From Lysobacterales bacterium (GTDB lineage: Bacteria > Pseudomonadota > Gammaproteobacteria > Xanthomonadales > SZUA-5): a stretch of 64,000 bases of DNA. Below the pieces are notes generated by a model. It was given only the letters and a program-made list of their open reading frames with translations, made no database searches and was not told the DNA's origin. The stretch spans positions 32,001 to 96,000 of the forward strand of contig JALHMH010000005.1 in the NCBI GenBank assembly GCA_022844165.1, read 5' to 3'. Each line of letters opens with the position of its first letter. Position 1 is the first letter of the stretch. The position numbers were made by a program, and so were the translations under genes. Below, one piece after another: positions 1-64,000 of the stretch.

Positions 1-153
1 ATCGGCGACTTCGAACACCGGCGTCTCGATCGGTAAAAAACCGAAGCGCTCATAGTTGCGACGGATCGTATCCAACATATCCTGGAACGCGATTTGATCG
101 AGCGGCAACAACTCCATCGTACCGGCGGGTGTACGCGGCTTGACGATACTCAT
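1..153 (-). CDS. hisS: Histidine--tRNA ligase, N-terminal part (runs off the window edge)
   Basis: Manual translation from ATG at 153 gives [51 protein letters not shown], the typical HisRS N-terminus with the GF-x-x-IETP motif. Confidence 0.9.
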
Positions 154-239
154 GGTGGGAATGTCCTGGCGTTCGATGAGGGCGAAGGCTAGCGGATTCC
201 GAAGGGTCAGTTGTTCGTTGACCGATGTTGAAACGCCGA

Positions 240-590
240 TCATTCGTATCGCGTTACCGCCAATACGATGCCAAATTCAGACAACAGGCCCAAGGTCGCG
301 GAAGGAATGCGTAACGTCTGGACAGGAAACGTGTCGCTGCTCTGGATGCCAAAGTCCAACTCGCAATCGGCGCCATGCAACCGCAGTTTCTCTATTGCAA
401 CTTGATAGTGCGCGATGAAGCGATGCGCTTCTGCCACCTGTGCGACAAATGTCGGCGCATCTGAAAGGGTTAGATTGAACCTGCCCCGCGGGCGTCTCAC
501 GATCTGACGATCTGGCTTGTCGAGCGAATTCTCGAACGCCTCGACTGCCGCAGAGTGAGCACGACCAATACGGAGAACCGTACCCGTCAT
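240..590 (-). CDS. Small hypothetical protein
   Basis: 116-aa ORF whose start overlaps the stop of the MerR-family gene (587-590), co-oriented. No family confidently recognised. Confidence 0.6.
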
Positions 591-949
591 GCCGGACGAA
601 GAATCTCCAACACCGCTTCAAGATCCAGGCGCATTTGCCGCACGATGCCGGCGGGCACTTTGGCCGGTTCGGGTTTGCTCGACTCAAGGTCCATACGCTG
701 ACGAGCGCCGCCGATGGTGAAGCCTTGTTCGTACAAAAGGCTGCGAATCTGGCGAATCATCAATACGTCATGGCGCTGGTAGTAACGACGATTACCGCGG
801 CGTTTGACTGGCTTCAGGCTTGGAAATTCCTGTTCCCAATAGCGCAGCACATGCGGCTTGACGCCGCAAAGCTCGCTCACCTCACCGATCGTGAAGTAGC
901 GCTTGGCCGGAATTGGCGGTAGCTCGCTATTGCTGCCCGGATCCAGCAT
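587..949 (-). CDS. MerR-family transcriptional regulator (ihfA-associated)
   Basis: [25 protein letters not shown]...RRYY HTH signature; usual position downstream of ihfA. Confidence 0.93.
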
Positions 950-1229
950 ACGCTTCCACTCTCGCCTTCAACTTCTGCCCTGACCTGAACGTCACGACCC
1001 GGCGCGCCGAGATCGGAATTTCCTCGCCGGTTTTGGGATTGCGACCCGGCCGCTGATTTTTCTGGCGCAGATCGAAATTGCCAAAGCCCGACAGCTTGAC
1101 GTTCTCCCCCTGTTGCAGCGCATCGCGAATCACGTCGAAAAAAATATCGACGAATTCCTTAGCTTCGCGCTTGTTCAAGCCAACATCTTCGAACAAGCGT
1201 TGCGCCATTTCGGCTTTGGTCAGCGCCAT
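927..1229 (-). CDS. ihfA: Integration host factor subunit alpha
   Basis: MALTKAEMA...VKLSGFGNF...[22 protein letters not shown]; follows pheT. Confidence 0.98.
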
Positions 1230-1232
1230 CCC

Positions 1233-3587
1233 CTAACTCCGAACCGTAGCACCACATGTTGCTGCCGCAGCTTTAATGACAGTTGCCATCGCAGCTTCCA
1301 CTTCAGCCTCGCTAAGAGTGCGCGATTCGTCCTGGAAAATCAAGCCGATAGCGACACTCTTCGAGCCGACCTCGACCCCTGCGCCGCGGTACACGCTCAT
1401 GAGCTTCAGGTCAACCAGTTTGGCGCCCGCAGCAGTCCTTGCCGTCGCCGAGAGGGATTCGAATGAGACGTCATCACTGACTAACAGCGCCAAATCTCGC
1501 CGAACAGATGGAAATTTCGACCATTCGCGGCTTCGCGGCAACGCCCGCGCCACCACTGCACCGGTACTCAACTCAGCAACGACAATGGATCCAACACCAA
1601 GCTCGCTCGCAAGCCTGGGGTGCAAAACGCCGATGAACCCGATTTCGCGATCATCAACGTATACCCGCGCGCATTGACCGGGATGCAAGAATTCTGGCCC
1701 GCCCGCTTCGCATCGAACTGCCGCCAAGGCCTCAATGTCCGCCTTCAGGTCGTAGAAATCCACCGCGCGCGCGGTTTGCGACCATTGCTCCGGGGCTGCT
1801 GCGCCGGCGAGTACAAAAGCAATGCGCTCTTCCTCAACCGGTTGACCGCCAACATTGAGGTAAACCCGCCCCAGTTCAAACAGGCGTGCCCGCGACTGCT
1901 GGCGATCAAGATTGAACTTAAGTGCCGCCACCAAGGTCGGCAACAACGAGGTCCGCATGACCGCCAGATCCGCAGACAGCGGGTTTGCCAGCGTCAGCCT
2001 TGGCGCTTGAATGCCCCAGGTATCCAGCGTCGAAGCACTCAGGAACGCGAAGGTCAACGCTTCGTGATAACCACGCGAAACCAGACGCTCGCGCAAGCGC
2101 AACGCGGGCAGCCGTGACTCGTCCGCTGGCACAACTGACAATTCACCGCGCGGCGCGGCAACCGGGATCTCATCATAACCATGGATTCGCGCCACCTCTT
2201 CGATCAGGTCTTCTTCGATGGCGATGTCGAAACGCGCGCTGGGCGGCGTGATCTGCCAGCCACCATCGGTCTGTTCAATTTCCATCCCCAGGGCACCCAG
2301 GATGCGCTCGACGCAAGTATCGGGAATTGCGATGCCAAGCACTCTTTCAATTCGGGCACGGCGCAATGGTACCGACGGGCGTCGTGGAAAACCGTCAGCA
2401 TGCTCGGCCCGGCAGATCGGCCCGGCTGCGCCGCCGGCTATCGTCAGCAAAAGCGCCGTGGCACGTTCGATCGCAATCGCCGGCAGTGCCGGATCGACGC
2501 CGCGCTCGAAACGGTGCGAAGCATCGGTATGAAGTCCCAAACGGCGTGCTCGACCGCTGATCGCGGCAGGCACAAAATGCGCGCTTTCCAAGAACACACG
2601 TGTGGTCCTGTCTGTAACCCGCGACGAATGCCCGCCCATGACGCCGGCCAAGGCGAGCGCTTTCTCATCGTCGGCGATCAATAAGAACTCACCATCCAGC
2701 GATACGTCACGCTCGTCGAGCAGCTTGAGCGTTTCCCCCGGCCTGGCGCGCCGGACTCGCACACCGCCGCGCACGGCATCGGCATCGAAAGCATGCAACG
2801 GCTGGCCCAGTTCCAGCATGACGTAGTTCGTGACATCGACCAGCGCCGAAATTGAACGCAATCCAGCACGCCGCAGACGCTCGCGCATCCACAACGGCGT
2901 TGAAGCTTTCGGATCGAGGCCTTCGATGACACGACCCAGATAAAGCGGACACCCAGCACCATGCTCACTTTCCACCGGCAATTGTGTTGGAAGTGTCGGT
3001 TGCACCGGCTCGATCACCGGCAATCGTGTTTCGCAAGCAAACTCAGTAGCGACTTCACGCGCCAAACCAGCCAACCCGAGACAATCGCTGCGATTCGGTG
3101 TCAGGCCAAGTTCGATCACCGCATCCGGCAATCCGAGCCAGGCGCCCAACGCGGCGCCCACCGGTGCATCGGCTGGCAACTCCATCAACCCACTGGCGTC
3201 GGCATCGAGCCCCAGCTCTTTGGCAGAACACAACATGCCATGTGAATCCACACCGCGCAGTTGCGCCGCGTTGATCGACAAGCCACCTGGCAACGTACAC
3301 CCAATCCTGGCCAGTGGCGCAAGCAATCCGACGCGCGCATTCGGCGCACCGCAGACAATTTGCAATAGCTCCGATTGGCCGACATCGACTCGACAAACGC
3401 GCAAGCGATTTGCATCCGGGTGCGGCTCGGCGCTGACGATACGCGCGACGACCACTCCGTCGAGCGTCGCGTCCATTGGCACGATCGATTCAACTTCAAG
3501 CCCGCACATGGTCAGCCGATGCGTGAGCTCATCACGCGATGCCTGCACGTCAACCAACTCGCGCAGCCAGTTCTCCGAAAATTTCAT
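1233..3587 (-). CDS. pheT: Phenylalanine--tRNA ligase beta subunit
   Basis: MKFSENWLRE start, IVCGAPN, TPNRSDC, RFERGVD, DLIEEVARIHGY and the C-terminal RRDLA anticodon-binding motif. Confidence 0.98.
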   Translation of the reverse strand: MKFSENWLRELVDVQASRDELTHRLTMCGLEVESIVPMDATLDGVVVARIVSAEPHPDANRLRVCRVDVGQSELLQIVCGAPNARVGLLAPLARIGCTLPGGLSINAAQLRGVDSHGMLCSAKELGLDADASGLMELPADAPVGAALGAWLGLPDAVIELGLTPNRSDCLGLAGLAREVATEFACETRLPVIEPVQPTLPTQLPVESEHGAGCPLYLGRVIEGLDPKASTPLWMRERLRRAGLRSISALVDVTNYVMLELGQPLHAFDADAVRGGVRVRRARPGETLKLLDERDVSLDGEFLLIADDEKALALAGVMGGHSSRVTDRTTRVFLESAHFVPAAISGRARRLGLHTDASHRFERGVDPALPAIAIERATALLLTIAGGAAGPICRAEHADGFPRRPSVPLRRARIERVLGIAIPDTCVERILGALGMEIEQTDGGWQITPPSARFDIAIEEDLIEEVARIHGYDEIPVAAPRGELSVVPADESRLPALRLRERLVSRGYHEALTFAFLSASTLDTWGIQAPRLTLANPLSADLAVMRTSLLPTLVAALKFNLDRQQSRARLFELGRVYLNVGGQPVEEERIAFVLAGAAAPEQWSQTARAVDFYDLKADIEALAAVRCEAGGPEFLHPGQCARVYVDDREIGFIGVLHPRLASELGVGSIVVAELSTGAVVARALPRSREWSKFPSVRRDLALLVSDDVSFESLSATARTAAGAKLVDLKLMSVYRGAGVEVGSKSVAIGLIFQDESRTLSEAEVEAAMATVIKAAAATCGATVRS

Positions 3588-3658
3588 GGATCAGTGGAGC
3601 CAAAAAACGGGGGGCGAGACTCTAGCAGGTTGCCGGGATCGTCGTTGCGCTCCGCCAA

Positions 3659-3760
3659 CTACTCAAAGCCACTGGCGAACAACCTGTCGGACAAGGTGCA
3701 ACCGCTGATGGTGACGCAGACGGCGGCACTCAGCGTAGCCCATCCAACGAAAGCAATCGG
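3659..3760 (-). pseudogene. Orphan 3' gene remnant encoding ...VTISGCTLSDRLFASGFE-stop
   Basis: The frame ends in the same GFE tag as three intact secreted proteins in the window, but upstream it runs into an intrinsic terminator at 3778-3811, with no signal peptide or credible start. Confidence 0.5.
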
Positions 3761-3777
3761 TGCGCCCTGCCGGGCGC

Positions 3778-3811
3778 AAAAAAAAGCCGCGACGGGGTTT
3801 CCGCCGCGGCT
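3778..3811 (-). terminator. Rho-independent terminator
   Basis: Minus-strand hairpin AGCCGCGGCGG-AAACC-CCGUCGCGGCU followed by a U run (A tract at 3778-3785 on plus). Confidence 0.85.
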
Positions 3812-3885
3812 GCGAAGGTCATCCGCTGGGGAGTGCATCAAAAAGCGGAGGCATCGAAAGGAGCCATCATTCTCCCCTCGACACA
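3778..3885 (-). ncRNA. Candidate small RNA with three stem-loops
   Basis: Stem 1 UCGAGGGGAG/CUCCUUUCGA (3872-3881 with 3854-3863); stem 2 UCCGCU/AGCGGA with an ACUCCCC loop; stem 3 is the terminator. No credible ORF feeds the terminator. Confidence 0.5.
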
Positions 3886-4028
3886 GCGCATAGGATGCCA
3901 TGATCGAGTTGCGAAATCGCGAAGGTTCTCTGACTTGTTTCGGGCGTGGCGAGGGACATGAACGTACAAACAACTTCACATATCATTCATAACATATTGA
4001 TATTTATACCTTCGTTGGATTTCTTCAC

Positions 4029-4058
4029 TGACATCAAACGGACGTAAAGATGATGTCA
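4029..4058. promoter_or_regulatory. Inverted repeat / possible Pho-box-like site upstream of phoD
   Basis: Perfect IR TGACATCA-N14-TGATGTCA; CTGACAT at 4028 resembles a Pho-box half-site; AT-rich tract at 3975-4010. Confidence 0.4.
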
Positions 4059-4096
4059 AAATCTCCGCCATCGTCAGGCCACGGCGTAAAATCTCA

Positions 4097-5635
4097 ATGG
4101 TTAACAAATTAAGTCGTCGTGTTGCATTGCAGCACATCGGATCCCTGGTCGCCAGCGTTGGGCTGATGACCCACCGACCGGTACGAGCTCAAACCAGAAC
4201 ACGATTTGTCCTCGATCCATTTTCTCTTGGCGTAGCCAGTGGCTATCCAACCACCACCGGCATCTCGCTCTGGACTCGTTTGGCACCCGCACCACTGCGT
4301 AGCGACGGCGGCATGGATCCCGAACGCGTTCCGTTCGTCTGCGAAATTGCGGACGACGAGAACTTCAGATCCATCGTGCGGGCGATCCAATCGGAAGCGT
4401 ACGCCGATGTCGCGCACAGCGTGCATCTCGACGTGGAGGGCCTGAAGCCGGGAAGAGCCTACTTCTATCGATTCCAGAGCGGCGACGCGACCAGCCGGGT
4501 CGGCCGCTTTGCAACGTTGCCCAACGCTGTTGACGATTACCGTATCGCATTCGCCAGTTGTCAGAACTTTGAACATGGCTACTTCTCTGCGTATCGACTG
4601 ATGCTGCGCGATGCACCGAATCTGGTTTTGTTCCTGGGCGATTACATCTACGAGAACCAGTGGGGCAACGACTCGATCCGCAAACATCTGGGACCAGAGA
4701 CGAACACCTTGGCGCAATACCGCACACGGCATGCGCAGTACAAACTCGACCCGGATTTGCAGGCGATGCATGCCAGCACACCGTTCGCTTTCGCATGGGA
4801 CGACCATGAGGTCGATAACGACTATGCGGGCGATGTCTCGGAGAATCTGGACCCGCAGTTCTTCAAGCGACGCATCGCCGCTTATCAAGCGTACTTCGAA
4901 CACATGCCATTGCCGCGGCGCATGTTCCCGACGCGCGACGAGATGCGCATCTATACGCACTTCGATATCGGCAAACTCCTCCGTGTTTACCTGCTCGACG
5001 ATCGGCAGTACCGCACATCCCAGCCCTGTCCGCGCGACAACCGTGTTGGCTCGCGCACACTGGATGAGTGCAGGCCCGACGGACCGCACACGCTGCTCGG
5101 CAGAGCACAGGAAGCATGGCTCGACGCGCGGTTCGCAGACAGCCCGGCCCGCTGGAATTTGATCGCGCAACAAACATTGTTGTCGCCTCTGGACGAATCG
5201 CCCGGCGCAGGTCGCGGGCTTTGGACCGATGGTTGGGATGGTTATCCAGCGGCGCGCAAGCGCCTTTTGGAAGCGATCCAAAACAACCGTTTGCGCAATC
5301 CGATCGTCGCCGGCGGCGACTTACACGCGCACATCGTGGCAAGCGTGCCCGGAGATCCTGAGCGCTTCGAATCCAAACCGATCGCGAGCGAGTTCGTCGC
5401 CACATCGCTTTCCGCTGACGGCAGGCCACAGTCGTATTACGACGAGCGTCGAATTGACAATCCTCATGTGCAATTGTTGCGCAGCGATGTACGGGGTTAT
5501 ACCCTGCTCGACATCGGCAGCGATCGGGTGTTGGCCAAACTACAGTCGGTATCGGACGTGCGTGAGCGCGAACCCACTTTCTCGACACTCGCGAGCTTTA
5601 CGGTAGAGGACGGGACACCGGGGCCACAGTCGTAG
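4097..5635 (+). CDS. phoD: Alkaline phosphatase D family protein, Tat-exported
   Basis: SRR Tat motif; PFSLGVASG, FASC, LGDYIYE, WDDHEVDND, LDDRQYR, DGWDGY, GDLH. Confidence 0.95.
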   Translation: MVNKLSRRVALQHIGSLVASVGLMTHRPVRAQTRTRFVLDPFSLGVASGYPTTTGISLWTRLAPAPLRSDGGMDPERVPFVCEIADDENFRSIVRAIQSEAYADVAHSVHLDVEGLKPGRAYFYRFQSGDATSRVGRFATLPNAVDDYRIAFASCQNFEHGYFSAYRLMLRDAPNLVLFLGDYIYENQWGNDSIRKHLGPETNTLAQYRTRHAQYKLDPDLQAMHASTPFAFAWDDHEVDNDYAGDVSENLDPQFFKRRIAAYQAYFEHMPLPRRMFPTRDEMRIYTHFDIGKLLRVYLLDDRQYRTSQPCPRDNRVGSRTLDECRPDGPHTLLGRAQEAWLDARFADSPARWNLIAQQTLLSPLDESPGAGRGLWTDGWDGYPAARKRLLEAIQNNRLRNPIVAGGDLHAHIVASVPGDPERFESKPIASEFVATSLSADGRPQSYYDERRIDNPHVQLLRSDVRGYTLLDIGSDRVLAKLQSVSDVREREPTFSTLASFTVEDGTPGPQS

Positions 5636-5759
5636 CTGCACCATGAGCGATGGGCATTGACATACGCCACCGTCTTGTCGGTGCATTCAGGCAAGGCGCG
5701 ACGACGCGCGTATAGTCCGCGCCGATTCGGATGCATACGATTTCATAGCGAGGTTATTC

Positions 5760-6857
5760 ATGGTTTTCGATGTCGTCGGGCAAATGGGCCACGAGCAGGT
5801 TGTGTTTTGCCATCACAAAGATGTGGGTTTGAAAGCCATCATCGCAGTCCACAACACGACGCTCGGTCCAGCGCTTGGCGGCTTACGCATGTGGCCGTAC
5901 AAGAGCGAGCAGGAAGCGCTCAACGATGTGCTGCGGTTGTCGCGCGGCATGACCTTCAAAGCCGCGGTTGCGGGGCTCAATCTGGGCGGCGGCAAAGGTG
6001 TCATCATCGGCGATCCGTCGCGCGACAAGTCGGAGGGCTTGTTTCGCGCTTTCGGTCGCTTCGTCAACTCGCTCGGTGGTCGATACATCACCGCAGAAGA
6101 TGTCGGGATCGACGTGAACGATATGGAATACGTCATGCAGGAGACGGATTTTGTCACCGGCGTGCATCAGGTCCACGGCGGTTCCGGCGATCCGTCGCCG
6201 TTCACGGCCGCCGGCACCTTGCAAGGAATCATGGCCAGCTTGAACGTGCGCTACGGCAACGAAAATGTCGGTCAATATGCGTATGCAGTGCAAGGGGTTG
6301 GGCACGTCGGCTTTGAACTGTGCAAGCTGTTACGCGGCGAAAAAGCCAAGGTATTCGTGACGGACATCAATCGCACAGCGGTGCAACGTTGCGTCGATGA
6401 ACTCGGATGCGAAGCTGTTGCCCTGGACGATATCTACGATGTCGACGCAGATGTGTACGCGCCCTGTGCTTTGGGCGGTACCGTGAATGAAAAAACCATG
6501 CCGCGCTTTAAGTTCAAGATCGTTTGCGGCGCTGCGAACAACCAGCTCGCCACCGACGAATGTGGCGACGAATTAGAACGCCGCGGCATCTTGTACGCGC
6601 CCGACTACGCAGTGAACGCCGGCGGCCTGATGAATGTCTCCATTGAGCTGGACGGGTACGATCGCGAGCGCGCCATGCGCATGTTGCGCACGATCTACTA
6701 CAACGTCGGCAAGATCTTCAAAATCGCCAAACGCGATGGCATTGCCACATGGAAAGCATCTGATCGCATGGCCGAAGAGCGAATCAACACCATCGGTCGC
6801 GTGCGCATGCCCTTTACTGGCACGAGCCGGCCGATGTTCAAAGGCCGGTCGCGCTAA
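5760..6857 (+). CDS. Leucine dehydrogenase (Glu/Leu/Phe/Val dehydrogenase family)
   Basis: GPALGGLR, LSRGMTFK, GGGKGVI, YITAEDVG, QGVGHVG, PCALGG, GAANNQL, APDYAVNAGG. Confidence 0.93.
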   Translation: MVFDVVGQMGHEQVVFCHHKDVGLKAIIAVHNTTLGPALGGLRMWPYKSEQEALNDVLRLSRGMTFKAAVAGLNLGGGKGVIIGDPSRDKSEGLFRAFGRFVNSLGGRYITAEDVGIDVNDMEYVMQETDFVTGVHQVHGGSGDPSPFTAAGTLQGIMASLNVRYGNENVGQYAYAVQGVGHVGFELCKLLRGEKAKVFVTDINRTAVQRCVDELGCEAVALDDIYDVDADVYAPCALGGTVNEKTMPRFKFKIVCGAANNQLATDECGDELERRGILYAPDYAVNAGGLMNVSIELDGYDRERAMRMLRTIYYNVGKIFKIAKRDGIATWKASDRMAEERINTIGRVRMPFTGTSRPMFKGRSR

Positions 6858-6957
6858 CTGGCAACTGGCGATATTGCTATTCGCCAGCTTTTCTGAGGCG
6901 GATCGACGCCGCGCGCGCTCATGGTTCAACGCAACGACCGCATCGCGTGAAGCGCGC

Positions 6958-7962
6958 TCAATCTCTGCGCGCCTGCGACTCCAGATGTAGCACACGCTCC
7001 GACACAAAACTCTCTGGCGGTGAGCTGGGGAGGTTGGCAAGACGAAACACCGCATTCATGACATCGCGCTCGGTGGCGCCTTCTTTCATCCAGTGCCGCA
7101 GTGCTTCATCCCGGATTGCGATGTCATCGACCGTCGTTGAATACGCCTGATCCTGCCACTCAATGGTGCGAACACGTTCGGCCCAAACCCTGCGTTCCGC
7201 CGCTGTCACGGCGCGGCGATAGCCCAGCGATGCCGCGAAGTTGACGACGATCTGGTCGGTCCCCTCGCTCGCCATGCGATCGAGCAAGAGTCCGCACGAA
7301 GCCGGTGGCCACGGCGCATCTTTGCCACACCACCTGGCTACCGGTTGGAGCGGCAAGCTAACGGCGGCATCGAAAGCGAAGCCGATCACCATGCCCAAAT
7401 CGCGCCAATCCGATCCGTGTCCGTCCGCTTGCAACTGTTGCTGCAACTCCGCTGACGGTTCCGGCAGGTTGGCCTCGCGCCAGAGCTGTCCGATCGCCCG
7501 GACCATGAGCCCGAAATCCGACCCTGCACGCCTGGCCACGGCCGCTCGACCGATCAGACGCTCCGCATCCGCAAGATTAGCTTCACTGACTTCGGGCAGC
7601 TGTTCAAGCCAGGCTATCAGGCTGTCCGGATCGACTTGCGCCAACTCGTAGGCAAGTGTGCGGCGCTCGTTGTGATCGCGAGCATCGACCATGCGCAAAC
7701 GCAGTATCAGCGGGTCTCGCGCAACCTGCGCTGCGAGCTGCTCCTCCAGCGACACGGCGCGAGCACTCGGCGCTGCCGGGCGCTCGCTATCCGGCAAGCT
7801 GAGCAGCAGTTTGGCGCCGAGGAATTTTTTGATCGGATCGGCAGATGTCATGGCGTGCTCCGCGACCGCCTGTTGCATCGCCGACATTTCGAGATCGACT
7901 CGCGACGCCTCGCGCGCGCACAGCGGCGTGGTGACTAACAAGAGAATGGCGACAATCCGCAT
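6958..7962 (-). CDS. Secreted hypothetical protein
   Basis: Start reassigned to ATG 7962 (CAGGAG RBS upstream), giving signal peptide MRIVAILLLVTTPLCA; mostly helical-looking, with a Cys pair. Confidence 0.75.
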   Translation of the reverse strand: MRIVAILLLVTTPLCAREASRVDLEMSAMQQAVAEHAMTSADPIKKFLGAKLLLSLPDSERPAAPSARAVSLEEQLAAQVARDPLILRLRMVDARDHNERRTLAYELAQVDPDSLIAWLEQLPEVSEANLADAERLIGRAAVARRAGSDFGLMVRAIGQLWREANLPEPSAELQQQLQADGHGSDWRDLGMVIGFAFDAAVSLPLQPVARWCGKDAPWPPASCGLLLDRMASEGTDQIVVNFAASLGYRRAVTAAERRVWAERVRTIEWQDQAYSTTVDDIAIRDEALRHWMKEGATERDVMNAVFRLANLPSSPPESFVSERVLHLESQARRD

Positions 7963-8114
7963 CGTTCGCTCCTGAAGTGTTGTCCTGCGACTATATCGGT
8001 ATGAAGCGCACGCGCTATCTGCCGAAAGCCCTAAGCAGCCTGACCCCATACCTATGGGACGGCAAACCCCGATCTGCGTCCTAAGATAAGGCTACCTGAT
8101 CATCGGAGTTCGCT

Positions 8115-9296
8115 ATGCGCGCACGTGCACTGCTTCACGGTCTCCTGGCCCTGGCAGGATCGACCATCGCCAACAGCGTTGCAGCGGCTGCGCCTGCGCT
8201 CACTTTGCTCACGCCCGGCGGCGTCGCCGAAGGCGACACTGGCGCGCGAGCATTGCCATTCGGCATGCGCTGGACGCCGCTCCCCGGTGTCACAGGTGCG
8301 TACCAGGTGCAATGGCAAACCACCGATGGCAGCGCCACGGCGGGGAACGACTATGTCGCTGCAAGCGGCACAGCGACGCTTTCGCCTCAACAGACTTTCG
8401 TACCACTTTCAGTCATGGTTTTGGGTGATGAAGTCATCGAGCCGAATGAGGATATTCGCATCGTCTACCAGGTCGTTGGTGCGGCGATCAGCGGCAACGG
8501 TGCGTTGTGGATCAGCGACGATGACGGCGCATCGCCACCGCCTCCACCGCCAACTGTACTGATTCAGGCGCTTGATGCCAGCGTCACCGAACCGACCACA
8601 GGCGTACTCGATGTCGGCGTGATGTTGTTGCGACTGGGTCCAAACAACGGCTCGGTCGACGTCGACTTCAACGTCGATGCCTCCAGCAGCGCCGCACATG
8701 GCCAGGATTGGACGGGCCCAACGGCCGGCCGGATTCAGTTTGCGCCAGGGCAAACCATGCGCCGTATCGACTTGGCGGTATTGGCCGACGCGGAACAGGA
8801 AGGCATCGAGAGCATTCGGTTTTCTCTAGCGACGGCAGCCCCGGCGCTACTGCCACGAGAGCACGCCACCGTCACGATACGCGACCGCATCAGTGGCGTT
8901 GGTGCTGGCGTGGGAATCGTTGCGTGTCGCCGAGCCTTGTTGGAGAACGACGGTCCGGCGCGAGTGGTGGTCCGCCGCCACGGCGATAGTGGCGGTGCGC
9001 TCGAGCTCGACTATCGAACGGTCGACGGCAGCGCGCGCGCCGGAGCAGACTACACGGCAATCTCGGGAACCCTCAGCTGGGTGGCTGGCGATGCGACACC
9101 GCGCCTGATCGACATTACCCTGGCGACAGACAGTCAAATCGAACCACCCGAGTCGTTCACGGTGCAGATCTTGGATCCGCAGCCGGGCGTTAACCTCGCT
9201 CCAGCCGGCACCGGCATCATCATTCTTGATGCACACGATCAGATATTGATCGACGACTTCGCGCCCGGATGCGACGACCCTGCGAGCGGCGAATGA
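8115..9296 (+). CDS. Secreted Calx-beta repeat protein (three repeats)
   Basis: Signal peptide; repeats such as T-DGSATAGNDY...SGT, DGSARAGADY...SGTLSW, and D-x-x-x-E-x-x-E; poly-Pro linker. Confidence 0.88.
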   Translation: MRARALLHGLLALAGSTIANSVAAAAPALTLLTPGGVAEGDTGARALPFGMRWTPLPGVTGAYQVQWQTTDGSATAGNDYVAASGTATLSPQQTFVPLSVMVLGDEVIEPNEDIRIVYQVVGAAISGNGALWISDDDGASPPPPPPTVLIQALDASVTEPTTGVLDVGVMLLRLGPNNGSVDVDFNVDASSSAAHGQDWTGPTAGRIQFAPGQTMRRIDLAVLADAEQEGIESIRFSLATAAPALLPREHATVTIRDRISGVGAGVGIVACRRALLENDGPARVVVRRHGDSGGALELDYRTVDGSARAGADYTAISGTLSWVAGDATPRLIDITLATDSQIEPPESFTVQILDPQPGVNLAPAGTGIIILDAHDQILIDDFAPGCDDPASGE

Positions 9297-9315
9297 TCCG
9301 GCCCATGCGGGCGGA

Positions 9316-11502
9316 TCATCCGATCACGACCAGATTGGCCTGGGCCAGTTTCAAATACCGCTGACCATGCGTTTCGAAATTCACTTGCACGATGGCGTGC
9401 ATACCGTGGCCTTGCCCGCCGATGACGATGCCTTCGCCATACTGAGCATGCGAGACGCGGCTACCGATACTGATCGACGGCAGGTCCAGCAGGTCCATTG
9501 GCTGCTCGCGTTGCCGCTGCGCAAAGGCGTAACCCGTTGCCCTGTAAGCTGTCTTTTTTGGGCGCACTTCGAACAATAGTTCGCCCGGGATCTCGCGCAA
9601 AAAACGCGACGGCGGATTGGAATTCTCCTGGCCGCGAAAGCGCCGCGTCTCCGCATGACTCAAGGTGAGCTGGCGTCGTGCCCGGGTGATGCCCACGTAT
9701 GCCAATCGCCGTTCCTCATTGAGCTGCACATCGCCGGATTCGCTGGCCCGGGAACTGGGGAACAAACCCTCTTCCAGGCCCACCAAAAAAACACACGAGA
9801 ACTCCAGGCCCTTGGCCGAATGCAACGTCATCAACTGCACGGCATCGTCGCCCGCCTCGGCTTGCCCATCGCCCGCGTCGAGCGCGGCGCTGGCGAGAAA
9901 TGCCTGCATTTCGCTGATGCCTTCTTTCTCGTCTTCCAAGCTCAAAACGAACCCACGCGCAACCGTAATCAGCTCGTCCAGATTGTCGACGCGCGAATCG
10001 GCATCGTGTTTGCTTTGGGCAGCATAGTGCGCACGCAAACCGCTGTCGTCGACAGCCATCGCCAGGCGCTCGTGCAGCCGCATTTCCATGGCCGGATCGA
10101 GCCGCGCGATGAGTGCGAACAAACTCTCCAACCCAGTTTTGGCGCGACCGCGAATCGCGCCGGCGTCGAGCGCCTGGCGCGCTGCAGACGACAACGGCAC
10201 CGCGGCGCTGCGTGCTGCCGACCGCAAATCCTCTAGTGTTTTCTCGCCGACGCCACGCGGTGGCGCGGAACAGACACGTTCGAACGCAGCATCGTCGTTA
10301 TGATTGGCGGCCAGCCGCAGGTATGCGAGCGCGTCTTTAATTTCGGCGCGTTCGAAGAAGCGTAATCCGCCGTAAACGCGATAGCGAATGCCATAGCGCA
10401 TCAACTCGTCTTCAAAGACCCGCGACAATGCGTTCGCGCGATATAAAATCGCATGGTCCTTCAACGTATATTCGCCTTGCACGCCACGCCGAATACGTTC
10501 GACGACATAACGCGCTTCTTCTTGCTCGTTGTACGCGGCGTACAGCATGATCGGCTCTCCGCCACCGGCGTCGGTCCAGAGCGCTTTCCCGAGGCGGTCA
10601 TCGTTGTGCGCTATGACAGCGTTCGCCGCCGCCAGGATATTGCCGCTTGAGCGATAATTTTGCTCCAAGCGAAAGGTCGACACAGCCGGGAAGTCGCGGG
10701 TAAAGCGTGCCATGTTCTCGACGCGCGCTCCGCGCCAGCTGTAGATCGACTGATCGTCGTCGCCCACAGCAAAGACCTCACCCGACGTTCCGGCCAGCAT
10801 GCGTATCCACGCGTACTGGATGGTATTGGTGTCCTGGAACTCGTCCACCAGCAGATGCGAAAAGCGCCGCCGGTAATGTTCGAGCAGCGCTGGCTGGCCC
10901 AACCACAACTCATGGCTGCGCAGCAGAATTTCTGCGAAATCGACCAATCCCTGACGTTGGCAACTGTGTTGATACCGCTCGTACACATCGATCCAGGTCG
11001 GCAACTCCTGACTGTAGGCTGGATCAACATCGTTAGGCCGCCGGCCCTCGTCTTTCCACATGTTGATCAGCCAGACGCCCTTGCGCGGCTGAAACAGAGA
11101 ATCGTCCAGACCGGCATCGGCGATCACCCGTTTGACCAGCCGCAGCTGATCATCGCTGTCGAGCACCTGGAATCCGGCAGGGAGTCCCGCCTCCGCGTGG
11201 TGCAGCCGCAACAACCGATGCGCGAGACCGTGGAATGTACCGATCCACAAACCGCGCGTCGGCCGATCAAGTTGTCGCTCGCAGCGTTCGCGCATTTCTG
11301 CGGCCGCTTTGTTGGTGAAGGTGACCGCCAAAATCGCATGCGGCCAGACGTCGAAAGCCTCCACCAACCACGCAATGCGCTGGGTCAATACGCGCGTCTT
11401 CCCGGATCCGGCACCGGCCAGCACCAGATGATGGCCCGCCGGCGCACTGACTGCGGCGCGCTGCGCCTCATTGAGGCCCTGAAGCAAGTGAGTAAGGTCC
11501 AT
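9316..11502 (-). CDS. uvrD: DNA helicase II
   Basis: LAGAGSGKTRVL, VTFTNKAA, LVDEFQDTN, VGDDDQSIY, LEQNYRS, TLHSAKGLEF, EERRLAYVGITRA. Confidence 0.96.
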   Translation of the reverse strand: MDLTHLLQGLNEAQRAAVSAPAGHHLVLAGAGSGKTRVLTQRIAWLVEAFDVWPHAILAVTFTNKAAAEMRERCERQLDRPTRGLWIGTFHGLAHRLLRLHHAEAGLPAGFQVLDSDDQLRLVKRVIADAGLDDSLFQPRKGVWLINMWKDEGRRPNDVDPAYSQELPTWIDVYERYQHSCQRQGLVDFAEILLRSHELWLGQPALLEHYRRRFSHLLVDEFQDTNTIQYAWIRMLAGTSGEVFAVGDDDQSIYSWRGARVENMARFTRDFPAVSTFRLEQNYRSSGNILAAANAVIAHNDDRLGKALWTDAGGGEPIMLYAAYNEQEEARYVVERIRRGVQGEYTLKDHAILYRANALSRVFEDELMRYGIRYRVYGGLRFFERAEIKDALAYLRLAANHNDDAAFERVCSAPPRGVGEKTLEDLRSAARSAAVPLSSAARQALDAGAIRGRAKTGLESLFALIARLDPAMEMRLHERLAMAVDDSGLRAHYAAQSKHDADSRVDNLDELITVARGFVLSLEDEKEGISEMQAFLASAALDAGDGQAEAGDDAVQLMTLHSAKGLEFSCVFLVGLEEGLFPSSRASESGDVQLNEERRLAYVGITRARRQLTLSHAETRRFRGQENSNPPSRFLREIPGELLFEVRPKKTAYRATGYAFAQRQREQPMDLLDLPSISIGSRVSHAQYGEGIVIGGQGHGMHAIVQVNFETHGQRYLKLAQANLVVIG

Positions 11503-11729
11503 AGTCTGGCGCTAAGCGTGTTTGGACTGCGAATCAGGGCTTGTCGAAAGGCCCGGGGCATTTGGCATCCTGCCGGCCACGATCGCGGATTTGCGACCGT
11601 CGATCCTTTCGTTCGCAGAGAACCAACCCATGACCTAAAGCCCATCGCAGCCACATTCGTCGCCGGATATCATGCACGACGCCGCGCAAGTTCGTCGTGG
11701 GCATCGTCGTTTGTTTGGAGGAGTTTCTC

Positions 11730-13583
11730 TTGGAAAAGCGTCCTGGGTTTTTCCGCCGGTTTTTCGGCGGGCTGTGGAACGGGCTGAACTTCACCCGCCA
11801 GTTAGTTTTCAACCTGGTTTTCTTGTTCATTTTGATTGCGATCGTCGCCTCAATTTTCAGCGGCGGCGAGGGCAAGATCCGCGAAAAAACCACATTGGTG
11901 CTTGATATCAAAGGCGAGATCGTCGACCAGTATTCCGGCAGTCCGGCTGACGTTGCATTGTCCCGCGCACTGGGCGAAGAAGTGCCCGAAACGCAGTTGC
12001 GAGATGTCGTCAAGGCGCTTGAGGAAGCGGCAAAAGACGACAACATCACACAAGTGCTAATCCACCTGAATGGCTTCGGCGGTGCGGGTGTTTCGACCTT
12101 ACGTGAGGTCGGCCGCGCGATCGATGCCTTTCAAACCAGCGGCAAGAAAGTGATCACCTACGGCGAGTTTATCGACCAGACGGGCTACTACCTTGCCGCG
12201 CACGGCGATGCCGTCTACATGCACCCCGAAGGCATGGTTTTGCTTGAAGGCCTCGGACGCTACCGGAACTACTATCGCTCCGCACTCGAAAAATTCGGAG
12301 TGACGATGCACGTGTTTCGCGTCGGCCGTTATAAGAGCGCGGTGGAACCCTATCTGCTCGATGGTCCGTCGGACGATGCGCGCGACGCCGACCGCTACTG
12401 GTTGAACGATGTTTGGAGCGTGTTTCTGGCCGATATTGCCAAAGCGCGAAATCTCGATGTTGCTGGCTTAAGTGCCATGATCGACGAGTTGCCGCAGCGT
12501 CTCGCAGCGGTGGAAGGAAATCTGGCGCAACTGGCGATCGATGAGAAGTTGGTCGATGGCACCAAAACCCCCGACGAGTTGCGGGCTATGTTGATTGAGT
12601 CCGGTGCCAGGGACGATGACAAGGAAAGCACGTTTCGCCAGGTCGCCTTACAAAGCTACGTCAAGCGTTTCCCCGCACCCATGCCGCTGCCAGGCAGCAA
12701 ACACGTCGGCGTGATCGTAGCTGCCGGAGCGATCCAGAGCGGCTCCCAACCGCAGGGCACGATCGGCGGCAAAAGCACCAGCGATCTGGTGCGCCGCGCT
12801 CGCGAAGACGAGAACATCAAGGCGCTGGTGCTGCGCGTCGATTCGCCGGGCGGCAGCGGTTTCGATTCGGAGCTCATTCGCCGTGAAATCGAACTGACCA
12901 AAGCCGCGGGCAAACCGGTGGTCGTATCGATGGGCGATCTTGCTGCGTCGGGTGGTTATTGGATCTCGATGACCTCCGATGTGATTTATGCCGAACCGAC
13001 AACCATCACCGGCTCGATCGGCATTTTCGGCTTGTTCCCGGATGCCAGCCAGACCCTGGATAAAGTGGGCTTACATACGGAAGGCACCACAACCACCTGG
13101 CTGGCCGGCGCGCTTGATCCACGGCGCGCGCTTGATCCTCGCGTCGGCGAAATGTTGCAGACCATGATCAATGCCGGTTACCAGGACTTTATCGGCAAGG
13201 TCGCCTCCAGTCGCGGCAAGACCAAAGAGCAAATCGATGCGATCGGACAAGGCCGCGTTTGGAGCGGCACACAAGCCAAAGAACGTGGCCTCGTCGACGA
13301 AATCGGCGGTCTCACCGATGCCATCGCAGATGCGGCGAAGCGCGCCAACCTCTCCGATTACAAAGTCGTTTATGTCGAAAAGGAACCCAGCGGATTCGAG
13401 GCTTTTGTCGCCAGCATGACTGCTCGAATTTCCGCCGGCATCGCAAATAGCGTCGGATCGGCCTACGTGCCGAGCTTTTTGCGAAGCTCCCAGCGCGAAT
13501 TGCAGCGCGAACTGAAGCTGCTGGAAGGCTGGGAGCAGCAACCACTACGCACCTACGCTTATTGCTTCTGCGACATTCGCTAA
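11730..13583 (+). CDS. sppA: Signal peptide peptidase SppA (67K type, protease IV)
   Basis: Likely TTG start at 11730 after GGAGGA; N-terminal TM; GRYKSAVE, RVDSPGGS, SMGDLAASGGYW, TGSIGIFG. Confidence 0.95.
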   Translation: MEKRPGFFRRFFGGLWNGLNFTRQLVFNLVFLFILIAIVASIFSGGEGKIREKTTLVLDIKGEIVDQYSGSPADVALSRALGEEVPETQLRDVVKALEEAAKDDNITQVLIHLNGFGGAGVSTLREVGRAIDAFQTSGKKVITYGEFIDQTGYYLAAHGDAVYMHPEGMVLLEGLGRYRNYYRSALEKFGVTMHVFRVGRYKSAVEPYLLDGPSDDARDADRYWLNDVWSVFLADIAKARNLDVAGLSAMIDELPQRLAAVEGNLAQLAIDEKLVDGTKTPDELRAMLIESGARDDDKESTFRQVALQSYVKRFPAPMPLPGSKHVGVIVAAGAIQSGSQPQGTIGGKSTSDLVRRAREDENIKALVLRVDSPGGSGFDSELIRREIELTKAAGKPVVVSMGDLAASGGYWISMTSDVIYAEPTTITGSIGIFGLFPDASQTLDKVGLHTEGTTTTWLAGALDPRRALDPRVGEMLQTMINAGYQDFIGKVASSRGKTKEQIDAIGQGRVWSGTQAKERGLVDEIGGLTDAIADAAKRANLSDYKVVYVEKEPSGFEAFVASMTARISAGIANSVGSAYVPSFLRSSQRELQRELKLLEGWEQQPLRTYAYCFCDIR

Positions 13584-13598
13584 CATCGATCGACGAAG

Positions 13599-13624
13599 GC
13601 CGGCGCCCGCAATTGGGCGCCGGC
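13599..13624. terminator. GC-rich hairpin between convergent genes
   Basis: GCCGGCGCCC-GCAATT-GGGCGCCGGC, perfect 10-bp stem, no clear U tract. Confidence 0.55.
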
Positions 13625-13656
13625 ACACTGGCCCGATTCCGTTCAAAACCAATGCT

Positions 13657-15666
13657 CTACTGACTGGCCGCTGTCGCCCAATGCAAATCGACGGTCAAGG
13701 CATCGTTCCGCGCCACAATCGCAAAACTGCCGTCGCGAGACACTGTGATTCCTCGCGTGAGCGTATTTGACGTCGGCCATGGCGTGGGCGCCTTGTGATC
13801 GCCATCGACACGCACCACATGACCTGTCTTGCTCTCCACGGCGTACAAGGTTGACCCGACGACAATCCAGTGTTCGGCTCTGGTTTGATCCAACGTCAGA
13901 TCGATCGTGACACAGTCTGCGCGACAGCGTTGAATAGTTGTACCACGCCGTACGTAAATCGCGTCGTCCCCCACGGCGTACTGATCGACACGCATGGCGC
14001 CGATCTCTTCCGTGCCAGCGGCATCGTGTCGGAACAATCGCTGTGACTCGCCTTCGCCGAGCAGATAGTAGATTCGACCAGCGCGATCGCCGCGCGCGTC
14101 GTGCGCGCCGAACGGCAACCCAACGGGCTCGGCGCGATCAGCGCCTAGCGTGTAGCGGACGATGTCGGTTGTCACACCGCGATAGCGGGTCAGCAGCAGC
14201 CTGCGCTCGTCGACAAATGCAGGATGTGCCCAGCGTTCCCCTTCAGGTGCGGGCAGACGCCGCTCCGACCCGCTCGACAAATCCAGTTGATAGAGCGAGT
14301 CGAAGCCGTCCCGATTGCTCTGATAAATCACCGAACGATCATCCGGCGCGAGCTGCGGATAGGCATCGTAACGCGTCGATAGCGTCAGCTGTTTCGATGT
14401 GCCGTCGGCCCGATGCAGCCACAAATTCGCGTCATATTGAGCCATCTCGAAGACGATGGTCCCTGCGACCGTATCTGGATAACGCGCCCCGCGGGCACCG
14501 AGCAACGTCGTCTCGCCGGTTTGTGGATCGAAACTCACCAGGGCACGAAATCCAAGGACATCGCTCGCCAGAATCAGCGCCGGCGATTTCCCGGCCGCAT
14601 AACCGTAGAGCAGGCTTGGCGGCAATCCTGGAACTAATTCGGCTCGACCGTCGATCCATCGGAACAACGACTGCGCATCGTCCCTGGCACGGGAAAAGTA
14701 CAAAGTTCCGTGCAGGCGCCTGGGATCGACATCGAAACCCGCACCATCCGGTGGCATCGTGAGTTGTTCTATGGCACCTGTCGCAATATCGAGACGCGCC
14801 AGCCCTCGGTCGACGGCAGTGAACAGCACATCACCGCCATCGATGTCCGGGCAACTGCGCACTGCAGCGCATTCCGCAAGGCCACTCGCCTGTTCACTGC
14901 GCAGCGACTGGCGCATCAATGTACAACGACCAGCGGCCCGCCGAACGAACACGATGTCGTTACCCAGCCATGTGGGGCAGTTATCCCAGGCACTGCCATC
15001 CGTCAGCAGCCGGCGCTCGGCGGTGGACAAGGTCTGCACCACGATTCGCGAGCCCGGCTGGGCGGACTCGGCATATGCGACTTGAGTTGCATCGGGCGAC
15101 AGCCGCGGCGAGACCTCAAGGCCAGCTGCGCTGGTCAGCGGCTGTGCGCGGAGCAACATAGCCGCATTCAGACCCGGCGCGTCCGTCACTCCCTGCAGTG
15201 CAAGGTGGCGCCAGAAAAACGAAAGGGAAATAGCAAGCAGCGCGAGTGCGAGAAGACGCAGCCCCCAGCGCGAGCGCACAGCAGAATCGGCGCGCAACAC
15301 CTCCACGGGCTCAACCCCGGTCATTGAAACCGACGTTTCCACGGGCAACGGCCTGACCGGTGCAATCAGCCGGTAACCGAGTTTTGGAATGGTGGCGATG
15401 TACGTCGGCTCGCGAGGATCGTCGCCCAACGCCTGGCGCAAGTCCGCAATTGACCGCGACAGAACCTCATCGTTGACCACGCGCCGCTGCCATGCCGCTT
15501 CCAGCAGTTGCTCCCGTGTGACCGTCTCCCCCGGCGTATCGGCTAACCGCAGCAGCAGTTGCACCAGACGCGGCGGCAATCGAATGGCGGTTCCATTGCG
15601 ATGCAGCTCGTGGCGATCTGCCCAGAGTTGTGCTTGCCCAATGATCAGGCGACGAGTTGGAGTCAT
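13657..15666 (-). CDS. CadC/ToxR-like membrane-anchored regulator: OmpR-type winged helix, TM, TolB/PD40-like beta-propeller
   Basis: GETVTREQLLEAAW...LRQALGDDPREPTYIATIPKLGYRL, one hydrophobic TM, then PRLSPDATQVAY and YPQLAPDDRSVIYQSNRDG repeats. Confidence 0.88.
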   Translation of the reverse strand: MTPTRRLIIGQAQLWADRHELHRNGTAIRLPPRLVQLLLRLADTPGETVTREQLLEAAWQRRVVNDEVLSRSIADLRQALGDDPREPTYIATIPKLGYRLIAPVRPLPVETSVSMTGVEPVEVLRADSAVRSRWGLRLLALALLAISLSFFWRHLALQGVTDAPGLNAAMLLRAQPLTSAAGLEVSPRLSPDATQVAYAESAQPGSRIVVQTLSTAERRLLTDGSAWDNCPTWLGNDIVFVRRAAGRCTLMRQSLRSEQASGLAECAAVRSCPDIDGGDVLFTAVDRGLARLDIATGAIEQLTMPPDGAGFDVDPRRLHGTLYFSRARDDAQSLFRWIDGRAELVPGLPPSLLYGYAAGKSPALILASDVLGFRALVSFDPQTGETTLLGARGARYPDTVAGTIVFEMAQYDANLWLHRADGTSKQLTLSTRYDAYPQLAPDDRSVIYQSNRDGFDSLYQLDLSSGSERRLPAPEGERWAHPAFVDERRLLLTRYRGVTTDIVRYTLGADRAEPVGLPFGAHDARGDRAGRIYYLLGEGESQRLFRHDAAGTEEIGAMRVDQYAVGDDAIYVRRGTTIQRCRADCVTIDLTLDQTRAEHWIVVGSTLYAVESKTGHVVRVDGDHKAPTPWPTSNTLTRGITVSRDGSFAIVARNDALTVDLHWATAASQ

Positions 15667-15810
15667 CTGATTAGCATAAGCAGCACGACGCAATAAATGG
15701 CGGAAAACCTCAGCGTTTCACACAAAAAGGAGGTTAAGTTCCGACGAACATCAGGTGCAAACACAGGCTGACGAGCACCATGAGTCTCCCCCAACCAGAA
15801 GGAGGCTGAC

Positions 15811-17115
15811 ATGCAACGTTCGATCTCTGCGATTGCCCTGCTCGCACTCGCGTCATCTGCAAATGCACAAACATGCAACCATCGGCTGCTGGTCAGCGGC
15901 TATTTCAGTTCCGTACATGTGTACGATGCCTGCACTGGCGCCTACGAGCGGTTGCTTGACGATCAGAACCGGATTCGCGGCCCACAAGCCACGCGAATCG
16001 GGCCGGACGGGAAACTCTATGTCGTATCGGAAGAAACCGGGCAGATCCTGCGCTACAACGCCACGTCGCTCGCGTACGAAGGGGTGGCCGTCACGTTGCC
16101 GGCTAACTTTGGCGCCACCGGCATCGACTTTCGGAACGGCGAAATCTACATCGGCGGTTACAACTACGACGGTGTGCAGCGCTATCGGCTGAGTGATGGT
16201 ACGCTGGTTGGCGATGCCTTCCCGCGCAGTGCAGCGGGCTTGAATGGCCCCGACAACGGGTTGGTCTTTGGCCCCGACGGCCGTTTGTACGTACCTGGAT
16301 TCGACAGCGACTCCGTCGTTCGTTTCGACCCAATCACCAACACGGTCAACGTCTTCATCGCTGCACGCGCGGGAACTTTGGACGAAACGCGCGGGATCCT
16401 GTTCGAGCCTGGCGCCACCACTCTGCTGGTCGCCAGCGAACGCAACGGCAAGGTGCTGCGCTTTAACGCCGACGGCAGTTTCAACGGCGACTTCACCACG
16501 GGCCTTTCGCGGCCCACGGGTCTCGCTTACCATCCGGACGGCAGCGTGCTGGTCGCACATGTTGCCGGCGTGAGCAAACATGATCCAGCCACCGGCGCCT
16601 CGCGTGGGTTGTTCGCAGATGCCACTGCCGGCGGGGTTTCAGGCCCAACCTTCGTGACCGTGATTCCGAAGGCGGCGACTGTCGATACTGCGCAAGTCGG
16701 AACTCAGTACTGGATCAGTGGTTTGGGCAATGCAAGCGGGCGCAGTATCGTTGTCGATCAAATGGCCAGTGCGACCGGCGCGCGCTTCGGCGCAGCATTT
16801 AACCCCGCAGCGATCGCGCGCAAACGTTGGGGTTCGCTCCGCATTGATTTTACCAGCTGCACCGAAGGCCAATTTTCCTGGCAATCGAGCGGCGCCGACA
16901 GCGCCGGTTTCGGCGATGGCAACTACCGCATCATTCGTGCCGTAGAAAACGACGCCACGCAGCGCTGCCTGAGCGCTGGTTTCGCCAACGCAAACGACCT
17001 GTTATGGACCATTGGCACCTGGTTCGGTGGCGCATCGCGCGACGGCGAAGGCCTGATGATCGACAGAACCGCCGACGGTCGACCATTCGTCGCCTGGTTT
17101 ACGCATCGGCCGTGA
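15811..17115 (+). CDS. Secreted NHL/Vgb-like beta-propeller protein with a C-terminal beta domain
   Basis: AGGAGG RBS; signal peptide; repeats GPDGKLYV, FGPDGRLYV, PTGLAYHPDGSVLV. Confidence 0.85.
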   Translation: MQRSISAIALLALASSANAQTCNHRLLVSGYFSSVHVYDACTGAYERLLDDQNRIRGPQATRIGPDGKLYVVSEETGQILRYNATSLAYEGVAVTLPANFGATGIDFRNGEIYIGGYNYDGVQRYRLSDGTLVGDAFPRSAAGLNGPDNGLVFGPDGRLYVPGFDSDSVVRFDPITNTVNVFIAARAGTLDETRGILFEPGATTLLVASERNGKVLRFNADGSFNGDFTTGLSRPTGLAYHPDGSVLVAHVAGVSKHDPATGASRGLFADATAGGVSGPTFVTVIPKAATVDTAQVGTQYWISGLGNASGRSIVVDQMASATGARFGAAFNPAAIARKRWGSLRIDFTSCTEGQFSWQSSGADSAGFGDGNYRIIRAVENDATQRCLSAGFANANDLLWTIGTWFGGASRDGEGLMIDRTADGRPFVAWFTHRP

Positions 17116-17213
17116 GTGAAGTGGCCCTGCGAATGCCTGGACGCCGCGGTGCTGTCGCTGCCGCGGTTCAGTCCTGACGTGTTACACGGTTCTCTTCGAA
17201 ATCGGACAGCACC

Positions 17214-17903
17214 GTGGGCGGATTTCAAACCAAGTTCGAATCGGTGCGCGTTGCGGGCGTCGACAATCTCACCATTCGCTCGCTGTTCGATCGCATGCAG
17301 TTTGCCGACGACGGTGGCGAAGCCGAGCGCCTGGGCATCTCGCCAGCGCAATGGCCGCTGTTTGGCCTGCTTTGGCCCTCTGCATTGCATCTTGCCGCAC
17401 GCATCGGACAGCGCCTGGTGACGGAGGAGCGAATTCTGGAACTCGGCTGCGGACTGGCCGTACCGAGCCTCGTCGCACATCGCCGCGGCGCCGACATCAC
17501 CGCCAGCGACCACCACCCGCAAACACTGCCATTTCTCACCGAGAACCTGCGGCTCAACCGACTCCCGCCGATGAAATACGTACATCGCGCCTGGAATCCC
17601 GCCACCGTCGATGCCGATGAAAAGTATGGGCTGGTCATGGCCAGCGACGTACTCTACGAGTGCGACCCAAACGGGATCCTCGCCGAGTGCATCTCTAATC
17701 GCACGAGACCCACAGGCGAAGTGTGGATCGTCGACCCCGACCGCGGCCATCGCCCGCGCTTTACCCGACATATGCGCGAACTCGGCTTCAACGTCCAGGA
17801 AACCCGCCTCACGGCCCCGGCCGGCGCGAACGACGCGTACAAAGGTCGGATGCTGAGCTACACGCGAGTCGGCGAACACTCCGCTACCGCGCAGTTGGAC
17901 TAA
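17214..17903 (+). CDS. Class I SAM-dependent methyltransferase (protein-lysine MTase/METTL21-like)
   Basis: LWPSALHLA, ILELGCGL, ITASD, ASDVLYE. Confidence 0.85.
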   Translation: MGGFQTKFESVRVAGVDNLTIRSLFDRMQFADDGGEAERLGISPAQWPLFGLLWPSALHLAARIGQRLVTEERILELGCGLAVPSLVAHRRGADITASDHHPQTLPFLTENLRLNRLPPMKYVHRAWNPATVDADEKYGLVMASDVLYECDPNGILAECISNRTRPTGEVWIVDPDRGHRPRFTRHMRELGFNVQETRLTAPAGANDAYKGRMLSYTRVGEHSATAQLD

Positions 17904-17928
17904 CGTGATGGGGGGCGGGCGATGTCCG

Positions 17929-18100
17929 CGCCATCCATGGCGATGGCCCGCAGGCGCCCCACTCTATGGGCTCAAAAAAGCGCGCGCGGCGGGTTTGCTG
18001 GGAGTCTGGTGGGAACAGACAAAGGCATCGCGCTATTGCACGGCGCACAGACGGGCGTGCGCATCGCGTTGCGGGTTTGCTGGAAAGTCCGTTTCCAACA
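17929..18100. repeat. Intergenic palindrome and direct repeats
   Basis: CGCCAT-CC-ATGGCG at 17929-17942; 13-bp direct repeat GCGGGTTTGCTGG at 17989 and 18071. Confidence 0.5.
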
Positions 18101-18128
18101 GCATGTGCGTCTAAGGAGCAGCGGCCTT

Positions 18129-20219
18129 CTACTCGAACCCATCGATGAGCAGTGGTTCACTGGTACAGACGCGCGAACGCTCTGGATCGATGTAGACATG
18201 GAATGCGGCGCCCGCAGGAATCGCCGCACCGTCGCCGCGCTCGATGGCCCATTGTCCGCGACCCTGTGTCGCAGAGTTGTAGCTCAACAGCAGATTGCTC
18301 GGTACGTACACGTTGTTCGGATTGTAAACGGCGGTGACGAAAGGATGTGCGCACTCGATGTTGTCCAACAAGGGGTGGCTGATGTTGAGTATCTGCACCG
18401 CAACGCCCAGTGGTTCGGTCCGAAACGCGTGGGTTCCTGCGGCAAACAACGGGTTGGGAATGAGCACATTGAATGCAGCGCCTTCGGGCATCGCAGGTGG
18501 GAGACCAGCCACGGGCGCTTGATTGAAAACGCGCCAGCGATTGACCGATGTGTCGAACCACACGCCGATCGAGGAGTTGTTGTAAACGCCACTACCAGCC
18601 TGTGCCGGATCCCACCGCTGTGTCACGATCGGCAGCGCGTTTGGCTGATTGTTGAGTTGCGTGTTGTCGAGCGTCGTCAGGTTGAAACCGGTGTTCGCCG
18701 CGACGGCGGTGTGCACGTACGAGGTTTGCGTATCGATGTTCAGCAACACGAAGTAGCGCCGCCCGGTGGGCATCGGCGCACTCGTGTTTTGGTTGAAGAT
18801 GTTCCACAGGTTGATGCCACCGCTAAACCAAACACCGGTATGGTTGGCCGCGCCGGCAGGTAAAGGTGTCACGCCATCGATCTCGCGACCGAAGTGGCTC
18901 AGCGTGAGATTGTCGTTCGGTAGCAGTCCGACGGGTGGCGTTGCGATGCGTGTGACATTGCTATTGACATTGGCCGCCAGGCTGTAGTGTTCGAAACTCT
19001 GATCGAAGCTGCGCTCGTGCGCACCGATATCCACGGTCCCGCCGACGCGCCCTGCCCGGCCATCGATATCGGGCAAGGGAACAGGAACAATGATCACGAT
19101 CACCGGCTGATCGCTATTGTTCCCGGCGTTGACTTGTGGTGCCCCACTGTCTCGCGCCTGGAAATCGAATGGGCCGCGAAACCTGGCGATCGCGTTCACA
19201 TCGTTCGCGCCTGCCACAGTATTGCAGTAGGGCGTTGGGCTCTGCGAGTACAAATTGAAATTGTGCGTGGTTGAGATACCCGCTGCCGAAAGGAACTCGA
19301 TTCCACAGTTGGTTGCGCGATGCACAATGTTGTTCGCAATGCGCCCGGCAACCGTGTTGCTCGCATCGCGCTGCAGGGCTACACCGGACAAATTGGCCCC
19401 AGAAAGCGTGTTATTGAGCACCGATGCGATCAATGGCGCCGCCGTTGCGCGGATGACCACACCGGTGTCGACATTGAAGATCGCATTGCGCGTCACACGC
19501 ACCGTTGCAGGCAACGTGCCACCACCGGTTCCCGATACGAAAACCCCTGCCGACAGGGTTCCGCCGATCGGCAGTTGCTGCAGCCGACCAATTCGGTTGC
19601 CGTTGATGTTAACGGCCCCGTCGTGCGCCGAAATCAAAGCGGCAACGCCGGATCCTCGCACCAGCATTTGATTGTTGCGTACATTGATCGCCGGTCGTGC
19701 CGCGCCCACACCGCCATCGAAGAACAGTGCCGCACCAGAGGGATTGCCTTGCGTAAGATAAGAGCGTTCAACAGTCACGGTGTACGTCGAGGCCGCACCA
19801 GCTGCCTCGCTGATTTGCACGGCCGAAAACGAGGTACCGCCGGGCTCCAGGCGCATGTTGTCGAGCCCGATCGATTGAGTTTGGGCGACGACGCCAGATC
19901 CAACCCGGACGAAAACCTGGCCACGCAGGCGCAGATTCGACAGTGATATGTTGATGTTGGCCCCGGTCGCCGTCAGGTCAATGCTCCGTCCATCGGCGAA
20001 TAGGGCTGCGGCCCCCCGTTTGGTCAGTGTCAGGCTCTTGTTGGAGATGATCAGCGATTCGTTGATTACCCCTTCGGTCGTGATCTGCACGGTATCGCCG
20101 GTTGCCGCGGCATTAATACAGGCCTGCAGCGTGGTCGAACAGATACCGCTGCCCGGCCAGTTCAATTCGGCCGCTACTGCGGAATGACTTACCAGGGCGA
20201 GCAGCAATAGGCGTCTCAT
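18129..20219 (-). CDS. Secreted right-handed beta-helix protein with choice-of-anchor-Q-like segment, three C-terminal repeats and a GFE tag
   Basis: Signal peptide; TLQACINAA..GDTV; Asn-ladder V-x-N-N repeats; VNAG...DIDG...VDIGAHE; three ~80-aa repeats (W-x-[IV]-FN/ER...MP-x-G-x-x-F-x-V); ends LLIDGFE. Confidence 0.85.
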   Translation of the reverse strand: MRRLLLLALVSHSAVAAELNWPGSGICSTTLQACINAAATGDTVQITTEGVINESLIISNKSLTLTKRGAAALFADGRSIDLTATGANINISLSNLRLRGQVFVRVGSGVVAQTQSIGLDNMRLEPGGTSFSAVQISEAAGAASTYTVTVERSYLTQGNPSGAALFFDGGVGAARPAINVRNNQMLVRGSGVAALISAHDGAVNINGNRIGRLQQLPIGGTLSAGVFVSGTGGGTLPATVRVTRNAIFNVDTGVVIRATAAPLIASVLNNTLSGANLSGVALQRDASNTVAGRIANNIVHRATNCGIEFLSAAGISTTHNFNLYSQSPTPYCNTVAGANDVNAIARFRGPFDFQARDSGAPQVNAGNNSDQPVIVIIVPVPLPDIDGRAGRVGGTVDIGAHERSFDQSFEHYSLAANVNSNVTRIATPPVGLLPNDNLTLSHFGREIDGVTPLPAGAANHTGVWFSGGINLWNIFNQNTSAPMPTGRRYFVLLNIDTQTSYVHTAVAANTGFNLTTLDNTQLNNQPNALPIVTQRWDPAQAGSGVYNNSSIGVWFDTSVNRWRVFNQAPVAGLPPAMPEGAAFNVLIPNPLFAAGTHAFRTEPLGVAVQILNISHPLLDNIECAHPFVTAVYNPNNVYVPSNLLLSYNSATQGRGQWAIERGDGAAIPAGAAFHVYIDPERSRVCTSEPLLIDGFE

Positions 20220-20295
20220 GACCGTCGGTTCCTACTTCGATGGAATGTCCATCTATCCGCAGGAAAGTGGCAAAACCCGACAACGCCCTTCCAGA

Positions 20296-21210
20296 CTACC
20301 AAACCGAACCGTCAAGCCCACCCAATCCGTCGCCCACAATGCCACGGGAGGTGCGCAGCGTGCCGTCGCGGGCGACGCCAATCGCGATCAACCGACCGGC
20401 AGCGAACACCGCTACTGGGTCCGCCTGGACTTGTGTTGGCATCGCCTGCCCGTGCCGAAAGCGAATCGCAGCGGCATCGTCCAGATCGATTCTGGGCAGG
20501 TGCGCAACGCCGGATTCCATGGGCAACAGTAGCGAATCCAGCCGCTCGACGTCGGCTTTTTCGATCTCATCGAGTGTATGCATCGAGTGCGAAACGAACG
20601 GTGCAGCCCAGGTTCGCCGCAGTGTCGCGACATGCGCTCCGCAGCCCAGTGTTTGACCGATATCGTCGACCAGCGAGCGGACATACGTCCCGCTGGAGAC
20701 GTCGCAATCGAGCGTGATCAACGGCAGTTCGAGCACGACGATTTCCAACCGCGAAACTCTGATCGCGCGCGACGGCCTATCAACAATCTCGCCACGGCGC
20801 GCGAGCTCGTACAGGGGTCGACCATTGCGTTTGAGCGCCGAATACATGGGCGGCACCTGCATCTGCGCACCGCGGAAAGCTGTTAGCGTTTGTTCGACAT
20901 CGTCGCGTGTCAGCGCCGGTACCGGCAGCGATTCGACCGCGACGCCTTCGGCATCTAAAGTATCGGTGCGCACGCCGAGACGGACGGTGACTCGATAGCC
21001 CTTGTCGCCCCCGAGCATCAACCCCGCGAGTTTGGTCGCTTCGCCAAAGCAAATCGGCAACAATCCGCTGGCCAGAGGATCGAGTGCGCCTGTGTGCCCA
21101 GCCTTGTCTGCGCGATACACGCGGCGCACGCGTTGCAAAGCGGCGTTGGAGCCAGGCCCTGAGGGCTTATCGAGCAGCAGAATGCCGCTCACGCGGCGCG
21201 CGCCTCGCAT
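20296..21210 (-). CDS. truB: tRNA pseudouridine(55) synthase
   Basis: LLDKPSG, KAGHTGALDPLASG, QVPPMYSALK, SSGTYVRSL. Confidence 0.97.
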   Translation of the reverse strand: MRGARRVSGILLLDKPSGPGSNAALQRVRRVYRADKAGHTGALDPLASGLLPICFGEATKLAGLMLGGDKGYRVTVRLGVRTDTLDAEGVAVESLPVPALTRDDVEQTLTAFRGAQMQVPPMYSALKRNGRPLYELARRGEIVDRPSRAIRVSRLEIVVLELPLITLDCDVSSGTYVRSLVDDIGQTLGCGAHVATLRRTWAAPFVSHSMHTLDEIEKADVERLDSLLLPMESGVAHLPRIDLDDAAAIRFRHGQAMPTQVQADPVAVFAAGRLIAIGVARDGTLRTSRGIVGDGLGGLDGSVW

Positions 21211-21216
21211 GGGCAA

Positions 21217-21567
21217 TCAGCTCTTCAAACTGTCGCGCAATAATTGGTCGATGCGATCGCCACGATCGACCGAATCGTCATAGTGGAAGCGTAGCTCCGG
21301 CATCATGCGCAGCGCTAGCTGTTTGGCCAATATCTGTCGGTAGCGTTTGGCTTCTTCTTTGAGTAACGCCAACGCCGCTTTCGACTCTTCGCTGCGCAGC
21401 GCCGTGACGAACACCTTTGCGACAGCTAAATCGCGACTGACCTCGACGTCCGAAACGCTGACCTCAGGCAGCAAGCCGCCACGCACATCTTCGTGAACCA
21501 GTACCGCCACTTCGCGGCGCAGCAAGGCGGCAATGCGATCAGTCCGAGCAAAGGTCGAGCGGGGCAT
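21217..21567 (-). CDS. rbfA: Ribosome-binding factor A
   Basis: VSDVEVSRDLAVAKVFV, LRMMPELRFHYDDS; operon position. Confidence 0.96.
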   Translation of the reverse strand: MPRSTFARTDRIAALLRREVAVLVHEDVRGGLLPEVSVSDVEVSRDLAVAKVFVTALRSEESKAALALLKEEAKRYRQILAKQLALRMMPELRFHYDDSVDRGDRIDQLLRDSLKS

Positions 21568-21625
21568 GAGAGTTCCTGGACGAAAAGCAAAAAAAAAGTA
21601 TCGGAAACGGAACGGATTGTGCGCG

Positions 21626-21904
21626 TCAGCTCAGCGCTTTCCATAACGTCGCGGCACCGATCAGCAAGAAGCCGACGCCCGCAATGATGTGCAGCACTTT
21701 TGGGCTGATCACGTTGGACAACAGATGCCCGGCCAGAACGCCTATCGCACTCGACAACACCAACGCCAGCGAAGCACCCAGAAAAACAGTCCACTTGCTG
21801 ACCTGCTTGTCTGCCGCGAACAACATCGTCGACAGCTGCGTTTTGTCGCCCAATTCGGCGATAAAGACCGTCAAAAAGACAGTAAGGAGAAGCTTAAGAT
21901 CCAT
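21626..21904 (-). CDS. UPF0016 (TMEM165/GDT1) half-size Mn/Ca transporter-like protein
   Basis: FIAELGDKTQL motif and three TM helices; start taken at ATG 21904. Confidence 0.9.
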   Translation of the reverse strand: MDLKLLLTVFLTVFIAELGDKTQLSTMLFAADKQVSKWTVFLGASLALVLSSAIGVLAGHLLSNVISPKVLHIIAGVGFLLIGAATLWKALS

Positions 21905-21989
21905 GCTCTGGTACTCGCATTTCAACAAGGAAAGCGGGCGTGACACCAACCGCTCCGGGTTGGTGCCGCGTCACATCGTACCTGCTCGC

Positions 21990-24596
21990 TTAACCCAACG
22001 TCCGCTGTACTTCAACGCGATCGAAACACTCGATCTGATCGCCGACCTTTACGTCGTTGTACGCTTTCACGGCGATACCGCATTCTGTGCCCATACGCAC
22101 CTCGTCAACGAGATCCTTGAAGCGCCGCAGCGATTCGAGCTCGCCCTCAAAGACCACGACATTGTCGCGCAACACACGAATGGGCTTGTTGCGACGGACG
22201 ACGCCTTCGATCACCATACAACCTGCGACCGAACCGAATTTGCTGGAGCGGAATACGTCGCGCACTTGCGCCAGGCCAATAATCTGCTCGCGCGTCTCGG
22301 TGCCGAGCATGCCGGTCAACGACTTGCGTACGTGGTCGATCGCTTCATAAATGATGCTGTAGTAGTTGATCTCGACGCCGCCCTCCTGGAGCACCTTACG
22401 CGCTTGCGCATCGGCACGGACGTTAAAGCCGATCACGACAGCCTTGCTGGCCACCGCCAAGGTAGCATCGGATTCGGTAATGCCACCGACGCCGGAGGCG
22501 ATGATGTTGACCTTGATCTGATCCGTTGCCAACTTCGTCAAAGATTCGCGCAAGGCTTCGGACGAACCCTGGACGTCCGCCTTGATCAGCAGGTTCAGAG
22601 TTTGCACATCGCCCTGACCCATCTGCGCAAACAGATCGTCGAGTTTCGTGGATTGTTTGGCAAGGCGCACATCTCGACTCTTCAGTTCGCGCGCGGTTGC
22701 AGCATCGCGCGCCGCGCGTTCGTCGGCCACGACCACAAAATCGTCGCCAGCGTTCGGCGTACCTTGCAGACCGATGACCACAGCAGGAATCGATGGGCCC
22801 GCCTCGGCGATCTGGCGACCCGCTTCATCGAACATCGCGCGCACTCGACCCCACTGCATACCAGCGAGCACGACATCGCCCTTGCGCAAGGTACCCGATT
22901 GCACCAACACCGTCGCTACCGAACCGCGGCCCTTTTCCAAGGTCGATTCGACGACAGTCCCACGAGCTCGACCTTTCTCCGGCGCCCTCAGCTCCAAGAC
23001 CTCAGACTGCACCAGAATCGCGTCGAGCAAGTTGTCGATGCCCATGCCGGTTTTTGCCGACACCGGAATGAACTGCACATCGCCACCGTACTCTTCCGGC
23101 ACCACTTCTTGTTGCAATAAGCCTTGTTTGACGCGCTCCGGATCAGCGTCGGTTTTGTCCATTTTGTTGACCGCAACGATGATCGGGACCTTTGCGGCTT
23201 TCGCGTGGTTAATGGCCTCAATCGTTTGCGGCATGACGCCGTCGTCGGCTGCAACTACCAGCACAACAATGTCTGTCACTTTCGCGCCTCGGGCACGCAT
23301 CTGCGTGAACGCAGCGTGGCCGGGCGTATCAAGGAACGTGATGACCCCCTTCTTGGTGTTTACATGGTAAGCGCCAATGTGCTGGGTAATGCCACCCGCT
23401 TCGCCCGATGCCACACGGGTGCGCCGAATATGATCGAGTAAAGAGGTCTTACCATGATCGACGTGACCCATAACGGTTACAACGGGCGGCCGCGTTGTGG
23501 CCTCGCCGGCGCTTGGATCCTGGCTCGTCAACTCGCTCTCAAGGTCACGATCGCCGGCACGTTTGACCGAATGCCCAAGCTCTTCGGTGACCAGCACCGC
23601 GGTGTCGTGATCGATGGTCTGGTTGATTGTGACCATGACGCCCATCTTCATCAACGCCTTGATGACTTCCGGCGCTTTGACTGCCAATTTGGCAGCCAGC
23701 TCGGCAACGATGATCGTCTCACCCACCTCGACTTCGCGAACAACCGGCGCCGTTGGCCGGGAGAAGCCGTGGTCGCGCCCGCTGCCACGTTGCTCGGGTG
23801 CCTTGCCACGCGGCTTCTTCTTGCCGGGGCGTCGTGCACCATCGGCCAGATGTAATTCGCCGCGATTGAAGCTCGGTTCGGTTTCTTCGACAACGGCCTC
23901 ACCGAAGGCACGACCATGCGTGCGTTTTGCGCCCGGAATGGGTTTGTGTCCCCGCGGTTTTTCGTCAGCCAACTCGCGCTTCTTGGGTTTTTCGACGACG
24001 GGCGGTGGCGCTTTGGGTTTTTCCGCCTCCGGTGGACGAATCGCCTCTTCCTCGGCGGCACGCGCGGCTGCCTCGGCGGCCAGTTGCTCGGCCCCCTCGC
24101 GCTCCTCACGCTCGCGGCGACGTTGCTCTTCTAACTCCCGCTGTCGCTCTTCGTCCGCAACTCGCCGCGCTTCGGCATCACGCCGTGCGATGTCTTCCGC
24201 ATCGCGACGGAGTTGCGATTCCGCCAGCAGCTTCTGAGCGTGTTCGCGTTCGGGATCGGCCTCGCCTTGTTCGGCTACGGTGCTGCGTTTAACGTAGGTC
24301 TTCTTTTGCCGCACTTCAACGTTGACGGTCTTCCCGCCGCCTCTGGAACCACCGGGCGACAGTGTAATTTCGCTGACCGTCTTGCGCTTGAGCGTGATCT
24401 GGCTGGGTGCTTTCAAGTCCTCTTTCGCCTTGCCGTGCGAAGCACGCAAATGCTCCAGCAGCTTGACTTTTTCCGCAGCACTGACCTCCTGCTGTACGCC
24501 GGTCACTTTAAGGCCGGCCTCCGCCAGTTGCTCCAGCAGCCGCTCCGGCGAAACGCCGAGCACGGTCGCTAATTTTTCTACGGTGATGCCGGCCAT
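21990..24596 (-). CDS. infB: Translation initiation factor IF-2
   Basis: [45 protein letters not shown]. Confidence 0.99.
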
Positions 24597-24695
24597 ACCT
24601 TCTCCGAAATGAATCTCTTGTCACTCGTTGTTGCCGCCTTCGCGGCAGTGCATTCGTCCGCCCATCGGTCCGCGTTTAACCCGGGCCAAATACCA

Positions 24696-26186
24696 TCACT
24701 GGTCTGCGAACATTGCAGAGCGCGCGGCCATGATCAACGACCGCGCGCGGTCTTCTGTCATGCCCTCGAACTCCATTAGCTCATCGGTCGCCAAATCCGC
24801 CAGGTCGTCTCGCGTACGGACTCCGCCCGCCGCCAGCGTGTAGGCCATCGCATCATCCATCCCTTCCAAGCCAAGCAGAGATTCGTCCGGCCGGTTCTCG
24901 TCGATCGCTTCTTCCTTGGCGATCAGCTCAGTCAGTAATGCGTCGCGAGCTCGGGCGCGCAACTCTTCAACCAGATCTTCATCGAACTCATCGACGTTCA
25001 GCAACTCGCCAGCTGGCACGTATGCCACTTCTTCGACGGAACTGAAGCCTTCTCGCACCAGGATTGCCGCGATCTCAGCGTCGACCTGCAAACGGTCTTT
25101 GAACAATTCCAGCGTCGCTGCGGATTCGGCCTCGCCCTTTGCGGAGGCCTGCGCCTGGGTCATCACATTCAGCTGCCAACCCGTGAGCTTGCTGGCCAAA
25201 CGCACGTTTTGGCCACCACGGCCGATCGCCTGGCTAAGCTTGTCTTCTGCGACCGCCAGATCCATCGCGTGCTTCTCTTCGTCAACGACGATCGATTGCA
25301 CTTCCGCGGGCGCCATCGCGTTGATCACGAACTGCGCCGGATTGTCGTTCCACAAGACGATGTCGATGCGTTCGCCATTCAGCTCGTTCGAGACCGCCTT
25401 GACGCGCGAACCTTGCATACCAATGCAGGCACCCACCGGATCGGTCCGGTGATCGTTGGCGCGCACCGCGATCTTCGCGCGGTCACCCGGATCGCGCGCT
25501 GCGGCCATCACATTGACAACGCCCTGCCCCACTTCCGGCACTTCGAGCTTAAACAGCTCCATCATGAACTCTGGCGCCGTGCGCGAGATGAACAACTGCG
25601 GACCTCGCGTTTCGCTCTTGACATCGAACAAATACCCGCGCACGCGATCGCCAGTGCGAAAGTTCTCGCGTGGCACCATGCGTTCGCGAAGAATGATGGC
25701 TTCGGCGTTGCCGCCCAAATCCAAGTACACGTGCCCACGTTCCACGCGTTTGACAACGCCGGTCACCAACGTCCCGATTCGATCTTTGAACTGGTCTACA
25801 ACCTGCGCACGTTCGGCTTCGCGCACGCGCTGCACGATGACTTGTTTTGCGGCCTGCGCGGCGATTCGACCAAATTCGGCATTCTCGATTTGTTCTTCGA
25901 CAAACCCGCCAATCTCAATGTTGGGATCGTCCTCGCGGGCCACCGTCAAAGCGGTTTGACGTTCCGGAAATTCGAGCTGCTGATCGTCGGCAATCACTTC
26001 CCAACGACGGAACGTCTCGTAATTGCCGTTCGACCGATTAATGGTCACACGTGTCAAGATGTCGCCGCCGTGTTTACGCTTGGCCGCCGAGGCAAGCGCC
26101 GCTTCCAGCGCGTCAAAAATGACCGCCCGGCTGACGCCTTTTTCATTCGCAACCGCATCGGCGACCAGCAGCATTTCCTTACTCAT
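24696..26186 (-). CDS. nusA: Transcription elongation factor NusA
   Basis: FGRIAAQAAKQV, ARDPGDRAKIAV, DPVGACIG, AIGRGGQNVRLAS. Confidence 0.99.
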   Translation of the reverse strand: MSKEMLLVADAVANEKGVSRAVIFDALEAALASAAKRKHGGDILTRVTINRSNGNYETFRRWEVIADDQQLEFPERQTALTVAREDDPNIEIGGFVEEQIENAEFGRIAAQAAKQVIVQRVREAERAQVVDQFKDRIGTLVTGVVKRVERGHVYLDLGGNAEAIILRERMVPRENFRTGDRVRGYLFDVKSETRGPQLFISRTAPEFMMELFKLEVPEVGQGVVNVMAAARDPGDRAKIAVRANDHRTDPVGACIGMQGSRVKAVSNELNGERIDIVLWNDNPAQFVINAMAPAEVQSIVVDEEKHAMDLAVAEDKLSQAIGRGGQNVRLASKLTGWQLNVMTQAQASAKGEAESAATLELFKDRLQVDAEIAAILVREGFSSVEEVAYVPAGELLNVDEFDEDLVEELRARARDALLTELIAKEEAIDENRPDESLLGLEGMDDAMAYTLAAGGVRTRDDLADLATDELMEFEGMTEDRARSLIMAARSAMFADQ

Positions 26187-26679
26187 CGGACTTTCCTTTA
26201 GCTTTTCTCGGCTTCATCGCCGTTTCGAACTGCGGCACAAGCCGCGCTTTGTCGATATCGCCATGACGCAACGACACTTCAACCCCGTCGACGGCGAGCG
26301 TGATGCCCGAATCATCGGCGGCTTTCAGCGCGCCCTGAAACTTGCGGCGATTGTTGATCGGCGCGAGCGACTGCACGCGCAAAACTTCGCCAATAAATCG
26401 CTGGTATTGCGACGGCGCGAAAATCGGCCGATCGATGCCCGGCGAGGATACTTCCAGCGTGTAGTTACCGCTAATCGGATCGTTCACATCCAGCAGCGCC
26501 GAAATCTCGCGGCTGGCCGCCTCGCAGTCCTCCAAAGTCACCGGACGCCCAGGATGATCGATATAGACGCGCAACAGCCCACGCGATCGCGATAACGCCA
26601 GTTCCAAACCCCATAAATCCAGACCCAAGGAGCCGATGGCGGGCGCCAGCAACGCTTGCAGTTGGTCCTTCTTTGCCAT
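26179..26679 (-). CDS. rimP: Ribosome maturation factor RimP
   Basis: LRVYID, LEDCE, YTLEVSSPGIDRP. Start reassigned to ATG 26679 because the longer ORF crosses the leader terminator. Confidence 0.96.
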   Translation of the reverse strand: MAKKDQLQALLAPAIGSLGLDLWGLELALSRSRGLLRVYIDHPGRPVTLEDCEAASREISALLDVNDPISGNYTLEVSSPGIDRPIFAPSQYQRFIGEVLRVQSLAPINNRRKFQGALKAADDSGITLAVDGVEVSLRHGDIDKARLVPQFETAMKPRKAKGKSDE

Positions 26680-26715
26680 AGGCCGATGGTCTTTACCAAA
26701 ATTATTGCGGGCAAC

Positions 26716-26738
26716 AAAAAAGCCTCCGAAGAGGCTTT
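26716..26738 (-). terminator. rimP leader terminator/attenuator
   Basis: AAAGCCUC-UUCG-GAGGCUUUUUU about 37 nt upstream of the rimP start; a terminator in this position is established for the rimP-nusA operon. Confidence 0.85.
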
Positions 26739-26930
26739 CTGACGAAAACCAGTGGAACCGAGCTCTAAAGCATGAGGCGGTTAACCACACAAGGCCCCGA
26801 AGGATAACCTCAGAGATCCCATAGAGCAAGGGACAACGCCTAAGCTTGGGTCAGGTCGCGCTGGAGTCCTTGACGGAGCCGGAACTTGTCATTTGAGTCA
26901 AATTTTCGTCGGAGCTGCTTTGGCAGTTGA
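26738..26930. ncRNA. Unidentified structured RNA or non-autonomous inserted element
   Basis: Terminal pairing TCTGACGAAAA (26738-26748) with TTTTCGTCGGA (26903-26913), several internal helices, about 53% GC by hand count; a gene reading frame is disrupted at its edge. Confidence 0.4.
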
Positions 26931-27244
26931 AGCCCCCTTGAGGGCGGCTCGACGCGGATCAGCACCGGGAAGTCCGTTGGTACCGTGACGTCCAGACCCG
27001 GGAGCCGCGGCTGAATCGCTGCTGGGCTGATGATGAAGGCGTCAATCCCAAGGTTCTCCACGCTCAGGTTCTCTGGCGACGAGAACTCCAGCCGCAAAGT
27101 CGCGGTGTAGGTGGGCACGGCTACACTCGGCAGCGCGATCTCGGCCGTCGCGACGTTTCCAACAATGGTGACTGAAACATCGGCCGGCGCGTTTGCCGCG
27201 TAGAGCGCTAGCGCGGCGATGGCGATTCGAGTGGCAAGAGGCAT
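26840..27244 (-). pseudogene. Truncated secreted protein (DUF6689-like N-terminal half)
   Basis: Signal peptide, then DVSVTIVGN...ENLSVENLGI...RLPG...FPVLIRVEPP as recalled for this family; after EPPSRG the sequence loses protein-like character and stops within about 30 codons. Confidence 0.55.
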
Positions 27245-27420
27245 GATCGTTACGGAGCTCAGTAGTAAGGTGGTGGCGCACAACTGACGACATCAAGACT
27301 CGGCCCCTTCCCTGGGGCCGCGTTCTTTGCGGTAGATGCCTCCAACTTCGCCGACGCGAGCCCGACCAGGCGCTTGCGGGCCATTGATGCTCCTGGCGCA
27401 ACGGCCAAAAATGCCACCTG

Positions 27421-27434
27421 TTGATTCAAGTCAA
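27421..27434. promoter_or_regulatory. FNR/Anr box upstream of hemN
   Basis: TTGAT-TCAA-GTCAA matches TTGAT-N4-ATCAA at 9/10 and lies about 60 bp before hemN, a classic FNR/Anr target. Confidence 0.8.
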
Positions 27435-27492
27435 TGGCGAAGATGACGAACCGACCTAAGGTTCGACTCCGACGACAAAACGCCACGGCCCC

Positions 27493-28890
27493 ATGGTCCA
27501 GCCTCTCTTCAGCGCCGATCTATTGCGACGATACGATCAGTCTGGTCCTCGCTATACGTCTTACCCCACCGCACCGACATTCCAGCCGGACTTCGGCGAA
27601 GACGATCTGCGCCAGCAGGCAATGCGCAGCAATGCCGATCTGATACCGCGTTCGCTGTCGGTGTATGTGCACATCCCATTTTGCTTCAACCCCTGCTTTT
27701 ACTGCGGCTGCAACCGAATCGTGACGCGCGACACGGCCCGAGGCGAGCGCTATGTAGAGCGCCTTGAACGCGAGATCGAGTTGATTTCGCCGCTATTTGA
27801 CCGCGACCGGGATGTCGTGCAATTGCACTTTGGCGGCGGGACACCCAACTTTCTGTCGTCACAGTTGCTGCTTCGCATCGTCGCAAGCCTGCAACGCAAC
27901 TTCCAACTCAGCCAAACCACGTCGCGCGATTTCTCGATCGAACTGGACCCGCGGTCCGTTGTCACCGACGACATTCCGGCGTTGGTTGCAGCTGGACTAA
28001 ATCGCGCGAGTCTTGGTATCCAGGACTTCGATCCAGAAGTACAACTCGCTGTCAATCGCGTTCAGGACGAAACGCACACCCTGTCGATCATCGATGCCTG
28101 CCGGCAGGCGGGCATGCGCTCGGTGAACGTCGATCTCATTTACGGATTGCCGAAACAAACCCAAGACGGCTTCTCAAGAACCCTGGCGAGCGTCCTGTCA
28201 GCGCGCCCGGATCGTATCGCGTTGTACGGTTACGCCCATATGCCTCAGCTCTTCCGTGCACAAAGGCAGATTGAAGACAGCGCGCTGCCGAGCGCCGATG
28301 CCAAGCTCAACTTGCTGCAGCTTGCGATCGATCGGCTGACAACCGCAGGTTATCAGTACATCGGAATGGACCACTTTGCGTTACCCACCGACGAATTGGC
28401 ACTGGCTCAACAACGCGGTGCACTGCATCGCAACTTCATGGGTTACACCACGCATGCCGAATGCGACTTGATCGGGTTGGGCGTGAGCGCGATCAGCCAT
28501 ATTGGCGACAGTTTCAGCCAAAGCGTCCGCGAACTGCCCGCCTGGGAATCAGCCATCGATTCGGGCAGGTTGCCCGTATGGCGCGGCCTGGCGCTGACCG
28601 AGGACGATCTTTTGCGCAACGCTGTCATCCAATCGCTGATGTGTCACAGCCGCATCGACATTCGCCACATCGAGCAGCGTTTTAAGATCAACTTTGGAGC
28701 CTACTTCGACTCGTCGCTCGCGCAACTGACCGCGTTGCAGGAAGATCATCTGGTTGCTGTCGACGCCGAGCACATTGAAGTTCCCGTTCGCGGGCGAATG
28801 CTGCTGCGCCGAGTGGCGATGTGCTTCGATCGGTATCTCGACCCCACTTTTGCATCGAGCACCTCAGCGCGGTATTCCCGGGTGATCTGA
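27493..28890 (+). CDS. hemN: Oxygen-independent coproporphyrinogen III oxidase
   Basis: GPRYTSYPTA, YVHIPFCFNPCFYCGC (radical SAM), HFGGGTP, IGMDHFA, LHRNFMGY. Confidence 0.97.
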   Translation: MVQPLFSADLLRRYDQSGPRYTSYPTAPTFQPDFGEDDLRQQAMRSNADLIPRSLSVYVHIPFCFNPCFYCGCNRIVTRDTARGERYVERLEREIELISPLFDRDRDVVQLHFGGGTPNFLSSQLLLRIVASLQRNFQLSQTTSRDFSIELDPRSVVTDDIPALVAAGLNRASLGIQDFDPEVQLAVNRVQDETHTLSIIDACRQAGMRSVNVDLIYGLPKQTQDGFSRTLASVLSARPDRIALYGYAHMPQLFRAQRQIEDSALPSADAKLNLLQLAIDRLTTAGYQYIGMDHFALPTDELALAQQRGALHRNFMGYTTHAECDLIGLGVSAISHIGDSFSQSVRELPAWESAIDSGRLPVWRGLALTEDDLLRNAVIQSLMCHSRIDIRHIEQRFKINFGAYFDSSLAQLTALQEDHLVAVDAEHIEVPVRGRMLLRRVAMCFDRYLDPTFASSTSARYSRVI

Positions 28891-29061
28891 AGCCGCCAGA
28901 GTCTGGACGCCTGAATCGAATTTCCGGTCGCCAGTCGTGGCGGCCTGCAGGCTCGTGTATGTTCATTCGCGTGAAGCGTCCGGACTGCCTTGGATGCACT
29001 CGGCCATCGGCCAGCTGTCTAAAACCCTGACGCATCTCAACAACAGACTGAAGAACGACGC

Positions 29062-29949
29062 ATGACGCCAGACCGACGATCAGGACTTTTGCTGGCGGCG
29101 CTCTCCGCGATTCTTTTTTCCGGCAAAGCGATCGTCGTTAAGCTGATGTATCGCCACAATGTCGATCCGGAAACGGTGATCGCATTGCGCATGGGCATGT
29201 CTGCGCCGGTTTTCGGCGCTATCGCATGGTGGCAGGCGCAAGGATCTGAACGCCTGTGCGGGCGCGATCTTCGCACCGTGGCTGTGCTGGGCTTCCTTGG
29301 CTATTACCTGTCGAGCCTGCTGGACTTCTGGGGACTGATGTATGTCTCTGCAGCGCTCGAACGCCTGATCTTGTTCTTGACGCCGACGTTGGTGCTGCTG
29401 ATCTCTGCGGTCGTCCTGCATCGCAAGATCAATGCACGCCAATGGCTGGCGATGGCTGTCAGCTACGTCGGCATTTCCCTGGTCTTCATCGAAAACCTGC
29501 GCTGGGGTGGCGACCAGGTGCTGCTCGGCGCCGGCCTGGTTTTCGCCGCTGCATTGTCATACGCGTTGTACTTAATCGTCTCTGGCGAGATTGTCCAGCG
29601 TATCGGCAGCACTCGGCTGGTTGCCTATGTCATGTGCGTTGCATGCGCCCTGTCGCTGGGTCACTACGCGCTGGTGCATCCACCCACAGAATTGTTCGCA
29701 CAAACAACGCCCGTCCTTGGACTGTCGGCAATCAACGCCGTTTTTTGCACGATTCTGCCAGTGTTCCTGACGATGTACGCAATATCGAGAGTCGGCGCAC
29801 CCAGCACGTCGCAGATGAGTGTGCTCGGTCCGATCTCTTTGCTTTTTCTTTCGGCGTGGCTGCTGCAGGAACCGGTCACAAGCGTGCAGTTGCTTGGCGC
29901 AGCCATCGTCATCGGCGGGGTGTTGCTGATCTCGACCCCGGCTCGCTGA
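29062..29949 (+). CDS. DMT/EamA family transporter
   Basis: About 10 TM helices in two repeats; LERLILF and LLQEPVT motifs. Confidence 0.9.
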   Translation: MTPDRRSGLLLAALSAILFSGKAIVVKLMYRHNVDPETVIALRMGMSAPVFGAIAWWQAQGSERLCGRDLRTVAVLGFLGYYLSSLLDFWGLMYVSAALERLILFLTPTLVLLISAVVLHRKINARQWLAMAVSYVGISLVFIENLRWGGDQVLLGAGLVFAAALSYALYLIVSGEIVQRIGSTRLVAYVMCVACALSLGHYALVHPPTELFAQTTPVLGLSAINAVFCTILPVFLTMYAISRVGAPSTSQMSVLGPISLLFLSAWLLQEPVTSVQLLGAAIVIGGVLLISTPAR

Positions 29950-32538
29950 TCAGGCTGCAGCGGCCTTGGGCAATCGCAACAGCCGAAAATCGATGTCCTC
30001 GACTTTCAACGGCTCGCCCAGATAGTGTCCTTGCCCGTAATCGGCGCCCGATTCAGCAACCCACTTAAGCGTGTGCGCGCTGCCAACGTGTTCGGCGATC
30101 ACCTTCAGATCCAGAGCGTGCGCCAACGCGACCATCGATGCCACCATGGTTCGATCGCGCGCCGATTCTCCCAAATCGGCGACAAAACTGCCTTCGATCT
30201 TGACGAAATCGACGGGCAGATGCTTGAGGTGGCTGATCGATGAAAAGCCCGTTCCGAAATCGTCCAGGGCAAAGCGCACGCCTTGTTTGCGCAAACTCTG
30301 GATGAACCTTCGAGCCGTATGCAGACTGCCGATTTCGCTGGTTTCCGTGACTTCAAAAATAACACGTTCAGCAGAGACCCCTGAACCGGCAATCAAGTTG
30401 TCGATCAATTTCATCGAGTCGGCATCTTGCAGTGTTGCGTTCGAAAGATTGATGGTCAGTCCCACACGCGAGTCTGCATCGAGCGCAGCAAGGAACTTCA
30501 GCGCCCTGCCGATCACCCATAGGTCGATCTTAGGCATCATGCCGACGCGTTCGGCAAGTGGCACAAATACGCTGGGGCTGACGATCTGACCGTCGCGATT
30601 AATCATGCGTATCAGCACTTCGAACAATGCCTCCCCGCCTGTGTGCTGGAGCAAACGCCACGCCTGATTACGCAATGCGGCTTCATCGACATCGCGAAGC
30701 ACCGGCATCGGCAGGATGGGCTGCATCAGCAGCACGAAACGATCTTCATGCAACGCATCTTTGAGGCGCACGATCCAGCCGGCATCCAACTCTCGCGCGA
30801 TGCGCGCATCGGCACCCGCAACGTAGATCTGCGTTTGATCGCGCCCACGCCGTTTTGCATCCTGGCAAGCCAGACGCGCATGTTCCAACACGTACTCGCC
30901 GCTCGGCGCGTCGCCAGAAAGAATCGCCACGCCAACGGATCCCGACACCATCGCCGGACGGCCATACATCAAGTAGCGGGCGTCCTTGAGCAGTTCGCGG
31001 AGTCCATCGGCGATCGTGAACAGATTTTCGAGCTGCACGTTCGAAAGCACCATGGCGAAGTGGTCGTCTTCCAGTCGCGCCACCAGATCATCCTGGCGCA
31101 AGCGTTGCGACAGCAGTTGCCCAACGTCGGCGAGCACGCGATCTGCCGCCTGTTGTCCGGAGTTTTCGACAATCGCGTGAAAACGGTCGATATCGATATA
31201 GAGCAATGCCGAGTATCCGCCGCGTTCGCGCCTGCGTTCGAGTTCCTGCGTCAGCGACTGGATCAAGTGTCGACGATTCGCCAGGCCGGTTAATTGATCG
31301 TGCTGCAACTCCCAGCGCAGACGATCCGCACTCTTACGCTCGGAGATGTTCCGGAACACGACCACCGTGCCCTCGCGGCGTCCCGAGATCGCCAGAGACA
31401 ACACGGTACATTCGACCGGCAGCGGCTGCCCGAGGCGTGTCCAGAACACGGTCTCATGGCCGTTGAGTTCCTGGCCGTTGGCGTACGCCTTGGACAACGC
31501 CGATTCGCTGCTGCTGACCGGCTCACCGTCTTCGGCGGCAAAGTGAAACAAACTATGCGCCGTCTTGCCAATCAGGTCCTCTTCATCGAGAAAATTCAGT
31601 AGCCGAATCGCCGCGGGATTGACGAAGGTGATGACGCCCTGCCCGTCAACGCCGTACACGCCATCGCCCACCGATCGTAAGATCCCGCCGAGTCGTTGAC
31701 GATCCGCCTCGATGGACTTTTGCGTCTGGATCGTACGCGCCAGTGCCTTGATGCGGACCAGTGTCAGCTCCAGCACTTCGTTTTTGAACATGCACTCCAT
31801 CGCACCGGCCTCAAGGCACTTCTTGATGATGGCGTCCTTGTAACTGCCAGTAATGATGGCGATCGGCATGTGTTGGGTCGTCGGCGACTCGACGAACTTG
31901 CGCGTCAGCTCATCGCCACTGCCATCTGGCAGGTAGTAGTCGAGTATCGCCAGATCGTAGGCGCCGGATTGTCCCTTGGCAAAACCCTCCTGGATCGAAG
32001 CGGCGGTATCGACGACAAATCCATTGTTCTCCAGGAGCTGTCGATAGGCAAATCTGACGCTCTGCGAGTCGTCGACAAACAGAACCTTGAGCGGCGGAGC
32101 GGTTGCCGGTCGTTCGACAGCAACAATGGCCACGCCGCCTGGTTCGGCGCGTTCGATTTCTGGTGGCAGCAGTTGTTTGAGCGCTGCCGGAATCCGCCCA
32201 AAGTTCGACCACAACAAAAGGAACGCGTTTCGCCGACGGGCCAACCAGTCACTGAGCAGTGGTGTCTTTTCGTGCGTCAGGACCAATACCGCCAGCGATG
32301 CCGCCGCGCCTTTGCCCAACGTCTCAAGGATTGCTTCGAATTCAGGCTGCGCGCGTTGCGGAGCGCCAAGGATCAAGACACGGTATTTTGCCTGTCCCGC
32401 TTCGACGGCCGCGATAACCTGCGATGCCTCGGCATAGGAAACGAGAACTTTGTCGGCACTCTGCTTTGATGCCGAAAGCGTTCGTTGCAACAGGTGACTC
32501 AACGTGGACGAGCTTTCGACGATAACGATACCGGACAT
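29950..32538 (-). CDS. REC-REC-PAS-GGDEF(degenerate)-EAL signalling protein
   Basis: Receiver VDDSQS...LDYYLP; PAS with VNPAA; HDQLTGLANR but the active site reads EDDHF; EAL domain with EVLIR, EVTE, DDFGTG, KIEG, AEHV, QG. Confidence 0.9.
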   Translation of the reverse strand: MSGIVIVESSSTLSHLLQRTLSASKQSADKVLVSYAEASQVIAAVEAGQAKYRVLILGAPQRAQPEFEAILETLGKGAAASLAVLVLTHEKTPLLSDWLARRRNAFLLLWSNFGRIPAALKQLLPPEIERAEPGGVAIVAVERPATAPPLKVLFVDDSQSVRFAYRQLLENNGFVVDTAASIQEGFAKGQSGAYDLAILDYYLPDGSGDELTRKFVESPTTQHMPIAIITGSYKDAIIKKCLEAGAMECMFKNEVLELTLVRIKALARTIQTQKSIEADRQRLGGILRSVGDGVYGVDGQGVITFVNPAAIRLLNFLDEEDLIGKTAHSLFHFAAEDGEPVSSSESALSKAYANGQELNGHETVFWTRLGQPLPVECTVLSLAISGRREGTVVVFRNISERKSADRLRWELQHDQLTGLANRRHLIQSLTQELERRRERGGYSALLYIDIDRFHAIVENSGQQAADRVLADVGQLLSQRLRQDDLVARLEDDHFAMVLSNVQLENLFTIADGLRELLKDARYLMYGRPAMVSGSVGVAILSGDAPSGEYVLEHARLACQDAKRRGRDQTQIYVAGADARIARELDAGWIVRLKDALHEDRFVLLMQPILPMPVLRDVDEAALRNQAWRLLQHTGGEALFEVLIRMINRDGQIVSPSVFVPLAERVGMMPKIDLWVIGRALKFLAALDADSRVGLTINLSNATLQDADSMKLIDNLIAGSGVSAERVIFEVTETSEIGSLHTARRFIQSLRKQGVRFALDDFGTGFSSISHLKHLPVDFVKIEGSFVADLGESARDRTMVASMVALAHALDLKVIAEHVGSAHTLKWVAESGADYGQGHYLGEPLKVEDIDFRLLRLPKAAAA

Positions 32539-32760
32539 GGAGCAAGACCGATAAAACAAGGGGCCGAAATCTCAACAGGGCGCCGCAGGAAAATCAAGTT
32601 ATTTCGCGCACTTGTGACAAAGCGCATGGTTCGAAACGCTCGACAGAAACCTGCCGGAACGGCGTGAAGGCAGCCGCTGCTTGGTAAAAGTTTCGCCTCA
32701 TCGCTCCAGCTCCCCCGCTTCGTCAAGGACGCCAGGCGGTCGGAGGCAGGGCCCCGCCGG

Positions 32761-33720
32761 TTGGTCGCAATATCGAACTCGCGCAACGTCCGCTCGTGTA
32801 GCCTTGGCGGCAACTTACGCCCGGACACCCAAGTGCAATCGGTACTGTTGCTGCCGTTGAGTACGACCATTCTATGTGTCAGCACGCTGATCCATGTGCT
32901 GCCCTTGTTTGCCCTCGCGCTGATGAAGCTGGCGATCCCAATTGATCGTGTGCGGGGCCGTCTTGGTACTGCGCTGATTTCAATCGCCGAGAACTGGATC
33001 GCCGTCAACAGCAGGCTTATCGACTGGCTGGCACCGGGCAATTGGCAAGTCATCGGCGGCGAGAAACTGCGCTACCAGGGTTGGTATCTTGTTGCCTGCA
33101 ACCATCAAAGCTGGGTGGATATTCCGGTTCTGCAAAAAGTGTTCAACCGGCGCATCCCGTTCCTGAAGTTTTTCCTCAAACAGCAGTTGATCTGGGTACC
33201 GGTCCTGGGACTGGCGTGGTGGGCCCTCGATTTTCCGTTCATGCGCCGCTACAGTCGGGCAGACATCGCACGCGATCCAGGCAAACGTGGCAAAGACCGC
33301 GAAGTCACCAAGCGCGCGTGCGCCAGGTTCGCAACTTTGCCGGTATCGGTGATGAACTTTGTTGAAGGCACTCGACGGACCGACGCCAAACATACAGCGC
33401 AATCGCCCGAATTCCGCCATCTGCTCAAGCCAAAAGCTGGGGGCACCGCATTCGTGATCGACGCTATGGGCGACATGCTGCAATCGCTGGTCGATGTGAC
33501 GATTGTTTATCCCGACGGAACGCCAAGCATGCTGTCGTTACTGAGCGGCAAAATGCGCCGCGTCATCGTCCACATCCGTGAGCGCGAGATACCGCCAGAT
33601 CTGAAATCCGGAGATTATGAGCAGGACGAACAGTTCCGGCGCCGCTTTCAGCAGTGGATCAACCAGATCTGGGTCGAAAAAGACGCCTTGATCGAGCGGT
33701 TGCAATCCAGTGCAGTGTGA
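32761..33720 (+). CDS. Lysophospholipid acyltransferase (YihG/PlsC-like); true start probably downstream of 32761
   Basis: CNHQSWVDI (HxxxxD), KFFLKQQLIWVP, NFVEGTR, LLKPKAGG. Confidence 0.88.
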   Translation: MVAISNSRNVRSCSLGGNLRPDTQVQSVLLLPLSTTILCVSTLIHVLPLFALALMKLAIPIDRVRGRLGTALISIAENWIAVNSRLIDWLAPGNWQVIGGEKLRYQGWYLVACNHQSWVDIPVLQKVFNRRIPFLKFFLKQQLIWVPVLGLAWWALDFPFMRRYSRADIARDPGKRGKDREVTKRACARFATLPVSVMNFVEGTRRTDAKHTAQSPEFRHLLKPKAGGTAFVIDAMGDMLQSLVDVTIVYPDGTPSMLSLLSGKMRRVIVHIREREIPPDLKSGDYEQDEQFRRRFQQWINQIWVEKDALIERLQSSAV

Positions 33721-34813
33721 AGACTATAAGGCTGGTCGTTGCGCCTCTTGTACCGAGATCGCACGATCGTACGATGAGCAGCTGAAGCAAAAGTGCCAGT
33801 CTGCATTGGCACTGCTGCCGCAAATCGAGTCCTGGCATGCTCCAGAGCGATCGCCAGAGTCGGCGTTCCGCAACAAGGCGAAAATGGCAGTGGGCGGGGG
33901 TATCGCGGAACCAACACTGGGGCTCGCCTTGCCGGGCCGCAATCCCGTAGACCTTCGCGCCTGTCCACTTTACCCTGCATCCATGGCAACCAGCCTGGCC
34001 CTCGCAGCAGAATGGCTGGCTGCGGCGCAGATCGCACCTTACGACGTGAGCACGCGCCGCGGCGAAGCCAAGTTTGTTCTGCTGACCGAAGCACCGGGGA
34101 CGGGTGAACAAATGCTGCGGTTCGTCCTGCGATCCCGCGAAGGTTTGAGTCGCCTGCAAATCCGATTGGCGGAATTTCTTCGCCGCGCGCCTGCCCTGAG
34201 TGTCGTCACCGCCAATCTACTGCCCGAACACCGAGCCTCGACCGAAGGCCCCGATGAAATCCTGCTCACCGACACCTCGGCCATTCGCTGCGTCATCAAC
34301 GGACACACTTTCTGGCTCCCCCCGCAAGCCTTCTTGCAAACCAACTCAACGGTAGCCGCTGCGCTGTACCGCACAGCCTGCGACTGGCTGGCGCACCATT
34401 CCGGCGTTGTGTGGGATTTGTATTGCGGCATCGGCGTATTCGCCAACCACCTCGTGCGTGCCGATCGCGAAATTGTCGCGATCGAGTCGAGTCACGCGGC
34501 AGTGAACGCCGGACGTCGCCTGCTGACCTCTGTGCGCTATGTTGCCGACGACGCCACACAGTTTGCATTGAGCAACGACCCGCCCGATGTGGCCGTCGTC
34601 AATCCGCCTCGCGCCGGCCTTTCGCAGGCGCTGTGCCGATGGCTCGACTGCAACGGCCCACAGGCACTGCTCTACTCGAGTTGCAATCCGGAAACACTCG
34701 GCCGCGATTTGAACTTTTTGCAGAAATATTGCGCGAAGGATGCGAAGCTATTCGATATGTTTCCGCATACCAGACACGCTGAGATTTTGGTGCGGCTCGA
34801 AAGAGCTGCCTGA
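33710..34813 (+). CDS. rlmC: 23S rRNA (uracil747-C5)-methyltransferase
   Basis: N-terminal C-x6-C-x2-C Fe-S motif, FRNKAKM, FLQTN, WDLYCGIG, VNPPRAG, YSSCNPETL, DMFPHTRHAE. Confidence 0.9.
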   Translation: MQCEDYKAGRCASCTEIARSYDEQLKQKCQSALALLPQIESWHAPERSPESAFRNKAKMAVGGGIAEPTLGLALPGRNPVDLRACPLYPASMATSLALAAEWLAAAQIAPYDVSTRRGEAKFVLLTEAPGTGEQMLRFVLRSREGLSRLQIRLAEFLRRAPALSVVTANLLPEHRASTEGPDEILLTDTSAIRCVINGHTFWLPPQAFLQTNSTVAAALYRTACDWLAHHSGVVWDLYCGIGVFANHLVRADREIVAIESSHAAVNAGRRLLTSVRYVADDATQFALSNDPPDVAVVNPPRAGLSQALCRWLDCNGPQALLYSSCNPETLGRDLNFLQKYCAKDAKLFDMFPHTRHAEILVRLERAA

Positions 34814-34884
34814 GTATGGATCGACCAACAGTCAGAGCCTGCGAACACGCCTGATGACGTCAAGTGAGACTTGGATTGGAACCT

Positions 34885-36306
34885 ATGCAACCACTGCCAA
34901 TTCGAAACCCGCGAACTGGCGTCATCGAAGGTACTTTTGCTGCCACCGATCCCAACGAGGTGGCGCGACGGGCTGACGCCCTGCGCCTGGCTCAACCGGG
35001 CTTCGCCGCGTTGTCAATCGAAGAACGAAGCGCGCTGCTCGTCGAATGGGCAAAGAACTTGCGCCTGCTGCAAACGACGCTGTTGGCCGCTCTGGTCGCC
35101 GATACGGGGCGCCATCGTATCGAAGAAATCGAATTGCAGGCAGCGATCGCCGGAATTGAACGTTGGGCTCGATTCGGCCCCGGTCTGCTCGATGTCCGCG
35201 AAGGTCGCTCGGCGGCTGTGCCTTCGGTTCGTTATCGCACTCAGCGCATCTCATATGCGCTCACTGGTGTCATCAGTCCCTGGAACTTCCCGCTACTGCT
35301 TTCATTGATCGATACCGTGCCGGCACTGCTGGCGGGTTCGGCGGTACTCATCAAGCCGAGCGAAGTCACGCCTAGATTTGTCGAACCTCTGCTCGCCAGC
35401 ATCCGCAATGTTCCCGTATTGAGCGATGTCCTGGATGTGATTCTCGGCGGTGGCGCGACCGGCGCTGCCTTGGTGGATGTTGCCGATATCGTCTGTTTTA
35501 CCGGCAGCGTTGCGACAGGTCGGAAAGTGGCGCGCGCCGCGGCCGAGCGGCTCATTCCAGTTTTTTTGGAACTGGGCGGCAAAGATCCGTTAATCGTGCT
35601 GCCTGGCAGCGATCTGGATCGCGCCAGCGACGCCGCGCTGCGCGCCTCAATTCAAGCAACAGGGCAAGCGTGCCAATCGATCGAACGGGTCTACGTGCAT
35701 GAGTGCCAGCATGACGAATTCGTCGATCGACTGGTCGCCAAGGCCCAGGCTATGGAGCTCAACACCCCGCAACTCCGACATGGCCATATAGGCCCACTGA
35801 TTTTCGACCGCCAGGCGGATGTCATTGCCGCACAACTGGAAGATGCCATCAAGAAAGGCGCGAAAATCGCCTGCGGTGGCAATATCGAACACTGGCAAGG
35901 CGGTTGCTGGCTGAAACCCACGGTCCTGACCGAAGTGACCCATGCGATGTCGATCATGCGCGACGAGACCTTTGGACCGGTCATCCCGGTGATGCGCTAT
36001 GGCGACGTTGACGAGGCAGTACGCCTGGCCAATGACAGTGAATTTGGCTTGTCCGCGGCGGTCATTGGCCCGGACGAAGCGCTGTCGCTGGCTGTCGCCG
36101 AACGGCTCGAAGCTGGCGCCGTGAGTGTCAACGACGCCGGACTGACCAGCTTTGTTCACGAAGCGGAAAAACAGTCGTTCAAGCATTCCGGCCTTGGTGG
36201 CTCGCGCATGGGGCCATCTGGCCTTGAGCGCTTTTTCCGGCGCAAGGCGATTCTGATTCAGGAAGGAGCCCCGATCCCAATGAGTCTGTTTGCCGAAAAC
36301 GAATGA
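34885..36306 (+). CDS. NAD(P)-dependent aldehyde dehydrogenase
   Basis: ISPWNFP, IKPSE, FTGS, LELGGKDP, GQACQS, ETFGP. Confidence 0.93.
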   Translation: MQPLPIRNPRTGVIEGTFAATDPNEVARRADALRLAQPGFAALSIEERSALLVEWAKNLRLLQTTLLAALVADTGRHRIEEIELQAAIAGIERWARFGPGLLDVREGRSAAVPSVRYRTQRISYALTGVISPWNFPLLLSLIDTVPALLAGSAVLIKPSEVTPRFVEPLLASIRNVPVLSDVLDVILGGGATGAALVDVADIVCFTGSVATGRKVARAAAERLIPVFLELGGKDPLIVLPGSDLDRASDAALRASIQATGQACQSIERVYVHECQHDEFVDRLVAKAQAMELNTPQLRHGHIGPLIFDRQADVIAAQLEDAIKKGAKIACGGNIEHWQGGCWLKPTVLTEVTHAMSIMRDETFGPVIPVMRYGDVDEAVRLANDSEFGLSAAVIGPDEALSLAVAERLEAGAVSVNDAGLTSFVHEAEKQSFKHSGLGGSRMGPSGLERFFRRKAILIQEGAPIPMSLFAENE

Positions 36307-38879
36307 ACAGCGCGCAGATATCCAAACGCCATGCAATAGACGACCGCGGCCGAGAATTCCTGAATTGGTTGGGGGAGTTGCGCGAACGCGCAAGAAAAAG
36401 CCCATTGGCCGACGAGGACTTCGCCGCTCTCGCAAGTCGCGTGGGCGAATTGCTGCGGCTGATGCGCGCGGCGCTGTCGCGCTACGGCGGTGTTTTTGAC
36501 GCGGCGCCGGACGCCATCACACTGATCGACGCCGACGGCACGCTCATCGACGCAAATCCAGCCGCCTCGGCATTATTTGGATACAGCCGGGATGAGCTGA
36601 AAAAGCTGACCGTTTTCGATTTGAATCCTGACCTGTCGCCGGGATCTTTGCGTGCCGTCTGGGACGAACTCGCGATTGCGAGACCGCATTCCGTGATTGC
36701 GACCAACCGGCACCGCGATGGATCGGAGCTGCCGGTTGAGGTGCACTCTCGGGCATATCTGGAAGACGGCACCAAGCTGGTCGTTGCGATTGCCCGCGAT
36801 CTTCGCGACCGCATCCGCACCCAGGCTGAGCTGGCTGCGAGCGAGGAGCGCTATGGTGCGCTGCTGGAGGCGGTCGACAAAGGTGTACTGATTCACGATG
36901 CCCGTGGTCGAGTGCGCCATTTGAATGCGGCTGCAATGCGAATTCTGGATTTGCAGCCCGCACAAATACTCGGACAAACCCGTTTGTCGGATTGGCAGCT
37001 GTACGACAGCGGCGGAAGACCCATCGAGTGGCAACAAAACCCGGTCGCCGTTTGCCTGCGCGATCGAAAAAGCGTGCTATCGACCATCATCGGGCTTGTG
37101 CATCGCAGCTCAGGCGTTTCCCGATGGCTGCAGATGAGTGTCGTGCCGCAATTTCACGCCGGAGAAGAGTCGCCGTTTCAACTGATCTCTCTGTTCGGCG
37201 ACGTGACTGAGCTCAAACGGGCCAGCGAGTTGTTCGAGAAGGTCCAGATGCTGGCCCGCATCGGCGGCTGGAGCTTCGATGTCGGGCAGCGTTCGTTGTA
37301 CTGGACGGAGGCGCTGTACCGTCTGCTCGGCCGCGATCCAGAGGTGCCTCTGGAGGCGGATGGCCTGGATAGCATGCTGCTCGATTCAGATCGCGAACGC
37401 ATGAAGGCGGCGGTCGCGCGCACATTAGAACAAGGTACCCCTATAGACATCGAAGCCCGGTTAAAACATGCCAGCGGGCGCACAATCTGGGTCCGTATCC
37501 TGGGAAATCCGCTGCGGCGCGATGGCGAGACCTACCAACTGATTGGAACCGTACAAGAAACAACCACCAAGAAAGTCGAAGAGGACCGACTACGTCGCCA
37601 GGCACAGACCGACTCACTCACCGGCTTACTCAATCGCGATACGATCATCGCGCAACTGACCGCTCAACTCGCAACAGACGCGTTGCGACACCCTGCCCTG
37701 TTATACATCGACCTGGATCGTTTCAAGGTCGTGAACGACTTGATTGGCCATAATGGCGGAGATCGCTTGCTGGTATCCGCCGCGCGCCGGATCGCCACAG
37801 CACTTCCAGAGTCAACAGCCCTGGCCCGTTTCGGCGGCGACGAGTTCCTTGCACTATTGACCGACACCCATAACGACGACGCTGTGGAGCGCATCGCCGA
37901 GTCCATCCTCCACGCATTTGCGGCAACTTTTCAGCATGCCGGCGAGGAGTTTGTGATCACGCCCTCGATCGGCATCGCGCGGTATCCGAATGATGGTCTG
38001 AACGCCCAGGCCTTACTGAATCATGCGGATGTCGCGATGTACGAGGCCAAGCGTCGAGGGCGCAACAACTGGCAGCTGTTTTCCCCGGCGCTCGCACTGC
38101 AGTTGAAGGAGAACCTGCTGATCGAAACGCAATTGCGGCGCGCGATTGAAAACGAGGAACTTTACCTGCAGTACCAGCCCAAAATCGACCTTACGACGGG
38201 AAATGTCGTTGGCGCCGAAGCACTTCTCCGCTGGCGATCGCGCATGTTGGGCGAACTGGCTCCGGACACTTTCATACCCATTGCTGAAACCAGCGGAGAT
38301 ATCGTCCGCATCGGCGCATTCGTACTCCAGGCAGCCTGCCGCCAACTGCGCGACTGGTGGAGCATGGGGCTGAAAGTCGACCATGTCGCAGTGAACGTCT
38401 CGTTCCGCCAGTTTCTGGCCGAAAACTTCGAACGCAGCGTTCGCGATGCGCTGACGCAGGCGCAATTGCCCGCGCACGCGCTGGAGCTGGAAATGACCGA
38501 ACGCGCATTGATCGAGGATGCGCCAGCAACCGAACGCACACTTGCGGCCCTGAAGTCGCTGGGCGTGGCGATCAGCATTGATGACTTTGGCGAGGGCTAT
38601 TCCGCGCTGGGTTATTTGCGGCGCCTGCCGATCGCCGGCATCAAGATCAGCCATCATTTCATGCAGGGCGTGCCGGCAAATGCCACCGACGCACGGCTCT
38701 GCGAAGTGATCATTCAGATGGCCAATGCCCTGGATCTGACGGTCGTCGCAGAAGGCGTGGAAACGATCGAACAGCGAGACTTTTTGCTGGTCCACGGCGC
38801 CAAGGTCGCGCAAGGCTACTTCTTTGCCAGGCCAATGGCCCCCGCGGACTTTGAACGCTTCGCCCGCGACCGGCTGTAG
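36303..38879 (+). CDS. PAS(x3)-GGDEF-EAL c-di-GMP enzyme
   Basis: Three PAS/PAC blocks; DSLTGLLNR, DLDRFK, RFGGDEF; EALLRW, DDFGEGYS, AEGVE. Confidence 0.93.
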   Translation: MNSAQISKRHAIDDRGREFLNWLGELRERARKSPLADEDFAALASRVGELLRLMRAALSRYGGVFDAAPDAITLIDADGTLIDANPAASALFGYSRDELKKLTVFDLNPDLSPGSLRAVWDELAIARPHSVIATNRHRDGSELPVEVHSRAYLEDGTKLVVAIARDLRDRIRTQAELAASEERYGALLEAVDKGVLIHDARGRVRHLNAAAMRILDLQPAQILGQTRLSDWQLYDSGGRPIEWQQNPVAVCLRDRKSVLSTIIGLVHRSSGVSRWLQMSVVPQFHAGEESPFQLISLFGDVTELKRASELFEKVQMLARIGGWSFDVGQRSLYWTEALYRLLGRDPEVPLEADGLDSMLLDSDRERMKAAVARTLEQGTPIDIEARLKHASGRTIWVRILGNPLRRDGETYQLIGTVQETTTKKVEEDRLRRQAQTDSLTGLLNRDTIIAQLTAQLATDALRHPALLYIDLDRFKVVNDLIGHNGGDRLLVSAARRIATALPESTALARFGGDEFLALLTDTHNDDAVERIAESILHAFAATFQHAGEEFVITPSIGIARYPNDGLNAQALLNHADVAMYEAKRRGRNNWQLFSPALALQLKENLLIETQLRRAIENEELYLQYQPKIDLTTGNVVGAEALLRWRSRMLGELAPDTFIPIAETSGDIVRIGAFVLQAACRQLRDWWSMGLKVDHVAVNVSFRQFLAENFERSVRDALTQAQLPAHALELEMTERALIEDAPATERTLAALKSLGVAISIDDFGEGYSALGYLRRLPIAGIKISHHFMQGVPANATDARLCEVIIQMANALDLTVVAEGVETIEQRDFLLVHGAKVAQGYFFARPMAPADFERFARDRL

Positions 38880-38882
38880 CGT

Positions 38883-39695
38883 CTATTCGGCCACGACTCG
38901 TCGATCGATATCGAAACGCATACCTGCCGTCAAAATATGCATGCGCACATTGGTAATGCTCACCGCCTCGCCGGGATTGGCTTCCGCAAGCGATGAATGG
39001 CGAACTTCCGCCGGATCGAGCACTAACACCGTACTGTTTCCCACCACTTCAAGTACGTTATCGGGACCGATGAACGCTGCTGTGTCTTCGTCGATACCCA
39101 GGGCCAATGCGAACGGGTTCAGTGCAATCGCGGTCAACAGTCGCCCAATGCGGTCGCGCTGCCGAAAGTGCTGATCGATCATGATTTTGTTCGACAGGCC
39201 CAGGCCCGGCGCCAGGCTCACCATGCCCGCCCGGGGCGTCGCACCCTCTTCGCCGTGCGCGATCATGTGTGCCGGCATAATTGCTGCGCCTGCACTGGTA
39301 CCGGCGATGGGCATGCCGTTCGCATTGCGGCGGCGCAAGAGCTTGGCGACCGGCGTTCCACCAATCGTCGTCGACAAGCGCAACTGGTTCCCGCCAGTAA
39401 TGAACACACCGTCGCATTGGCTCAGTACATTGAGCGCCGAATCGTCATCACAATCCTCGCGCCGAGCAAACTGTAAGATCTTGGTATCCGCTGCATCGAA
39501 GCCGCTGAACAAATCTTGGTAGACACGACCAGCGTCATCGCGCCGCGATGCCGTTGGAATAATCGCAATCGACGGTCGCTTGCCGCACAAACGCACGAAA
39601 CGCTTGAGAATTGCCGCGTCGCCGATCTTGTCTTCAGCGCCGCCGATGGGTATCAAAAACCCGCGAGGTTGTGCGGTGGTGGCATGTGCGGGCAA
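38883..39695 (-). CDS. cphB: Cyanophycinase (peptidase S51)
   Basis: IGGAEDK, IPTAS, FITGGNQLRL, GTSAGA, IDQHFRQRDRIGRL, GIDEDT. Confidence 0.9.
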   Translation of the reverse strand: MPAHATTAQPRGFLIPIGGAEDKIGDAAILKRFVRLCGKRPSIAIIPTASRRDDAGRVYQDLFSGFDAADTKILQFARREDCDDDSALNVLSQCDGVFITGGNQLRLSTTIGGTPVAKLLRRRNANGMPIAGTSAGAAIMPAHMIAHGEEGATPRAGMVSLAPGLGLSNKIMIDQHFRQRDRIGRLLTAIALNPFALALGIDEDTAAFIGPDNVLEVVGNSTVLVLDPAEVRHSSLAEANPGEAVSITNVRMHILTAGMRFDIDRRVVAE

Positions 39696-40033
39696 CGGTT
39701 GCTCCGAGCATCAGCTAAGTCAATGGCCGCGGAGTATAGGTTGGGAAGGCGCTTGTGTTTGGATCTCTCGACGGGATTCTTCTGGATCGTCGCCAGATCG
39801 GGAGATTCGGGTCGAAACTCGACGCACGGCACCGTCCAGCACGAATGTTGACCACTCTTTGATCGAGCAGGTGCTATCCACTGCTGACCTGGGCTTGCTG
39901 CCTCGGATGTGGTGGATCCGCTGAAACGACTGCACTGCGCTGCCTGAAAGTTGTCTTCGTCAAGTGCTTTTGGAACCAACAACCGACCTTCAGCGGCTAT
40001 GCTGCCGCCGTTTGTGCTAACTCGGAGTGACCG

Positions 40034-41197
40034 ATGAATCTTGCCTTTACCGAAGAGCAATTGATGATCCAGGACGTTGCGCGCCGCATTGCGATCGAAC
40101 GCATTGCACCGGTGGCCGCCGAATTCGACAGATCTGGCGAATTTCCCTCCGAGACAATCAAAGTTCTCGGTGAAAACGGGTTGATGGGCATTGAGGTTCC
40201 CCATGAATATGGCGGTGCCGGTCTCGATTCCATCGCTTACACATTGGCCATGATTGAAATCGCTGCTGCCGACTGCGCGCACTCAACGATCATGAGCGTC
40301 AACAACACGCTCTATTGCAACGGGCTGCTGAAGTACGGCACGGAAGCGCAAAAACACGCCTACGTGACGCCGATCGCGACAGGCCAGGCGATCGGTGCGT
40401 TCGCGCTCACTGAGCCCCAGTCCGGCTCCGACGCATCAGCGATGAAAATTCGCGCAGTTGCTTCCGCCGATGGCAGCTACTACACGGTGAATGGGAAGAA
40501 GTCGTGGATCACCAGCGGCCCGGTGGCCAGATACATCATGCTGTTTGCGATGACCGATCCGAGCAAGGGATCGCGCGGCATCACCGCATTCATCATCGAT
40601 ACCGAACGTGAGGGCTTCCATCGCGGCAAAAGCGAACCCAAACTCGGAATTCGCGCCTCTGCCACGTGCGAAATCGAGTTGACCGACTACCGAATTCCGG
40701 CTGAAGATCGGATCGGCAATGAAGGCGACGGCTTCAAGATATCGATGGGCGTGCTCGACGCCGGTCGCATTGGCATCGCATCGCAAGCGGTCGGTTTGTC
40801 CCGCGCTGCTTACGAGGCTTCTCTTGTGTACTCGCGAGATCGCAAGTCCTTTGGCCAATCGATCGGTTCATTCCAGATGATTCAAGCGAAGATCGCCGAC
40901 ATGAAGTGCCGGCTGGATGCAGCGCATCTGTTGACGCTTCGTGCCGCCTGGGCCAAGCAGCAAGCCGCCGCAACGGGCGCACGCTTTTCGACGGAAGCCT
41001 CTGTCGCCAAGCTGTTTGCATCCGAATCGGCGATGTACATCACGCATCAAGCTGTGCAGATCCATGGCGGGATGGGTTATTCGAAGGAGATGCCGCTGGA
41101 GCGTTACTTCCGCGATGCCAAAATCACCGAGATCTACGAGGGCACCAGCGAAATTCAGCGTTTGGTCATTGCGCGTAACGAAACCGGACTGCGCTGA
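40034..41197 (+). CDS. Acyl-CoA dehydrogenase (short/branched chain)
   Basis: FALTEPQSGSDA, NGKKSWIT, LDAGRIGIA, QIHGGMGY, EIYEGTSEIQRLVIA. Confidence 0.95.
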   Translation: MNLAFTEEQLMIQDVARRIAIERIAPVAAEFDRSGEFPSETIKVLGENGLMGIEVPHEYGGAGLDSIAYTLAMIEIAAADCAHSTIMSVNNTLYCNGLLKYGTEAQKHAYVTPIATGQAIGAFALTEPQSGSDASAMKIRAVASADGSYYTVNGKKSWITSGPVARYIMLFAMTDPSKGSRGITAFIIDTEREGFHRGKSEPKLGIRASATCEIELTDYRIPAEDRIGNEGDGFKISMGVLDAGRIGIASQAVGLSRAAYEASLVYSRDRKSFGQSIGSFQMIQAKIADMKCRLDAAHLLTLRAAWAKQQAAATGARFSTEASVAKLFASESAMYITHQAVQIHGGMGYSKEMPLERYFRDAKITEIYEGTSEIQRLVIARNETGLR

Positions 41198-41211
41198 TCT
41201 CGGCACCAGGC

Positions 41212-41368
41212 GCGAACCATGGATGGTTCGCACATGGGTCGAGCACGTAAGTGCTTGATCCATGGAGAGCGAGTCCGGACATGTGCCGGACTCGCGATTT
41301 GAGAAACGCACATGGCTCTGTATCAAGCAAAAGTGTCAGGACGAGACCGCATTGAGGTCTCGTCCTGA
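41212..41368. repeat. Cluster of four strong palindromes/hairpins
   Basis: Stems of about 9, 14, 10 and 13 bp at 41212-41231, 41233-41264, 41269-41295 and 41336-41368. Confidence 0.75.
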
Positions 41369-41380
41369 GGGCCGCTGCAT

Positions 41381-43636
41381 TTATTCGAAGCCATTGGCGA
41401 AGAGATTGTCCGGCAGCGCACACTGGTTTTGCCATAAACAGGCGACCCACTCCGGGCGATCGATGAACGGGTTGCGATTGCCCTGGAAACCGAATACCAC
41501 TTCGTTGCGCAGCCGCTCCTGATTCGTTGGCGGATCGGCAAAGTGCCAGGCGATCAGCGTATTGAGCACACCCATGTAGGCCGTCGTTGCCACCTGATTA
41601 TTCGCCGTGGTCATGATGAGACTGCGGTTGTTGGTGGCGATCAGATCCGGCTCTGGTTGCGAGTTTGCATGCATGCCCCCCTCGTATCGTACGTCCATGT
41701 ACAAAATGGCGCGCGCCAGATCGCCCTTGCGGTCGAGCCAGACTTCGTAGGTACCGGTGTTGCCATCGTTACCGAGCTGCCAGTTGGAATTGCCGGGATA
41801 AGCGCCGGTGCCACCGCCACCACCATTGTTCACGTCCGTGGGATTTTCGGTTCCAGCGCACGTTGTGGTGCCGCAATTGTCGAAGGGCTTGTTGCCACGA
41901 TTGCTGTTGTAGTCCGAAGCAGAGGTGTACAGCATGTGCGCATCGACGTACGGCGAGTATGGATTGTTATTCGCATCAACGCCGGAAAGATCGTTGAATC
42001 CCAACGAGTTGGGCCAGGTGTGTTCGCGGTTGTAGGTTGCAGGTCCAGTTGCTCCGGAGCGATCCGTGATCTTCGTGTAGGTGCGATTGCGGTACACATC
42101 AAGCACCCGCGCGGGGTTGGCCGGGTCTTGATCGGCCGCCTCCAGGATATCCCACACATCGCAAAGCGCCGTGCTGGGCGCCGACAGGTTGCAGGTGTTG
42201 GTACTGATCGAATAACGATATGCCACGTGGTCGTCGATCAGCGTGTGCAGCGTCGTGCGCAGGGTCGTCGCATTGGTCGCATCGACGCTGGCGTAGTAAT
42301 CCAATGCCGACGCTGCCGTCGTGAAGTCGAACACATCGTCGGTGAGCATCGGATCGGGCGTGCCGTCGAGATCAACGATGAGCGTGTTCTCCAACGTCAC
42401 CACGCAGTTTTCCAGAAACTCGAGGTCGCCGTTGATATCCAGCGTATAGCTGACGGGTCCACCGCTGACCGCTGCCGTTCGCGCACCGGAGCTTGCACAT
42501 AGAATCTGATACCAGCTGCCCGTGACCGACACCGGTTCGCTGAAATTGATCGATACGTTCGTGCCGATCGGCACGTTGCCGGCATTGTCGAGTGGCACCG
42601 TGCTGACGACCGTGGGCGCAAGGTCCGCGACCACGGTGAAGTTGATCGGCACGTTCGCCGGCAGGTTGTCGGGTGATCCGTCGAGATCGGCCACCTGGGA
42701 TGCGATCACGGTCGCCGTGCACTGCTCGCCAAAAGCCAGCGGATTCGTTGGCTGCGCGGTGATGCTGGCGCCTGTGTTGACCGCCGTGGTCACCGCCACG
42801 GCGCCGCTGACGGTGCAGTTCAATGTCAGCCAGGTGGGACTGACCTGCACGGGCTCGCTAAACTGAACTCCGATGGATGTCGCGAGCGGCACATTGCTCG
42901 CATTGTTTGCCGGAAGCGATGAAACAAACTGCGGCGGAACATCTGGACCCGCACCACAACTTGCCTGGATATCATCGATTCCGATCAGCGCATCGACTCC
43001 CGCGGCATTTGTTGTGATCCAGCGGACCTGCACCTGCGGTGCGTTGAGATAAGTCGCGGGCATGGTGATCGAATAGGTCTGCGACGCCGTGCCATTGGCA
43101 TTGGCCACAAACCCGCCAGGCACATTGGCAAAATTGCCTGCCTCACCGACACGAGCCTGCAGTGCCACTGGCTGCACTGCCGTCGACAGCGTGTCAATGT
43201 CGCGCAGTCGGTAATCGACAATCAGTTGCGAACATCCCAACGTGTTCAGGCGAAGCAACAAAAATGGCGCATCGGCACTGCCGCTGCCCTGAAATGCGAT
43301 CGTCGGATTTCCGGCGATGTCCCCGCCCCCGACCACTTCGGCAAAACCGCCGCCAGAGTGGTTGCTGGCGTCCAGCACATCCGGCGTGACATTCAACGTA
43401 CCATTACCGAACGCCAGAACGGTTTGTGGGTCGACACCCGTGGCCATGGTCAGATCGCCGCCCAGATGCCCTTCCAAACTGGGCACACCCGACCAGTTGT
43501 CCATCGTTGCGATCAGTCCCGAGTTCGACCAATCTTGCGCGACAGGTCCACCCGACAACGCATGGTAGTTAGTATCGGCATGCGCGACAGCGGCGCCCAG
43601 CAGGCTCAGCGCCAGCAGCGTTCGAGTTAAGAACAT
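41381..43636 (-). CDS. Secreted endonuclease I-family nuclease with N-terminal beta domain, two Ig-like (Big_5) repeats and a GFE tag
   Basis: Start ATG 43636 with signal peptide; P-x-N/D-N-A-x-N-V...FSEPV repeats; NREHTWP, NSNRGNKPF, KGDLARAILYM, QGNRNPFID; ends NLFANGFE. Confidence 0.9.
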   Translation of the reverse strand: MFLTRTLLALSLLGAAVAHADTNYHALSGGPVAQDWSNSGLIATMDNWSGVPSLEGHLGGDLTMATGVDPQTVLAFGNGTLNVTPDVLDASNHSGGGFAEVVGGGDIAGNPTIAFQGSGSADAPFLLLRLNTLGCSQLIVDYRLRDIDTLSTAVQPVALQARVGEAGNFANVPGGFVANANGTASQTYSITMPATYLNAPQVQVRWITTNAAGVDALIGIDDIQASCGAGPDVPPQFVSSLPANNASNVPLATSIGVQFSEPVQVSPTWLTLNCTVSGAVAVTTAVNTGASITAQPTNPLAFGEQCTATVIASQVADLDGSPDNLPANVPINFTVVADLAPTVVSTVPLDNAGNVPIGTNVSINFSEPVSVTGSWYQILCASSGARTAAVSGGPVSYTLDINGDLEFLENCVVTLENTLIVDLDGTPDPMLTDDVFDFTTAASALDYYASVDATNATTLRTTLHTLIDDHVAYRYSISTNTCNLSAPSTALCDVWDILEAADQDPANPARVLDVYRNRTYTKITDRSGATGPATYNREHTWPNSLGFNDLSGVDANNNPYSPYVDAHMLYTSASDYNSNRGNKPFDNCGTTTCAGTENPTDVNNGGGGGTGAYPGNSNWQLGNDGNTGTYEVWLDRKGDLARAILYMDVRYEGGMHANSQPEPDLIATNNRSLIMTTANNQVATTAYMGVLNTLIAWHFADPPTNQERLRNEVVFGFQGNRNPFIDRPEWVACLWQNQCALPDNLFANGFE

Positions 43637-43706
43637 CGGAATTGACCAAGCGGATCGGGGCGCGGAGTCTACGCGCGCAGTTTGACGAAGCAAAGACACC
43701 ACACTA

Positions 43707-44594
43707 GTGACCGCCAGGCAAGAACTTTCGATCACTCTGGACGCCGTTATCTTCGCGGTGACCGACGATGCGCCACGTGTTCTCACCGTCGGCGACGATC
43801 GGCCCAGTTTGCCGTCTGGACCTCTGGAACTCGACCAGCATCCGACGTTGGAACGCGGCATTCGCCAGTTCGTGGCAGACCAGGCGGGTCTGGCGCTGGG
43901 CTATGTCGAGCAGTTGTACACTTTCGGCGATCGCGCTCGACAAGAGACCGGCCCGCGTGCACTTTCGATTGCCTATCTGGCTCTGCTGCGCGAAGGTGCG
44001 GCAACGTTGCCGGGCGCTATCTGGCGCAACGTCTATGCGTTTTTGCCTTGGGAGGACTGGCGCGACGGCCCACCCGAGATGATCGGCGCTCAGATCGTGC
44101 CCGCGCTGGACCAGTGGGCAGCAGCTCACCCTTCGCGCGGCGAGCGCTTGGCGCAGTGTTTTGGAATTGCCGGTCGACCATGGAACCGCGAGCGCGTGCT
44201 CGAACGCTATGAACTGATGTGGGAGGCAGGACTCCTGGCGGAAAACGGCGGCAAAGGCGATGTCGGTCTGGCCATGGCCCGCGACCATCGACGCATGCTC
44301 GCGACTGCATTGGGGCGTTTACGCGGCAAGCTCAAGTACCGACCGGTGGTCTTCGAACTTTTGCCGTCGACCTTTACCTTGAGCGAACTGCAAAACTGTG
44401 TGGAAGCACTCGCTGGACGATCGCTGCATACGCAGAACTTTCGACGCTTGATCGCAGAAGCGCAATTGGTCGCGCCGACCGGCGCGTCCGTACAACAGAA
44501 TCGAGGCCGGCCGGCAAGCCTGTATTCGTTCCGTCGCGAGGTCCTGAACGAACGGCCAGCGCCAGGCGTCGCGATGCCGCGCAACGGCGGCTAA
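43707..44594 (+). CDS. NrtR-like regulator (degenerate NUDIX plus winged helix)
   Basis: LPSGP, GYVEQLYTFGDR, DHRRMLATALGRLRGKLKYRP, FTLSELQ, QNFRR, GRPASLY. Confidence 0.88.
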   Translation: MTARQELSITLDAVIFAVTDDAPRVLTVGDDRPSLPSGPLELDQHPTLERGIRQFVADQAGLALGYVEQLYTFGDRARQETGPRALSIAYLALLREGAATLPGAIWRNVYAFLPWEDWRDGPPEMIGAQIVPALDQWAAAHPSRGERLAQCFGIAGRPWNRERVLERYELMWEAGLLAENGGKGDVGLAMARDHRRMLATALGRLRGKLKYRPVVFELLPSTFTLSELQNCVEALAGRSLHTQNFRRLIAEAQLVAPTGASVQQNRGRPASLYSFRREVLNERPAPGVAMPRNGG

Positions 44595-44601
44595 ACTCCG
44601 A

Positions 44602-45219
44602 TCAACGGCTGCGCTGTACGCCGATGGTGATCGCGCCTATCTGGTTATAGGGTTCGCTGTTCAGCAGTTTTGGATCGGCGTGCACCGCCATCGCAAACGG
44701 CGTTGCGTCCTGGCCAAAGAACAGATCGCCAGCGACTTCCAGTGTCGGCACGCCAAACACGCCTCGCGCCAGCGCCGCTTCGGTATTGTTCTTGAGCGCG
44801 TCCTTGACCTGAGGATCGGCAAGCCGGTCCAACGGCACGCCAAGTTCGTCGGCGATCTTTGCCAGCGACTCCGGCGTACTATCCCCGCCACGCCAAATGT
44901 AATTCAGCACCCGATCTGTGGCCGCCACGGTGCTGCCGGCAGCAATAACCAGACGCAGCGCCTGTAGCGGGTTGAACGGATGCACAGCGGGAAACGACAG
45001 TGGGAAACCCAGTTCTTTGGCGCGCCAGTGCACGTAGCGATAGGTGAACTCGCGCTTGCCCGGAATTTCCGCCGGGCCTAGTTGGCCGATGTGCGTCAGA
45101 ACGACGCCCAACAACACTGGCACAGGCTGCAATTCGACCTGCGGCCAATCGCGCCTCAGCCACCGCCATTGCAGATATGCAAACGGCGACAGCACATCGA
45201 AATACCAGCGAAGACTCAT
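44602..45219 (-). CDS. 2-hydroxychromene-2-carboxylate isomerase / GST-kappa (DsbA-fold) protein
   Basis: WYFDVLSPFAY, HPFNPL, GVFGVPT, FFGQD; start ATG 45219 overlaps the upstream stop. Confidence 0.88.
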   Translation of the reverse strand: MSLRWYFDVLSPFAYLQWRWLRRDWPQVELQPVPVLLGVVLTHIGQLGPAEIPGKREFTYRYVHWRAKELGFPLSFPAVHPFNPLQALRLVIAAGSTVAATDRVLNYIWRGGDSTPESLAKIADELGVPLDRLADPQVKDALKNNTEAALARGVFGVPTLEVAGDLFFGQDATPFAMAVHADPKLLNSEPYNQIGAITIGVQRSR

Positions 45220-46055
45220 CGTGAATTCTCCAAGTGGGCGCACAGCAGTTGCCCGGCGCCATAGTGCGATTGCCAACCTAAAACTCGCTGCGCCAGCGAC
45301 GCATCGTATATCCGATCGATGCGTTGCGGCAATTTCCAGTGCCGCGCCTCGAAAGCGGCAGCGACTTCTGGCGCACGATGCCGTATGACGGCTGTGGCAT
45401 CGCGGTACAACATGGATGCATCCTCGCGTACGAATGGCGTCTTTGCAGAGACCACATAACAACGATAACCGGTTTGCGATTGCTGCAACGCCAGCGCGTG
45501 CGCAGTTGCAACGTCGCGCGCATCCACGCCGCGATGCAGTCGATAGACAATCATCTCCGCAATCGACTCGGGAAAACAGCGCGACATGCGCAGGCTGGTC
45601 ACACTCAGTCCCCACTCAACACTGGCCTGACGCAAGACTTGCTCTGCTGCCAGTTTGGTGCGGTGATAAATCGTCTGCGGCTCAGCAGGTGTTTCTTCGT
45701 CCACCCATAACGCCTCGCGAGTGGCTTGCGCACCTGCACCATAAAGTGCCGTGGTGCTGGTATAGATCATGCGCCGAACGCCGCCTTGCGCCGCGCATCG
45801 GATCAAGTGTTCCGTCGCTTCGACGTTGATGCGCCAGAACCGATCCTCGGGCACGATGCCGACATGCGGCGCGTGCAACGCGGCGCTGTGAATCACCGCG
45901 TCGACACCTTCGAAGTCGTCGGGTCGTAAGTCGAACACATCGCGCGGCTGCGGCGCAGCCAGGTCGATGCCCACAACATCGATTCCACGTGATTGCAGTT
46001 CAGCATCTATTGCACAGCCGACCCGCCCCGCACTACCGGTCAGCAATACCCTCAA
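45216..46055 (-). CDS. NAD-dependent epimerase/dehydratase (extended SDR)
   Basis: [25 protein letters not shown] (YxxxK). Confidence 0.9.
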
Positions 46056-47098
46056 GCGAACGCACCGCGCAGTTTTTCCACGTCCGGAGCCATGACCACT
46101 CCGCGTTCGGTGACAATGGCGTCGATCAATCGCGCGGGGGTGACGTCGAATACTGGATTGAACGCTGTCACACCATGCGCCGCAATCTGCTGTCCGGCAT
46201 AGTCGGTAAGCTCTCTTTGATCGCGCTGTTCGACGTGGATTTCACTGCCCTCAAGCGTTCCGAAGTCGACCGTCGAGGTCGGCGCCACCACCATCACGCG
46301 AACCCCAAACTGTCTGGCCGCACACGCCAGACTTAGAGTGCCGATTTTGTTTGCCGTATCGCCATTGGCGCAGATCCGGTCGGCGCCGACAATCACCCAC
46401 TGAACCTGCCCAAGCGACATCACATAGGCGCCCGCGCCATCGGCAATCAGCGCCGCTGGAATGCCATCTTCGAGTAGCTCCCATGCCGTCAGCCGCGCGC
46501 CCTGCAGCCACGGCCGTGTCTCGCCGGCGTACACACGCGCAACGCGGCCATCGGCAAATCCCGCGCGAATAACGCCCAGTGCCGTTCCCAGTCCTGCCGT
46601 CGCCAGCGAACCGGTATTGCAATGCGTCAGAACACCAGATCCCGGCTCAATCAAGCCAGCACCAAGGATCGCCATCGCGTAGTTTGCTGCAAGGTCTTCC
46701 GCTTCAATGGCCTTTGCTTCAACGAGAGCCCGATCAACATCGGGTTGATCGGCCAACGCCGCGCGCATGCGATCCACCGCCCACATCAGATTGACGGCTG
46801 TCGGCCGGGCCGCGCGCAAGTTCTCGGCGGCAGCGATGAACGCCGTTGTTTGCTGACCCGGTGGTAACAACGCACATTCGCGCGCAGCCAAGACCAGGCC
46901 ATAGGCCGCGGCGATGCCGATGGCCGGTGCGCCGCGAACAATCAGCGCCCGAATGGCGTGCGCCACCTCCAAACTCGATGACAAAGCATGCCATTGTGTT
47001 TGCAGCGGCAAAGCTCGTTGATCGAGCAAATGCAGTGCGCCTTCTTGCCAGCGTAGCGCTCGTACGCGATCGAATCCTCGCAAACTGTCACATTGCAT
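46052..47098 (-). CDS. mtnA: S-methyl-5-thioribose-1-phosphate isomerase
   Basis: [62 protein letters not shown]. Confidence 0.95.
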
Positions 47099-47172
47099 CC
47101 TGCACCTCAAAAGATCGACAACGTTTAAAGCGTATTGGTATATCTTTAGGCGATTACGCGTTTGGGGTTGCC

Positions 47173-47952
47173 ATGCGAGCATTTCAGAACGAAGATCGCG
47201 CCAGCCTGCGGCCCGACCATCCTTCGCCGCTCTACCACCAGTTGTACGCTTTGGTGAAGCGCAAAATCGAAGGCGGCGACTTGCGCCAGGGCGCACTGAT
47301 TCCGGCAGAAAAGGATCTCGCCCAGTTCTTCGGCGTTTCGCGCATTACCGTCAAACGTGCGCTGGATGACCTCGAGAGCGAAGGCTACCTGAGCCGCCAT
47401 CGTGGCCGTGGCACGCATGTTACCTACAAATACGAACCGAAAGTGTTACGCGCACCGCTCGACAGCATGCTCGACAGTCTGGCGGTGATGGGGCGCGAAA
47501 CTCAGGTCAAACTGATCGACTTCGCACGCGTCGCGCCGCCACCGTATGTCGTGGACGGTTTGCGCCTGTTGCCCGACCAATGGGTCGATCGCGCGCTGCG
47601 CGTGCGCTCGAGCGACGGCCTGCCATTTGCACACTACACCAGCTGGACCGTGCCGATCGGACCTGGGCTGACTCAGGAAGCACTGCAATCATCAAGTCGT
47701 CTCGACCTGTTTCGGCGCCTGGGCGTGCATCTGAAAGACGTCGATCAGGTGATCAGCGCAATTGCCGCCGACACGACACTCGCACAACGCCTGGTCGTGC
47801 GCGCGGGCGACCCTTTGCTGCAAGTGACACGCATCTCCAGCGATCAACGCGGAAGACCCATCGACTATCTCGTCGGCGTATATCGTCCCGATCGTTTTCA
47901 GTACCACATGAAACTTTCGGCCTCGGATGTACTGGTACGAGGCAAACGATGA
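47173..47952 (+). CDS. GntR-family regulator (HutC/UTRA subfamily)
   Basis: [33 protein letters not shown]-terminal UTRA ending YRPDRF. Confidence 0.92.
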
Positions 47953-49205
47953 TGACGCTGGCACAGAAGATCATCGCGCGGGCCGCGGGCGTGGCGACGG
48001 TTGCCGATGGAGAAATCGTCACGTGCCAGGTCGACCTGGCCATGATGCACGACTCCGGCGGCCCACGACGCGTCGATGGCAAACTGCGTGAATTGGGCGT
48101 CGGCGTATGGGATCCAGACAAAGTCGTTGTCGTCAGCGATCACTACGTTCCCGCCGTCGACGCCGACAGCGCGGAAATTCTGGCCTTCACACGCGGCTGG
48201 GTCGCCGAGCGCGGCATTCGCCACTTTTACGACATGCGTGGCATTTGTCATGTGGTGCTGCAAGAGCATGGCCATTTGCGGCCGGGCATGTTCGCTGTCG
48301 GCGGCGATTCGCATTCGCCATCGGGTGGTGCCGTAGGCGCCTTCATGGTCGGCATTGGCGCAACGGAAATGGCCGGTGTTCTGGCAACCGGCGAAATCTG
48401 GATTCGAGTGCCGCAAACACTGCGCATCGAACTGACGGACGCCTTGTGTGATGGTGTTTCCAGCAAGGATGTGCTCCTGCATTTGTGCGCAACGCTCGGC
48501 ATGAACAACGACTACCTTTGCATCGAATATGCTGGCAGCGCGATCGCAGACTTTTCGATGCAAGAGCGTTTGACCCTGTGCAACATGGCGGCAGAACTGG
48601 GCGGCAAGACCGGCATCGTGGCACCGGACAGGTGCACTTACGATGCACTTACCGCCATTGGGGTGGAAACTGCGTCGAGCACCCATTGGCGTAGCGACGA
48701 TGGTGCCGCGGCGCGGGTACATCGCGTCGCACTCGGCGAACTCGCACCGCACGTCGCCGCGCCACATAGTCCGGCCAATTCGGCTTCGGTCGAGTCCTTC
48801 GTCGGTACGCGTATCGATCAGGCTTACATCGGCGCCTGCACCGGCGCCAAACTCGAAGATCTGCACATGGCGGCGCGGATGTTGCGCGGCCGGCAAGTGG
48901 CCCGGAGCGTGCGCTTACTGATCGCACCGGCATCGACACAAACCACCGCTCAAGCAGCACGCGACGGCACCCTGCAAATCCTCACGGAAGCTGGGGCAAT
49001 CTTGTTGCCGAGCGGCTGTGGCGCGTGCGCCGGACTGGGTGCGGGTGTGTTGGCGAAGAACGAAGTCTGCATTGCATCGACCGCACGCAATTTTAAGGGC
49101 CGCATGGGCTCGGCCGAGAGCCGCGTCTATCTGGGCTCACCATTCACTGTCGCAGCGTCAGCGCTCGCCGGCGCCATCGCCGATCCACGGGAATTGCTGC
49201 GGTGA
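47949..49205 (+). CDS. Aconitase-superfamily hydro-lyase large subunit (LeuC/HacA-like)
   Basis: TLAQKI, HDS, DH, GICH, GDSHS, CNMAAE, IGACT, CGACAG, RNFKGRMG. Confidence 0.9.
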   Translation: MMTLAQKIIARAAGVATVADGEIVTCQVDLAMMHDSGGPRRVDGKLRELGVGVWDPDKVVVVSDHYVPAVDADSAEILAFTRGWVAERGIRHFYDMRGICHVVLQEHGHLRPGMFAVGGDSHSPSGGAVGAFMVGIGATEMAGVLATGEIWIRVPQTLRIELTDALCDGVSSKDVLLHLCATLGMNNDYLCIEYAGSAIADFSMQERLTLCNMAAELGGKTGIVAPDRCTYDALTAIGVETASSTHWRSDDGAAARVHRVALGELAPHVAAPHSPANSASVESFVGTRIDQAYIGACTGAKLEDLHMAARMLRGRQVARSVRLLIAPASTQTTAQAARDGTLQILTEAGAILLPSGCGACAGLGAGVLAKNEVCIASTARNFKGRMGSAESRVYLGSPFTVAASALAGAIADPRELLR

Positions 49206-49705
49206 TCCGCGGTCGCGCCTTTGTATACGGCGATCAGATCGATACCGATGTGCTCGCCCCGGGCGCCTACATGAAGCGGCCGATCGCAGAGTTGGCGCAG
49301 CACTGCCTGGCGGCAATCGACCCCGACTTCGCAGTGTCAGTCGTGCGCGGAGACGTGATCGTCGCCGGATACGGGTTCGGTATTGGTTCCTCGCGCGAGC
49401 AGGCAGCGCAGGCTCTGGTGCAGCTCGGCGTTGGCTGCGTGCTCGCCAAATCCTTCGCGCGAATCTTCTATCGCAACGCGCTAAATCTGGGGCTACCAGT
49501 GCTGGTGCTCGATAGCGAGCACAGCATTCAACGCGGCGAGCGCCTCGAAGTTCAACTTGAAACGGGGCGCGTGAAGTTGATCGACAAGAGTATCGAACTT
49601 CACGCGCAGCCCATTCCGGCGTTTTTGCAAACTCTGTTGGCCGACGGGGGCCTCATCCCGCACCTGAAAAAGCGCTTCGCGTCGGCGCAGAACTACCAGC
49701 GATAG
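49202..49705 (+). CDS. Hydro-lyase small subunit (LeuD/HacB-like)
   Basis: DQIDTD, FGIGSSREQA, SFARIFYRNALNLG, GGL. Confidence 0.9.
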   Translation: MIRGRAFVYGDQIDTDVLAPGAYMKRPIAELAQHCLAAIDPDFAVSVVRGDVIVAGYGFGIGSSREQAAQALVQLGVGCVLAKSFARIFYRNALNLGLPVLVLDSEHSIQRGERLEVQLETGRVKLIDKSIELHAQPIPAFLQTLLADGGLIPHLKKRFASAQNYQR

Positions 49706-51183
49706 CGTACCGTGTAGCGCACTTTGCTTGTACCATCTGCAGGTATGGACAGGTTGAAATCCATTGTCTGCGCGTCGCGTTTGTCGCCCTTGTGCGAAGT
49801 CTGCACGATCTCCCAACCGCTCCAGCGATAGAAGTACTCGCGCACAACCACCTCAGCGGGTGTCTTCTTGCGGTTCCGGACCTCGATCTCGAAGGTCTCA
49901 GTGATCGTGCGACCGCCGCTGTCCAGGTTAAAATCAACTTGTTTGCGCTCACCAACGATATCGAACGACGTACCGAGCTTGATGCGCAGCTTCTCATTGC
50001 GCGGCGTGTGCGCGATCGCGTCTTCGCCGATAAATTCCAACGAGCCGTCGGCAGCCGCCTGGTTCACGCGAATGCGTCCGGCCGGCAGTGGCATACCCAT
50101 TTTGTTTTCGGCCCGATTCTGGAACTCCAGGAACGCGCCCACCTCACCCTTGTGCGTAGCACCGAGCCCCTGGTCCATATTCGGGCCGCCGCCCCAGAGC
50201 GGATAGTTGAACGGGCTTGAAGTGAACACCAGTTGTTTCTTGCAGCCTACGCCGACGGAGGCTGGAAAAAGCTCGAGCTGCTTGGTGGAATTCTCCGGCA
50301 AATCGCTGCGGCGCCCGAGCGTGTAAAGGTGATACTCGAACAACTCCGATTCCTGGAAGCCTTCGTCTTCTGGTGCCGCCATTGCAACCATTTTTTCCAT
50401 GCGCATCCCGCCCGGCGCAGGCGCGGCTGGCGCCCGGTTCACTTCCCCAGCAACCAGTTTCAGTTTCGCCTGGGGATAACTGGCGCCAGACTGATTCACA
50501 ATCGTCACCCAGGCCGCCAGATCCATCGTGCATCCGCCCTCGCGTTCGTTGAGCGTGACGTTGTAATCCGCCCACCAGGTCATGCCGCGGGTTTGGTAGG
50601 CGACTTGCGCATCGTGCTCGCCACCGCGAGCGCTGTCGGTCAACCAAACAAGCGTTGGGCGGGTGATCAAACCGCCCGGCAGCGAGGGGAACCGCACATG
50701 ATCGTATCGCGTTAGCGAACTGACTTCGCCGGACTCCGATTGCAGCAAGATGGCACCCTTCGTGCCGAGCAGTGTACCGTTGATCCGTTCGATTTCCGTG
50801 CCGTTGGCGCGTTCGACAGTGATCGTCTGGCCGATGTACTTGTCCATCAGCTTCTCGGCGCTGACCAGATCGAACTGAAAGTTCTGCTCGAGTACGCGCG
50901 TGCCATTCGGATCGGTCAGCGACGCAAAACTGACGGTTGTGGCATCGATCAACTTGGCAACATCGGTGAATCGGACTTCTCCCCTGCCCTGCGGCACCGC
51001 CATGGTTCGCCGATCGCGGACCAAAGCGTAACCTGGCAACCCGGTGGCACCGTAGTTGGCGAGCGCATTGACATCCACCTGACCCGGTCGCGCCGAGCTG
51101 TAAATGGTCAATGTGTAATCGGGGCTTGCTGCATTAGATGCTGAGGTCATGGCCATGGCGATTGCAAGAGAGAGGGTGCGCAT
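49693..51183 (-). CDS. Secreted DUF4139-domain protein
   Basis: Signal peptide; LTIY, ALVRDRR, VLEQNFQFDL, WWADY, LFEYHLY, LGMPLPAG-like GMPLPAGRIRV, FIGED.I.HTP. Confidence 0.85.
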   Translation of the reverse strand: MRTLSLAIAMAMTSASNAASPDYTLTIYSSARPGQVDVNALANYGATGLPGYALVRDRRTMAVPQGRGEVRFTDVAKLIDATTVSFASLTDPNGTRVLEQNFQFDLVSAEKLMDKYIGQTITVERANGTEIERINGTLLGTKGAILLQSESGEVSSLTRYDHVRFPSLPGGLITRPTLVWLTDSARGGEHDAQVAYQTRGMTWWADYNVTLNEREGGCTMDLAAWVTIVNQSGASYPQAKLKLVAGEVNRAPAAPAPGGMRMEKMVAMAAPEDEGFQESELFEYHLYTLGRRSDLPENSTKQLELFPASVGVGCKKQLVFTSSPFNYPLWGGGPNMDQGLGATHKGEVGAFLEFQNRAENKMGMPLPAGRIRVNQAAADGSLEFIGEDAIAHTPRNEKLRIKLGTSFDIVGERKQVDFNLDSGGRTITETFEIEVRNRKKTPAEVVVREYFYRWSGWEIVQTSHKGDKRDAQTMDFNLSIPADGTSKVRYTVRYRW

Positions 51184-51268
51184 AATGATTTCCTGGTCGG
51201 TGACTCCATGTTAGAACGAATAGAGCGGCAAATTGGGGTTAGATTTCGCACCACTCGGCCAATGCAGG

Positions 51269-53815
51269 TTAGAGCCGTGGATCGATAGGCTCGCTTTCGA
51301 GCGCCAACACACCGAACACGCACTCATGCACGCGATACAGCGGCTCGCGATCGACGAATCGGTGTAGCGCCTCCAATCCCAGCGCAAATTCGCGCGCCGC
51401 GAGCGAACGTTTGCCGCTGACCGCACGCACGCGCAGCGCCTCCAGTTGCGCAGGTTCGGTGTATGTGGGCCCGTAGATGATGCGCAAGTATTCGCGGCCG
51501 CGGCATTTGATGGCTGGCTGCAGCAGCAGCCCCTTGCGATCGCGAACCACGGACTCGACCGGCTTTACGACCATGCCTTCGGCACTCTTTTCTGTGATCG
51601 AATGCCACCAGTCGCTGGCTTCGCGCTCGCTTGATGGATCGCCAAGTTCGACCCAGCGTCGGTCGGTCGCCACCAGACCGATGGGATTCACCGCACACAA
51701 TGCATCGAGTACGTCCAATTGCCAACGATGGCTTTTCGCCAAACCGACCTGTCCCTCGATCGCCAGCACATGGAACGGCGCGATCTTCAAGTCGCCCGGA
51801 TTGTTCACCGTCCAGCAGTAACGATGATATGCGTCAATGTAAAGCCCGACCAATTGGCCGCGAGTCGCGTACTTCGCTGCGAGGTCGGCGATGTCGACAC
51901 CGCGCTCCAGCGCTTGCGTCAACAAGGCATTAGCGGCACCCAGTGCCGCAGCGCCGGCCGCGCCAGTCGGTGCGTATTGCAGCCGCAACAGCTCTTCGGC
52001 CTTCGCCGACCACGGCAACAACTCGGCATCCAGCACGATCCATTCGCTCTGCAACCTGGCCCACAATCCAGCGGCCGTCATCGCTTCGTCAAGCCGATCG
52101 AGCAACGCGTTTTCGACCGTTCGGTCCTTGAAAAAGCGTCGACCGGTGCGCGTGACGATGACGCCGCGACCATCGTTTTCGATTTGAAACCGTGCCGACG
52201 CGGTGTGCGTATCGCGACACAGCACGATCACGGCGCGCGAGCCCATGTGCTTTTCCTGGCACACCAACTCACGCACGCCTTGACCACGAAAGTAGCCGAA
52301 GGCTTCTTCTGGCCGTTCCAGCAGATCGCCTTCTGGCGCCGTGGCCGGTGGCGACATCGTCGGCGGCAAATACACCAGCCAGCGCGGATCGACAGCGAAT
52401 CGACTCATCACCTCGAGCGCTGCGCGCGCATTTTCTTCCTGCACCGTAATGCGCCGCCCGAAACGGGTTTCGACCGATCGTTTGCCGAGTACATCGTCGA
52501 TATCGAGCGTCAGCCCAGCACGCAGTTGCGTGAGCGCTGCGAGTGGTTTGATCGGTGCGTAGTGCACCTTTTCAGCAGGCACCGCAATGATCTCGCGCTC
52601 GGGATAGCGTAGGGCCGTCAACTCCCCGCCGAACACACAACCGGTGTCGATACAGATCGTGCGGTTGATCCACTCCGCATGCAGAACGGGCGTGTGCCCG
52701 TACACCACCATCGCCTTGCCACGATAGTCGTTGGCCCATTGGTAGCGCACCGGCAAGCCGTACTCGTCGGTCTCGCCGGTGGTTTCGCCATACAGTGCAA
52801 ACTCGCGGACAGCGCCGGACGTGCGCCCTTGCAGACTCTCTTTGAGGCCTGCGTGGGCGACAACAAGCTTGCCTTCATCGAGCACAAAATGGCTGACGAG
52901 GCCGTCGATGAACTCGCGCGCCTGGATCTTGAACTCAGCAGGTTCGGATTCGATTTGCTCAAGCGTCTCGGCGATGCCATGCGTCAGGCTGACCTGGCGA
53001 CCGGCCAGTTTGCGCATCAGCTTGATATCGTGATTGCCAGGCACGCACAGCGCGCTGCCTTGTTCGACCATGGCCATGACCAGATACAAAACGCCCGGCG
53101 AATCCGGGCCCCGATCCACCAGATCGCCTAGAAACAGCGCGCGACGCCCCGGTGGCGCTTGCACCTGTGGCGCCTCGCGGGTGCCACCGATCGCATAACC
53201 GAGTTTGTCGAGCAAGGTCTTGAGCTCGCTCAAGCAGCCGTGTACATCGCCAATCAGATCGAAGGGCCCCTGGTCGTGACGCTTATCGTTCCAAAGCCGT
53301 GTACGCTGTACAACCGCACGCGCCACATCGTCGACCCGTTTGAGCACCGTGACGTGTCGAAAACCCTCGCGCTCCAGACCCCGCATCGAACGGTGCAAAG
53401 CTTGCACCTGGCCGCGAATCACATGCGCGCCAAACTGGCGGTCAGGCCGGGTTTGATTGCGCTCATGGTAGAGCGCCTCCGGCAAATCGAAGACGATCGC
53501 CACTGGCAATACATGATGCTGTTTGGCCAAGGTCACCAGATGCTTGCGATCATCGCTGCGCACGTTGGTGGCATCGACCACGGTGAGCAATCCTGCCGCC
53601 AGGCGTTTGGCGGCAATGAAATACAGCACGTCAAAAGCATCTTTGGTCGCAGCCTGATCGTTTTCGTCGTCGCTCACCAACCCCCGGCAGACGTCTGACG
53701 ACAAGACTTCAGTGGTTTTGAAATGGCTGCGCGCGAAGGTGCTCTTGCCGGCGCCGGATGGGCCGATCAGCACCACCAGACATAGCGCTGGAACGTCAAT
53801 GGTCAGTGCGGTCAT
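51269..53815 (-). CDS. pnkp: Bacterial polynucleotide kinase-phosphatase-ligase (Pnkp)
   Basis: Kinase GPSGAGKST; metallophosphoesterase GDVHG, GDLVDRG, GNHD; ligase QEKHMGSR, EGMVVKP, IKCRG. Confidence 0.95.
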   Translation of the reverse strand: MTALTIDVPALCLVVLIGPSGAGKSTFARSHFKTTEVLSSDVCRGLVSDDENDQAATKDAFDVLYFIAAKRLAAGLLTVVDATNVRSDDRKHLVTLAKQHHVLPVAIVFDLPEALYHERNQTRPDRQFGAHVIRGQVQALHRSMRGLEREGFRHVTVLKRVDDVARAVVQRTRLWNDKRHDQGPFDLIGDVHGCLSELKTLLDKLGYAIGGTREAPQVQAPPGRRALFLGDLVDRGPDSPGVLYLVMAMVEQGSALCVPGNHDIKLMRKLAGRQVSLTHGIAETLEQIESEPAEFKIQAREFIDGLVSHFVLDEGKLVVAHAGLKESLQGRTSGAVREFALYGETTGETDEYGLPVRYQWANDYRGKAMVVYGHTPVLHAEWINRTICIDTGCVFGGELTALRYPEREIIAVPAEKVHYAPIKPLAALTQLRAGLTLDIDDVLGKRSVETRFGRRITVQEENARAALEVMSRFAVDPRWLVYLPPTMSPPATAPEGDLLERPEEAFGYFRGQGVRELVCQEKHMGSRAVIVLCRDTHTASARFQIENDGRGVIVTRTGRRFFKDRTVENALLDRLDEAMTAAGLWARLQSEWIVLDAELLPWSAKAEELLRLQYAPTGAAGAAALGAANALLTQALERGVDIADLAAKYATRGQLVGLYIDAYHRYCWTVNNPGDLKIAPFHVLAIEGQVGLAKSHRWQLDVLDALCAVNPIGLVATDRRWVELGDPSSEREASDWWHSITEKSAEGMVVKPVESVVRDRKGLLLQPAIKCRGREYLRIIYGPTYTEPAQLEALRVRAVSGKRSLAAREFALGLEALHRFVDREPLYRVHECVFGVLALESEPIDPRL

Positions 53816-55200
53816 GGCAGCTCCCGCTTCTTGAAGACCGCCATCTGGGTAGGCGTCCCTAACGTGGCATCGACGTTGCCGATACCGCGCAGTTGCACGT
53901 CGTAGTCGTAGCGATCGGCCACTTCAGCAGACCACGCAGCGAATTCGGCACGTGTCCACTCGAAGCGATGATCGCCATGGCGGAAGGTGCCGGGCCTTAG
54001 CGCTTCGAACAGTACGTTGTAGTCGGCATTGGGCGTGGTCACAACGACCAATGGCGATGCCGCATGGCCGAAGAGGTTGGCCTGCACAGCCTCCAGGCGT
54101 TCTGCATCAATGTGTTCGACGACCTCCACAGCAACTACCGCATCGAAGCCTCTCAGCGCATCATCGCGATAGGTCAGGCTCGACTGTTTGAGTTCGATTC
54201 GCGCACGTTGCAGCGCCGGCAAACGGTCGAGTTTCAGCCGATCGGCGGCGCGTTCCAGCGCAACGCACGACACATCGACGCCGAGCAGTTTGTCGAAACG
54301 GCGCTCTTCCATCAGCAGCGCTAACAGCCGCCCTTCGCCGCAGCCCACATCGACGACCGAATGCGCGCCGCGTTCGACCAGTACTTCGAGAACGGCGCGC
54401 AAACGCTGCTCGTTCAACGACAACGGACGTTCGATGTTCGCCTCGCGTTCGTCGCGCTGCTGATCGGCAGTCTCGGCATCGTCCTCATCCTCGAGTATCA
54501 ACTGCGACAAGGCCTCGCGCACCAGCGATCGACGTTGCTTCAGATAGCGCGACGTAATCCACTCGCGCTCCGGGTGCGCAGCCAGCCACGGCCCGGCGTG
54601 ATCGACCAGTTTTTGCACCTCATCGCTACCGACGTAGTAATGCTTGTCGCCATCCAATGCCGGCAGCAACACGTATAGATGCGACAACACTCCGGACAGT
54701 TTCAGCGTGCCGGCCAGGCGCAAAGCGATGTACGGGGAAGCACCCCATTCGGGGAACTTCGAATCGAGCGGCAGAGCCTCAATCGTTACCGTGTCGTAAC
54801 CGAGCGGCGCCAGCACCGCCTCGATCCTGGCTCGACCAGCACGACAGCGCAGCACCGGCACGTTGACCTCCAATGGAATCGCTGTGTGCGCCAGTTCGGG
54901 ACGCTCTTTGGATTCGCCGCGACGCAAAATCCGCGCAATCGCTACGGCCATGAACGACGCGGCGACAAAGGGCCGATCGTTCACATAGTGTCCGATGGTC
55001 TCGCCGCGACCACGCACCAACGCCACCGGGTCAATATCCAGCAGCAGCGCCACAGTGCAGCGCTCGGCATTTGCTTCAGGATAAAACACGTGCGCCTGTC
55101 CAACGGTTAACTCGAACGATTGCGCGCGCGCAGGATTTTTGCCGATCAGATAACCCAGATCGGTTGCCGGTTGGTGAGTCGTGGTGAGCGTTATGAGCAC
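53812..55200 (-). CDS. hen1: RNA 3'-terminal ribose 2'-O-methyltransferase Hen1
   Basis: GTG start 55200: LITLTTTHQPATDLGYL; KHYYVG; DVGCGEG, EVVEH, RHGDHRFEWTR; stop overlaps the pnkp start. Confidence 0.95.
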   Translation of the reverse strand: MLITLTTTHQPATDLGYLIGKNPARAQSFELTVGQAHVFYPEANAERCTVALLLDIDPVALVRGRGETIGHYVNDRPFVAASFMAVAIARILRRGESKERPELAHTAIPLEVNVPVLRCRAGRARIEAVLAPLGYDTVTIEALPLDSKFPEWGASPYIALRLAGTLKLSGVLSHLYVLLPALDGDKHYYVGSDEVQKLVDHAGPWLAAHPEREWITSRYLKQRRSLVREALSQLILEDEDDAETADQQRDEREANIERPLSLNEQRLRAVLEVLVERGAHSVVDVGCGEGRLLALLMEERRFDKLLGVDVSCVALERAADRLKLDRLPALQRARIELKQSSLTYRDDALRGFDAVVAVEVVEHIDAERLEAVQANLFGHAASPLVVVTTPNADYNVLFEALRPGTFRHGDHRFEWTRAEFAAWSAEVADRYDYDVQLRGIGNVDATLGTPTQMAVFKKRELP

Positions 55201-55305
55201 GAGCTTCGACCTGAATGGACCTGATTGAAAGCAATAGTCCGCGCACCATGGCGCGACCGTTCTGAGCAAGCTACCATCTCGCGGTCGCCAAGCCGAGCAA
55301 CGCAG

Positions 55306-56655
55306 ATGCGCTTTCCAATACTGTGGGCATTGTTATTCGCCACTGCGGCATCCGCTCAAGATCGTCACCCGACGGTGATCGCGGATATCTCTGGCATCGG
55401 CGCCGAACGCATCGCCAGGCTGAAATCCGAATCGATCTGGTCGGTGGAGATGGGCATGGAGATGCTGCTCGCCGTCGACGCCGGGCAACATGACCAGTGG
55501 CTAAAACGAGACGGCATCCGCAACGGTCTGGGACACCTCAATCGCGATGAGGTCTGGATTCGCGACCATGTTTGCACGCACCAGGCCGTGATGCCAGCAC
55601 TTGGCACAGTGGGCGGTTACGAGGTTCTACGGCAGCCACCCGCCATGATCCGTTATGCGAAAGCGCATGGCATTCCGGGAACCGACGCACCCGCGGACGG
55701 CGTTCTCGCGCGCGAAGCCCGCAATGAACCGGGCGGCGTGGTGCGCGGAAAATCGCTGCCGAGTGTGCAGTCTTTGGTTGATCGCGTCGATGCCGAACGC
55801 TGGTTTCAAACGATGAGCCTGCTCGCGGCTTTCAATCGCAACAGCTTCAGTCCCACGCTTTCGACGGCACGCGACTGGGTGCTTTCGGCTTTCGAAGGCG
55901 CCGCCTTACGCACCGAAGTGTTCGAGTACCAGATGCCGAGCATCACCAGTTGCAACCCGGCGACAGCACCGATCAATCTTAGCAATCCTGTTGGCCGCAA
56001 GATTGGTGAGCGCCTGCCCGATGAGTGGATCGTCATCGGTGCGCATTACGATTCGCGCAACAGTGCGCGCTGCGATGGCACCGCCAACCCCCAGCCCGGC
56101 GCCAACGATAATGCGTCGGGCTGTGCGGGCGTCATCGAACTGGCGCGCATCTTCGCCGATGTGCCGACGCAGCGCTCGATTTTATTCATGTGCTACTCGG
56201 GTGAGGAACAGGGCCTCTGGGGCAGCCGCCGTTACGTCGAAGCGCTGCAGGCGAATGGCGATATCGCCAAGGTCAAACACATGATCAATCTCGACATGTT
56301 GGGCTTCGACTCCGGTGGTACGCTCGATGCACGGGTCGAGACCAATACCACGCACGCCGCTTTGTTGGTCCAGTATCGGACAGCCGCAACCACATACGCA
56401 CCGGAACTCAATTTGATCACCAGCAGCAATACCAGCGCCGGATCCGATCATTGGTACTTTTTACAAGCGGGCGTTCCCGCGGTATTTACGTGGGAAAACG
56501 GCGCCAGCATTTATCCGCACTACCATCGGGACACCGATCTGCCGGCCAACATGACCCGGGCCAGAGAACTGGCGGGTGGAATTTTGAAAATGGACACCGC
56601 AATGCTCGCTGAAATGGCCATCCTGGGGGCGACGTTTGCCGATGGATTCGAGTGA
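55306..56655 (+). CDS. Secreted M28-family metallopeptidase with a GFE tag
   Basis: Signal peptide; IGAHYDS, GANDNASG, GEEQGLWGS, INLDM, SDH, HYH; ends TFADGFE. Confidence 0.92.
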   Translation: MRFPILWALLFATAASAQDRHPTVIADISGIGAERIARLKSESIWSVEMGMEMLLAVDAGQHDQWLKRDGIRNGLGHLNRDEVWIRDHVCTHQAVMPALGTVGGYEVLRQPPAMIRYAKAHGIPGTDAPADGVLAREARNEPGGVVRGKSLPSVQSLVDRVDAERWFQTMSLLAAFNRNSFSPTLSTARDWVLSAFEGAALRTEVFEYQMPSITSCNPATAPINLSNPVGRKIGERLPDEWIVIGAHYDSRNSARCDGTANPQPGANDNASGCAGVIELARIFADVPTQRSILFMCYSGEEQGLWGSRRYVEALQANGDIAKVKHMINLDMLGFDSGGTLDARVETNTTHAALLVQYRTAATTYAPELNLITSSNTSAGSDHWYFLQAGVPAVFTWENGASIYPHYHRDTDLPANMTRARELAGGILKMDTAMLAEMAILGATFADGFE

Positions 56656-56679
56656 TCGAGTCTGCTACCGAAGGCGCCA

Positions 56680-57291
56680 ATGCCAGTGCAATCGTCCTCC
56701 TTGATCGACAATAACCCAGCCATCTGGCGCGCACGCGATGCCGAACGGCGGCGGCTGCCAGCGCAGCCAACGCGGCACGCCGCGCTTGATGCGGTGTTAC
56801 CCGGTGGCGGCTGGCCGGTGGGCATGCTCAGCGAAATTCTGGCGCCGCAGTTGGGATTCGGCCAGCTTTCGCTACTCGCGCCGATGTTGGCGGAACGCTC
56901 GCGACAACAACATCGTATCGTTTTTGTTCATCCGCCCTGCCCACCGTACGCGCCAACGTTGGCACAATCCGGCATCGCCCTGGATCAAGTATTGTGGCTC
57001 GATATCGAAAAAGAGCGCGATGCACTTTGGGCGGCGGAACAAACCTTGGCGAGCCGCACACCGGCGGTGGTCATGTTGTGGGTCGATAACGCCAACGAAC
57101 GCGCTTTACGGCGCCTGGCGCTCGCCGTCGAAGGCAGCCAGTCGCTGGCATTCGTCTTTCGCCCGCTCAGCGAAGTCGTCGAGATCTCGCCTGCGGCATT
57201 GCGCATTTGTATCGACGCGCCAGACAAGCCACTGCGTATCGTCAAAGCACGCGGGTTGCATTGCTCGCTGGCGCAACCACTGTTGGTATGA
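56680..57291 (+). CDS. imuA: Translesion synthesis accessory protein ImuA
   Basis: LDAVLPGGGWP, SEIL, PPCPPYAP, LWAAEQ, LRRLALA, FVFRP, SPAALR. Confidence 0.9.
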   Translation: MPVQSSSLIDNNPAIWRARDAERRRLPAQPTRHAALDAVLPGGGWPVGMLSEILAPQLGFGQLSLLAPMLAERSRQQHRIVFVHPPCPPYAPTLAQSGIALDQVLWLDIEKERDALWAAEQTLASRTPAVVMLWVDNANERALRRLALAVEGSQSLAFVFRPLSEVVEISPAALRICIDAPDKPLRIVKARGLHCSLAQPLLV

Positions 57292-58838
57292 GTGTGCGCC
57301 GCGCTGTCGCGGCGGATGAGACTGGCGCCAGAAATGCTGCGCCGACCGCCTCGTTGGATGCGCCCATGCTGCCGCAACACGATCTTGCCGACACACCACC
57401 TCGCTGGTTGTACATCACTTTGCCGACGCTGGCGATCGATTTGATCGAACGCCAAAGTCCGGTTGCCGCCCCGCGTGTCGTCGTCGATGGACCCGAATTG
57501 CGCGCCAGCGTGTTTGCCGCAAACGCCGCCGCGCTCGCTACTGGCATTCAGCCCGGCATGCGCCTGCCCGCCGCCCAGGCGCTCGCCGCACTGACCGTAC
57601 ATCGTCGCGACCCGCTCGCCGAGAACAAGGCGCTTGAGCATTTGGCGGGTTTCGCCTATCGCTACACCAGTCGCGTTGCACTGGACACTGGGCTGACCCT
57701 GGAGATTGGTGCCAGCCTCCAATTGTTTGGCGGTTTTTTGCCATTGCACGCGGCTTTGACGCAAGGATTTGTCGAACAGGGTTTCGCCGCTCAGTTCGGC
57801 TATGGCGATTCGCCCAGCGCTGCTCGCTTGCGCTCGACCGCAGCTCGCGAACGCCACGCGCCGCTGGGCGCAATCCCACTGACATCGAGCACACTCGATC
57901 CACGTGTCGTCTCTACCTTGGCAGCCACAGGCGTGCATACGCATGGCGAATTGGCGCGATTGCCGCGCAGCGGCGTTGCACGGCGCTTTGGTCAACGCGT
58001 CATTGATTATTTGAGCCGTCTGCATGGCGAGTTACCGGAAGCGCTGACCCTCTATCGACCACCTGATCGTTACCACGCCTGGTGGGAACTACCGGCGCCC
58101 AGCGCATCGATCGATACTCTGGCCTACCCGATCAAACGTCTGCTCGCCGATCTTGCTGCTCAATTGGCCGCTCGCGATGGCGGCGTAGAACGATTTACGC
58201 TGCGTTTTGCGCTGGAGAAAGGGTTCAAGCACCGAACGGAGATCGATCAGGCACTCGACAGCGATGTTGTGCGCATCGACGTGGGTCTGCTTGAAGCCAG
58301 CCGCGATCCCGAGCGTCTGTTCGCATTGACCCGCGCGCGGCTCGAACACTTCAAACTGCCACGCGCCGTGCTCGGCATCCACCTCGAAGTTTCGCGGCTG
58401 CCAACATTCACGCCGACCGCCAGCGATCTTTTCGACGATCCTGGTGTCGATAAAACCGCGTTGAAACCACTACTCGAACGCCTGAGCGCGCGCCTGGGCA
58501 CGCACAGCTTGAAGTATCCACGCCTGTTGGCTGACCACCGTATGGAATTTGCTCAACTTTGGGAAAACACGCCGAAGGCGTCGACCGTGAAGCCAGGCAC
58601 CGCTCCACGTCCGGCGTGGTTGTTGCTTACACCTGTGCGCATCCAGATCGCCGATTTTCGGTTGGTCTCGAGCGCCGAGCGCATCGAAGGCGGCTGGTGG
58701 GACGATCGGGACCAACGTCGCGACTACTATCTCGCCGAAGTGATCCGCGCACGCAAGAATCAAGCTGTCCATGCACGCGCGTTCGTGTTTCAGGATCTCA
58801 AACAATCGGGGCAGTGGTACTTGCATGGTTGGGTGTGA
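57288..58838 (+). CDS. imuB: Y-family polymerase homolog ImuB
   Basis: GIQPGM.L..A, LEIGASLQLFGG, LPR..VARRFG, RPAWLL, ERIEGGWWD, RDYY, WYLHG. Confidence 0.92.
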   Translation: MSVRRAVAADETGARNAAPTASLDAPMLPQHDLADTPPRWLYITLPTLAIDLIERQSPVAAPRVVVDGPELRASVFAANAAALATGIQPGMRLPAAQALAALTVHRRDPLAENKALEHLAGFAYRYTSRVALDTGLTLEIGASLQLFGGFLPLHAALTQGFVEQGFAAQFGYGDSPSAARLRSTAARERHAPLGAIPLTSSTLDPRVVSTLAATGVHTHGELARLPRSGVARRFGQRVIDYLSRLHGELPEALTLYRPPDRYHAWWELPAPSASIDTLAYPIKRLLADLAAQLAARDGGVERFTLRFALEKGFKHRTEIDQALDSDVVRIDVGLLEASRDPERLFALTRARLEHFKLPRAVLGIHLEVSRLPTFTPTASDLFDDPGVDKTALKPLLERLSARLGTHSLKYPRLLADHRMEFAQLWENTPKASTVKPGTAPRPAWLLLTPVRIQIADFRLVSSAERIEGGWWDDRDQRRDYYLAEVIRARKNQAVHARAFVFQDLKQSGQWYLHGWV

Positions 58839-58906
58839 GGCTTGGCAGATAAGCTCTTTTCGTTGTCCTGCAAACGGGAAGAACCGCTTTTCGTCACTTT
58901 AGGAGA

Positions 58907-59647
58907 ATGGTTATGACGACTCCGATACTCACCGCACTCTGTTGGATATCGCTCACGGCAAACGATGCCGGCGACATCGTGCGCAAAGCTCAAGAGGCGG
59001 CCGGAGGCGAGGTCTGGCGCCGGCCGACAACGCTCTATCTTGAAGGCAGTGCCGAACTGTACGCCGATGGCACACAGGCGAGCCGCAAGACCGCCGACCG
59101 CTACGTGATGTGGCGCGAATTTCCAACCTGGAACAACACCGCGCACGCAGCCAACGGCAAGGTGCGAATCGACGCTGCCGAAGGCGGGAAGACGCTCTTC
59201 CAGATCGCGTTCGACGGCGAAAAAACGTACAACCAGGATGGGGAAGTGCCTGGCGCACAAGCCAGCCGCGAATGGAGCGAAAACTTTGGCTTCGGCATCA
59301 TCCGCTTCGCGCTCGGCGAGGGTTTCAAACAAACGCTGATGGCGCCCGATACCATCGATGGGCACGCAGTTCACGTGGTCAAGATCAGCGACCCCAGCGG
59401 CGGCGACACGACGTTTGCCATCGATCAACAAAACCATCAGATCCGCCGCGTAGGCTTCAACACGCCGCGTGGATGGCATGAGCGCATTTACTCGGATTTT
59501 TTCTGGGTACAGGATCCAGGCTGGATGCAACCAGGCCGCGTACGGCTGTATTACAACGGCATCAAGACCAACGATATCCGCTGGACCAGAGCGCTGATTA
59601 ATGAGCCGATTGAGGCCAGCCGCTTTGTGATCGGCAACGAGCGCTGA
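58907..59647 (+). CDS. Secreted hypothetical protein (possibly LolA-like fold)
   Basis: AGGAGA RBS; signal-like N-terminus; I-x-x-K-x-x-x-A-x-GG pattern and beta-rich body. Confidence 0.7.
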   Translation: MVMTTPILTALCWISLTANDAGDIVRKAQEAAGGEVWRRPTTLYLEGSAELYADGTQASRKTADRYVMWREFPTWNNTAHAANGKVRIDAAEGGKTLFQIAFDGEKTYNQDGEVPGAQASREWSENFGFGIIRFALGEGFKQTLMAPDTIDGHAVHVVKISDPSGGDTTFAIDQQNHQIRRVGFNTPRGWHERIYSDFFWVQDPGWMQPGRVRLYYNGIKTNDIRWTRALINEPIEASRFVIGNER

Positions 59648-59769
59648 CAGGGCGTTGCCCGAGACCAGCGCTGGCGGCATTGTGCTAGTCTTTGGGGCTT
59701 GATTTCGCGTCGATGGCAGGGCGTTTCTTAGGGCCCATCACCGTTCGACCCAACACCCGGAGCTGTTAC

Positions 59770-62355
59770 ATGGCTGATCTGGCCAAAGAAATCCTGCGCG
59801 TCAACATTGAAGATGAAATGCGGCAGTCGTATCTCGACTACGCCATGAGTGTAATCGTCGGTCGCGCGCTGCCCGATGTGCGCGATGGCTTGAAGCCAGT
59901 GCACCGTCGCGTGCTCTACGCCATGAAGGAACTCGGCAACGATTTCAACAAACCGTACAAGAAGTCGGCGCGTATCGTCGGCGATGTGATCGGCAAGTAT
60001 CACCCGCACGGCGACACCGCGGTATACGACACGATCGTGCGCATGGCGCAGCCATTTTCGCTGCGTTACATGTTAGTTGATGGCCAGGGCAACTTCGGGT
60101 CGGTCGATGGCGACGCCCCAGCGGCGATGCGTTACACCGAAATCCGCTTGTCTAAACTCGCGCACGAGTTAATGCGCGATCTCGACAAAGACACCGTCGA
60201 TTTTCAACCCAACTACGACGACAAAGAACTTGAGCCGTCGGTGTTGCCTACCGTTGTGCCGAACCTGCTGATCAACGGTTCGTCGGGCATCGCCGTCGGC
60301 ATGGCAACGAATATTCCGCCGCACAACCTGACGGAAGTGATCAACGCCTTGATCGCGCTGATACACGCGCCGGAGTTGAGCATCGAACAATTGATGGTGC
60401 ACATTGCCGGCCCGGATTTTCCAACGCACGGCATCATCAATGGTTCGATGGGCATCCGCGAGGCTTATCGCACCGGCCGCGGTCGCATCCTGGTGCGCGG
60501 CAAAGCGGATATCGAAGTCGAGGGAAATCGCGAAGCGATCATCATCACCGAACTTCCCTACCAGGTGAACAAAGCGCGATTGGTCGAGAAAATCGCGGAA
60601 CTGGTCAAAGCAAAAGAGCTCGATGGCATCGCGTCCGACGGTTTGCGCGATGAATCCGACAAGGACGGCATGCGCGTCGTCATCGAGGTGAAGCGCGGCG
60701 AAAATGCCGAAGTGCTGCTCAATAAACTGTACAAACAAACTCAGCTGGAAACGGTGTTCGGCATCAACATGGTGGCGCTCGTTGGCGGCCAGCCGCGCAC
60801 ACTGAATCTGAAGGAAATTCTCGAAGCCTTTTTGCGCCACCGGCGCGAAGTGGTCACACGGCGCACGATCTTTGAGTTACGCAAAGCGCGGGCACGCGCC
60901 CACGTACTGGAAGGCCTGACCGTCGCATTGGCGAACATCGATGAGATGATCGAGCTGATCAAGACCAGCAAAGACGGGAGCGAGGCGCGCGAGCGCATGC
61001 TGGCCAAACGCTGGGAACCGGGCCTGGTGCGAGCGCTGCTTGCGGCCGCCGGTGCCGATCGTTCGCGGCCAGAAGATCTAGGGCCCAATGAGGGCCTTGC
61101 GGAGGATGGTTATCAGCTCTCGGAGATCCAGGCCAAAGAAATTCTGGAGATGCGTTTGCAGCGCCTCACTGGCTTGGAGCAGGAAAAACTCACAGACGAG
61201 TACAAGCTGATCCTCGATGCGATCCGCGAGTTGTTCCGTGTGCTCGAAGAGCCCGGTCGGCTGATGGAAATCATCGAAGGGGAGCTGGTCTCGATACGCG
61301 AGGAGTTCGGCGATCAACGGCGCACGAAGATCGAGCATTCGCAATCCGATCTCGACATCCTCGATCTGATTCCGCCGGAAGACGTCGTGGTCACCTTGAG
61401 TCATGCGGGTTATATCAAGCGCCAACCACTGACCGTTTATCGTGCGCAGCGCCGTGGCGGCAAAGGCAAGAGCGCCACCGCACTGAAAGACGAAGATTTT
61501 ATCGAGCGCTTGTGGATCGCCAACACGCACGACACGCTGCTCGCATTCACCGGCCTCGGCCGGGTCTTCAAGCTCAAGGTTTATCAAGTGCCGGAGGCCA
61601 GCGCCGGTTCGCGCGGACGGCCGATTGTCAACATGCTGCCGCTCGATCCAGGCGAGAAAATTCAAGCGGTGTTGCCGGTCCATCAATTTGTCGACGACAA
61701 GTTTGTGTTCTTCTCCACCCGGCAAGGCGTGGTCAAAAAAACGCCGCTCAGCGATTTCGTCAACGTCCGTACCAATGGCATTCGCGCCGTGGAACTCGAC
61801 GAAGGCGATGGCCTGGTGAACGTGGCTCTGACCGATGGCACACGCGACATCATGCTCTTCGGCAGCCACGGCAAAGCGGTGCGTTTTGCCGAAGATGAAG
61901 TGCGACCCATGGGCCGAACAGCACGCGGTGTGATTGGCATGCGCTTCGCCGACGGCGTGCCCGACGGACGCGTGGTTGCGATGCTGATGGTCGACGGCGA
62001 CGGCGATCTGTTAATCGCCACCGAACGTGGGTTCGGAAAACGCACGGCGATCGGCGAGTTCCCGCAGAAGGGTCGAGGCACACAAGGTGTTATTGCGATC
62101 CAAACCAGCGACCGCAACGGCGCCTTGGTCGGCGCGATCCAACTCACCGAAGCACACGATGTGATGTTGATTTCCGATCAGGGAACGTTGGTACGCACGC
62201 GCGCCGGCGAGATTTCGCAGGTCGGTCGCAACACCCAGGGCGTCACACTGATTCGATTGCCCGATGACGAAAAACTGGTCGGCGTAGAGCGGCTGGACGC
62301 GCTGGGCGACGACGAAGGCGAGAAAACCGAGGGCGAATCGGAAGCGCCAAACTGA
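59770..62355 (+). CDS. gyrA: DNA gyrase subunit A
   Basis: [32 protein letters not shown], GyrA box QRRGGKG. Confidence 0.99.
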
Positions 62356-62678
62356 TCCCGTGCGCCGCTCAATTGCGGCGATGGGCAATCAAAGTACCCG
62401 GCGGATCGCGAGTTTATCGATCGAGTCAGTCTTCTCCAAAGCGGCTTTGGCTGTTACGGCCAAAGCCCGCATTACGTGAAGAAGCTGGACGTACACGCTT
62501 TGAGCAGCGACCACAGAATCCGGCCACCGCTCCAATTGGCGTGGCTAGCCTGTCATTGGGCGCATCAACGCTTCCCGGCGAGACCGATTTCAACGCAGAG
62601 TTGTTCAACCGTGGGCGGCGCCATGTCGATCCAGGCACCGAACTGCGTGTTGATTCGAACTCCACAAGGCCACGACCG

Positions 62679-63299
62679 ATGCGCACTCTTGCCGCGATAG
62701 CTCTTTTTCTTTTTGCCCAGTTTTTGCCCGCTTCGGACTTCATAGAAGGGCGCCACTACCAACGCATCGATCCGGTGCAGCCGACGCAATCGGGCGACAA
62801 GATCGAGGTTGTCGAGGTATTCCTCTACACCTGCCCAAGCTGCAACCGCCTCGCGCCCCTGATCGCCGATTGGAAGGCCAAAAAATCCGACGATGTGGTG
62901 TTTAGCGCAGTACCGGCCGGTTGGGATGGCGGTGCTGAGGCATTCGCGCGAACGCACTATTCAGCCGAAGTCCTGGGCGCCATCGACAAAACGCATCAGC
63001 CGCTATTCGATGCCATTCACCGCGAGGGCATTCAGTTTGGATCGGTTGAAGAACTCGTCGCGTGGTACGCGCAGTTCGGCATCACAAATGAGACGATGCA
63101 AAAGACAATGAATAGTTTCGCCGTCGACAACCGAGTTGCGAGTGCACAGTCGCGCATTCTCCGTTGGGGCGTGGGCGGCGTCCCAACAATCATCGTCAAC
63201 GGAAAATATCGTTTCGACCCAACCGAAGCCGGCAGTCATCAAAAGACCATCGAACTGATCGACTTTCTGGTGCAAAAAGAGCGCGAAGCCAAGAACTGA
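62679..63299 (+). CDS. dsbA: Thiol:disulfide oxidoreductase DsbA-family
   Basis: Signal peptide from ATG 62679; IEVVEVFLYTCPSC, GVPTIIVNGKY. Confidence 0.88.
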   Translation: MRTLAAIALFLFAQFLPASDFIEGRHYQRIDPVQPTQSGDKIEVVEVFLYTCPSCNRLAPLIADWKAKKSDDVVFSAVPAGWDGGAEAFARTHYSAEVLGAIDKTHQPLFDAIHREGIQFGSVEELVAWYAQFGITNETMQKTMNSFAVDNRVASAQSRILRWGVGGVPTIIVNGKYRFDPTEAGSHQKTIELIDFLVQKEREAKN

Positions 63300-63431
63300 T
63301 TGCGCATCAATCGGCGGTTCTTGAGCGAACGCCGATCTTCCAAAACGCGTTTGGTGGCCAGTACCCAAGCGCGCCACTCATTCGGCACCGCAGAGCGGCG
63401 CGCTCTGGAATGCCCATTGCAAACTGACCGA

Positions 63432-64000
63432 CTACGCTGCCAGCGCAATTTTTGGCGAAGCCAACCACGCAGCGCCGAGATCGTACTGTTCCGACGCACT
63501 CTCGACGACGACGACCCGGCGCCGGAAGGACTCGCCATCTGGACGTGTTTTTGCATACCAGCCCAGGTGTTTGCGTGCCACACGCACACCCGTGTGTTCG
63601 CCATAAAAGGCGTACAGCGCTTGCAGATGATCGAGCATGGTTTGCGCGATCTCGGCGTCCGTCGGCGGCGCGAGAAGTCGGCCATGGCGCAAGAAATGCC
63701 CGGCCTCACGAAAGATCCAGGGATAACCTTGCGCTGCGCGGCCGATCAGCACGCCATCGCAGCCAGTATGTCGCAATACGTGCTGCGCCTTCTCTGGCGT
63801 ATCGATATCGCCGTTCGCAAATACCGGAATGTCGAGTTGCGACTTGATGATCGCGATCGTGTCGTACTCTGCCTGGCCCAGGTATTGGTCCTCGCGCGTG
63901 CGCCCGTGTACAGCCAGCGCCGCAATGCCAGCGTCCCGCGCGATACGCGCAATCTCCAGACCGTTGCGTACGGCGCGACACCATCCAGTGCGGATTTTCA
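63432..64000 (-). CDS. dusB: tRNA-dihydrouridine synthase B, C-terminal part
   Basis: KIRTGW, LAVHGRTR, ANGDIDTP, GCDGVLIGRAAQGYPWIF, ARKHLGWY; the frame runs off the window edge. Confidence 0.92.
   Translation of the reverse strand, partial: KIRTGWCRAVRNGLEIARIARDAGIAALAVHGRTREDQYLGQAEYDTIAIIKSQLDIPVFANGDIDTPEKAQHVLRHTGCDGVLIGRAAQGYPWIFREAGHFLRHGRLLAPPTDAEIAQTMLDHLQALYAFYGEHTGVRVARKHLGWYAKTRPDGESFRRRVVVVESASEQYDLGAAWLASPKIALAA

Follow-up and report, generated by a model that had tools for sequence, protein, structure and literature searches.

A short G-F-E tag at the C-termini of unrelated exported proteins of Lysobacterales: a candidate sorting or docking signal

The 64,000-nucleotide stretch of DNA analysed here, termed the window, contains three intact genes and one gene relic whose reading frames end in a similar short sequence immediately before the stop codon. 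The original prediction listed four such ends, and all were found at their coordinates. The beta-helix/DUF7452 protein (18129..20219, minus strand) combines a signal peptide with a beta-helix-like N-terminal part and two stretches of DUF7452; its last residues, EPLLIDGFE (18132-18158, minus strand), precede a TAG stop at 18129-18131. The endonuclease I protein (41381..43636, minus strand) consists of a signal peptide, Big_5 Ig-like domains and Endonuclease_1. Its true start is position 43636, not 43861, and its tag, DNLFANGFE (41384-41410, minus strand), precedes a TAA stop. An inverted repeat or hairpin, read by eye in the sequence, lies 3′ of this stop. The M28 aminopeptidase (LapA-like; 55306..56655, plus strand) also carries a signal peptide and ends in GATFADGFE (56626-56652, plus strand) followed by TGA. 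As had been predicted for the three intact proteins, their N-termini are signal-peptide-like: MRRLLLLALVSHSAVAAE in the beta-helix/DUF7452 protein, MFLTRTLLALSLLGAAVAHAD in the endonuclease I protein (from 43636) and MRFPILWALLFATAASAQ in the M28 peptidase (from 55306). The window ends fit the pattern [D/E]-x-hydrophobic-F/I-x-[D/N/S]-G-F-E-stop.

The fourth end, DRLFASGFE (3662-3688, minus strand, then TAG), closes a frame at 3659..3979 (minus strand), 72 nt upstream of pheT (1233-3587, minus strand). This frame had been described as a remnant; its end stands, but the entity is recast as a gene relic without a recognizable domain and with a terminator-like hairpin (3811-3785) inside the frame. 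The relic weakly resembles the C-terminal part of relatives of endonuclease I (32% over 65 aa with P0104; E 0.005 against a database comprising only 126 proteins). A degenerate near-terminal copy had also been proposed for a Calx-beta protein (8115-9296, plus strand). Its tail, ILIDDFAPGCDDPASGE at 9243-9293, is present, but kinship to the tag did not hold, and the tail is interpreted as a separate, family-specific ending that merely resembles the tag. It is left out of the tag count because three close orthologs keep an ending of their own (DDFAPGCDD or SDFTPECLD).

Within the window, G-F-E ends 3 of the 78 stop-to-stop frames of at least 200 aa, and internal GFE occurs 11 times in the 61,096 residues of frames of at least 100 aa. 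A fifth frame that ends in GFE (984-1466, plus strand) is taken as a chance occurrence because it lies opposite pheT and is without the rest of the motif. A relaxed regular expression, [ILVMF][FILVM].[DNST][GD]F[ED], run on the six-frame translation of the window gave three matches, each immediately 5′ of a stop, and no internal match; the M28 end, with T at position -7, is missed by this expression. No readable continuation is found 3′ of the four stops in any frame. Read-through or a frameshift past the stop was rejected, as the three downstream frames of all four stops are closed or non-coding.

Relatives of the window proteins define the tag more fully. Its consensus can be written as [D/E]-x-[L/I/V]-F-x-[D/N]-G-F-E, after which come 0-5 (rarely 7-13) more residues. 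The original prediction named G-F-E as the tag core and this stands, but the tag extends beyond it, with positions -7 (L/I/V) and -9 (D) conserved. Orthologs of the three window proteins (52-87% identity) retain the tail and differ in the linker that precedes it. An alignment of 21 M28 orthologs (62-87% identity) shows no change in the tail residues F, G, F and E, and the preceding 5-7 residues vary in both sequence and length. A tail of this type is present in all 120 M28 relatives listed, at 52-87% identity: GFE is terminal in 62, one additional residue follows in 35 and two to five in 4, and the remaining 19 have close variants such as DSFE, DQFE and DGLED. Among 120 tail-profile hits, 70 end in GFE, 44 in GFE plus 1 to 12 residues, 4 are variants and 2 are without the tail. 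In the endonuclease family the tag is found after Endonuclease_1, fn3, tandem-95/VCBS/cadherin-like repeats or DUF11.

The tail ends are acidic (E, ED, EE or EP). The Glu does not need a free carboxylate, given the 35 of 120 M28 orthologs with one extra residue, and the tolerance of 1-5 residues after the Glu argues against simple terminal-carboxylate recognition. A long form of the tag has a +12/+13 hairpin, GFE[S/T]G..T..W[S/T]...., and reaches up to ~20 residues; intermediate extensions of +1 to +8 also exist. Judged from these alignments, the GFE ending is a true peptide module under selection, joined through a short variable linker to the C-termini of many unrelated exported proteins.

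The breadth of the tag was assessed with a scan of reference-genome contig DNA for F-A-[D/N]-G-F-E followed by a stop or W, with both Phe codons fixed as TTC and position -5 fixed as Ala. At least 121 stretches were found. Among the matches listed, 112 are unique true-stop matches, and 99 of these end an ORF of at least 100 aa or an ORF that runs off the locus. Position -7, which is free in the pattern, is L, I or V in 98 of the 112 listed matches (19.8% in ORF bodies), and position -9 is D in 47 of the 112 (6.2% in ORF bodies). The flanks of the loci, sequence that the search pattern did not select, yielded 11 more motif matches in 320,287 ORF codons. These lie 0, 0, 1, 1, 2, 4, 4, 4, 5, 11 and 24 residues from a stop, and none is deep in an ORF.

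Pfam was run on 57 of the 112 listed matches (ORFs of at least 150 aa, loci with 2-kb flanks); 37 matched, representing 22 unrelated architectures (at least 22 overall), and 20 had no match. The tagged architectures include M28, S8, M12B, PA, GSDH, DUF5122, PD40, FG-GAP, Kelch, RCC1 and BNR, as well as beta-helix, CotH+LTD, cadherin+endonuclease, DUF4394, DUF5650 and DUF7452. The cargo classes include proteases, a nuclease and repeat proteins of adhesin-like type, in each case with a short linker. The ortholog tails, the genome scan and the flank matches bear out the original view of a modular, strictly C-terminal, peptide-level element carried by unrelated exported proteins.

Phylogenetically, the tag appears to be restricted to a subset of Lysobacterales. 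Most of the listed scan matches are from Lysobacterales metagenome-assembled genomes and isolates, and the carriers among them include Dokdonella, Aquimonas, Tahibacter, Ahniellaceae, Rudaea and Chiayiivirga, with Tahibacter isolates and Ahniella affigens as cultured carriers. The tag is typical of Dokdonella/Ahniella-type genomes, in agreement with the original prediction, which placed similar ends in such proteomes. Isolates of Xanthomonas, Stenotrophomonas and Lysobacter do not appear among the matches listed, which is not evidence that they are without the tag.

Tagged proteins are predicted to be exported via Sec or Tat. By a crude home-made heuristic with high background, a signal peptide is called in 19 of 19 tagged and 16 of 99 untagged ORFs of at least 250 aa from the same loci (Fisher p ~1e-12); in the window the corresponding figures are 3 of 3 tagged and 13 of 30 untagged. 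The heuristic is positive in 30 of the 31 tagged ORFs with the N-terminus in view, of which at least two calls (L064 and L066) look like internal false positives. A signal-peptide-like N-terminus is also seen in 96 of 105 full-length relatives. The enrichment for signal peptides that the original prediction proposed to look for is thus strong, as measured by this heuristic in the same-loci comparison. Some cargo families (endonuclease I, soluble glucose/sorbosone dehydrogenase and PD40 propellers) are periplasmic in other bacteria. Carrying the tag does not necessarily imply secretion or display on the surface.

At the structural level, an AlphaFold2 model of the M28 peptidase places the last helix at residues 419-438, before the tail, and residues 442-449 have pLDDT <50 and no secondary structure. 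This model represents a single family and rests on a shallow alignment (21 sequences); in it the tag is a flexible tail outside the preceding fold. The last Pfam domain of the window proteins stops 22-32 residues before the stop codon, and no Pfam model covers the tail in the window proteins or the scanned tagged ORFs. NCBIfam gave no sorting-domain family for the full window proteins (E up to 0.01); with the cut-off raised to E 10, the 40-aa tails and six full-length short- and long-tailed relatives likewise gave none. A PDB sequence search with the tail profile gave a best match of only E >5, an ESM Atlas search with the last 25 residues gave no usable match, and a literature search on the motif, with retrieval partly swamped by unrelated words, found nothing relevant. 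The tag appears to be uncatalogued.

The sortase-type signals are tripartite, with a motif, a transmembrane helix and a basic tail, and are cleaved by a membrane enzyme. The tag resembles these signals (GlyGly-CTERM, PEP-CTERM/exosortase, LPXTG/sortase and IPTL-CTERM) in that it is a short motif at the extreme C-terminus after a flexible linker, and occurs on many unrelated signal-peptide proteins per genome in a restricted lineage. It differs from them in several properties. Their motif is followed by a transmembrane helix, whereas the tag is followed by 0-5 residues and no hydrophobic segment in the window proteins and nearly all relatives; their C-terminus has a basic cluster, whereas the tag ends acidic; and they have curated NCBIfam/TIGRFAM models, none of which the tag matches.

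The C-terminal domain (CTD) of type IX secretion (T9SS) substrates, which occurs in Bacteroidota, folds into a beta-sandwich of ~70-100 aa. It shares with the tag a C-terminal position, the lack of a transmembrane helix and a wide range of secreted or surface protein families, but the tag has only 7-9 aa, is found in Gammaproteobacteria, is covered by no Pfam domain and is unstructured in the M28 model. The original statement that the tag has no transmembrane helix, basic tail or CTD-sized domain is correct for the window proteins and their relatives. Type I secretion substrates are without an N-terminal signal peptide, in contrast to the signal-peptide-like N-termini of tagged proteins. The outer-membrane beta-signal has a C-terminal aromatic residue that closes a beta-barrel, whereas the tag ends in E, D or another polar residue and the domains before it belong to soluble enzyme, propeller, Ig and beta-helix families. 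In donor-strand complementation of chaperone-usher pili and in split tag/catcher pairs, a short terminal strand completes the beta-sandwich of a partner, and the tag may be analogous in concept; no strand-deficient acceptor was found in the window and the loci. With respect to cargo, the classes found here parallel those of the GlyGly-CTERM/rhombosortase system, which in Vibrio cholerae are reported to include proteases, a DNase and adhesin-like proteins (PMC12889589).

The resemblance to the first strand of jelly-roll domains noted in the original prediction is upheld by further matches. The tail profile was compared with 1.84 billion representative proteins (E up to 0.001) and gave six hits, all of them large proteins with 3-7 matched stretches; with so short a motif, tagged proteins that have a single copy escape this search. 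In five of the six (P0121 and P0123-P0126) the motif, located by regular expression, opens each repeat of 180-450 aa, and the repeats show the jelly-roll-type pattern hydrophobic-F-x-[D/N]-G-F-E-[S/T]-G-....-W. Sub-threshold Pfam matches begin at profile positions 1-5 of Polysacc_lyase and CBM_4_9. P0123 gave a best E of 0.7 in a PDB sequence search, and its AlphaFold2 model, made without an alignment, has a mean pLDDT of 37; because of this low confidence, the jelly-roll assignment rests on sequence patterns and the sub-threshold Pfam matches. The tag has the N-terminal strand motif of ConA-like/CBM_4_9/LamG jelly-rolls, hydrophobic-F-x-[D/N]-G-F-E, and is predicted to correspond to the first beta-strand of a ConA-like/CBM4_9-type jelly-roll, to which the long form would add the second strand. 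Jelly-roll domains are complete beta-sandwiches of ~130-200 aa that end in a Y-x-D-D-V-type strand. In the tag, on the other hand, the short form stops after the first strand and the long form after the first hairpin, with the ~150 remaining residues missing.

With moderate confidence, we infer that the tag is a sorting or docking signal that is read in trans after export. The exported tail would be exposed on many unrelated proteins of one lineage subset and would be bound in trans, by beta-strand addition, to a putative partner, for which a surface scaffold, a component of a secretion machine or a strand-deficient jelly-roll acceptor are candidates. Binding might then decide whether an enzyme or adhesin is retained by the cell, enters vesicles or is released. 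Pfam revealed no recurrent partner gene among 101 ORFs that flank tagged genes, and no receptor, processing enzyme or co-occurring gene, nor a sortase, exosortase or rhombosortase gene, was found in the window or the scanned flanks. An ECF sigma factor lies near tagged genes at only two loci. Tagged genes are scattered without a recurrent neighbour, as expected for a genome-wide signal that is read by machinery encoded elsewhere.

There is virtually no probability that chance, base composition, a DNA repeat or gene-calling created the shared ending. Chance does produce such ends, as in the frame antisense to pheT and in about a dozen scan matches on short ORFs in unrelated phyla, but flanking positions that are not in the pattern are still conserved (p ~1e-53 and 4e-27), the tail is kept in orthologs, and 84 of the 121 scan loci bear Lysobacterales-lineage names (among the matches listed, with titles read by eye). 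Codons and stop codons vary across the four window copies; the G-F-E-stop codons are as listed in the original prediction. A DNA repeat was rejected on account of this variation, which together with the conserved ortholog tails agrees with the earlier proposal that selection acts on the peptide. The last strand of a common larger domain was also rejected, since the preceding domains are unrelated and the M28 tail is unstructured in the model. A more substantial alternative, although considered rather unlikely, is that the tag is the evolutionary stub of a C-terminal ConA-like/CBM-type jelly-roll, with a cis role in which its short acidic-aromatic tail would help the mature protein in folding, solubility or protease resistance, and no address information. 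The identity of the motif to the repeat starts in P0121 and P0123-P0126 favours this, as do the intermediate lengths (+1 to +8 and the +12/+13 hairpin). Stop codon usage may point the same way: TAG/TGA/TAA counts are 43/36/20 after the tag and 24/87/19 in neighbouring ORFs (chi-square p 1.1e-5), and an origin by nonsense mutation would fit the TAG excess because TCG (Ser) and TGG (Trp) codons follow GFE in the long forms. Decay, however, hardly explains why at least 22 unrelated architectures would be truncated at one and the same residue, or why F/G/F/E stays invariant down to 52% identity next to a drifting linker. In addition, there is no trace of a downstream domain after the window stops, the tail is not packed on the M28 fold in the model, and regular expressions found no intact jelly-roll start of this type (FE-SG...W) in the window or ~0.4 Mb of loci.

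PDZ domains bind C-terminal peptides by strand addition, and the last residue of their ligands is usually hydrophobic, with its carboxylate free. The tag could be recognised by a protease or chaperone of the envelope, for example a tail-specific protease with a PDZ domain or a factor of the DegP type, and would then control maturation, activation or turnover rather than location. This is regarded as very unlikely: the last residue is acidic and may be trailed by 1-5 residues, most cargo proteins are not proteases, and no link between the tag and any protease emerged in this analysis, even though the peptide is exposed, flexible, conserved and at the extreme C-terminus, and several of the cargo proteases might require controlled activation. 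The trans-acting signal might also take a more specific form, which is quite unlikely, in which a jelly-roll is naturally split and the tag is its donor half. As a one-strand 'key', of which the two-strand hairpin would be the older form, it would fill the place of the missing first strand in a ConA-like acceptor that belongs to the cell surface or to a secretion machine. Regular expressions found no candidate acceptor N-termini in the window and loci.

To our knowledge, all catalogued bacterial C-terminal sorting signals on exported proteins consist of a motif plus a membrane helix, or of a folded domain. As a sorting or docking signal, a tag of 7-9 residues without a transmembrane helix, carried by at least 22 architectures and present in many Lysobacterales genomes, would suggest that the Gram-negative envelope has a recognition step not yet described. 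Annotators would also gain a simple marker for a whole class of exported proteins in poorly studied soil, water and wastewater bacteria, and if a receptor exists, the tag would be a very small natural handle for surface display. Should the split jelly-roll prove true, dozens of exoenzymes and adhesins would be docked via inter-molecular strand complementation, and protein sorting in bacteria would then have a third principle in addition to transpeptidation of the sortase type and folded C-terminal domains.

Four frames in the window end in a short peptide of the consensus [D/E]-x-[L/I/V]-F-x-[D/N]-G-F-E, here called the tag, followed directly by a stop codon. The original prediction placed these G-F-E-stop ends exactly where they are found: in a beta-helix/DUF7452 protein (18129–20219, minus strand, ending EPLLIDGFE), an endonuclease I protein (41381–43636, minus strand, DNLFANGFE), an M28 peptidase (55306–56655, plus strand, GATFADGFE) and a short frame at 3659–3979 (minus strand, DRLFASGFE). 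It also held that the G-F-E-stop codons are unlike among the four copies, and the window sequence bears this out. No readable sequence follows the four stops in any frame. The window has a G+C content of about 59–61% and encodes many envelope proteins, besides pheT, ihfA and genes of the nusA/infB type. GFE closes three of its 78 stop-to-stop frames of at least 200 aa, and internal GFE occurs 11 times per 61,096 residues. A relaxed seven-residue motif expression, applied to all six frames, gives three matches, all right before a stop and none internal; it misses the M28 end, which has Thr at position -7 of the tag. A fifth GFE-ending frame (984–1466, plus strand) was rejected, as it lies antisense to pheT and the remaining motif is missing.

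The three intact carriers match, in Pfam, two DUF7452 stretches, Big_5 plus Endonuclease_1, and Peptidase_M28, respectively; the top NCBIfam match of the M28 protein is Legionella-type aminopeptidase LapA, far under the cut-off. All three have signal-peptide-like N-termini, as had been predicted. Other signal-peptide proteins of the window (PhoD, an NHL/DUF5122-like propeller, a DUF4139 protein, a DUF6689 fragment and a Calx-beta protein) are untagged, and thus the tag is confined to some of the exported proteins. The Calx-beta family (8115–9296 in the window; database proteins P0226–P0228) has its own conserved end, HDQIL[I/V]DDFAPGCDD, which is SDFTPECLD in a 52% relative; a Cys is present in this ending and there is none in the tag. 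The DUF6689 fragment, a 147-aa signal-peptide ORF (26840–27283, minus strand), covers merely positions 13–114 of the 275-position model and runs directly up to the following gene; the gene is probably truncated. In the spacer right downstream of the beta-helix gene, the 13-base word CCAGCAAACCCGC is found twice on the minus strand (17989–18083), and a copy with one mismatch lies at 17795.

The frame at 3659–3979 has no Pfam domain, is only weakly similar to relatives of endonuclease I in their C-terminal part and includes a terminator-like hairpin; from its sequence it is read as a relic retaining a tag-coding end. The neighbouring pheT (1233–3587, minus strand) has no upstream pheS. Instead, the tag relic, the strong hairpin (3811–3785, minus strand) and a divergent PhoD gene (4097–5635, plus strand) are found there, which suggests local rearrangement at 1233–4097. 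Frames of just 35–62 aa with well-formed tag ends (e.g. ...DKIFANGFE, ...DRIFANGFE) are also present at four loci of the genome scan described below (L029, L032, L070 and L075) and may be either relics of genes or the result of frameshifts in MAG assemblies.

When the four 40-aa window tails were searched as a profile against longer proteins, 127 of 1,654 candidates matched at E ≤ 10, and the best 120 of these are all related to the three carrier families. Among these 120 proteins, 70 end in GFE; one to five further residues follow in 21, 7, 4, 2 and 1, respectively, eight in three and 12 in six. Four are variants (DDFE, DSFEP, NSFEP and DGFQDL), and the tag is absent from two (P0105 and P0119). 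The endonuclease family has four types of last domain before the tag (Endonuclease_1, fn3, tandem-95/VCBS/cadherin repeats and DUF11); accordingly, the tag tracks the C-terminus and not a domain. In a full-length M28 search, all of the best 120 of 321 matches (52–87% identity) have a tag-type tail: 62 end in GFE, 35 have one more residue (D, E, N, P, Q or G), four have two to five more, and 19 are variants. The Ahniella affigens M28 protein has the variant end DQFE. In an alignment of 21 M28 orthologs (62–87% identity), F444, G447, F448 and E449 are invariant, and the linker before the tag is variable in sequence and length.

Genome contigs were scanned with TTCGCNRAYGGNTTCGARTRR, which specifies F-A-[D/N]-G-F-E and then a stop or Trp, and is limited to Ala at -5 and to TTC codons. 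At least 121 stretches match. By the taxon names in record titles, sorted by our own reading, 84 of the 121 listed stretches have Lysobacterales-lineage names (Lysobacterales, Lysobacteraceae, Rhodanobacteraceae, Dokdonella, Aquimonas, Tahibacter, Ahniellaceae, Rudaea, Chiayiivirga, Pseudolysobacter, Wenzhouxiangellaceae and one 'Xanthomonas sp.' MAG), 15 are named merely Proteobacteria or Gammaproteobacteria, and 22 are from other phyla. Real-looking tag ends on long ORFs of a Pirellulales MAG (L016) and a Saccharimonadia MAG (L098), bins named for unrelated phyla, could be due to bin contamination or gene transfer. The listed stretches hold 125 matches, with a true stop next in 117 and TGG in eight. 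Removing duplicates from the 117 leaves 112 unique ends, 99 of which close an ORF of at least 100 aa or one running off the locus. Position -7, which is free in the pattern, is L, I or V in 98 of the 112 listed ends, versus 19.8% at body positions of these ORFs (binomial p ~1e-53), and position -9 is D in 47, versus 6.2% (p ~4e-27). Pfam analysis of 57 of the 112 tagged ORFs, each of at least 150 aa and from loci with 2-kb flanks, gave matches for 37 and none for 20. We grouped these 37, from the listed matches, into 22 unrelated architectures: DUF7948+SBBP, PD40, CotH+LTD, FG-GAP, DUF5122, GSDH, PKD+CarboxypepD_reg, M28, Beta_helix, S8 (+MAM), DUF4394, sortilin/BNR, Kelch, ASH/HYDIN-type Ig, DUF5650, RCC1, PA, reprolysin, Flg_new_2, cadherin/Big_9+Endonuclease_1, Dioxygenase_C and DUF7452.

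The link to export was assessed with a crude, home-made signal-peptide heuristic (basic n-region, uncharged hydrophobic 9-mer and small-x-small site, with all candidate starts scanned). It is positive for 30 of the 31 tagged ORFs with the N-terminus in view, two of which (L064 and L066) look internal and are doubtful; the sole miss is a chance match in an Eremiobacterota MAG. The heuristic has a high background, and the counts therefore show enrichment rather than exact rates: 19/19 tagged versus 16/99 untagged among non-overlapping closed ORFs of at least 250 aa in the loci (Fisher p ~1e-12), and 3/3 versus 13/30 in the window (p 0.10). A hydrophobic N-terminal stretch is present in 96 of 105 full-length relatives from the best 120 of 127 tail-profile matches. 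Terminal position was tested without ascertainment in the flanks of 80 loci (L001–L080), outside the matched sites (320,287 ORF codons). The relaxed motif is found there 11 further times, at 0, 0, 1, 1, 2, 4, 4, 4, 5, 11 and 24 residues from the stop, and no deep-internal copy was found in these flanks or in the window.

A profile of 102 tails (four from the window, 98 from loci), searched against 1.84 billion representative proteins, matched six proteins at E ≤ 0.001, with 3–7 matched stretches apiece. In P0121 and P0123–P0126, each repeat copy starts with [V/I/L]-F-[A/I/S]-D-G-F-E-[S/T/G/H]-[G/N]-....-[W/Y]-[T/S/N], and the repeat period is 192–455 aa. Three units inspected are stretches of ~180–200 aa closing in a ...Y-x-D-[D/S]-V... 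strand. Weak Pfam evidence consists of sub-threshold matches from profile positions 1–5 of Polysacc_lyase and CBM_4_9 and of a Laminin_G_3 match elsewhere in P0124 and P0126. Single-sequence structure prediction of P0123 gave no usable fold, and PDB searches no significant match. What supports a putative all-beta jelly-roll assignment of these repeats is the pattern together with the weak profile matches. N-G-F-E or D-G-F-E is presumably the opening of CBM4_9/LamG-type domains, and long tails of the type GFE[S/T]G.T..W[S/T].... match strands one and two of a jelly-roll.

This long form, GFE[S/T/W]G..T..W[S/T]...., is found in P0073, P0077, P0087, P0100, P0110 and P0115, in Thermoanaerobaculia MAGs (L023 and L063) and at L058, and thus partly outside Lysobacterales. 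Three of the eight listed TGG cases have a hydrophobic -7, in frames that end 7–13 residues on; two are from Thermoanaerobaculia MAGs and one from a Rhodanobacteraceae MAG. L023 and L058, after ORFs of 553 and 470 aa, represent the long form. Among the listed matches, TAG, TGA and TAA close 43, 36 and 20 tagged ORFs, versus 24, 87 and 19 untagged neighbours of at least 200 aa (chi-square p 1.1e-5). Possible explanations are that the stops arose from TCG or TGG codons present in the long form, or that TGA is avoided as leaky.

The tag does not appear in the catalogues searched. No Pfam model lies over any tail of the window proteins or the 57 tagged ORFs. NCBIfam release 20 shows no sorting-domain family on the full window proteins at E ≤ 0.01, nor, at E ≤ 10, on 40-aa tails or on six relatives taken at full length, whose tails are short or long. 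Source names of the relatives are generic ('M28 family peptidase', 'endonuclease', 'Ig-like domain-containing protein'), and literature searches on motif strings, carrier genera, C-terminal sorting and type II secretion gave nothing relevant to the tag among the papers listed.

The tag is a conserved and exposed peptide, placed strictly at the C-terminus of some exported proteins, and the chance that it is an artefact is close to nil. An AlphaFold2 model of the window M28 protein with the 21 aligned orthologs (mean pLDDT 81.6) has a final helix at 419–438, and residues 442–449 are below pLDDT 50 and without secondary structure. This unstructured tail, in a model from one family, together with the varied preceding domains, rules out that the tag is the closing strand of some larger domain common to the carriers. 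That it is a conserved stub acting in cis is unlikely, and a tail recognized by a protease or chaperone is very unlikely. No conserved gene neighbour was found, as no family recurs in the 101 ORFs flanking tagged genes, and no receptor for the tag was found. A Sigma70_ECF gene adjoins the tagged gene at L046 (950–1537) and L074 (2162–2773), once with a Ser/Thr kinase, but two of 101 flanking ORFs are too few for a link. The simplest account of a conserved, exposed, terminal peptide without a conserved neighbour is a signal recognized in trans, and there is perhaps an even chance that the tag is such a sorting or docking signal.

GlyGly-CTERM proteins of Vibrio cholerae (PMC12889589) are a comparator; their cargo spectrum and linker-plus-motif layout run parallel to those of the tag. 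The tag differs in having no transmembrane segment, which excludes the use of a sortase-type enzyme in the membrane. The [D/N]-G pair favours turns, and with the alternating hydrophobic/acidic pattern it suggests a putative strand or tight hairpin. Capture by strand addition is therefore the favoured reading. The tag would be captured in this way by a putative partner, and the candidates are a jelly-roll missing its first strand (a specific split-jelly-roll version that is doubtful), a component of a secretion machine or a surface scaffold.

Follow-up and report, generated by a model that had tools for sequence, protein, structure and literature searches.

Genes and pieces upstream of rimP

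In the window (the whole 64,000-nt stretch of DNA that was analyzed), rimP is the first gene of rimP-nusA-infB, and its upstream spacer separates it from a fragment of a DUF6689 gene and, further on, from hemN (Table 1). We describe the spacer in the direction of rimP, whose sense strand is the minus strand. A sequence-only reading of this DNA had proposed that 26738-26930 is a single foreign structured RNA of about 190 nt. We found three pieces of different history there: the left third is an ancestral conserved block, the middle is specific to the genus, and the right 84 nt are a copy of a dispersed repeat. In our overall reading, these are unrelated pieces that happen to lie side by side, rather than one element, the left two would form the leader described below, and the region is mostly ordinary; we put the probability of this reading at roughly 70%.

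Table 1. Positions of genes, sequence features and helices at the rimP-hemN locus
Feature	Position	Strand	Remarks
infB	21990-24596	-	
nusA	24696-26186	-	
rimP	26179-26679	-	Pfam RimP_N (E 5.5e-25) and RimP C-terminal domain (E 7.2e-16); ATG at 26679
Intrinsic terminator	26716-26738	-	36 nt upstream of the rimP ATG; stem GCCUC (26735-31) / GAGGC (26726-22), loop UUCG, AAA/UUU flanks, U6 tract at 26721-16
Conserved linker CCACUGGUUUUCGUCAG	26739-26755	-	In relatives, the stretch that begins with the tRNA 3' CCA
Hairpin P1	26752-26788	-	GUGG-UU-AACCG-C-CUC, 8-nt loop, GAG-CU-CGGUU-CCAC; 12 base pairs
Genus-specific conserved segment	26756-26830	-	Sits where the body of the metY tRNA was; contains P1 and the promoter-like motif
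Promoter-like motif	26801-26829	-	TTGCTC (26829-24), 17-nt spacer, TATCCT (26806-01)
Unique linker	26831-26858		Joins the conserved segment to the repeat; the truncated ORF ends here (stop codon 26840-26842)
Repeat module A	26859-26942	+	Positions ~2-85 of the unit; this copy lacks modules B and C
5' fragment of DUF6689 gene	26943-27244	-	Signal-peptide-like start and ~100 residues
FNR/Anr-type box TTGATTCAAGTCAA (presumed)	27421-27434	+	59 nt before the hemN start
hemN	27493-28890	+	
GCTCTA / TAGAGC	26762-67 / 26822-27		Helix of the sequence-only reading; present
TCCC / GGGA	26817-20 / 26830-33		Helix of the sequence-only reading; present
TGAGGCGGTTA / TAACCTCA	26773-83 / 26805-12		Helix of the sequence-only reading; present
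CCUUCGGGG		-	Hairpin of the sequence-only reading; present
GTCAGG / CCTTGAC	26850-55 / 26868-74		Helix of the sequence-only reading; present
AGCTGC / GCAGTT	26913-18 / 26923-28		Helix of the sequence-only reading; present

Much of what the sequence-only reading noticed is there. Every helix that it named lies where it was placed, and the interval does have the composition that made it look foreign (52.8% GC, with an observed/expected ratio for CpG of 0.82 as compared to 1.34 for the whole window). It also considered that the assembly might be chimeric, but both junctions are bridged by metagenome contigs: contigs from a public run cross 26797-26914 and 26886-27339 without any differences, and another covers 26426-26819. 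No single contig spans all of 26400-27600; the evidence for the junctions consists of these bridging contigs, which come from one study, possibly of the very sample behind this assembly, and hence are not independent support. As for known RNAs, Rfam includes a family for a rimP leader; nothing in the window reached a gathering score, and if we allow E values of up to 10, then 26500-27300 has sub-threshold matches only, none of them of the rimP type and none to a tRNA.

Relocation of the initiator tRNA

Our comparison set has 25 genomes from the family, with 24 rimP loci. In 20 of the 24, a tRNA-Met(CAT) gene lies upstream of rimP, and the terminator and the linker follow directly behind the CCA of the tRNA. 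Two of the other four loci are cut by the end of a contig about 200-230 nt upstream of rimP. Among the loci that can be assessed, only those of this genome and its genus-mate lack the tRNA. ARAGORN found no tRNAs in the 64 kb, and the sequence-only reading was right both that no tRNA is present and that one of the metY type would be expected here. So the initiator tRNA directly upstream of rimP that characterizes a metY-type operon is missing from this locus.

The gene itself seems to have moved. This genome's initiator-tRNA match is on another contig, the genus-mate's is 1.8 kb from the site, beyond hemN, and the two relocated sites have only 125 nt in common, namely the promoter and the tRNA. 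Across the family, 23 of 25 genomes have an initiator-tRNA match (one each in 22 and two in the other), and metY appears to be the family's sole initiator-tRNA gene, as counted in draft assemblies, where identical genes can collapse. In E. coli, in contrast, metY is a minor extra copy. We also considered whether 26756-26830 contains a relic of the tRNA and rejected this: the promoter-to-CCA stretch of the relatives aligns to it no better than shuffled sequences do.

The E. coli operon is a useful comparison. The metY-nusA-infB operon has promoters both before metY (P-1 and P0) and after it (P2), and its leader is described as having two terminators (t1 and t2) before rimP, RNase III sites, and autoregulation by NusA (PMC6511841). 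The order of rimP, nusA, and infB is the same here, and the ancestor of the family likewise had an initiator tRNA upstream, followed by one or more intrinsic terminators before rimP. Unlike the E. coli leader as outlined there, the one in this genome has a single terminator instead of two and no long duplex of the RNase III type, and the tRNA is gone from the site. An internal promoter comparable to P2 would be required for the operon here.

A candidate leader for rimP-nusA-infB

What remained at the site when the tRNA moved is the terminator and the linker (26716-26755), which would once have stood behind metY. The sequence-only reading took the hairpin at the left edge for the terminator of rimP, but on the rimP-sense strand it is upstream of that gene. 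It is paired in all of our folds and is 100% identical in the genus-mate. From the CCA through the terminator and just beyond, 50 of 50 positions are the same in the genus-mate, and the 48 nt around the terminator recur with 92-96% identity behind metY in ten genomes from four other genera. A simple scan for terminators did not list it, probably because it lets the stem run on into the U tract.

Terminator-type leaders of rimP are the most widespread attenuator in one survey, which places them 4-130 nt from the start of the gene (Naville and Gautheret 2010, PMC2965389). As they are characterized in that account, the hairpin and U stretch in our genome resemble them in being Rho-independent, in lying within that range of the start codon and in the 5' region of rimP-nusA-infB, and in doing without a riboswitch-like domain. 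The stem is different: it is GCCUC/GAGGC rather than GGGc...gCCC, with its G-rich 5' arm and C-rich 3' arm. A C-rich 5' arm and a G-rich 3' arm are instead reminiscent of the upstream "inverse" terminator that the same account gives for some Gammaproteobacteria. Another difference is that no curated RNA family model matches here. Relatives from three other genera have a second terminator, GGGCCuagyGCCC, which does fit the rimP-leader motif. We suspect that the old terminator still acts as an attenuator, so that some transcripts would end at the U6 tract while others continue into rimP, and NusA is the likely modulator, as has been proposed for rimP leaders generally.

Next to the linker is the genus-specific segment (26756-26830). 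It is present once in the genome, and the other 23 genomes of the family have no match to it beyond the terminator block. As compared to the genus-mate, 58 of 77 aligned columns (75%) are the same, while just 43-53% of four-fold degenerate sites are identical (38 of 72 in rimP, 88 of 178 in nusA, and 67 of 156 in hemN), so the segment is not decaying freely. Judging from this comparison, it is under purifying selection. Homology with the genus-mate stops at 26830, and the neighboring spacer DNA has no similarity except for 17 nt in front of hemN, where homology resumes (94% identity with the region upstream of the genus-mate's hemN). These 17 nt are at what we take to be an FNR/Anr-type box, which matches once in the window where 0.22 matches are expected by chance.

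The segment has two features that suggest what it does. First, hairpin P1 is the minimum-energy structure in both genus-mates as well as their consensus structure. All seven differences between the two lineages are in the 14 unpaired columns, and none are in the 24 paired columns; the chance of this is about 3e-4 by the hypergeometric distribution, for a structure that was picked from the same data. P1 is no more stable than shuffled sequences (z = -1.05, with 26 of 200 shuffles as good, and z = -0.23, with 75 of 200). None of the 27 predicted pairs has a compensatory change, but only two independent lineages could be compared: the sole metagenome match is nearly identical to the genus-mate and adds no new lineage for covariation. 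The conserved arms could equally be an inverted repeat in the DNA that is bound by a protein. Second, there is a promoter-like motif, which in the genus-mate reads TTGCTC-N17-TATGCT and whose layout (CTTGC-N17-TA...T) matches the metY promoters of relatives. It is weak, with 3 of 6 matching positions at -35 and 4 of 6 at -10 by our count. In a sigma-70 scan, it was below the threshold in both genomes, and no site was reported on the minus strand of 26500-27600.

Putting these together, rimP-nusA-infB probably now has its promoter and leader in this segment, which would feed an attenuator of the rimP-leader type. In this genus, the segment replaced the body of the tRNA when that gene came to lie elsewhere together with its promoter. 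Transcription from TTGCTC-N17-TATCCT would start near 26795, and the short 5' leader would fold into P1 (26788-26752) just ahead of the terminator. The sequence-only reading had offered a cis-regulatory leader of this operon as one possibility for the whole interval; we think that this role is the most likely one, but for the left part only.

Could the segment and the terminator (about 26795-26716, minus strand) be a free-standing gene for a trans-acting sRNA of about 80 nt, and not the leader of rimP? In favor of this, a conserved hairpin and a strong U6-tailed terminator lie behind a promoter-like motif, and in relatives the same position yields a stable small RNA, namely the tRNA. Also, the best sub-threshold Rfam match in 26500-27300 is a weak, full-length match to rsmX (23.3 bits, E = 0.042). 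We still think that this is unlikely. The rsmX score is far under the gathering score of 56 and the match is mostly on the terminator, and there is neither another copy in the genome nor a homolog outside of the genus. Furthermore, rimP starts 36 nt past the U tract and we found no better promoter in between, so read-through seems to be necessary. We note that the roles of sRNA and leader are not mutually exclusive.

Another idea is that the segment is a decaying metY pseudogene without any function, with transcription of the operon starting further upstream, say at the promoter of the DUF6689 fragment, which is co-directional with rimP. The segment does sit exactly between the positions of the relatives' metY promoter and CCA, and it ends with GGTTCCA where relatives carry GCTACCA. 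Nevertheless, this seems quite unlikely to us. In five of six local alignments to the tRNA region, 397-490 of 500 shuffled sequences scored as well, as did 122 of 500 in the sixth, and alignments that allowed long gaps fared no better (745 and 397 of 1,000 shuffles as good). Neither ARAGORN nor Rfam identifies a tRNA, the identity of 75% is too high for neutral decay given the four-fold sites, and the genus-mate retains the segment even though it has no DUF6689 gene.

A bolder idea is that P1 is a stand-in for a tRNA minihelix that persisted when the operon lost its sole initiator tRNA. Its 12-bp stem has the length of the minihelix formed by the acceptor and T arms, and it directly precedes the conserved ...CCAC-UGGUUUUCG linker. 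If so, the RNases that once released metY (RNase P, RNase E, or those that trim 3' ends) would still cut the leader, these cuts would set the 5' end and the stability of the rimP-nusA-infB mRNA, and the mRNA would rely on a processing signal shaped like a tRNA, even though the tRNA itself is gone. We consider this to be a long shot.

A mosaic repeat and a truncated gene

The right-hand piece is a copy of one module of a mosaic repeat. This module has 154 BLAST matches in the genome, including itself, with modal ends at 26859-26864 and 26942; matches begin at 26856-26866. The entire unit is about 240 nt and has 274 nhmmer matches that cover 40,046 nt, or about 0.9% of the genome. At our site, the alignment to the repeat profile is good only as far as CCCCCTTGAG and is poor past it. 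The matches form 229 clusters, of which 191 are mostly outside of genes, as defined by a crude GC3-based proxy, and there are 38 adjacent pairs on the same strand. The repeat is matched in 4 of 149 genomes from the order, including the window's own: the genus-mate has the full-length unit at about 80% identity, and two genomes of other genera have the central module alone.

Intergenic repeats and MITEs with a mosaic structure include REP/BIME clusters, ERIC-type elements, and Correia-type MITEs. Like these, the repeat is small (160-250 nt), non-coding, specific to one lineage, and present in hundreds of mostly intergenic copies, and its modules also occur alone or in tandem. It forms high-copy clusters of modular hairpins as REP/BIME do. 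Unlike these elements, the one full copy that we tested has no terminal inverted repeats linking the ends of the unit, just two internal hairpins and a third pair with one arm in the flank. (The consensus has CTAG at both ends, which may be part of the unit or of its target.) Also, no autonomous partner turned up, as none of the 274 matches are left and right parts of the repeat that lie 300-6000 nt apart. The palindrome that flanks the genome's single Y1_Tnp (RAYT-type) gene is a different one, and the contig with this gene contains no match to the 240-nt unit, so the unit is not a RAYT-flanking repeat of the REP/BIME kind. A domain search for mobilizing enzymes, which covered TnpB, gave no match. 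Of the two kinds of mobile element in the sequence-only reading, then, the MITE-like insertion is partly borne out: a repeat with 153 other BLAST matches in the genome is involved, but as one 84-nt module of a 240-nt unit. An RNA-guided element is not, given that there is no TnpB match and that no copies of the repeat are split around an ORF.

The same reading held that a gene is truncated here and loses its protein-like character at its right edge, and both are correct. Residues 22-120 of the DUF6689 fragment match PF20396 (E = 1.1e-16) at profile positions 13-114 of 275, and the family match ends there. Similarity to a relative's full-length homolog fades after VEPP, at about residue 114. 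The open frame (26840-27283) continues into the repeat, which encodes its last ~34 residues. Nothing else in this genome matches DUF6689, and nothing in the genus-mate does. The repeat adjoins both the rimP-side site and the relocated tRNA. We think that the copy at this locus is an inert module that marks a rearrangement, which left only the first ~40% of the DUF6689 gene.

Might the module have a function here, either because its pairing with the linker alters termination or because it carries the promoter of rimP? It can form 12 contiguous pairs (allowing G-U) with the stretch just 5' of the terminator, and only 24 of 1,000 shuffles of the repeat piece give an equal or longer helix. On the other hand, the genus-mate has no repeat next to a leader that is otherwise like this one, a scan of the minus strand turned up nothing promoter-like, and copies of the repeat have no bias in orientation relative to genes (57 in the same direction and 44 opposite). 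Nor is there much sign of a conserved RNA structure: the consensus fold of 55 full-length copies has few predicted pairs, with at most three double changes at any of them, so compensatory changes are almost absent. Folds of single copies gave z scores of -1.71 and -2.99, and Rfam found nothing credible in one full copy. A function for the module at this site seems very doubtful.

Finally, we hardly give any credence to the idea of one foreign structured ncRNA or RNA-guided mobile element of ~190 nt, closed by an 11-bp helix (26738-48 with 26903-13) and containing an H-type pseudoknot: the closing helix exists, is in the minimum-energy fold of both strands, and is longer than most shuffles would give, but its arms come from pieces with different histories (a block that is conserved across five genera and a repeat with 274 matches) and it has no counterpart in the genus-mate, which retains the left part without the repeat and so already contradicts a single element. 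Moreover, 26 of 140 other copies of the repeat could pair with the leader block over at least 11 bp. The pseudoknot is not conserved either, as the genus-mate loses the outer two pairs of GCTCTA/TAGAGC and all of TCCC/GGGA. Folding of 26700-26935 is moderately better than that of shuffled sequences (z = -2.26 for the minus strand, with 2 of 200 shuffles equally good, and z = -2.63 for the plus strand, with 1 of 200), but there is no Rfam match to the interval, and the lack of TnpB or split copies counts against this idea as well.

These results remove a false lead, in that there is no new class of 190-nt RNA at the site upstream of rimP. The lineage-specific repeat of ~240 nt matters for annotating the genomes of uncultured Xanthomonadales-like bacteria and for understanding how these genomes are rearranged. 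The locus is also a clear case in which the only initiator-tRNA gene detected in a lineage has been uncoupled from the rimP-nusA-infB operon, which encodes IF2. And because the old terminator of the tRNA has been kept unchanged and is now preceded by a new conserved leader segment, our results support the view that the terminator in front of rimP does more than end a tRNA gene and is a regulatory attenuator.

A composite interval upstream of rimP

Because rimP lies on the minus strand, the interval at 26738-26930 is upstream of rimP in the sense of that gene. The interval combines sequences of known kinds: a probable attenuator upstream of rimP that derives from the initiator tRNA gene (metY), a leader segment specific to the genus, and part of a lineage-specific mosaic repeat that lies beside a gene remnant. 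The sequence-only reading took all of this for a single element of about 190 nt, but searches of the genome and of its relatives separate it into three pieces with different histories. With 26700-26940 as the query, the window's own genome shows repetition of the right part alone (~26856-26940), in dozens of copies. When we searched relatives with 26600-27300, the genus-mate matched 26600-26830 at 79%, and then the similarity ends. The sole match in eight genomes of other genera was a 48-nt block (26708-26755) at 92-96%, and a family-wide search gave two more genomes of other genera with only this block. In the alignment, the conserved block in other genera runs from the CCA end of the initiator tRNA gene through a linker and the hairpin GCCTC-TTCG-GAGGC with T6 to rimP.

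Features of the locus and of the initiator tRNA genes (G000, the window's own genome; G001, the genus-mate; C, contig; L, extracted locus)
Feature	Position	Strand	Remarks
infB	21990-24596	-	ORF list
nusA	24696-26186	-	ORF list
rimP	26179-26679	-	Pfam RimP_N and RimP C-terminal domain
Terminator and linker	26716-26755	-	
Genus-specific segment	26756-26830	-	
P1 hairpin	26788-26752	-	
Repeat module	26859-26942	+	
Closing-helix arms	26738-48 and 26903-13		ancestral linker and repeat, respectively
Open frame	26840-27283	-	beyond the interval, seen from rimP
Putative FNR/Anr-type box, TTGATTCAAGTCAA	27421-27434		59 nt before hemN start; 17 nt conserved with G001
hemN	27493-28890	+	beyond the open frame
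Initiator tRNA gene, G000	G000:C20:51270-51346		separate contig from rimP; only one found in G000
Initiator tRNA gene, G001	L062 (G001:C3) ~21020-21096		1.8 kb from rimP, far side of hemN

Much of what had been described from the sequence is there. All of the named pairings are present at the coordinates given, GC is 52.8% and CpG is scarce (observed/expected 0.82, vs. 1.34 for the window), and ARAGORN finds no tRNA in the 64-kb window. This raw observation stands; whether the pairs belong to one object is a separate question. The stretch 26700-26935 does fold moderately better than shuffled sequences (minus strand, z = -2.26; plus strand, z = -2.63), but the pairs are not those of one object. 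Also, the proposed pseudoknot is not maintained in the genus-mate, where GCTCTA/TAGAGC has lost its outer pairs and TCCC/GGGA no longer pairs. An Rfam scan of the window gave no matches at the gathering score, and at E up to 10 there were only sub-threshold matches, of which the best (rsmX, 23.3 bits vs. a gathering score of 56) is carried mostly by the terminator. As for the suspicion of a chimeric assembly, contigs with 0 differences cover 26426-26819, 26797-26914 (the left repeat junction), and 26886-27339 (the right junction), which argues against it. The contigs come from one study, four DNA runs of which contain parts of the stretch; these runs may be the source of the assembly, so this support is not independent.

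A gene is indeed truncated here. The open frame matches DUF6689 (PF20396) with E = 1.1e-16, and the match covers only positions 13-114 of the 275 in the profile. In a comparison with a full-length homolog from a relative, similarity fades after VEPP (at about residue 114), exactly where the minus strand enters the repeat module; repeat and linker together supply the codons for the final ~34 residues as well as the stop. DUF6689 matches only once in the window's genome and not at all in the genus-mate, while two of the three other relatives that we searched have full-length genes elsewhere. Relative to the genus-mate, the window carries an additional ~590 bases (26831-27419) that separate the conserved segment from the box before hemN; they are made up of the linker, the repeat module, and the gene fragment together with its upstream DNA. 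That box, putatively of the FNR/Anr type, is the only part of the spacer upstream of hemN that is conserved with the genus-mate, and it suggests oxygen-dependent control of hemN.

The dispersed repeat and the closing helix

In BLAST against the window's genome, 26830-26970 had 154 hits (its own locus counted), whose ends fall most often at 26859-26864 and 26942. By extending the flanks, we obtained a repeat unit of ~240 nt with CTAG at its start and end. A profile of this unit has 274 hits (40,046 nt, or 0.86% of the genome); 122 of these span the unit, in size classes of ~230-250 nt and 160-180 nt, and the central module is also found alone. A tandem array of 10 central modules (positions ~96-162 of the unit) lies on another contig (C45:18225-18986). 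The window's copy is the first module alone, and the profile alignment is poor past CCCCCTTGAG (26942). There is a second match in the window at 62404-62461, which is short and weak (positions 16-74, 23 bits).

Most clusters of the repeat (191 of 229) lie mostly outside genes, as called by a crude GC3 proxy, and there is no orientation bias relative to neighbouring genes (57 in the same direction, 44 opposite). The single full copy that was tested lacks terminal inverted repeats, the repeat has no Rfam match, and 55 full copies compared with each other show hardly any compensatory change. No copies are split around an ORF. TnpB, named as a possible neighbour, gave no match. There is one Y1 (RAYT-type) transposase gene in the genome (locus L069, C48:21393-21728), and it is flanked on either side by a different palindrome, CCCAGGGC....GCCCTGGG, which is a separate REP-type family. 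Among 149 genomes of the order, the full-length unit (~80% identity) is found only in the genus-mate; two genomes from other genera (G003 and G016) have matches to the central module alone.

Because the two arms of the closing helix differ in origin, and because the genus-mate has the same leader and lacks the repeat, the 190-nt fold is a by-product of juxtaposition. The longest helix between linker and repeat is 12 pairs (allowing G-U), which is equalled in 24 of 1000 shuffles of the repeat, and 26 of the 140 module copies examined would form at least 11 bp with the leader block. The repeat pairs with the linker in the opposite orientation because both carry the word TTTTCGTC (26903-26913, plus strand, in the module and 26739-26750, minus strand, in the linker). 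This shared word is probably due to chance.

A conserved, probable leader segment in place of the tRNA

The 75 nt between the linker and 26830 occur once in the window's genome and are matched in none of the other 23 family genomes; a metagenome scan added one near-copy of the genus-mate's sequence and nothing else. ARAGORN and Rfam find no tRNA in this segment. Nor does it look like a tRNA relic: when it was aligned locally to relatives' sequences from promoter to CCA, 397-490 of 500 shuffles were as good in five comparisons (122 of 500 in a sixth), and with one long deletion allowed, 745 and 397 of 1000 were.

Nevertheless, 58 of 77 aligned columns of the segment are identical to the genus-mate, as are 50 of 50 positions in the stretch that starts at the CCA and ends just past the terminator. 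Identity is lower at four-fold degenerate sites (38/72 in rimP, 88/178 in nusA, and 67/156 in hemN), and the remaining spacer shows no similarity apart from the 17-nt box before hemN, so the segment is under constraint. This constraint goes with the rimP side. The distance from segment to box is ~20 nt in the genus-mate vs. ~590 nt in the window.

The segment contains a promoter-like motif on the minus strand, TTGCTC (26829-24), N17, TATCCT (26806-01), which the genus-mate keeps as TTGCTC-N17-TATGCT and which matches the layout of relatives' metY promoters (CTTGC-N17-TA...T). The motif is weak and fails a consensus scan in both genomes. The 12-bp hairpin P1 is the minimum-energy fold in both lineages and also the consensus fold. 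All 7 differences between the lineages are in its 14 unpaired columns and none are in the 24 paired ones (chance ~3e-4, with the structure picked from the same two sequences). On the other hand, its stability is unremarkable relative to shuffles (z = -1.05 and -0.23), and compensatory change between the two lineages is seen at 0 of the 27 consensus pairs. The arms of P1 could also be a protein-binding inverted repeat in DNA.

What we observe is where the elements lie, how conserved they are, and the sequence of the terminator; how the leader works, we infer. Transcription would start near 26795, driven by the conserved segment's weak promoter, and the leader of ~80 nt would fold into P1 and then the terminator. 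Some polymerases would stop at the U6 tract and others would continue into rimP-nusA-infB. This scheme agrees with the metY-rimP-nusA-infB operon of E. coli, for which PMC6511841 gives promoters on both sides of metY, two terminators (t1 and t2) ahead of rimP, and regulation by NusA. It also agrees with the rimP-leader attenuator, the most widespread one in the account in PMC2965389, which has its terminator 4-130 nt before the gene and NusA as the proposed factor. However, the signature GGGc...gCCC given there is absent from the window's stem. The window's leader would work like a rimP leader, albeit without one defining feature of the described motif. Three other genera have two terminators between the tRNA and rimP, while the remaining genera have a single one, as in the window; the second terminator, GGGCC-tag(t/c)-GCCC plus a T run (loci L047-L049, L051-L053, and L055-L058), does fit the signature.

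The displaced initiator tRNA gene

We found RimP in 24 of 25 family genomes and ran ARAGORN on those 24 loci. As had been expected for this site, tRNA-Met(CAT) is upstream of rimP in 20 of them. Two more (L050 and L054) end at a contig edge ~200-230 nt upstream and are not assessable, and the assessable loci that lack the tRNA are those of the window's genome and its genus-mate. A search with the 77-nt tRNA matched 23 of 25 genomes (a single match in 22 and two in the remaining one). The tRNA gene of the window's genome has its own promoter, CTTGCG-N17-TAAAGT. In the genus-mate, the tRNA gene is convergent with hemN and has a new strong terminator after it; upstream lie genes that resemble acyl-CoA dehydrogenase and rpoH. 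These two tRNA sites have 125 nt in common (promoter and tRNA), and their flanks differ on either side. The relocated tRNA on C20 has, 85 nt upstream, a fragment of the repeat unit's last module (C20:51431-51482), which fits, but does not prove, repeat-associated rearrangement.

Given that the tRNA is elsewhere in both genomes, the only detected initiator tRNA and its promoter have been separated from rimP-nusA-infB in this genus, and the terminator remained. (By only, we mean the only one found, as draft assemblies may collapse identical tRNA genes.) To us, this is the most interesting residue of the analysis: a single detected initiator tRNA has been uncoupled from the operon that encodes IF2, with the terminator kept unchanged.
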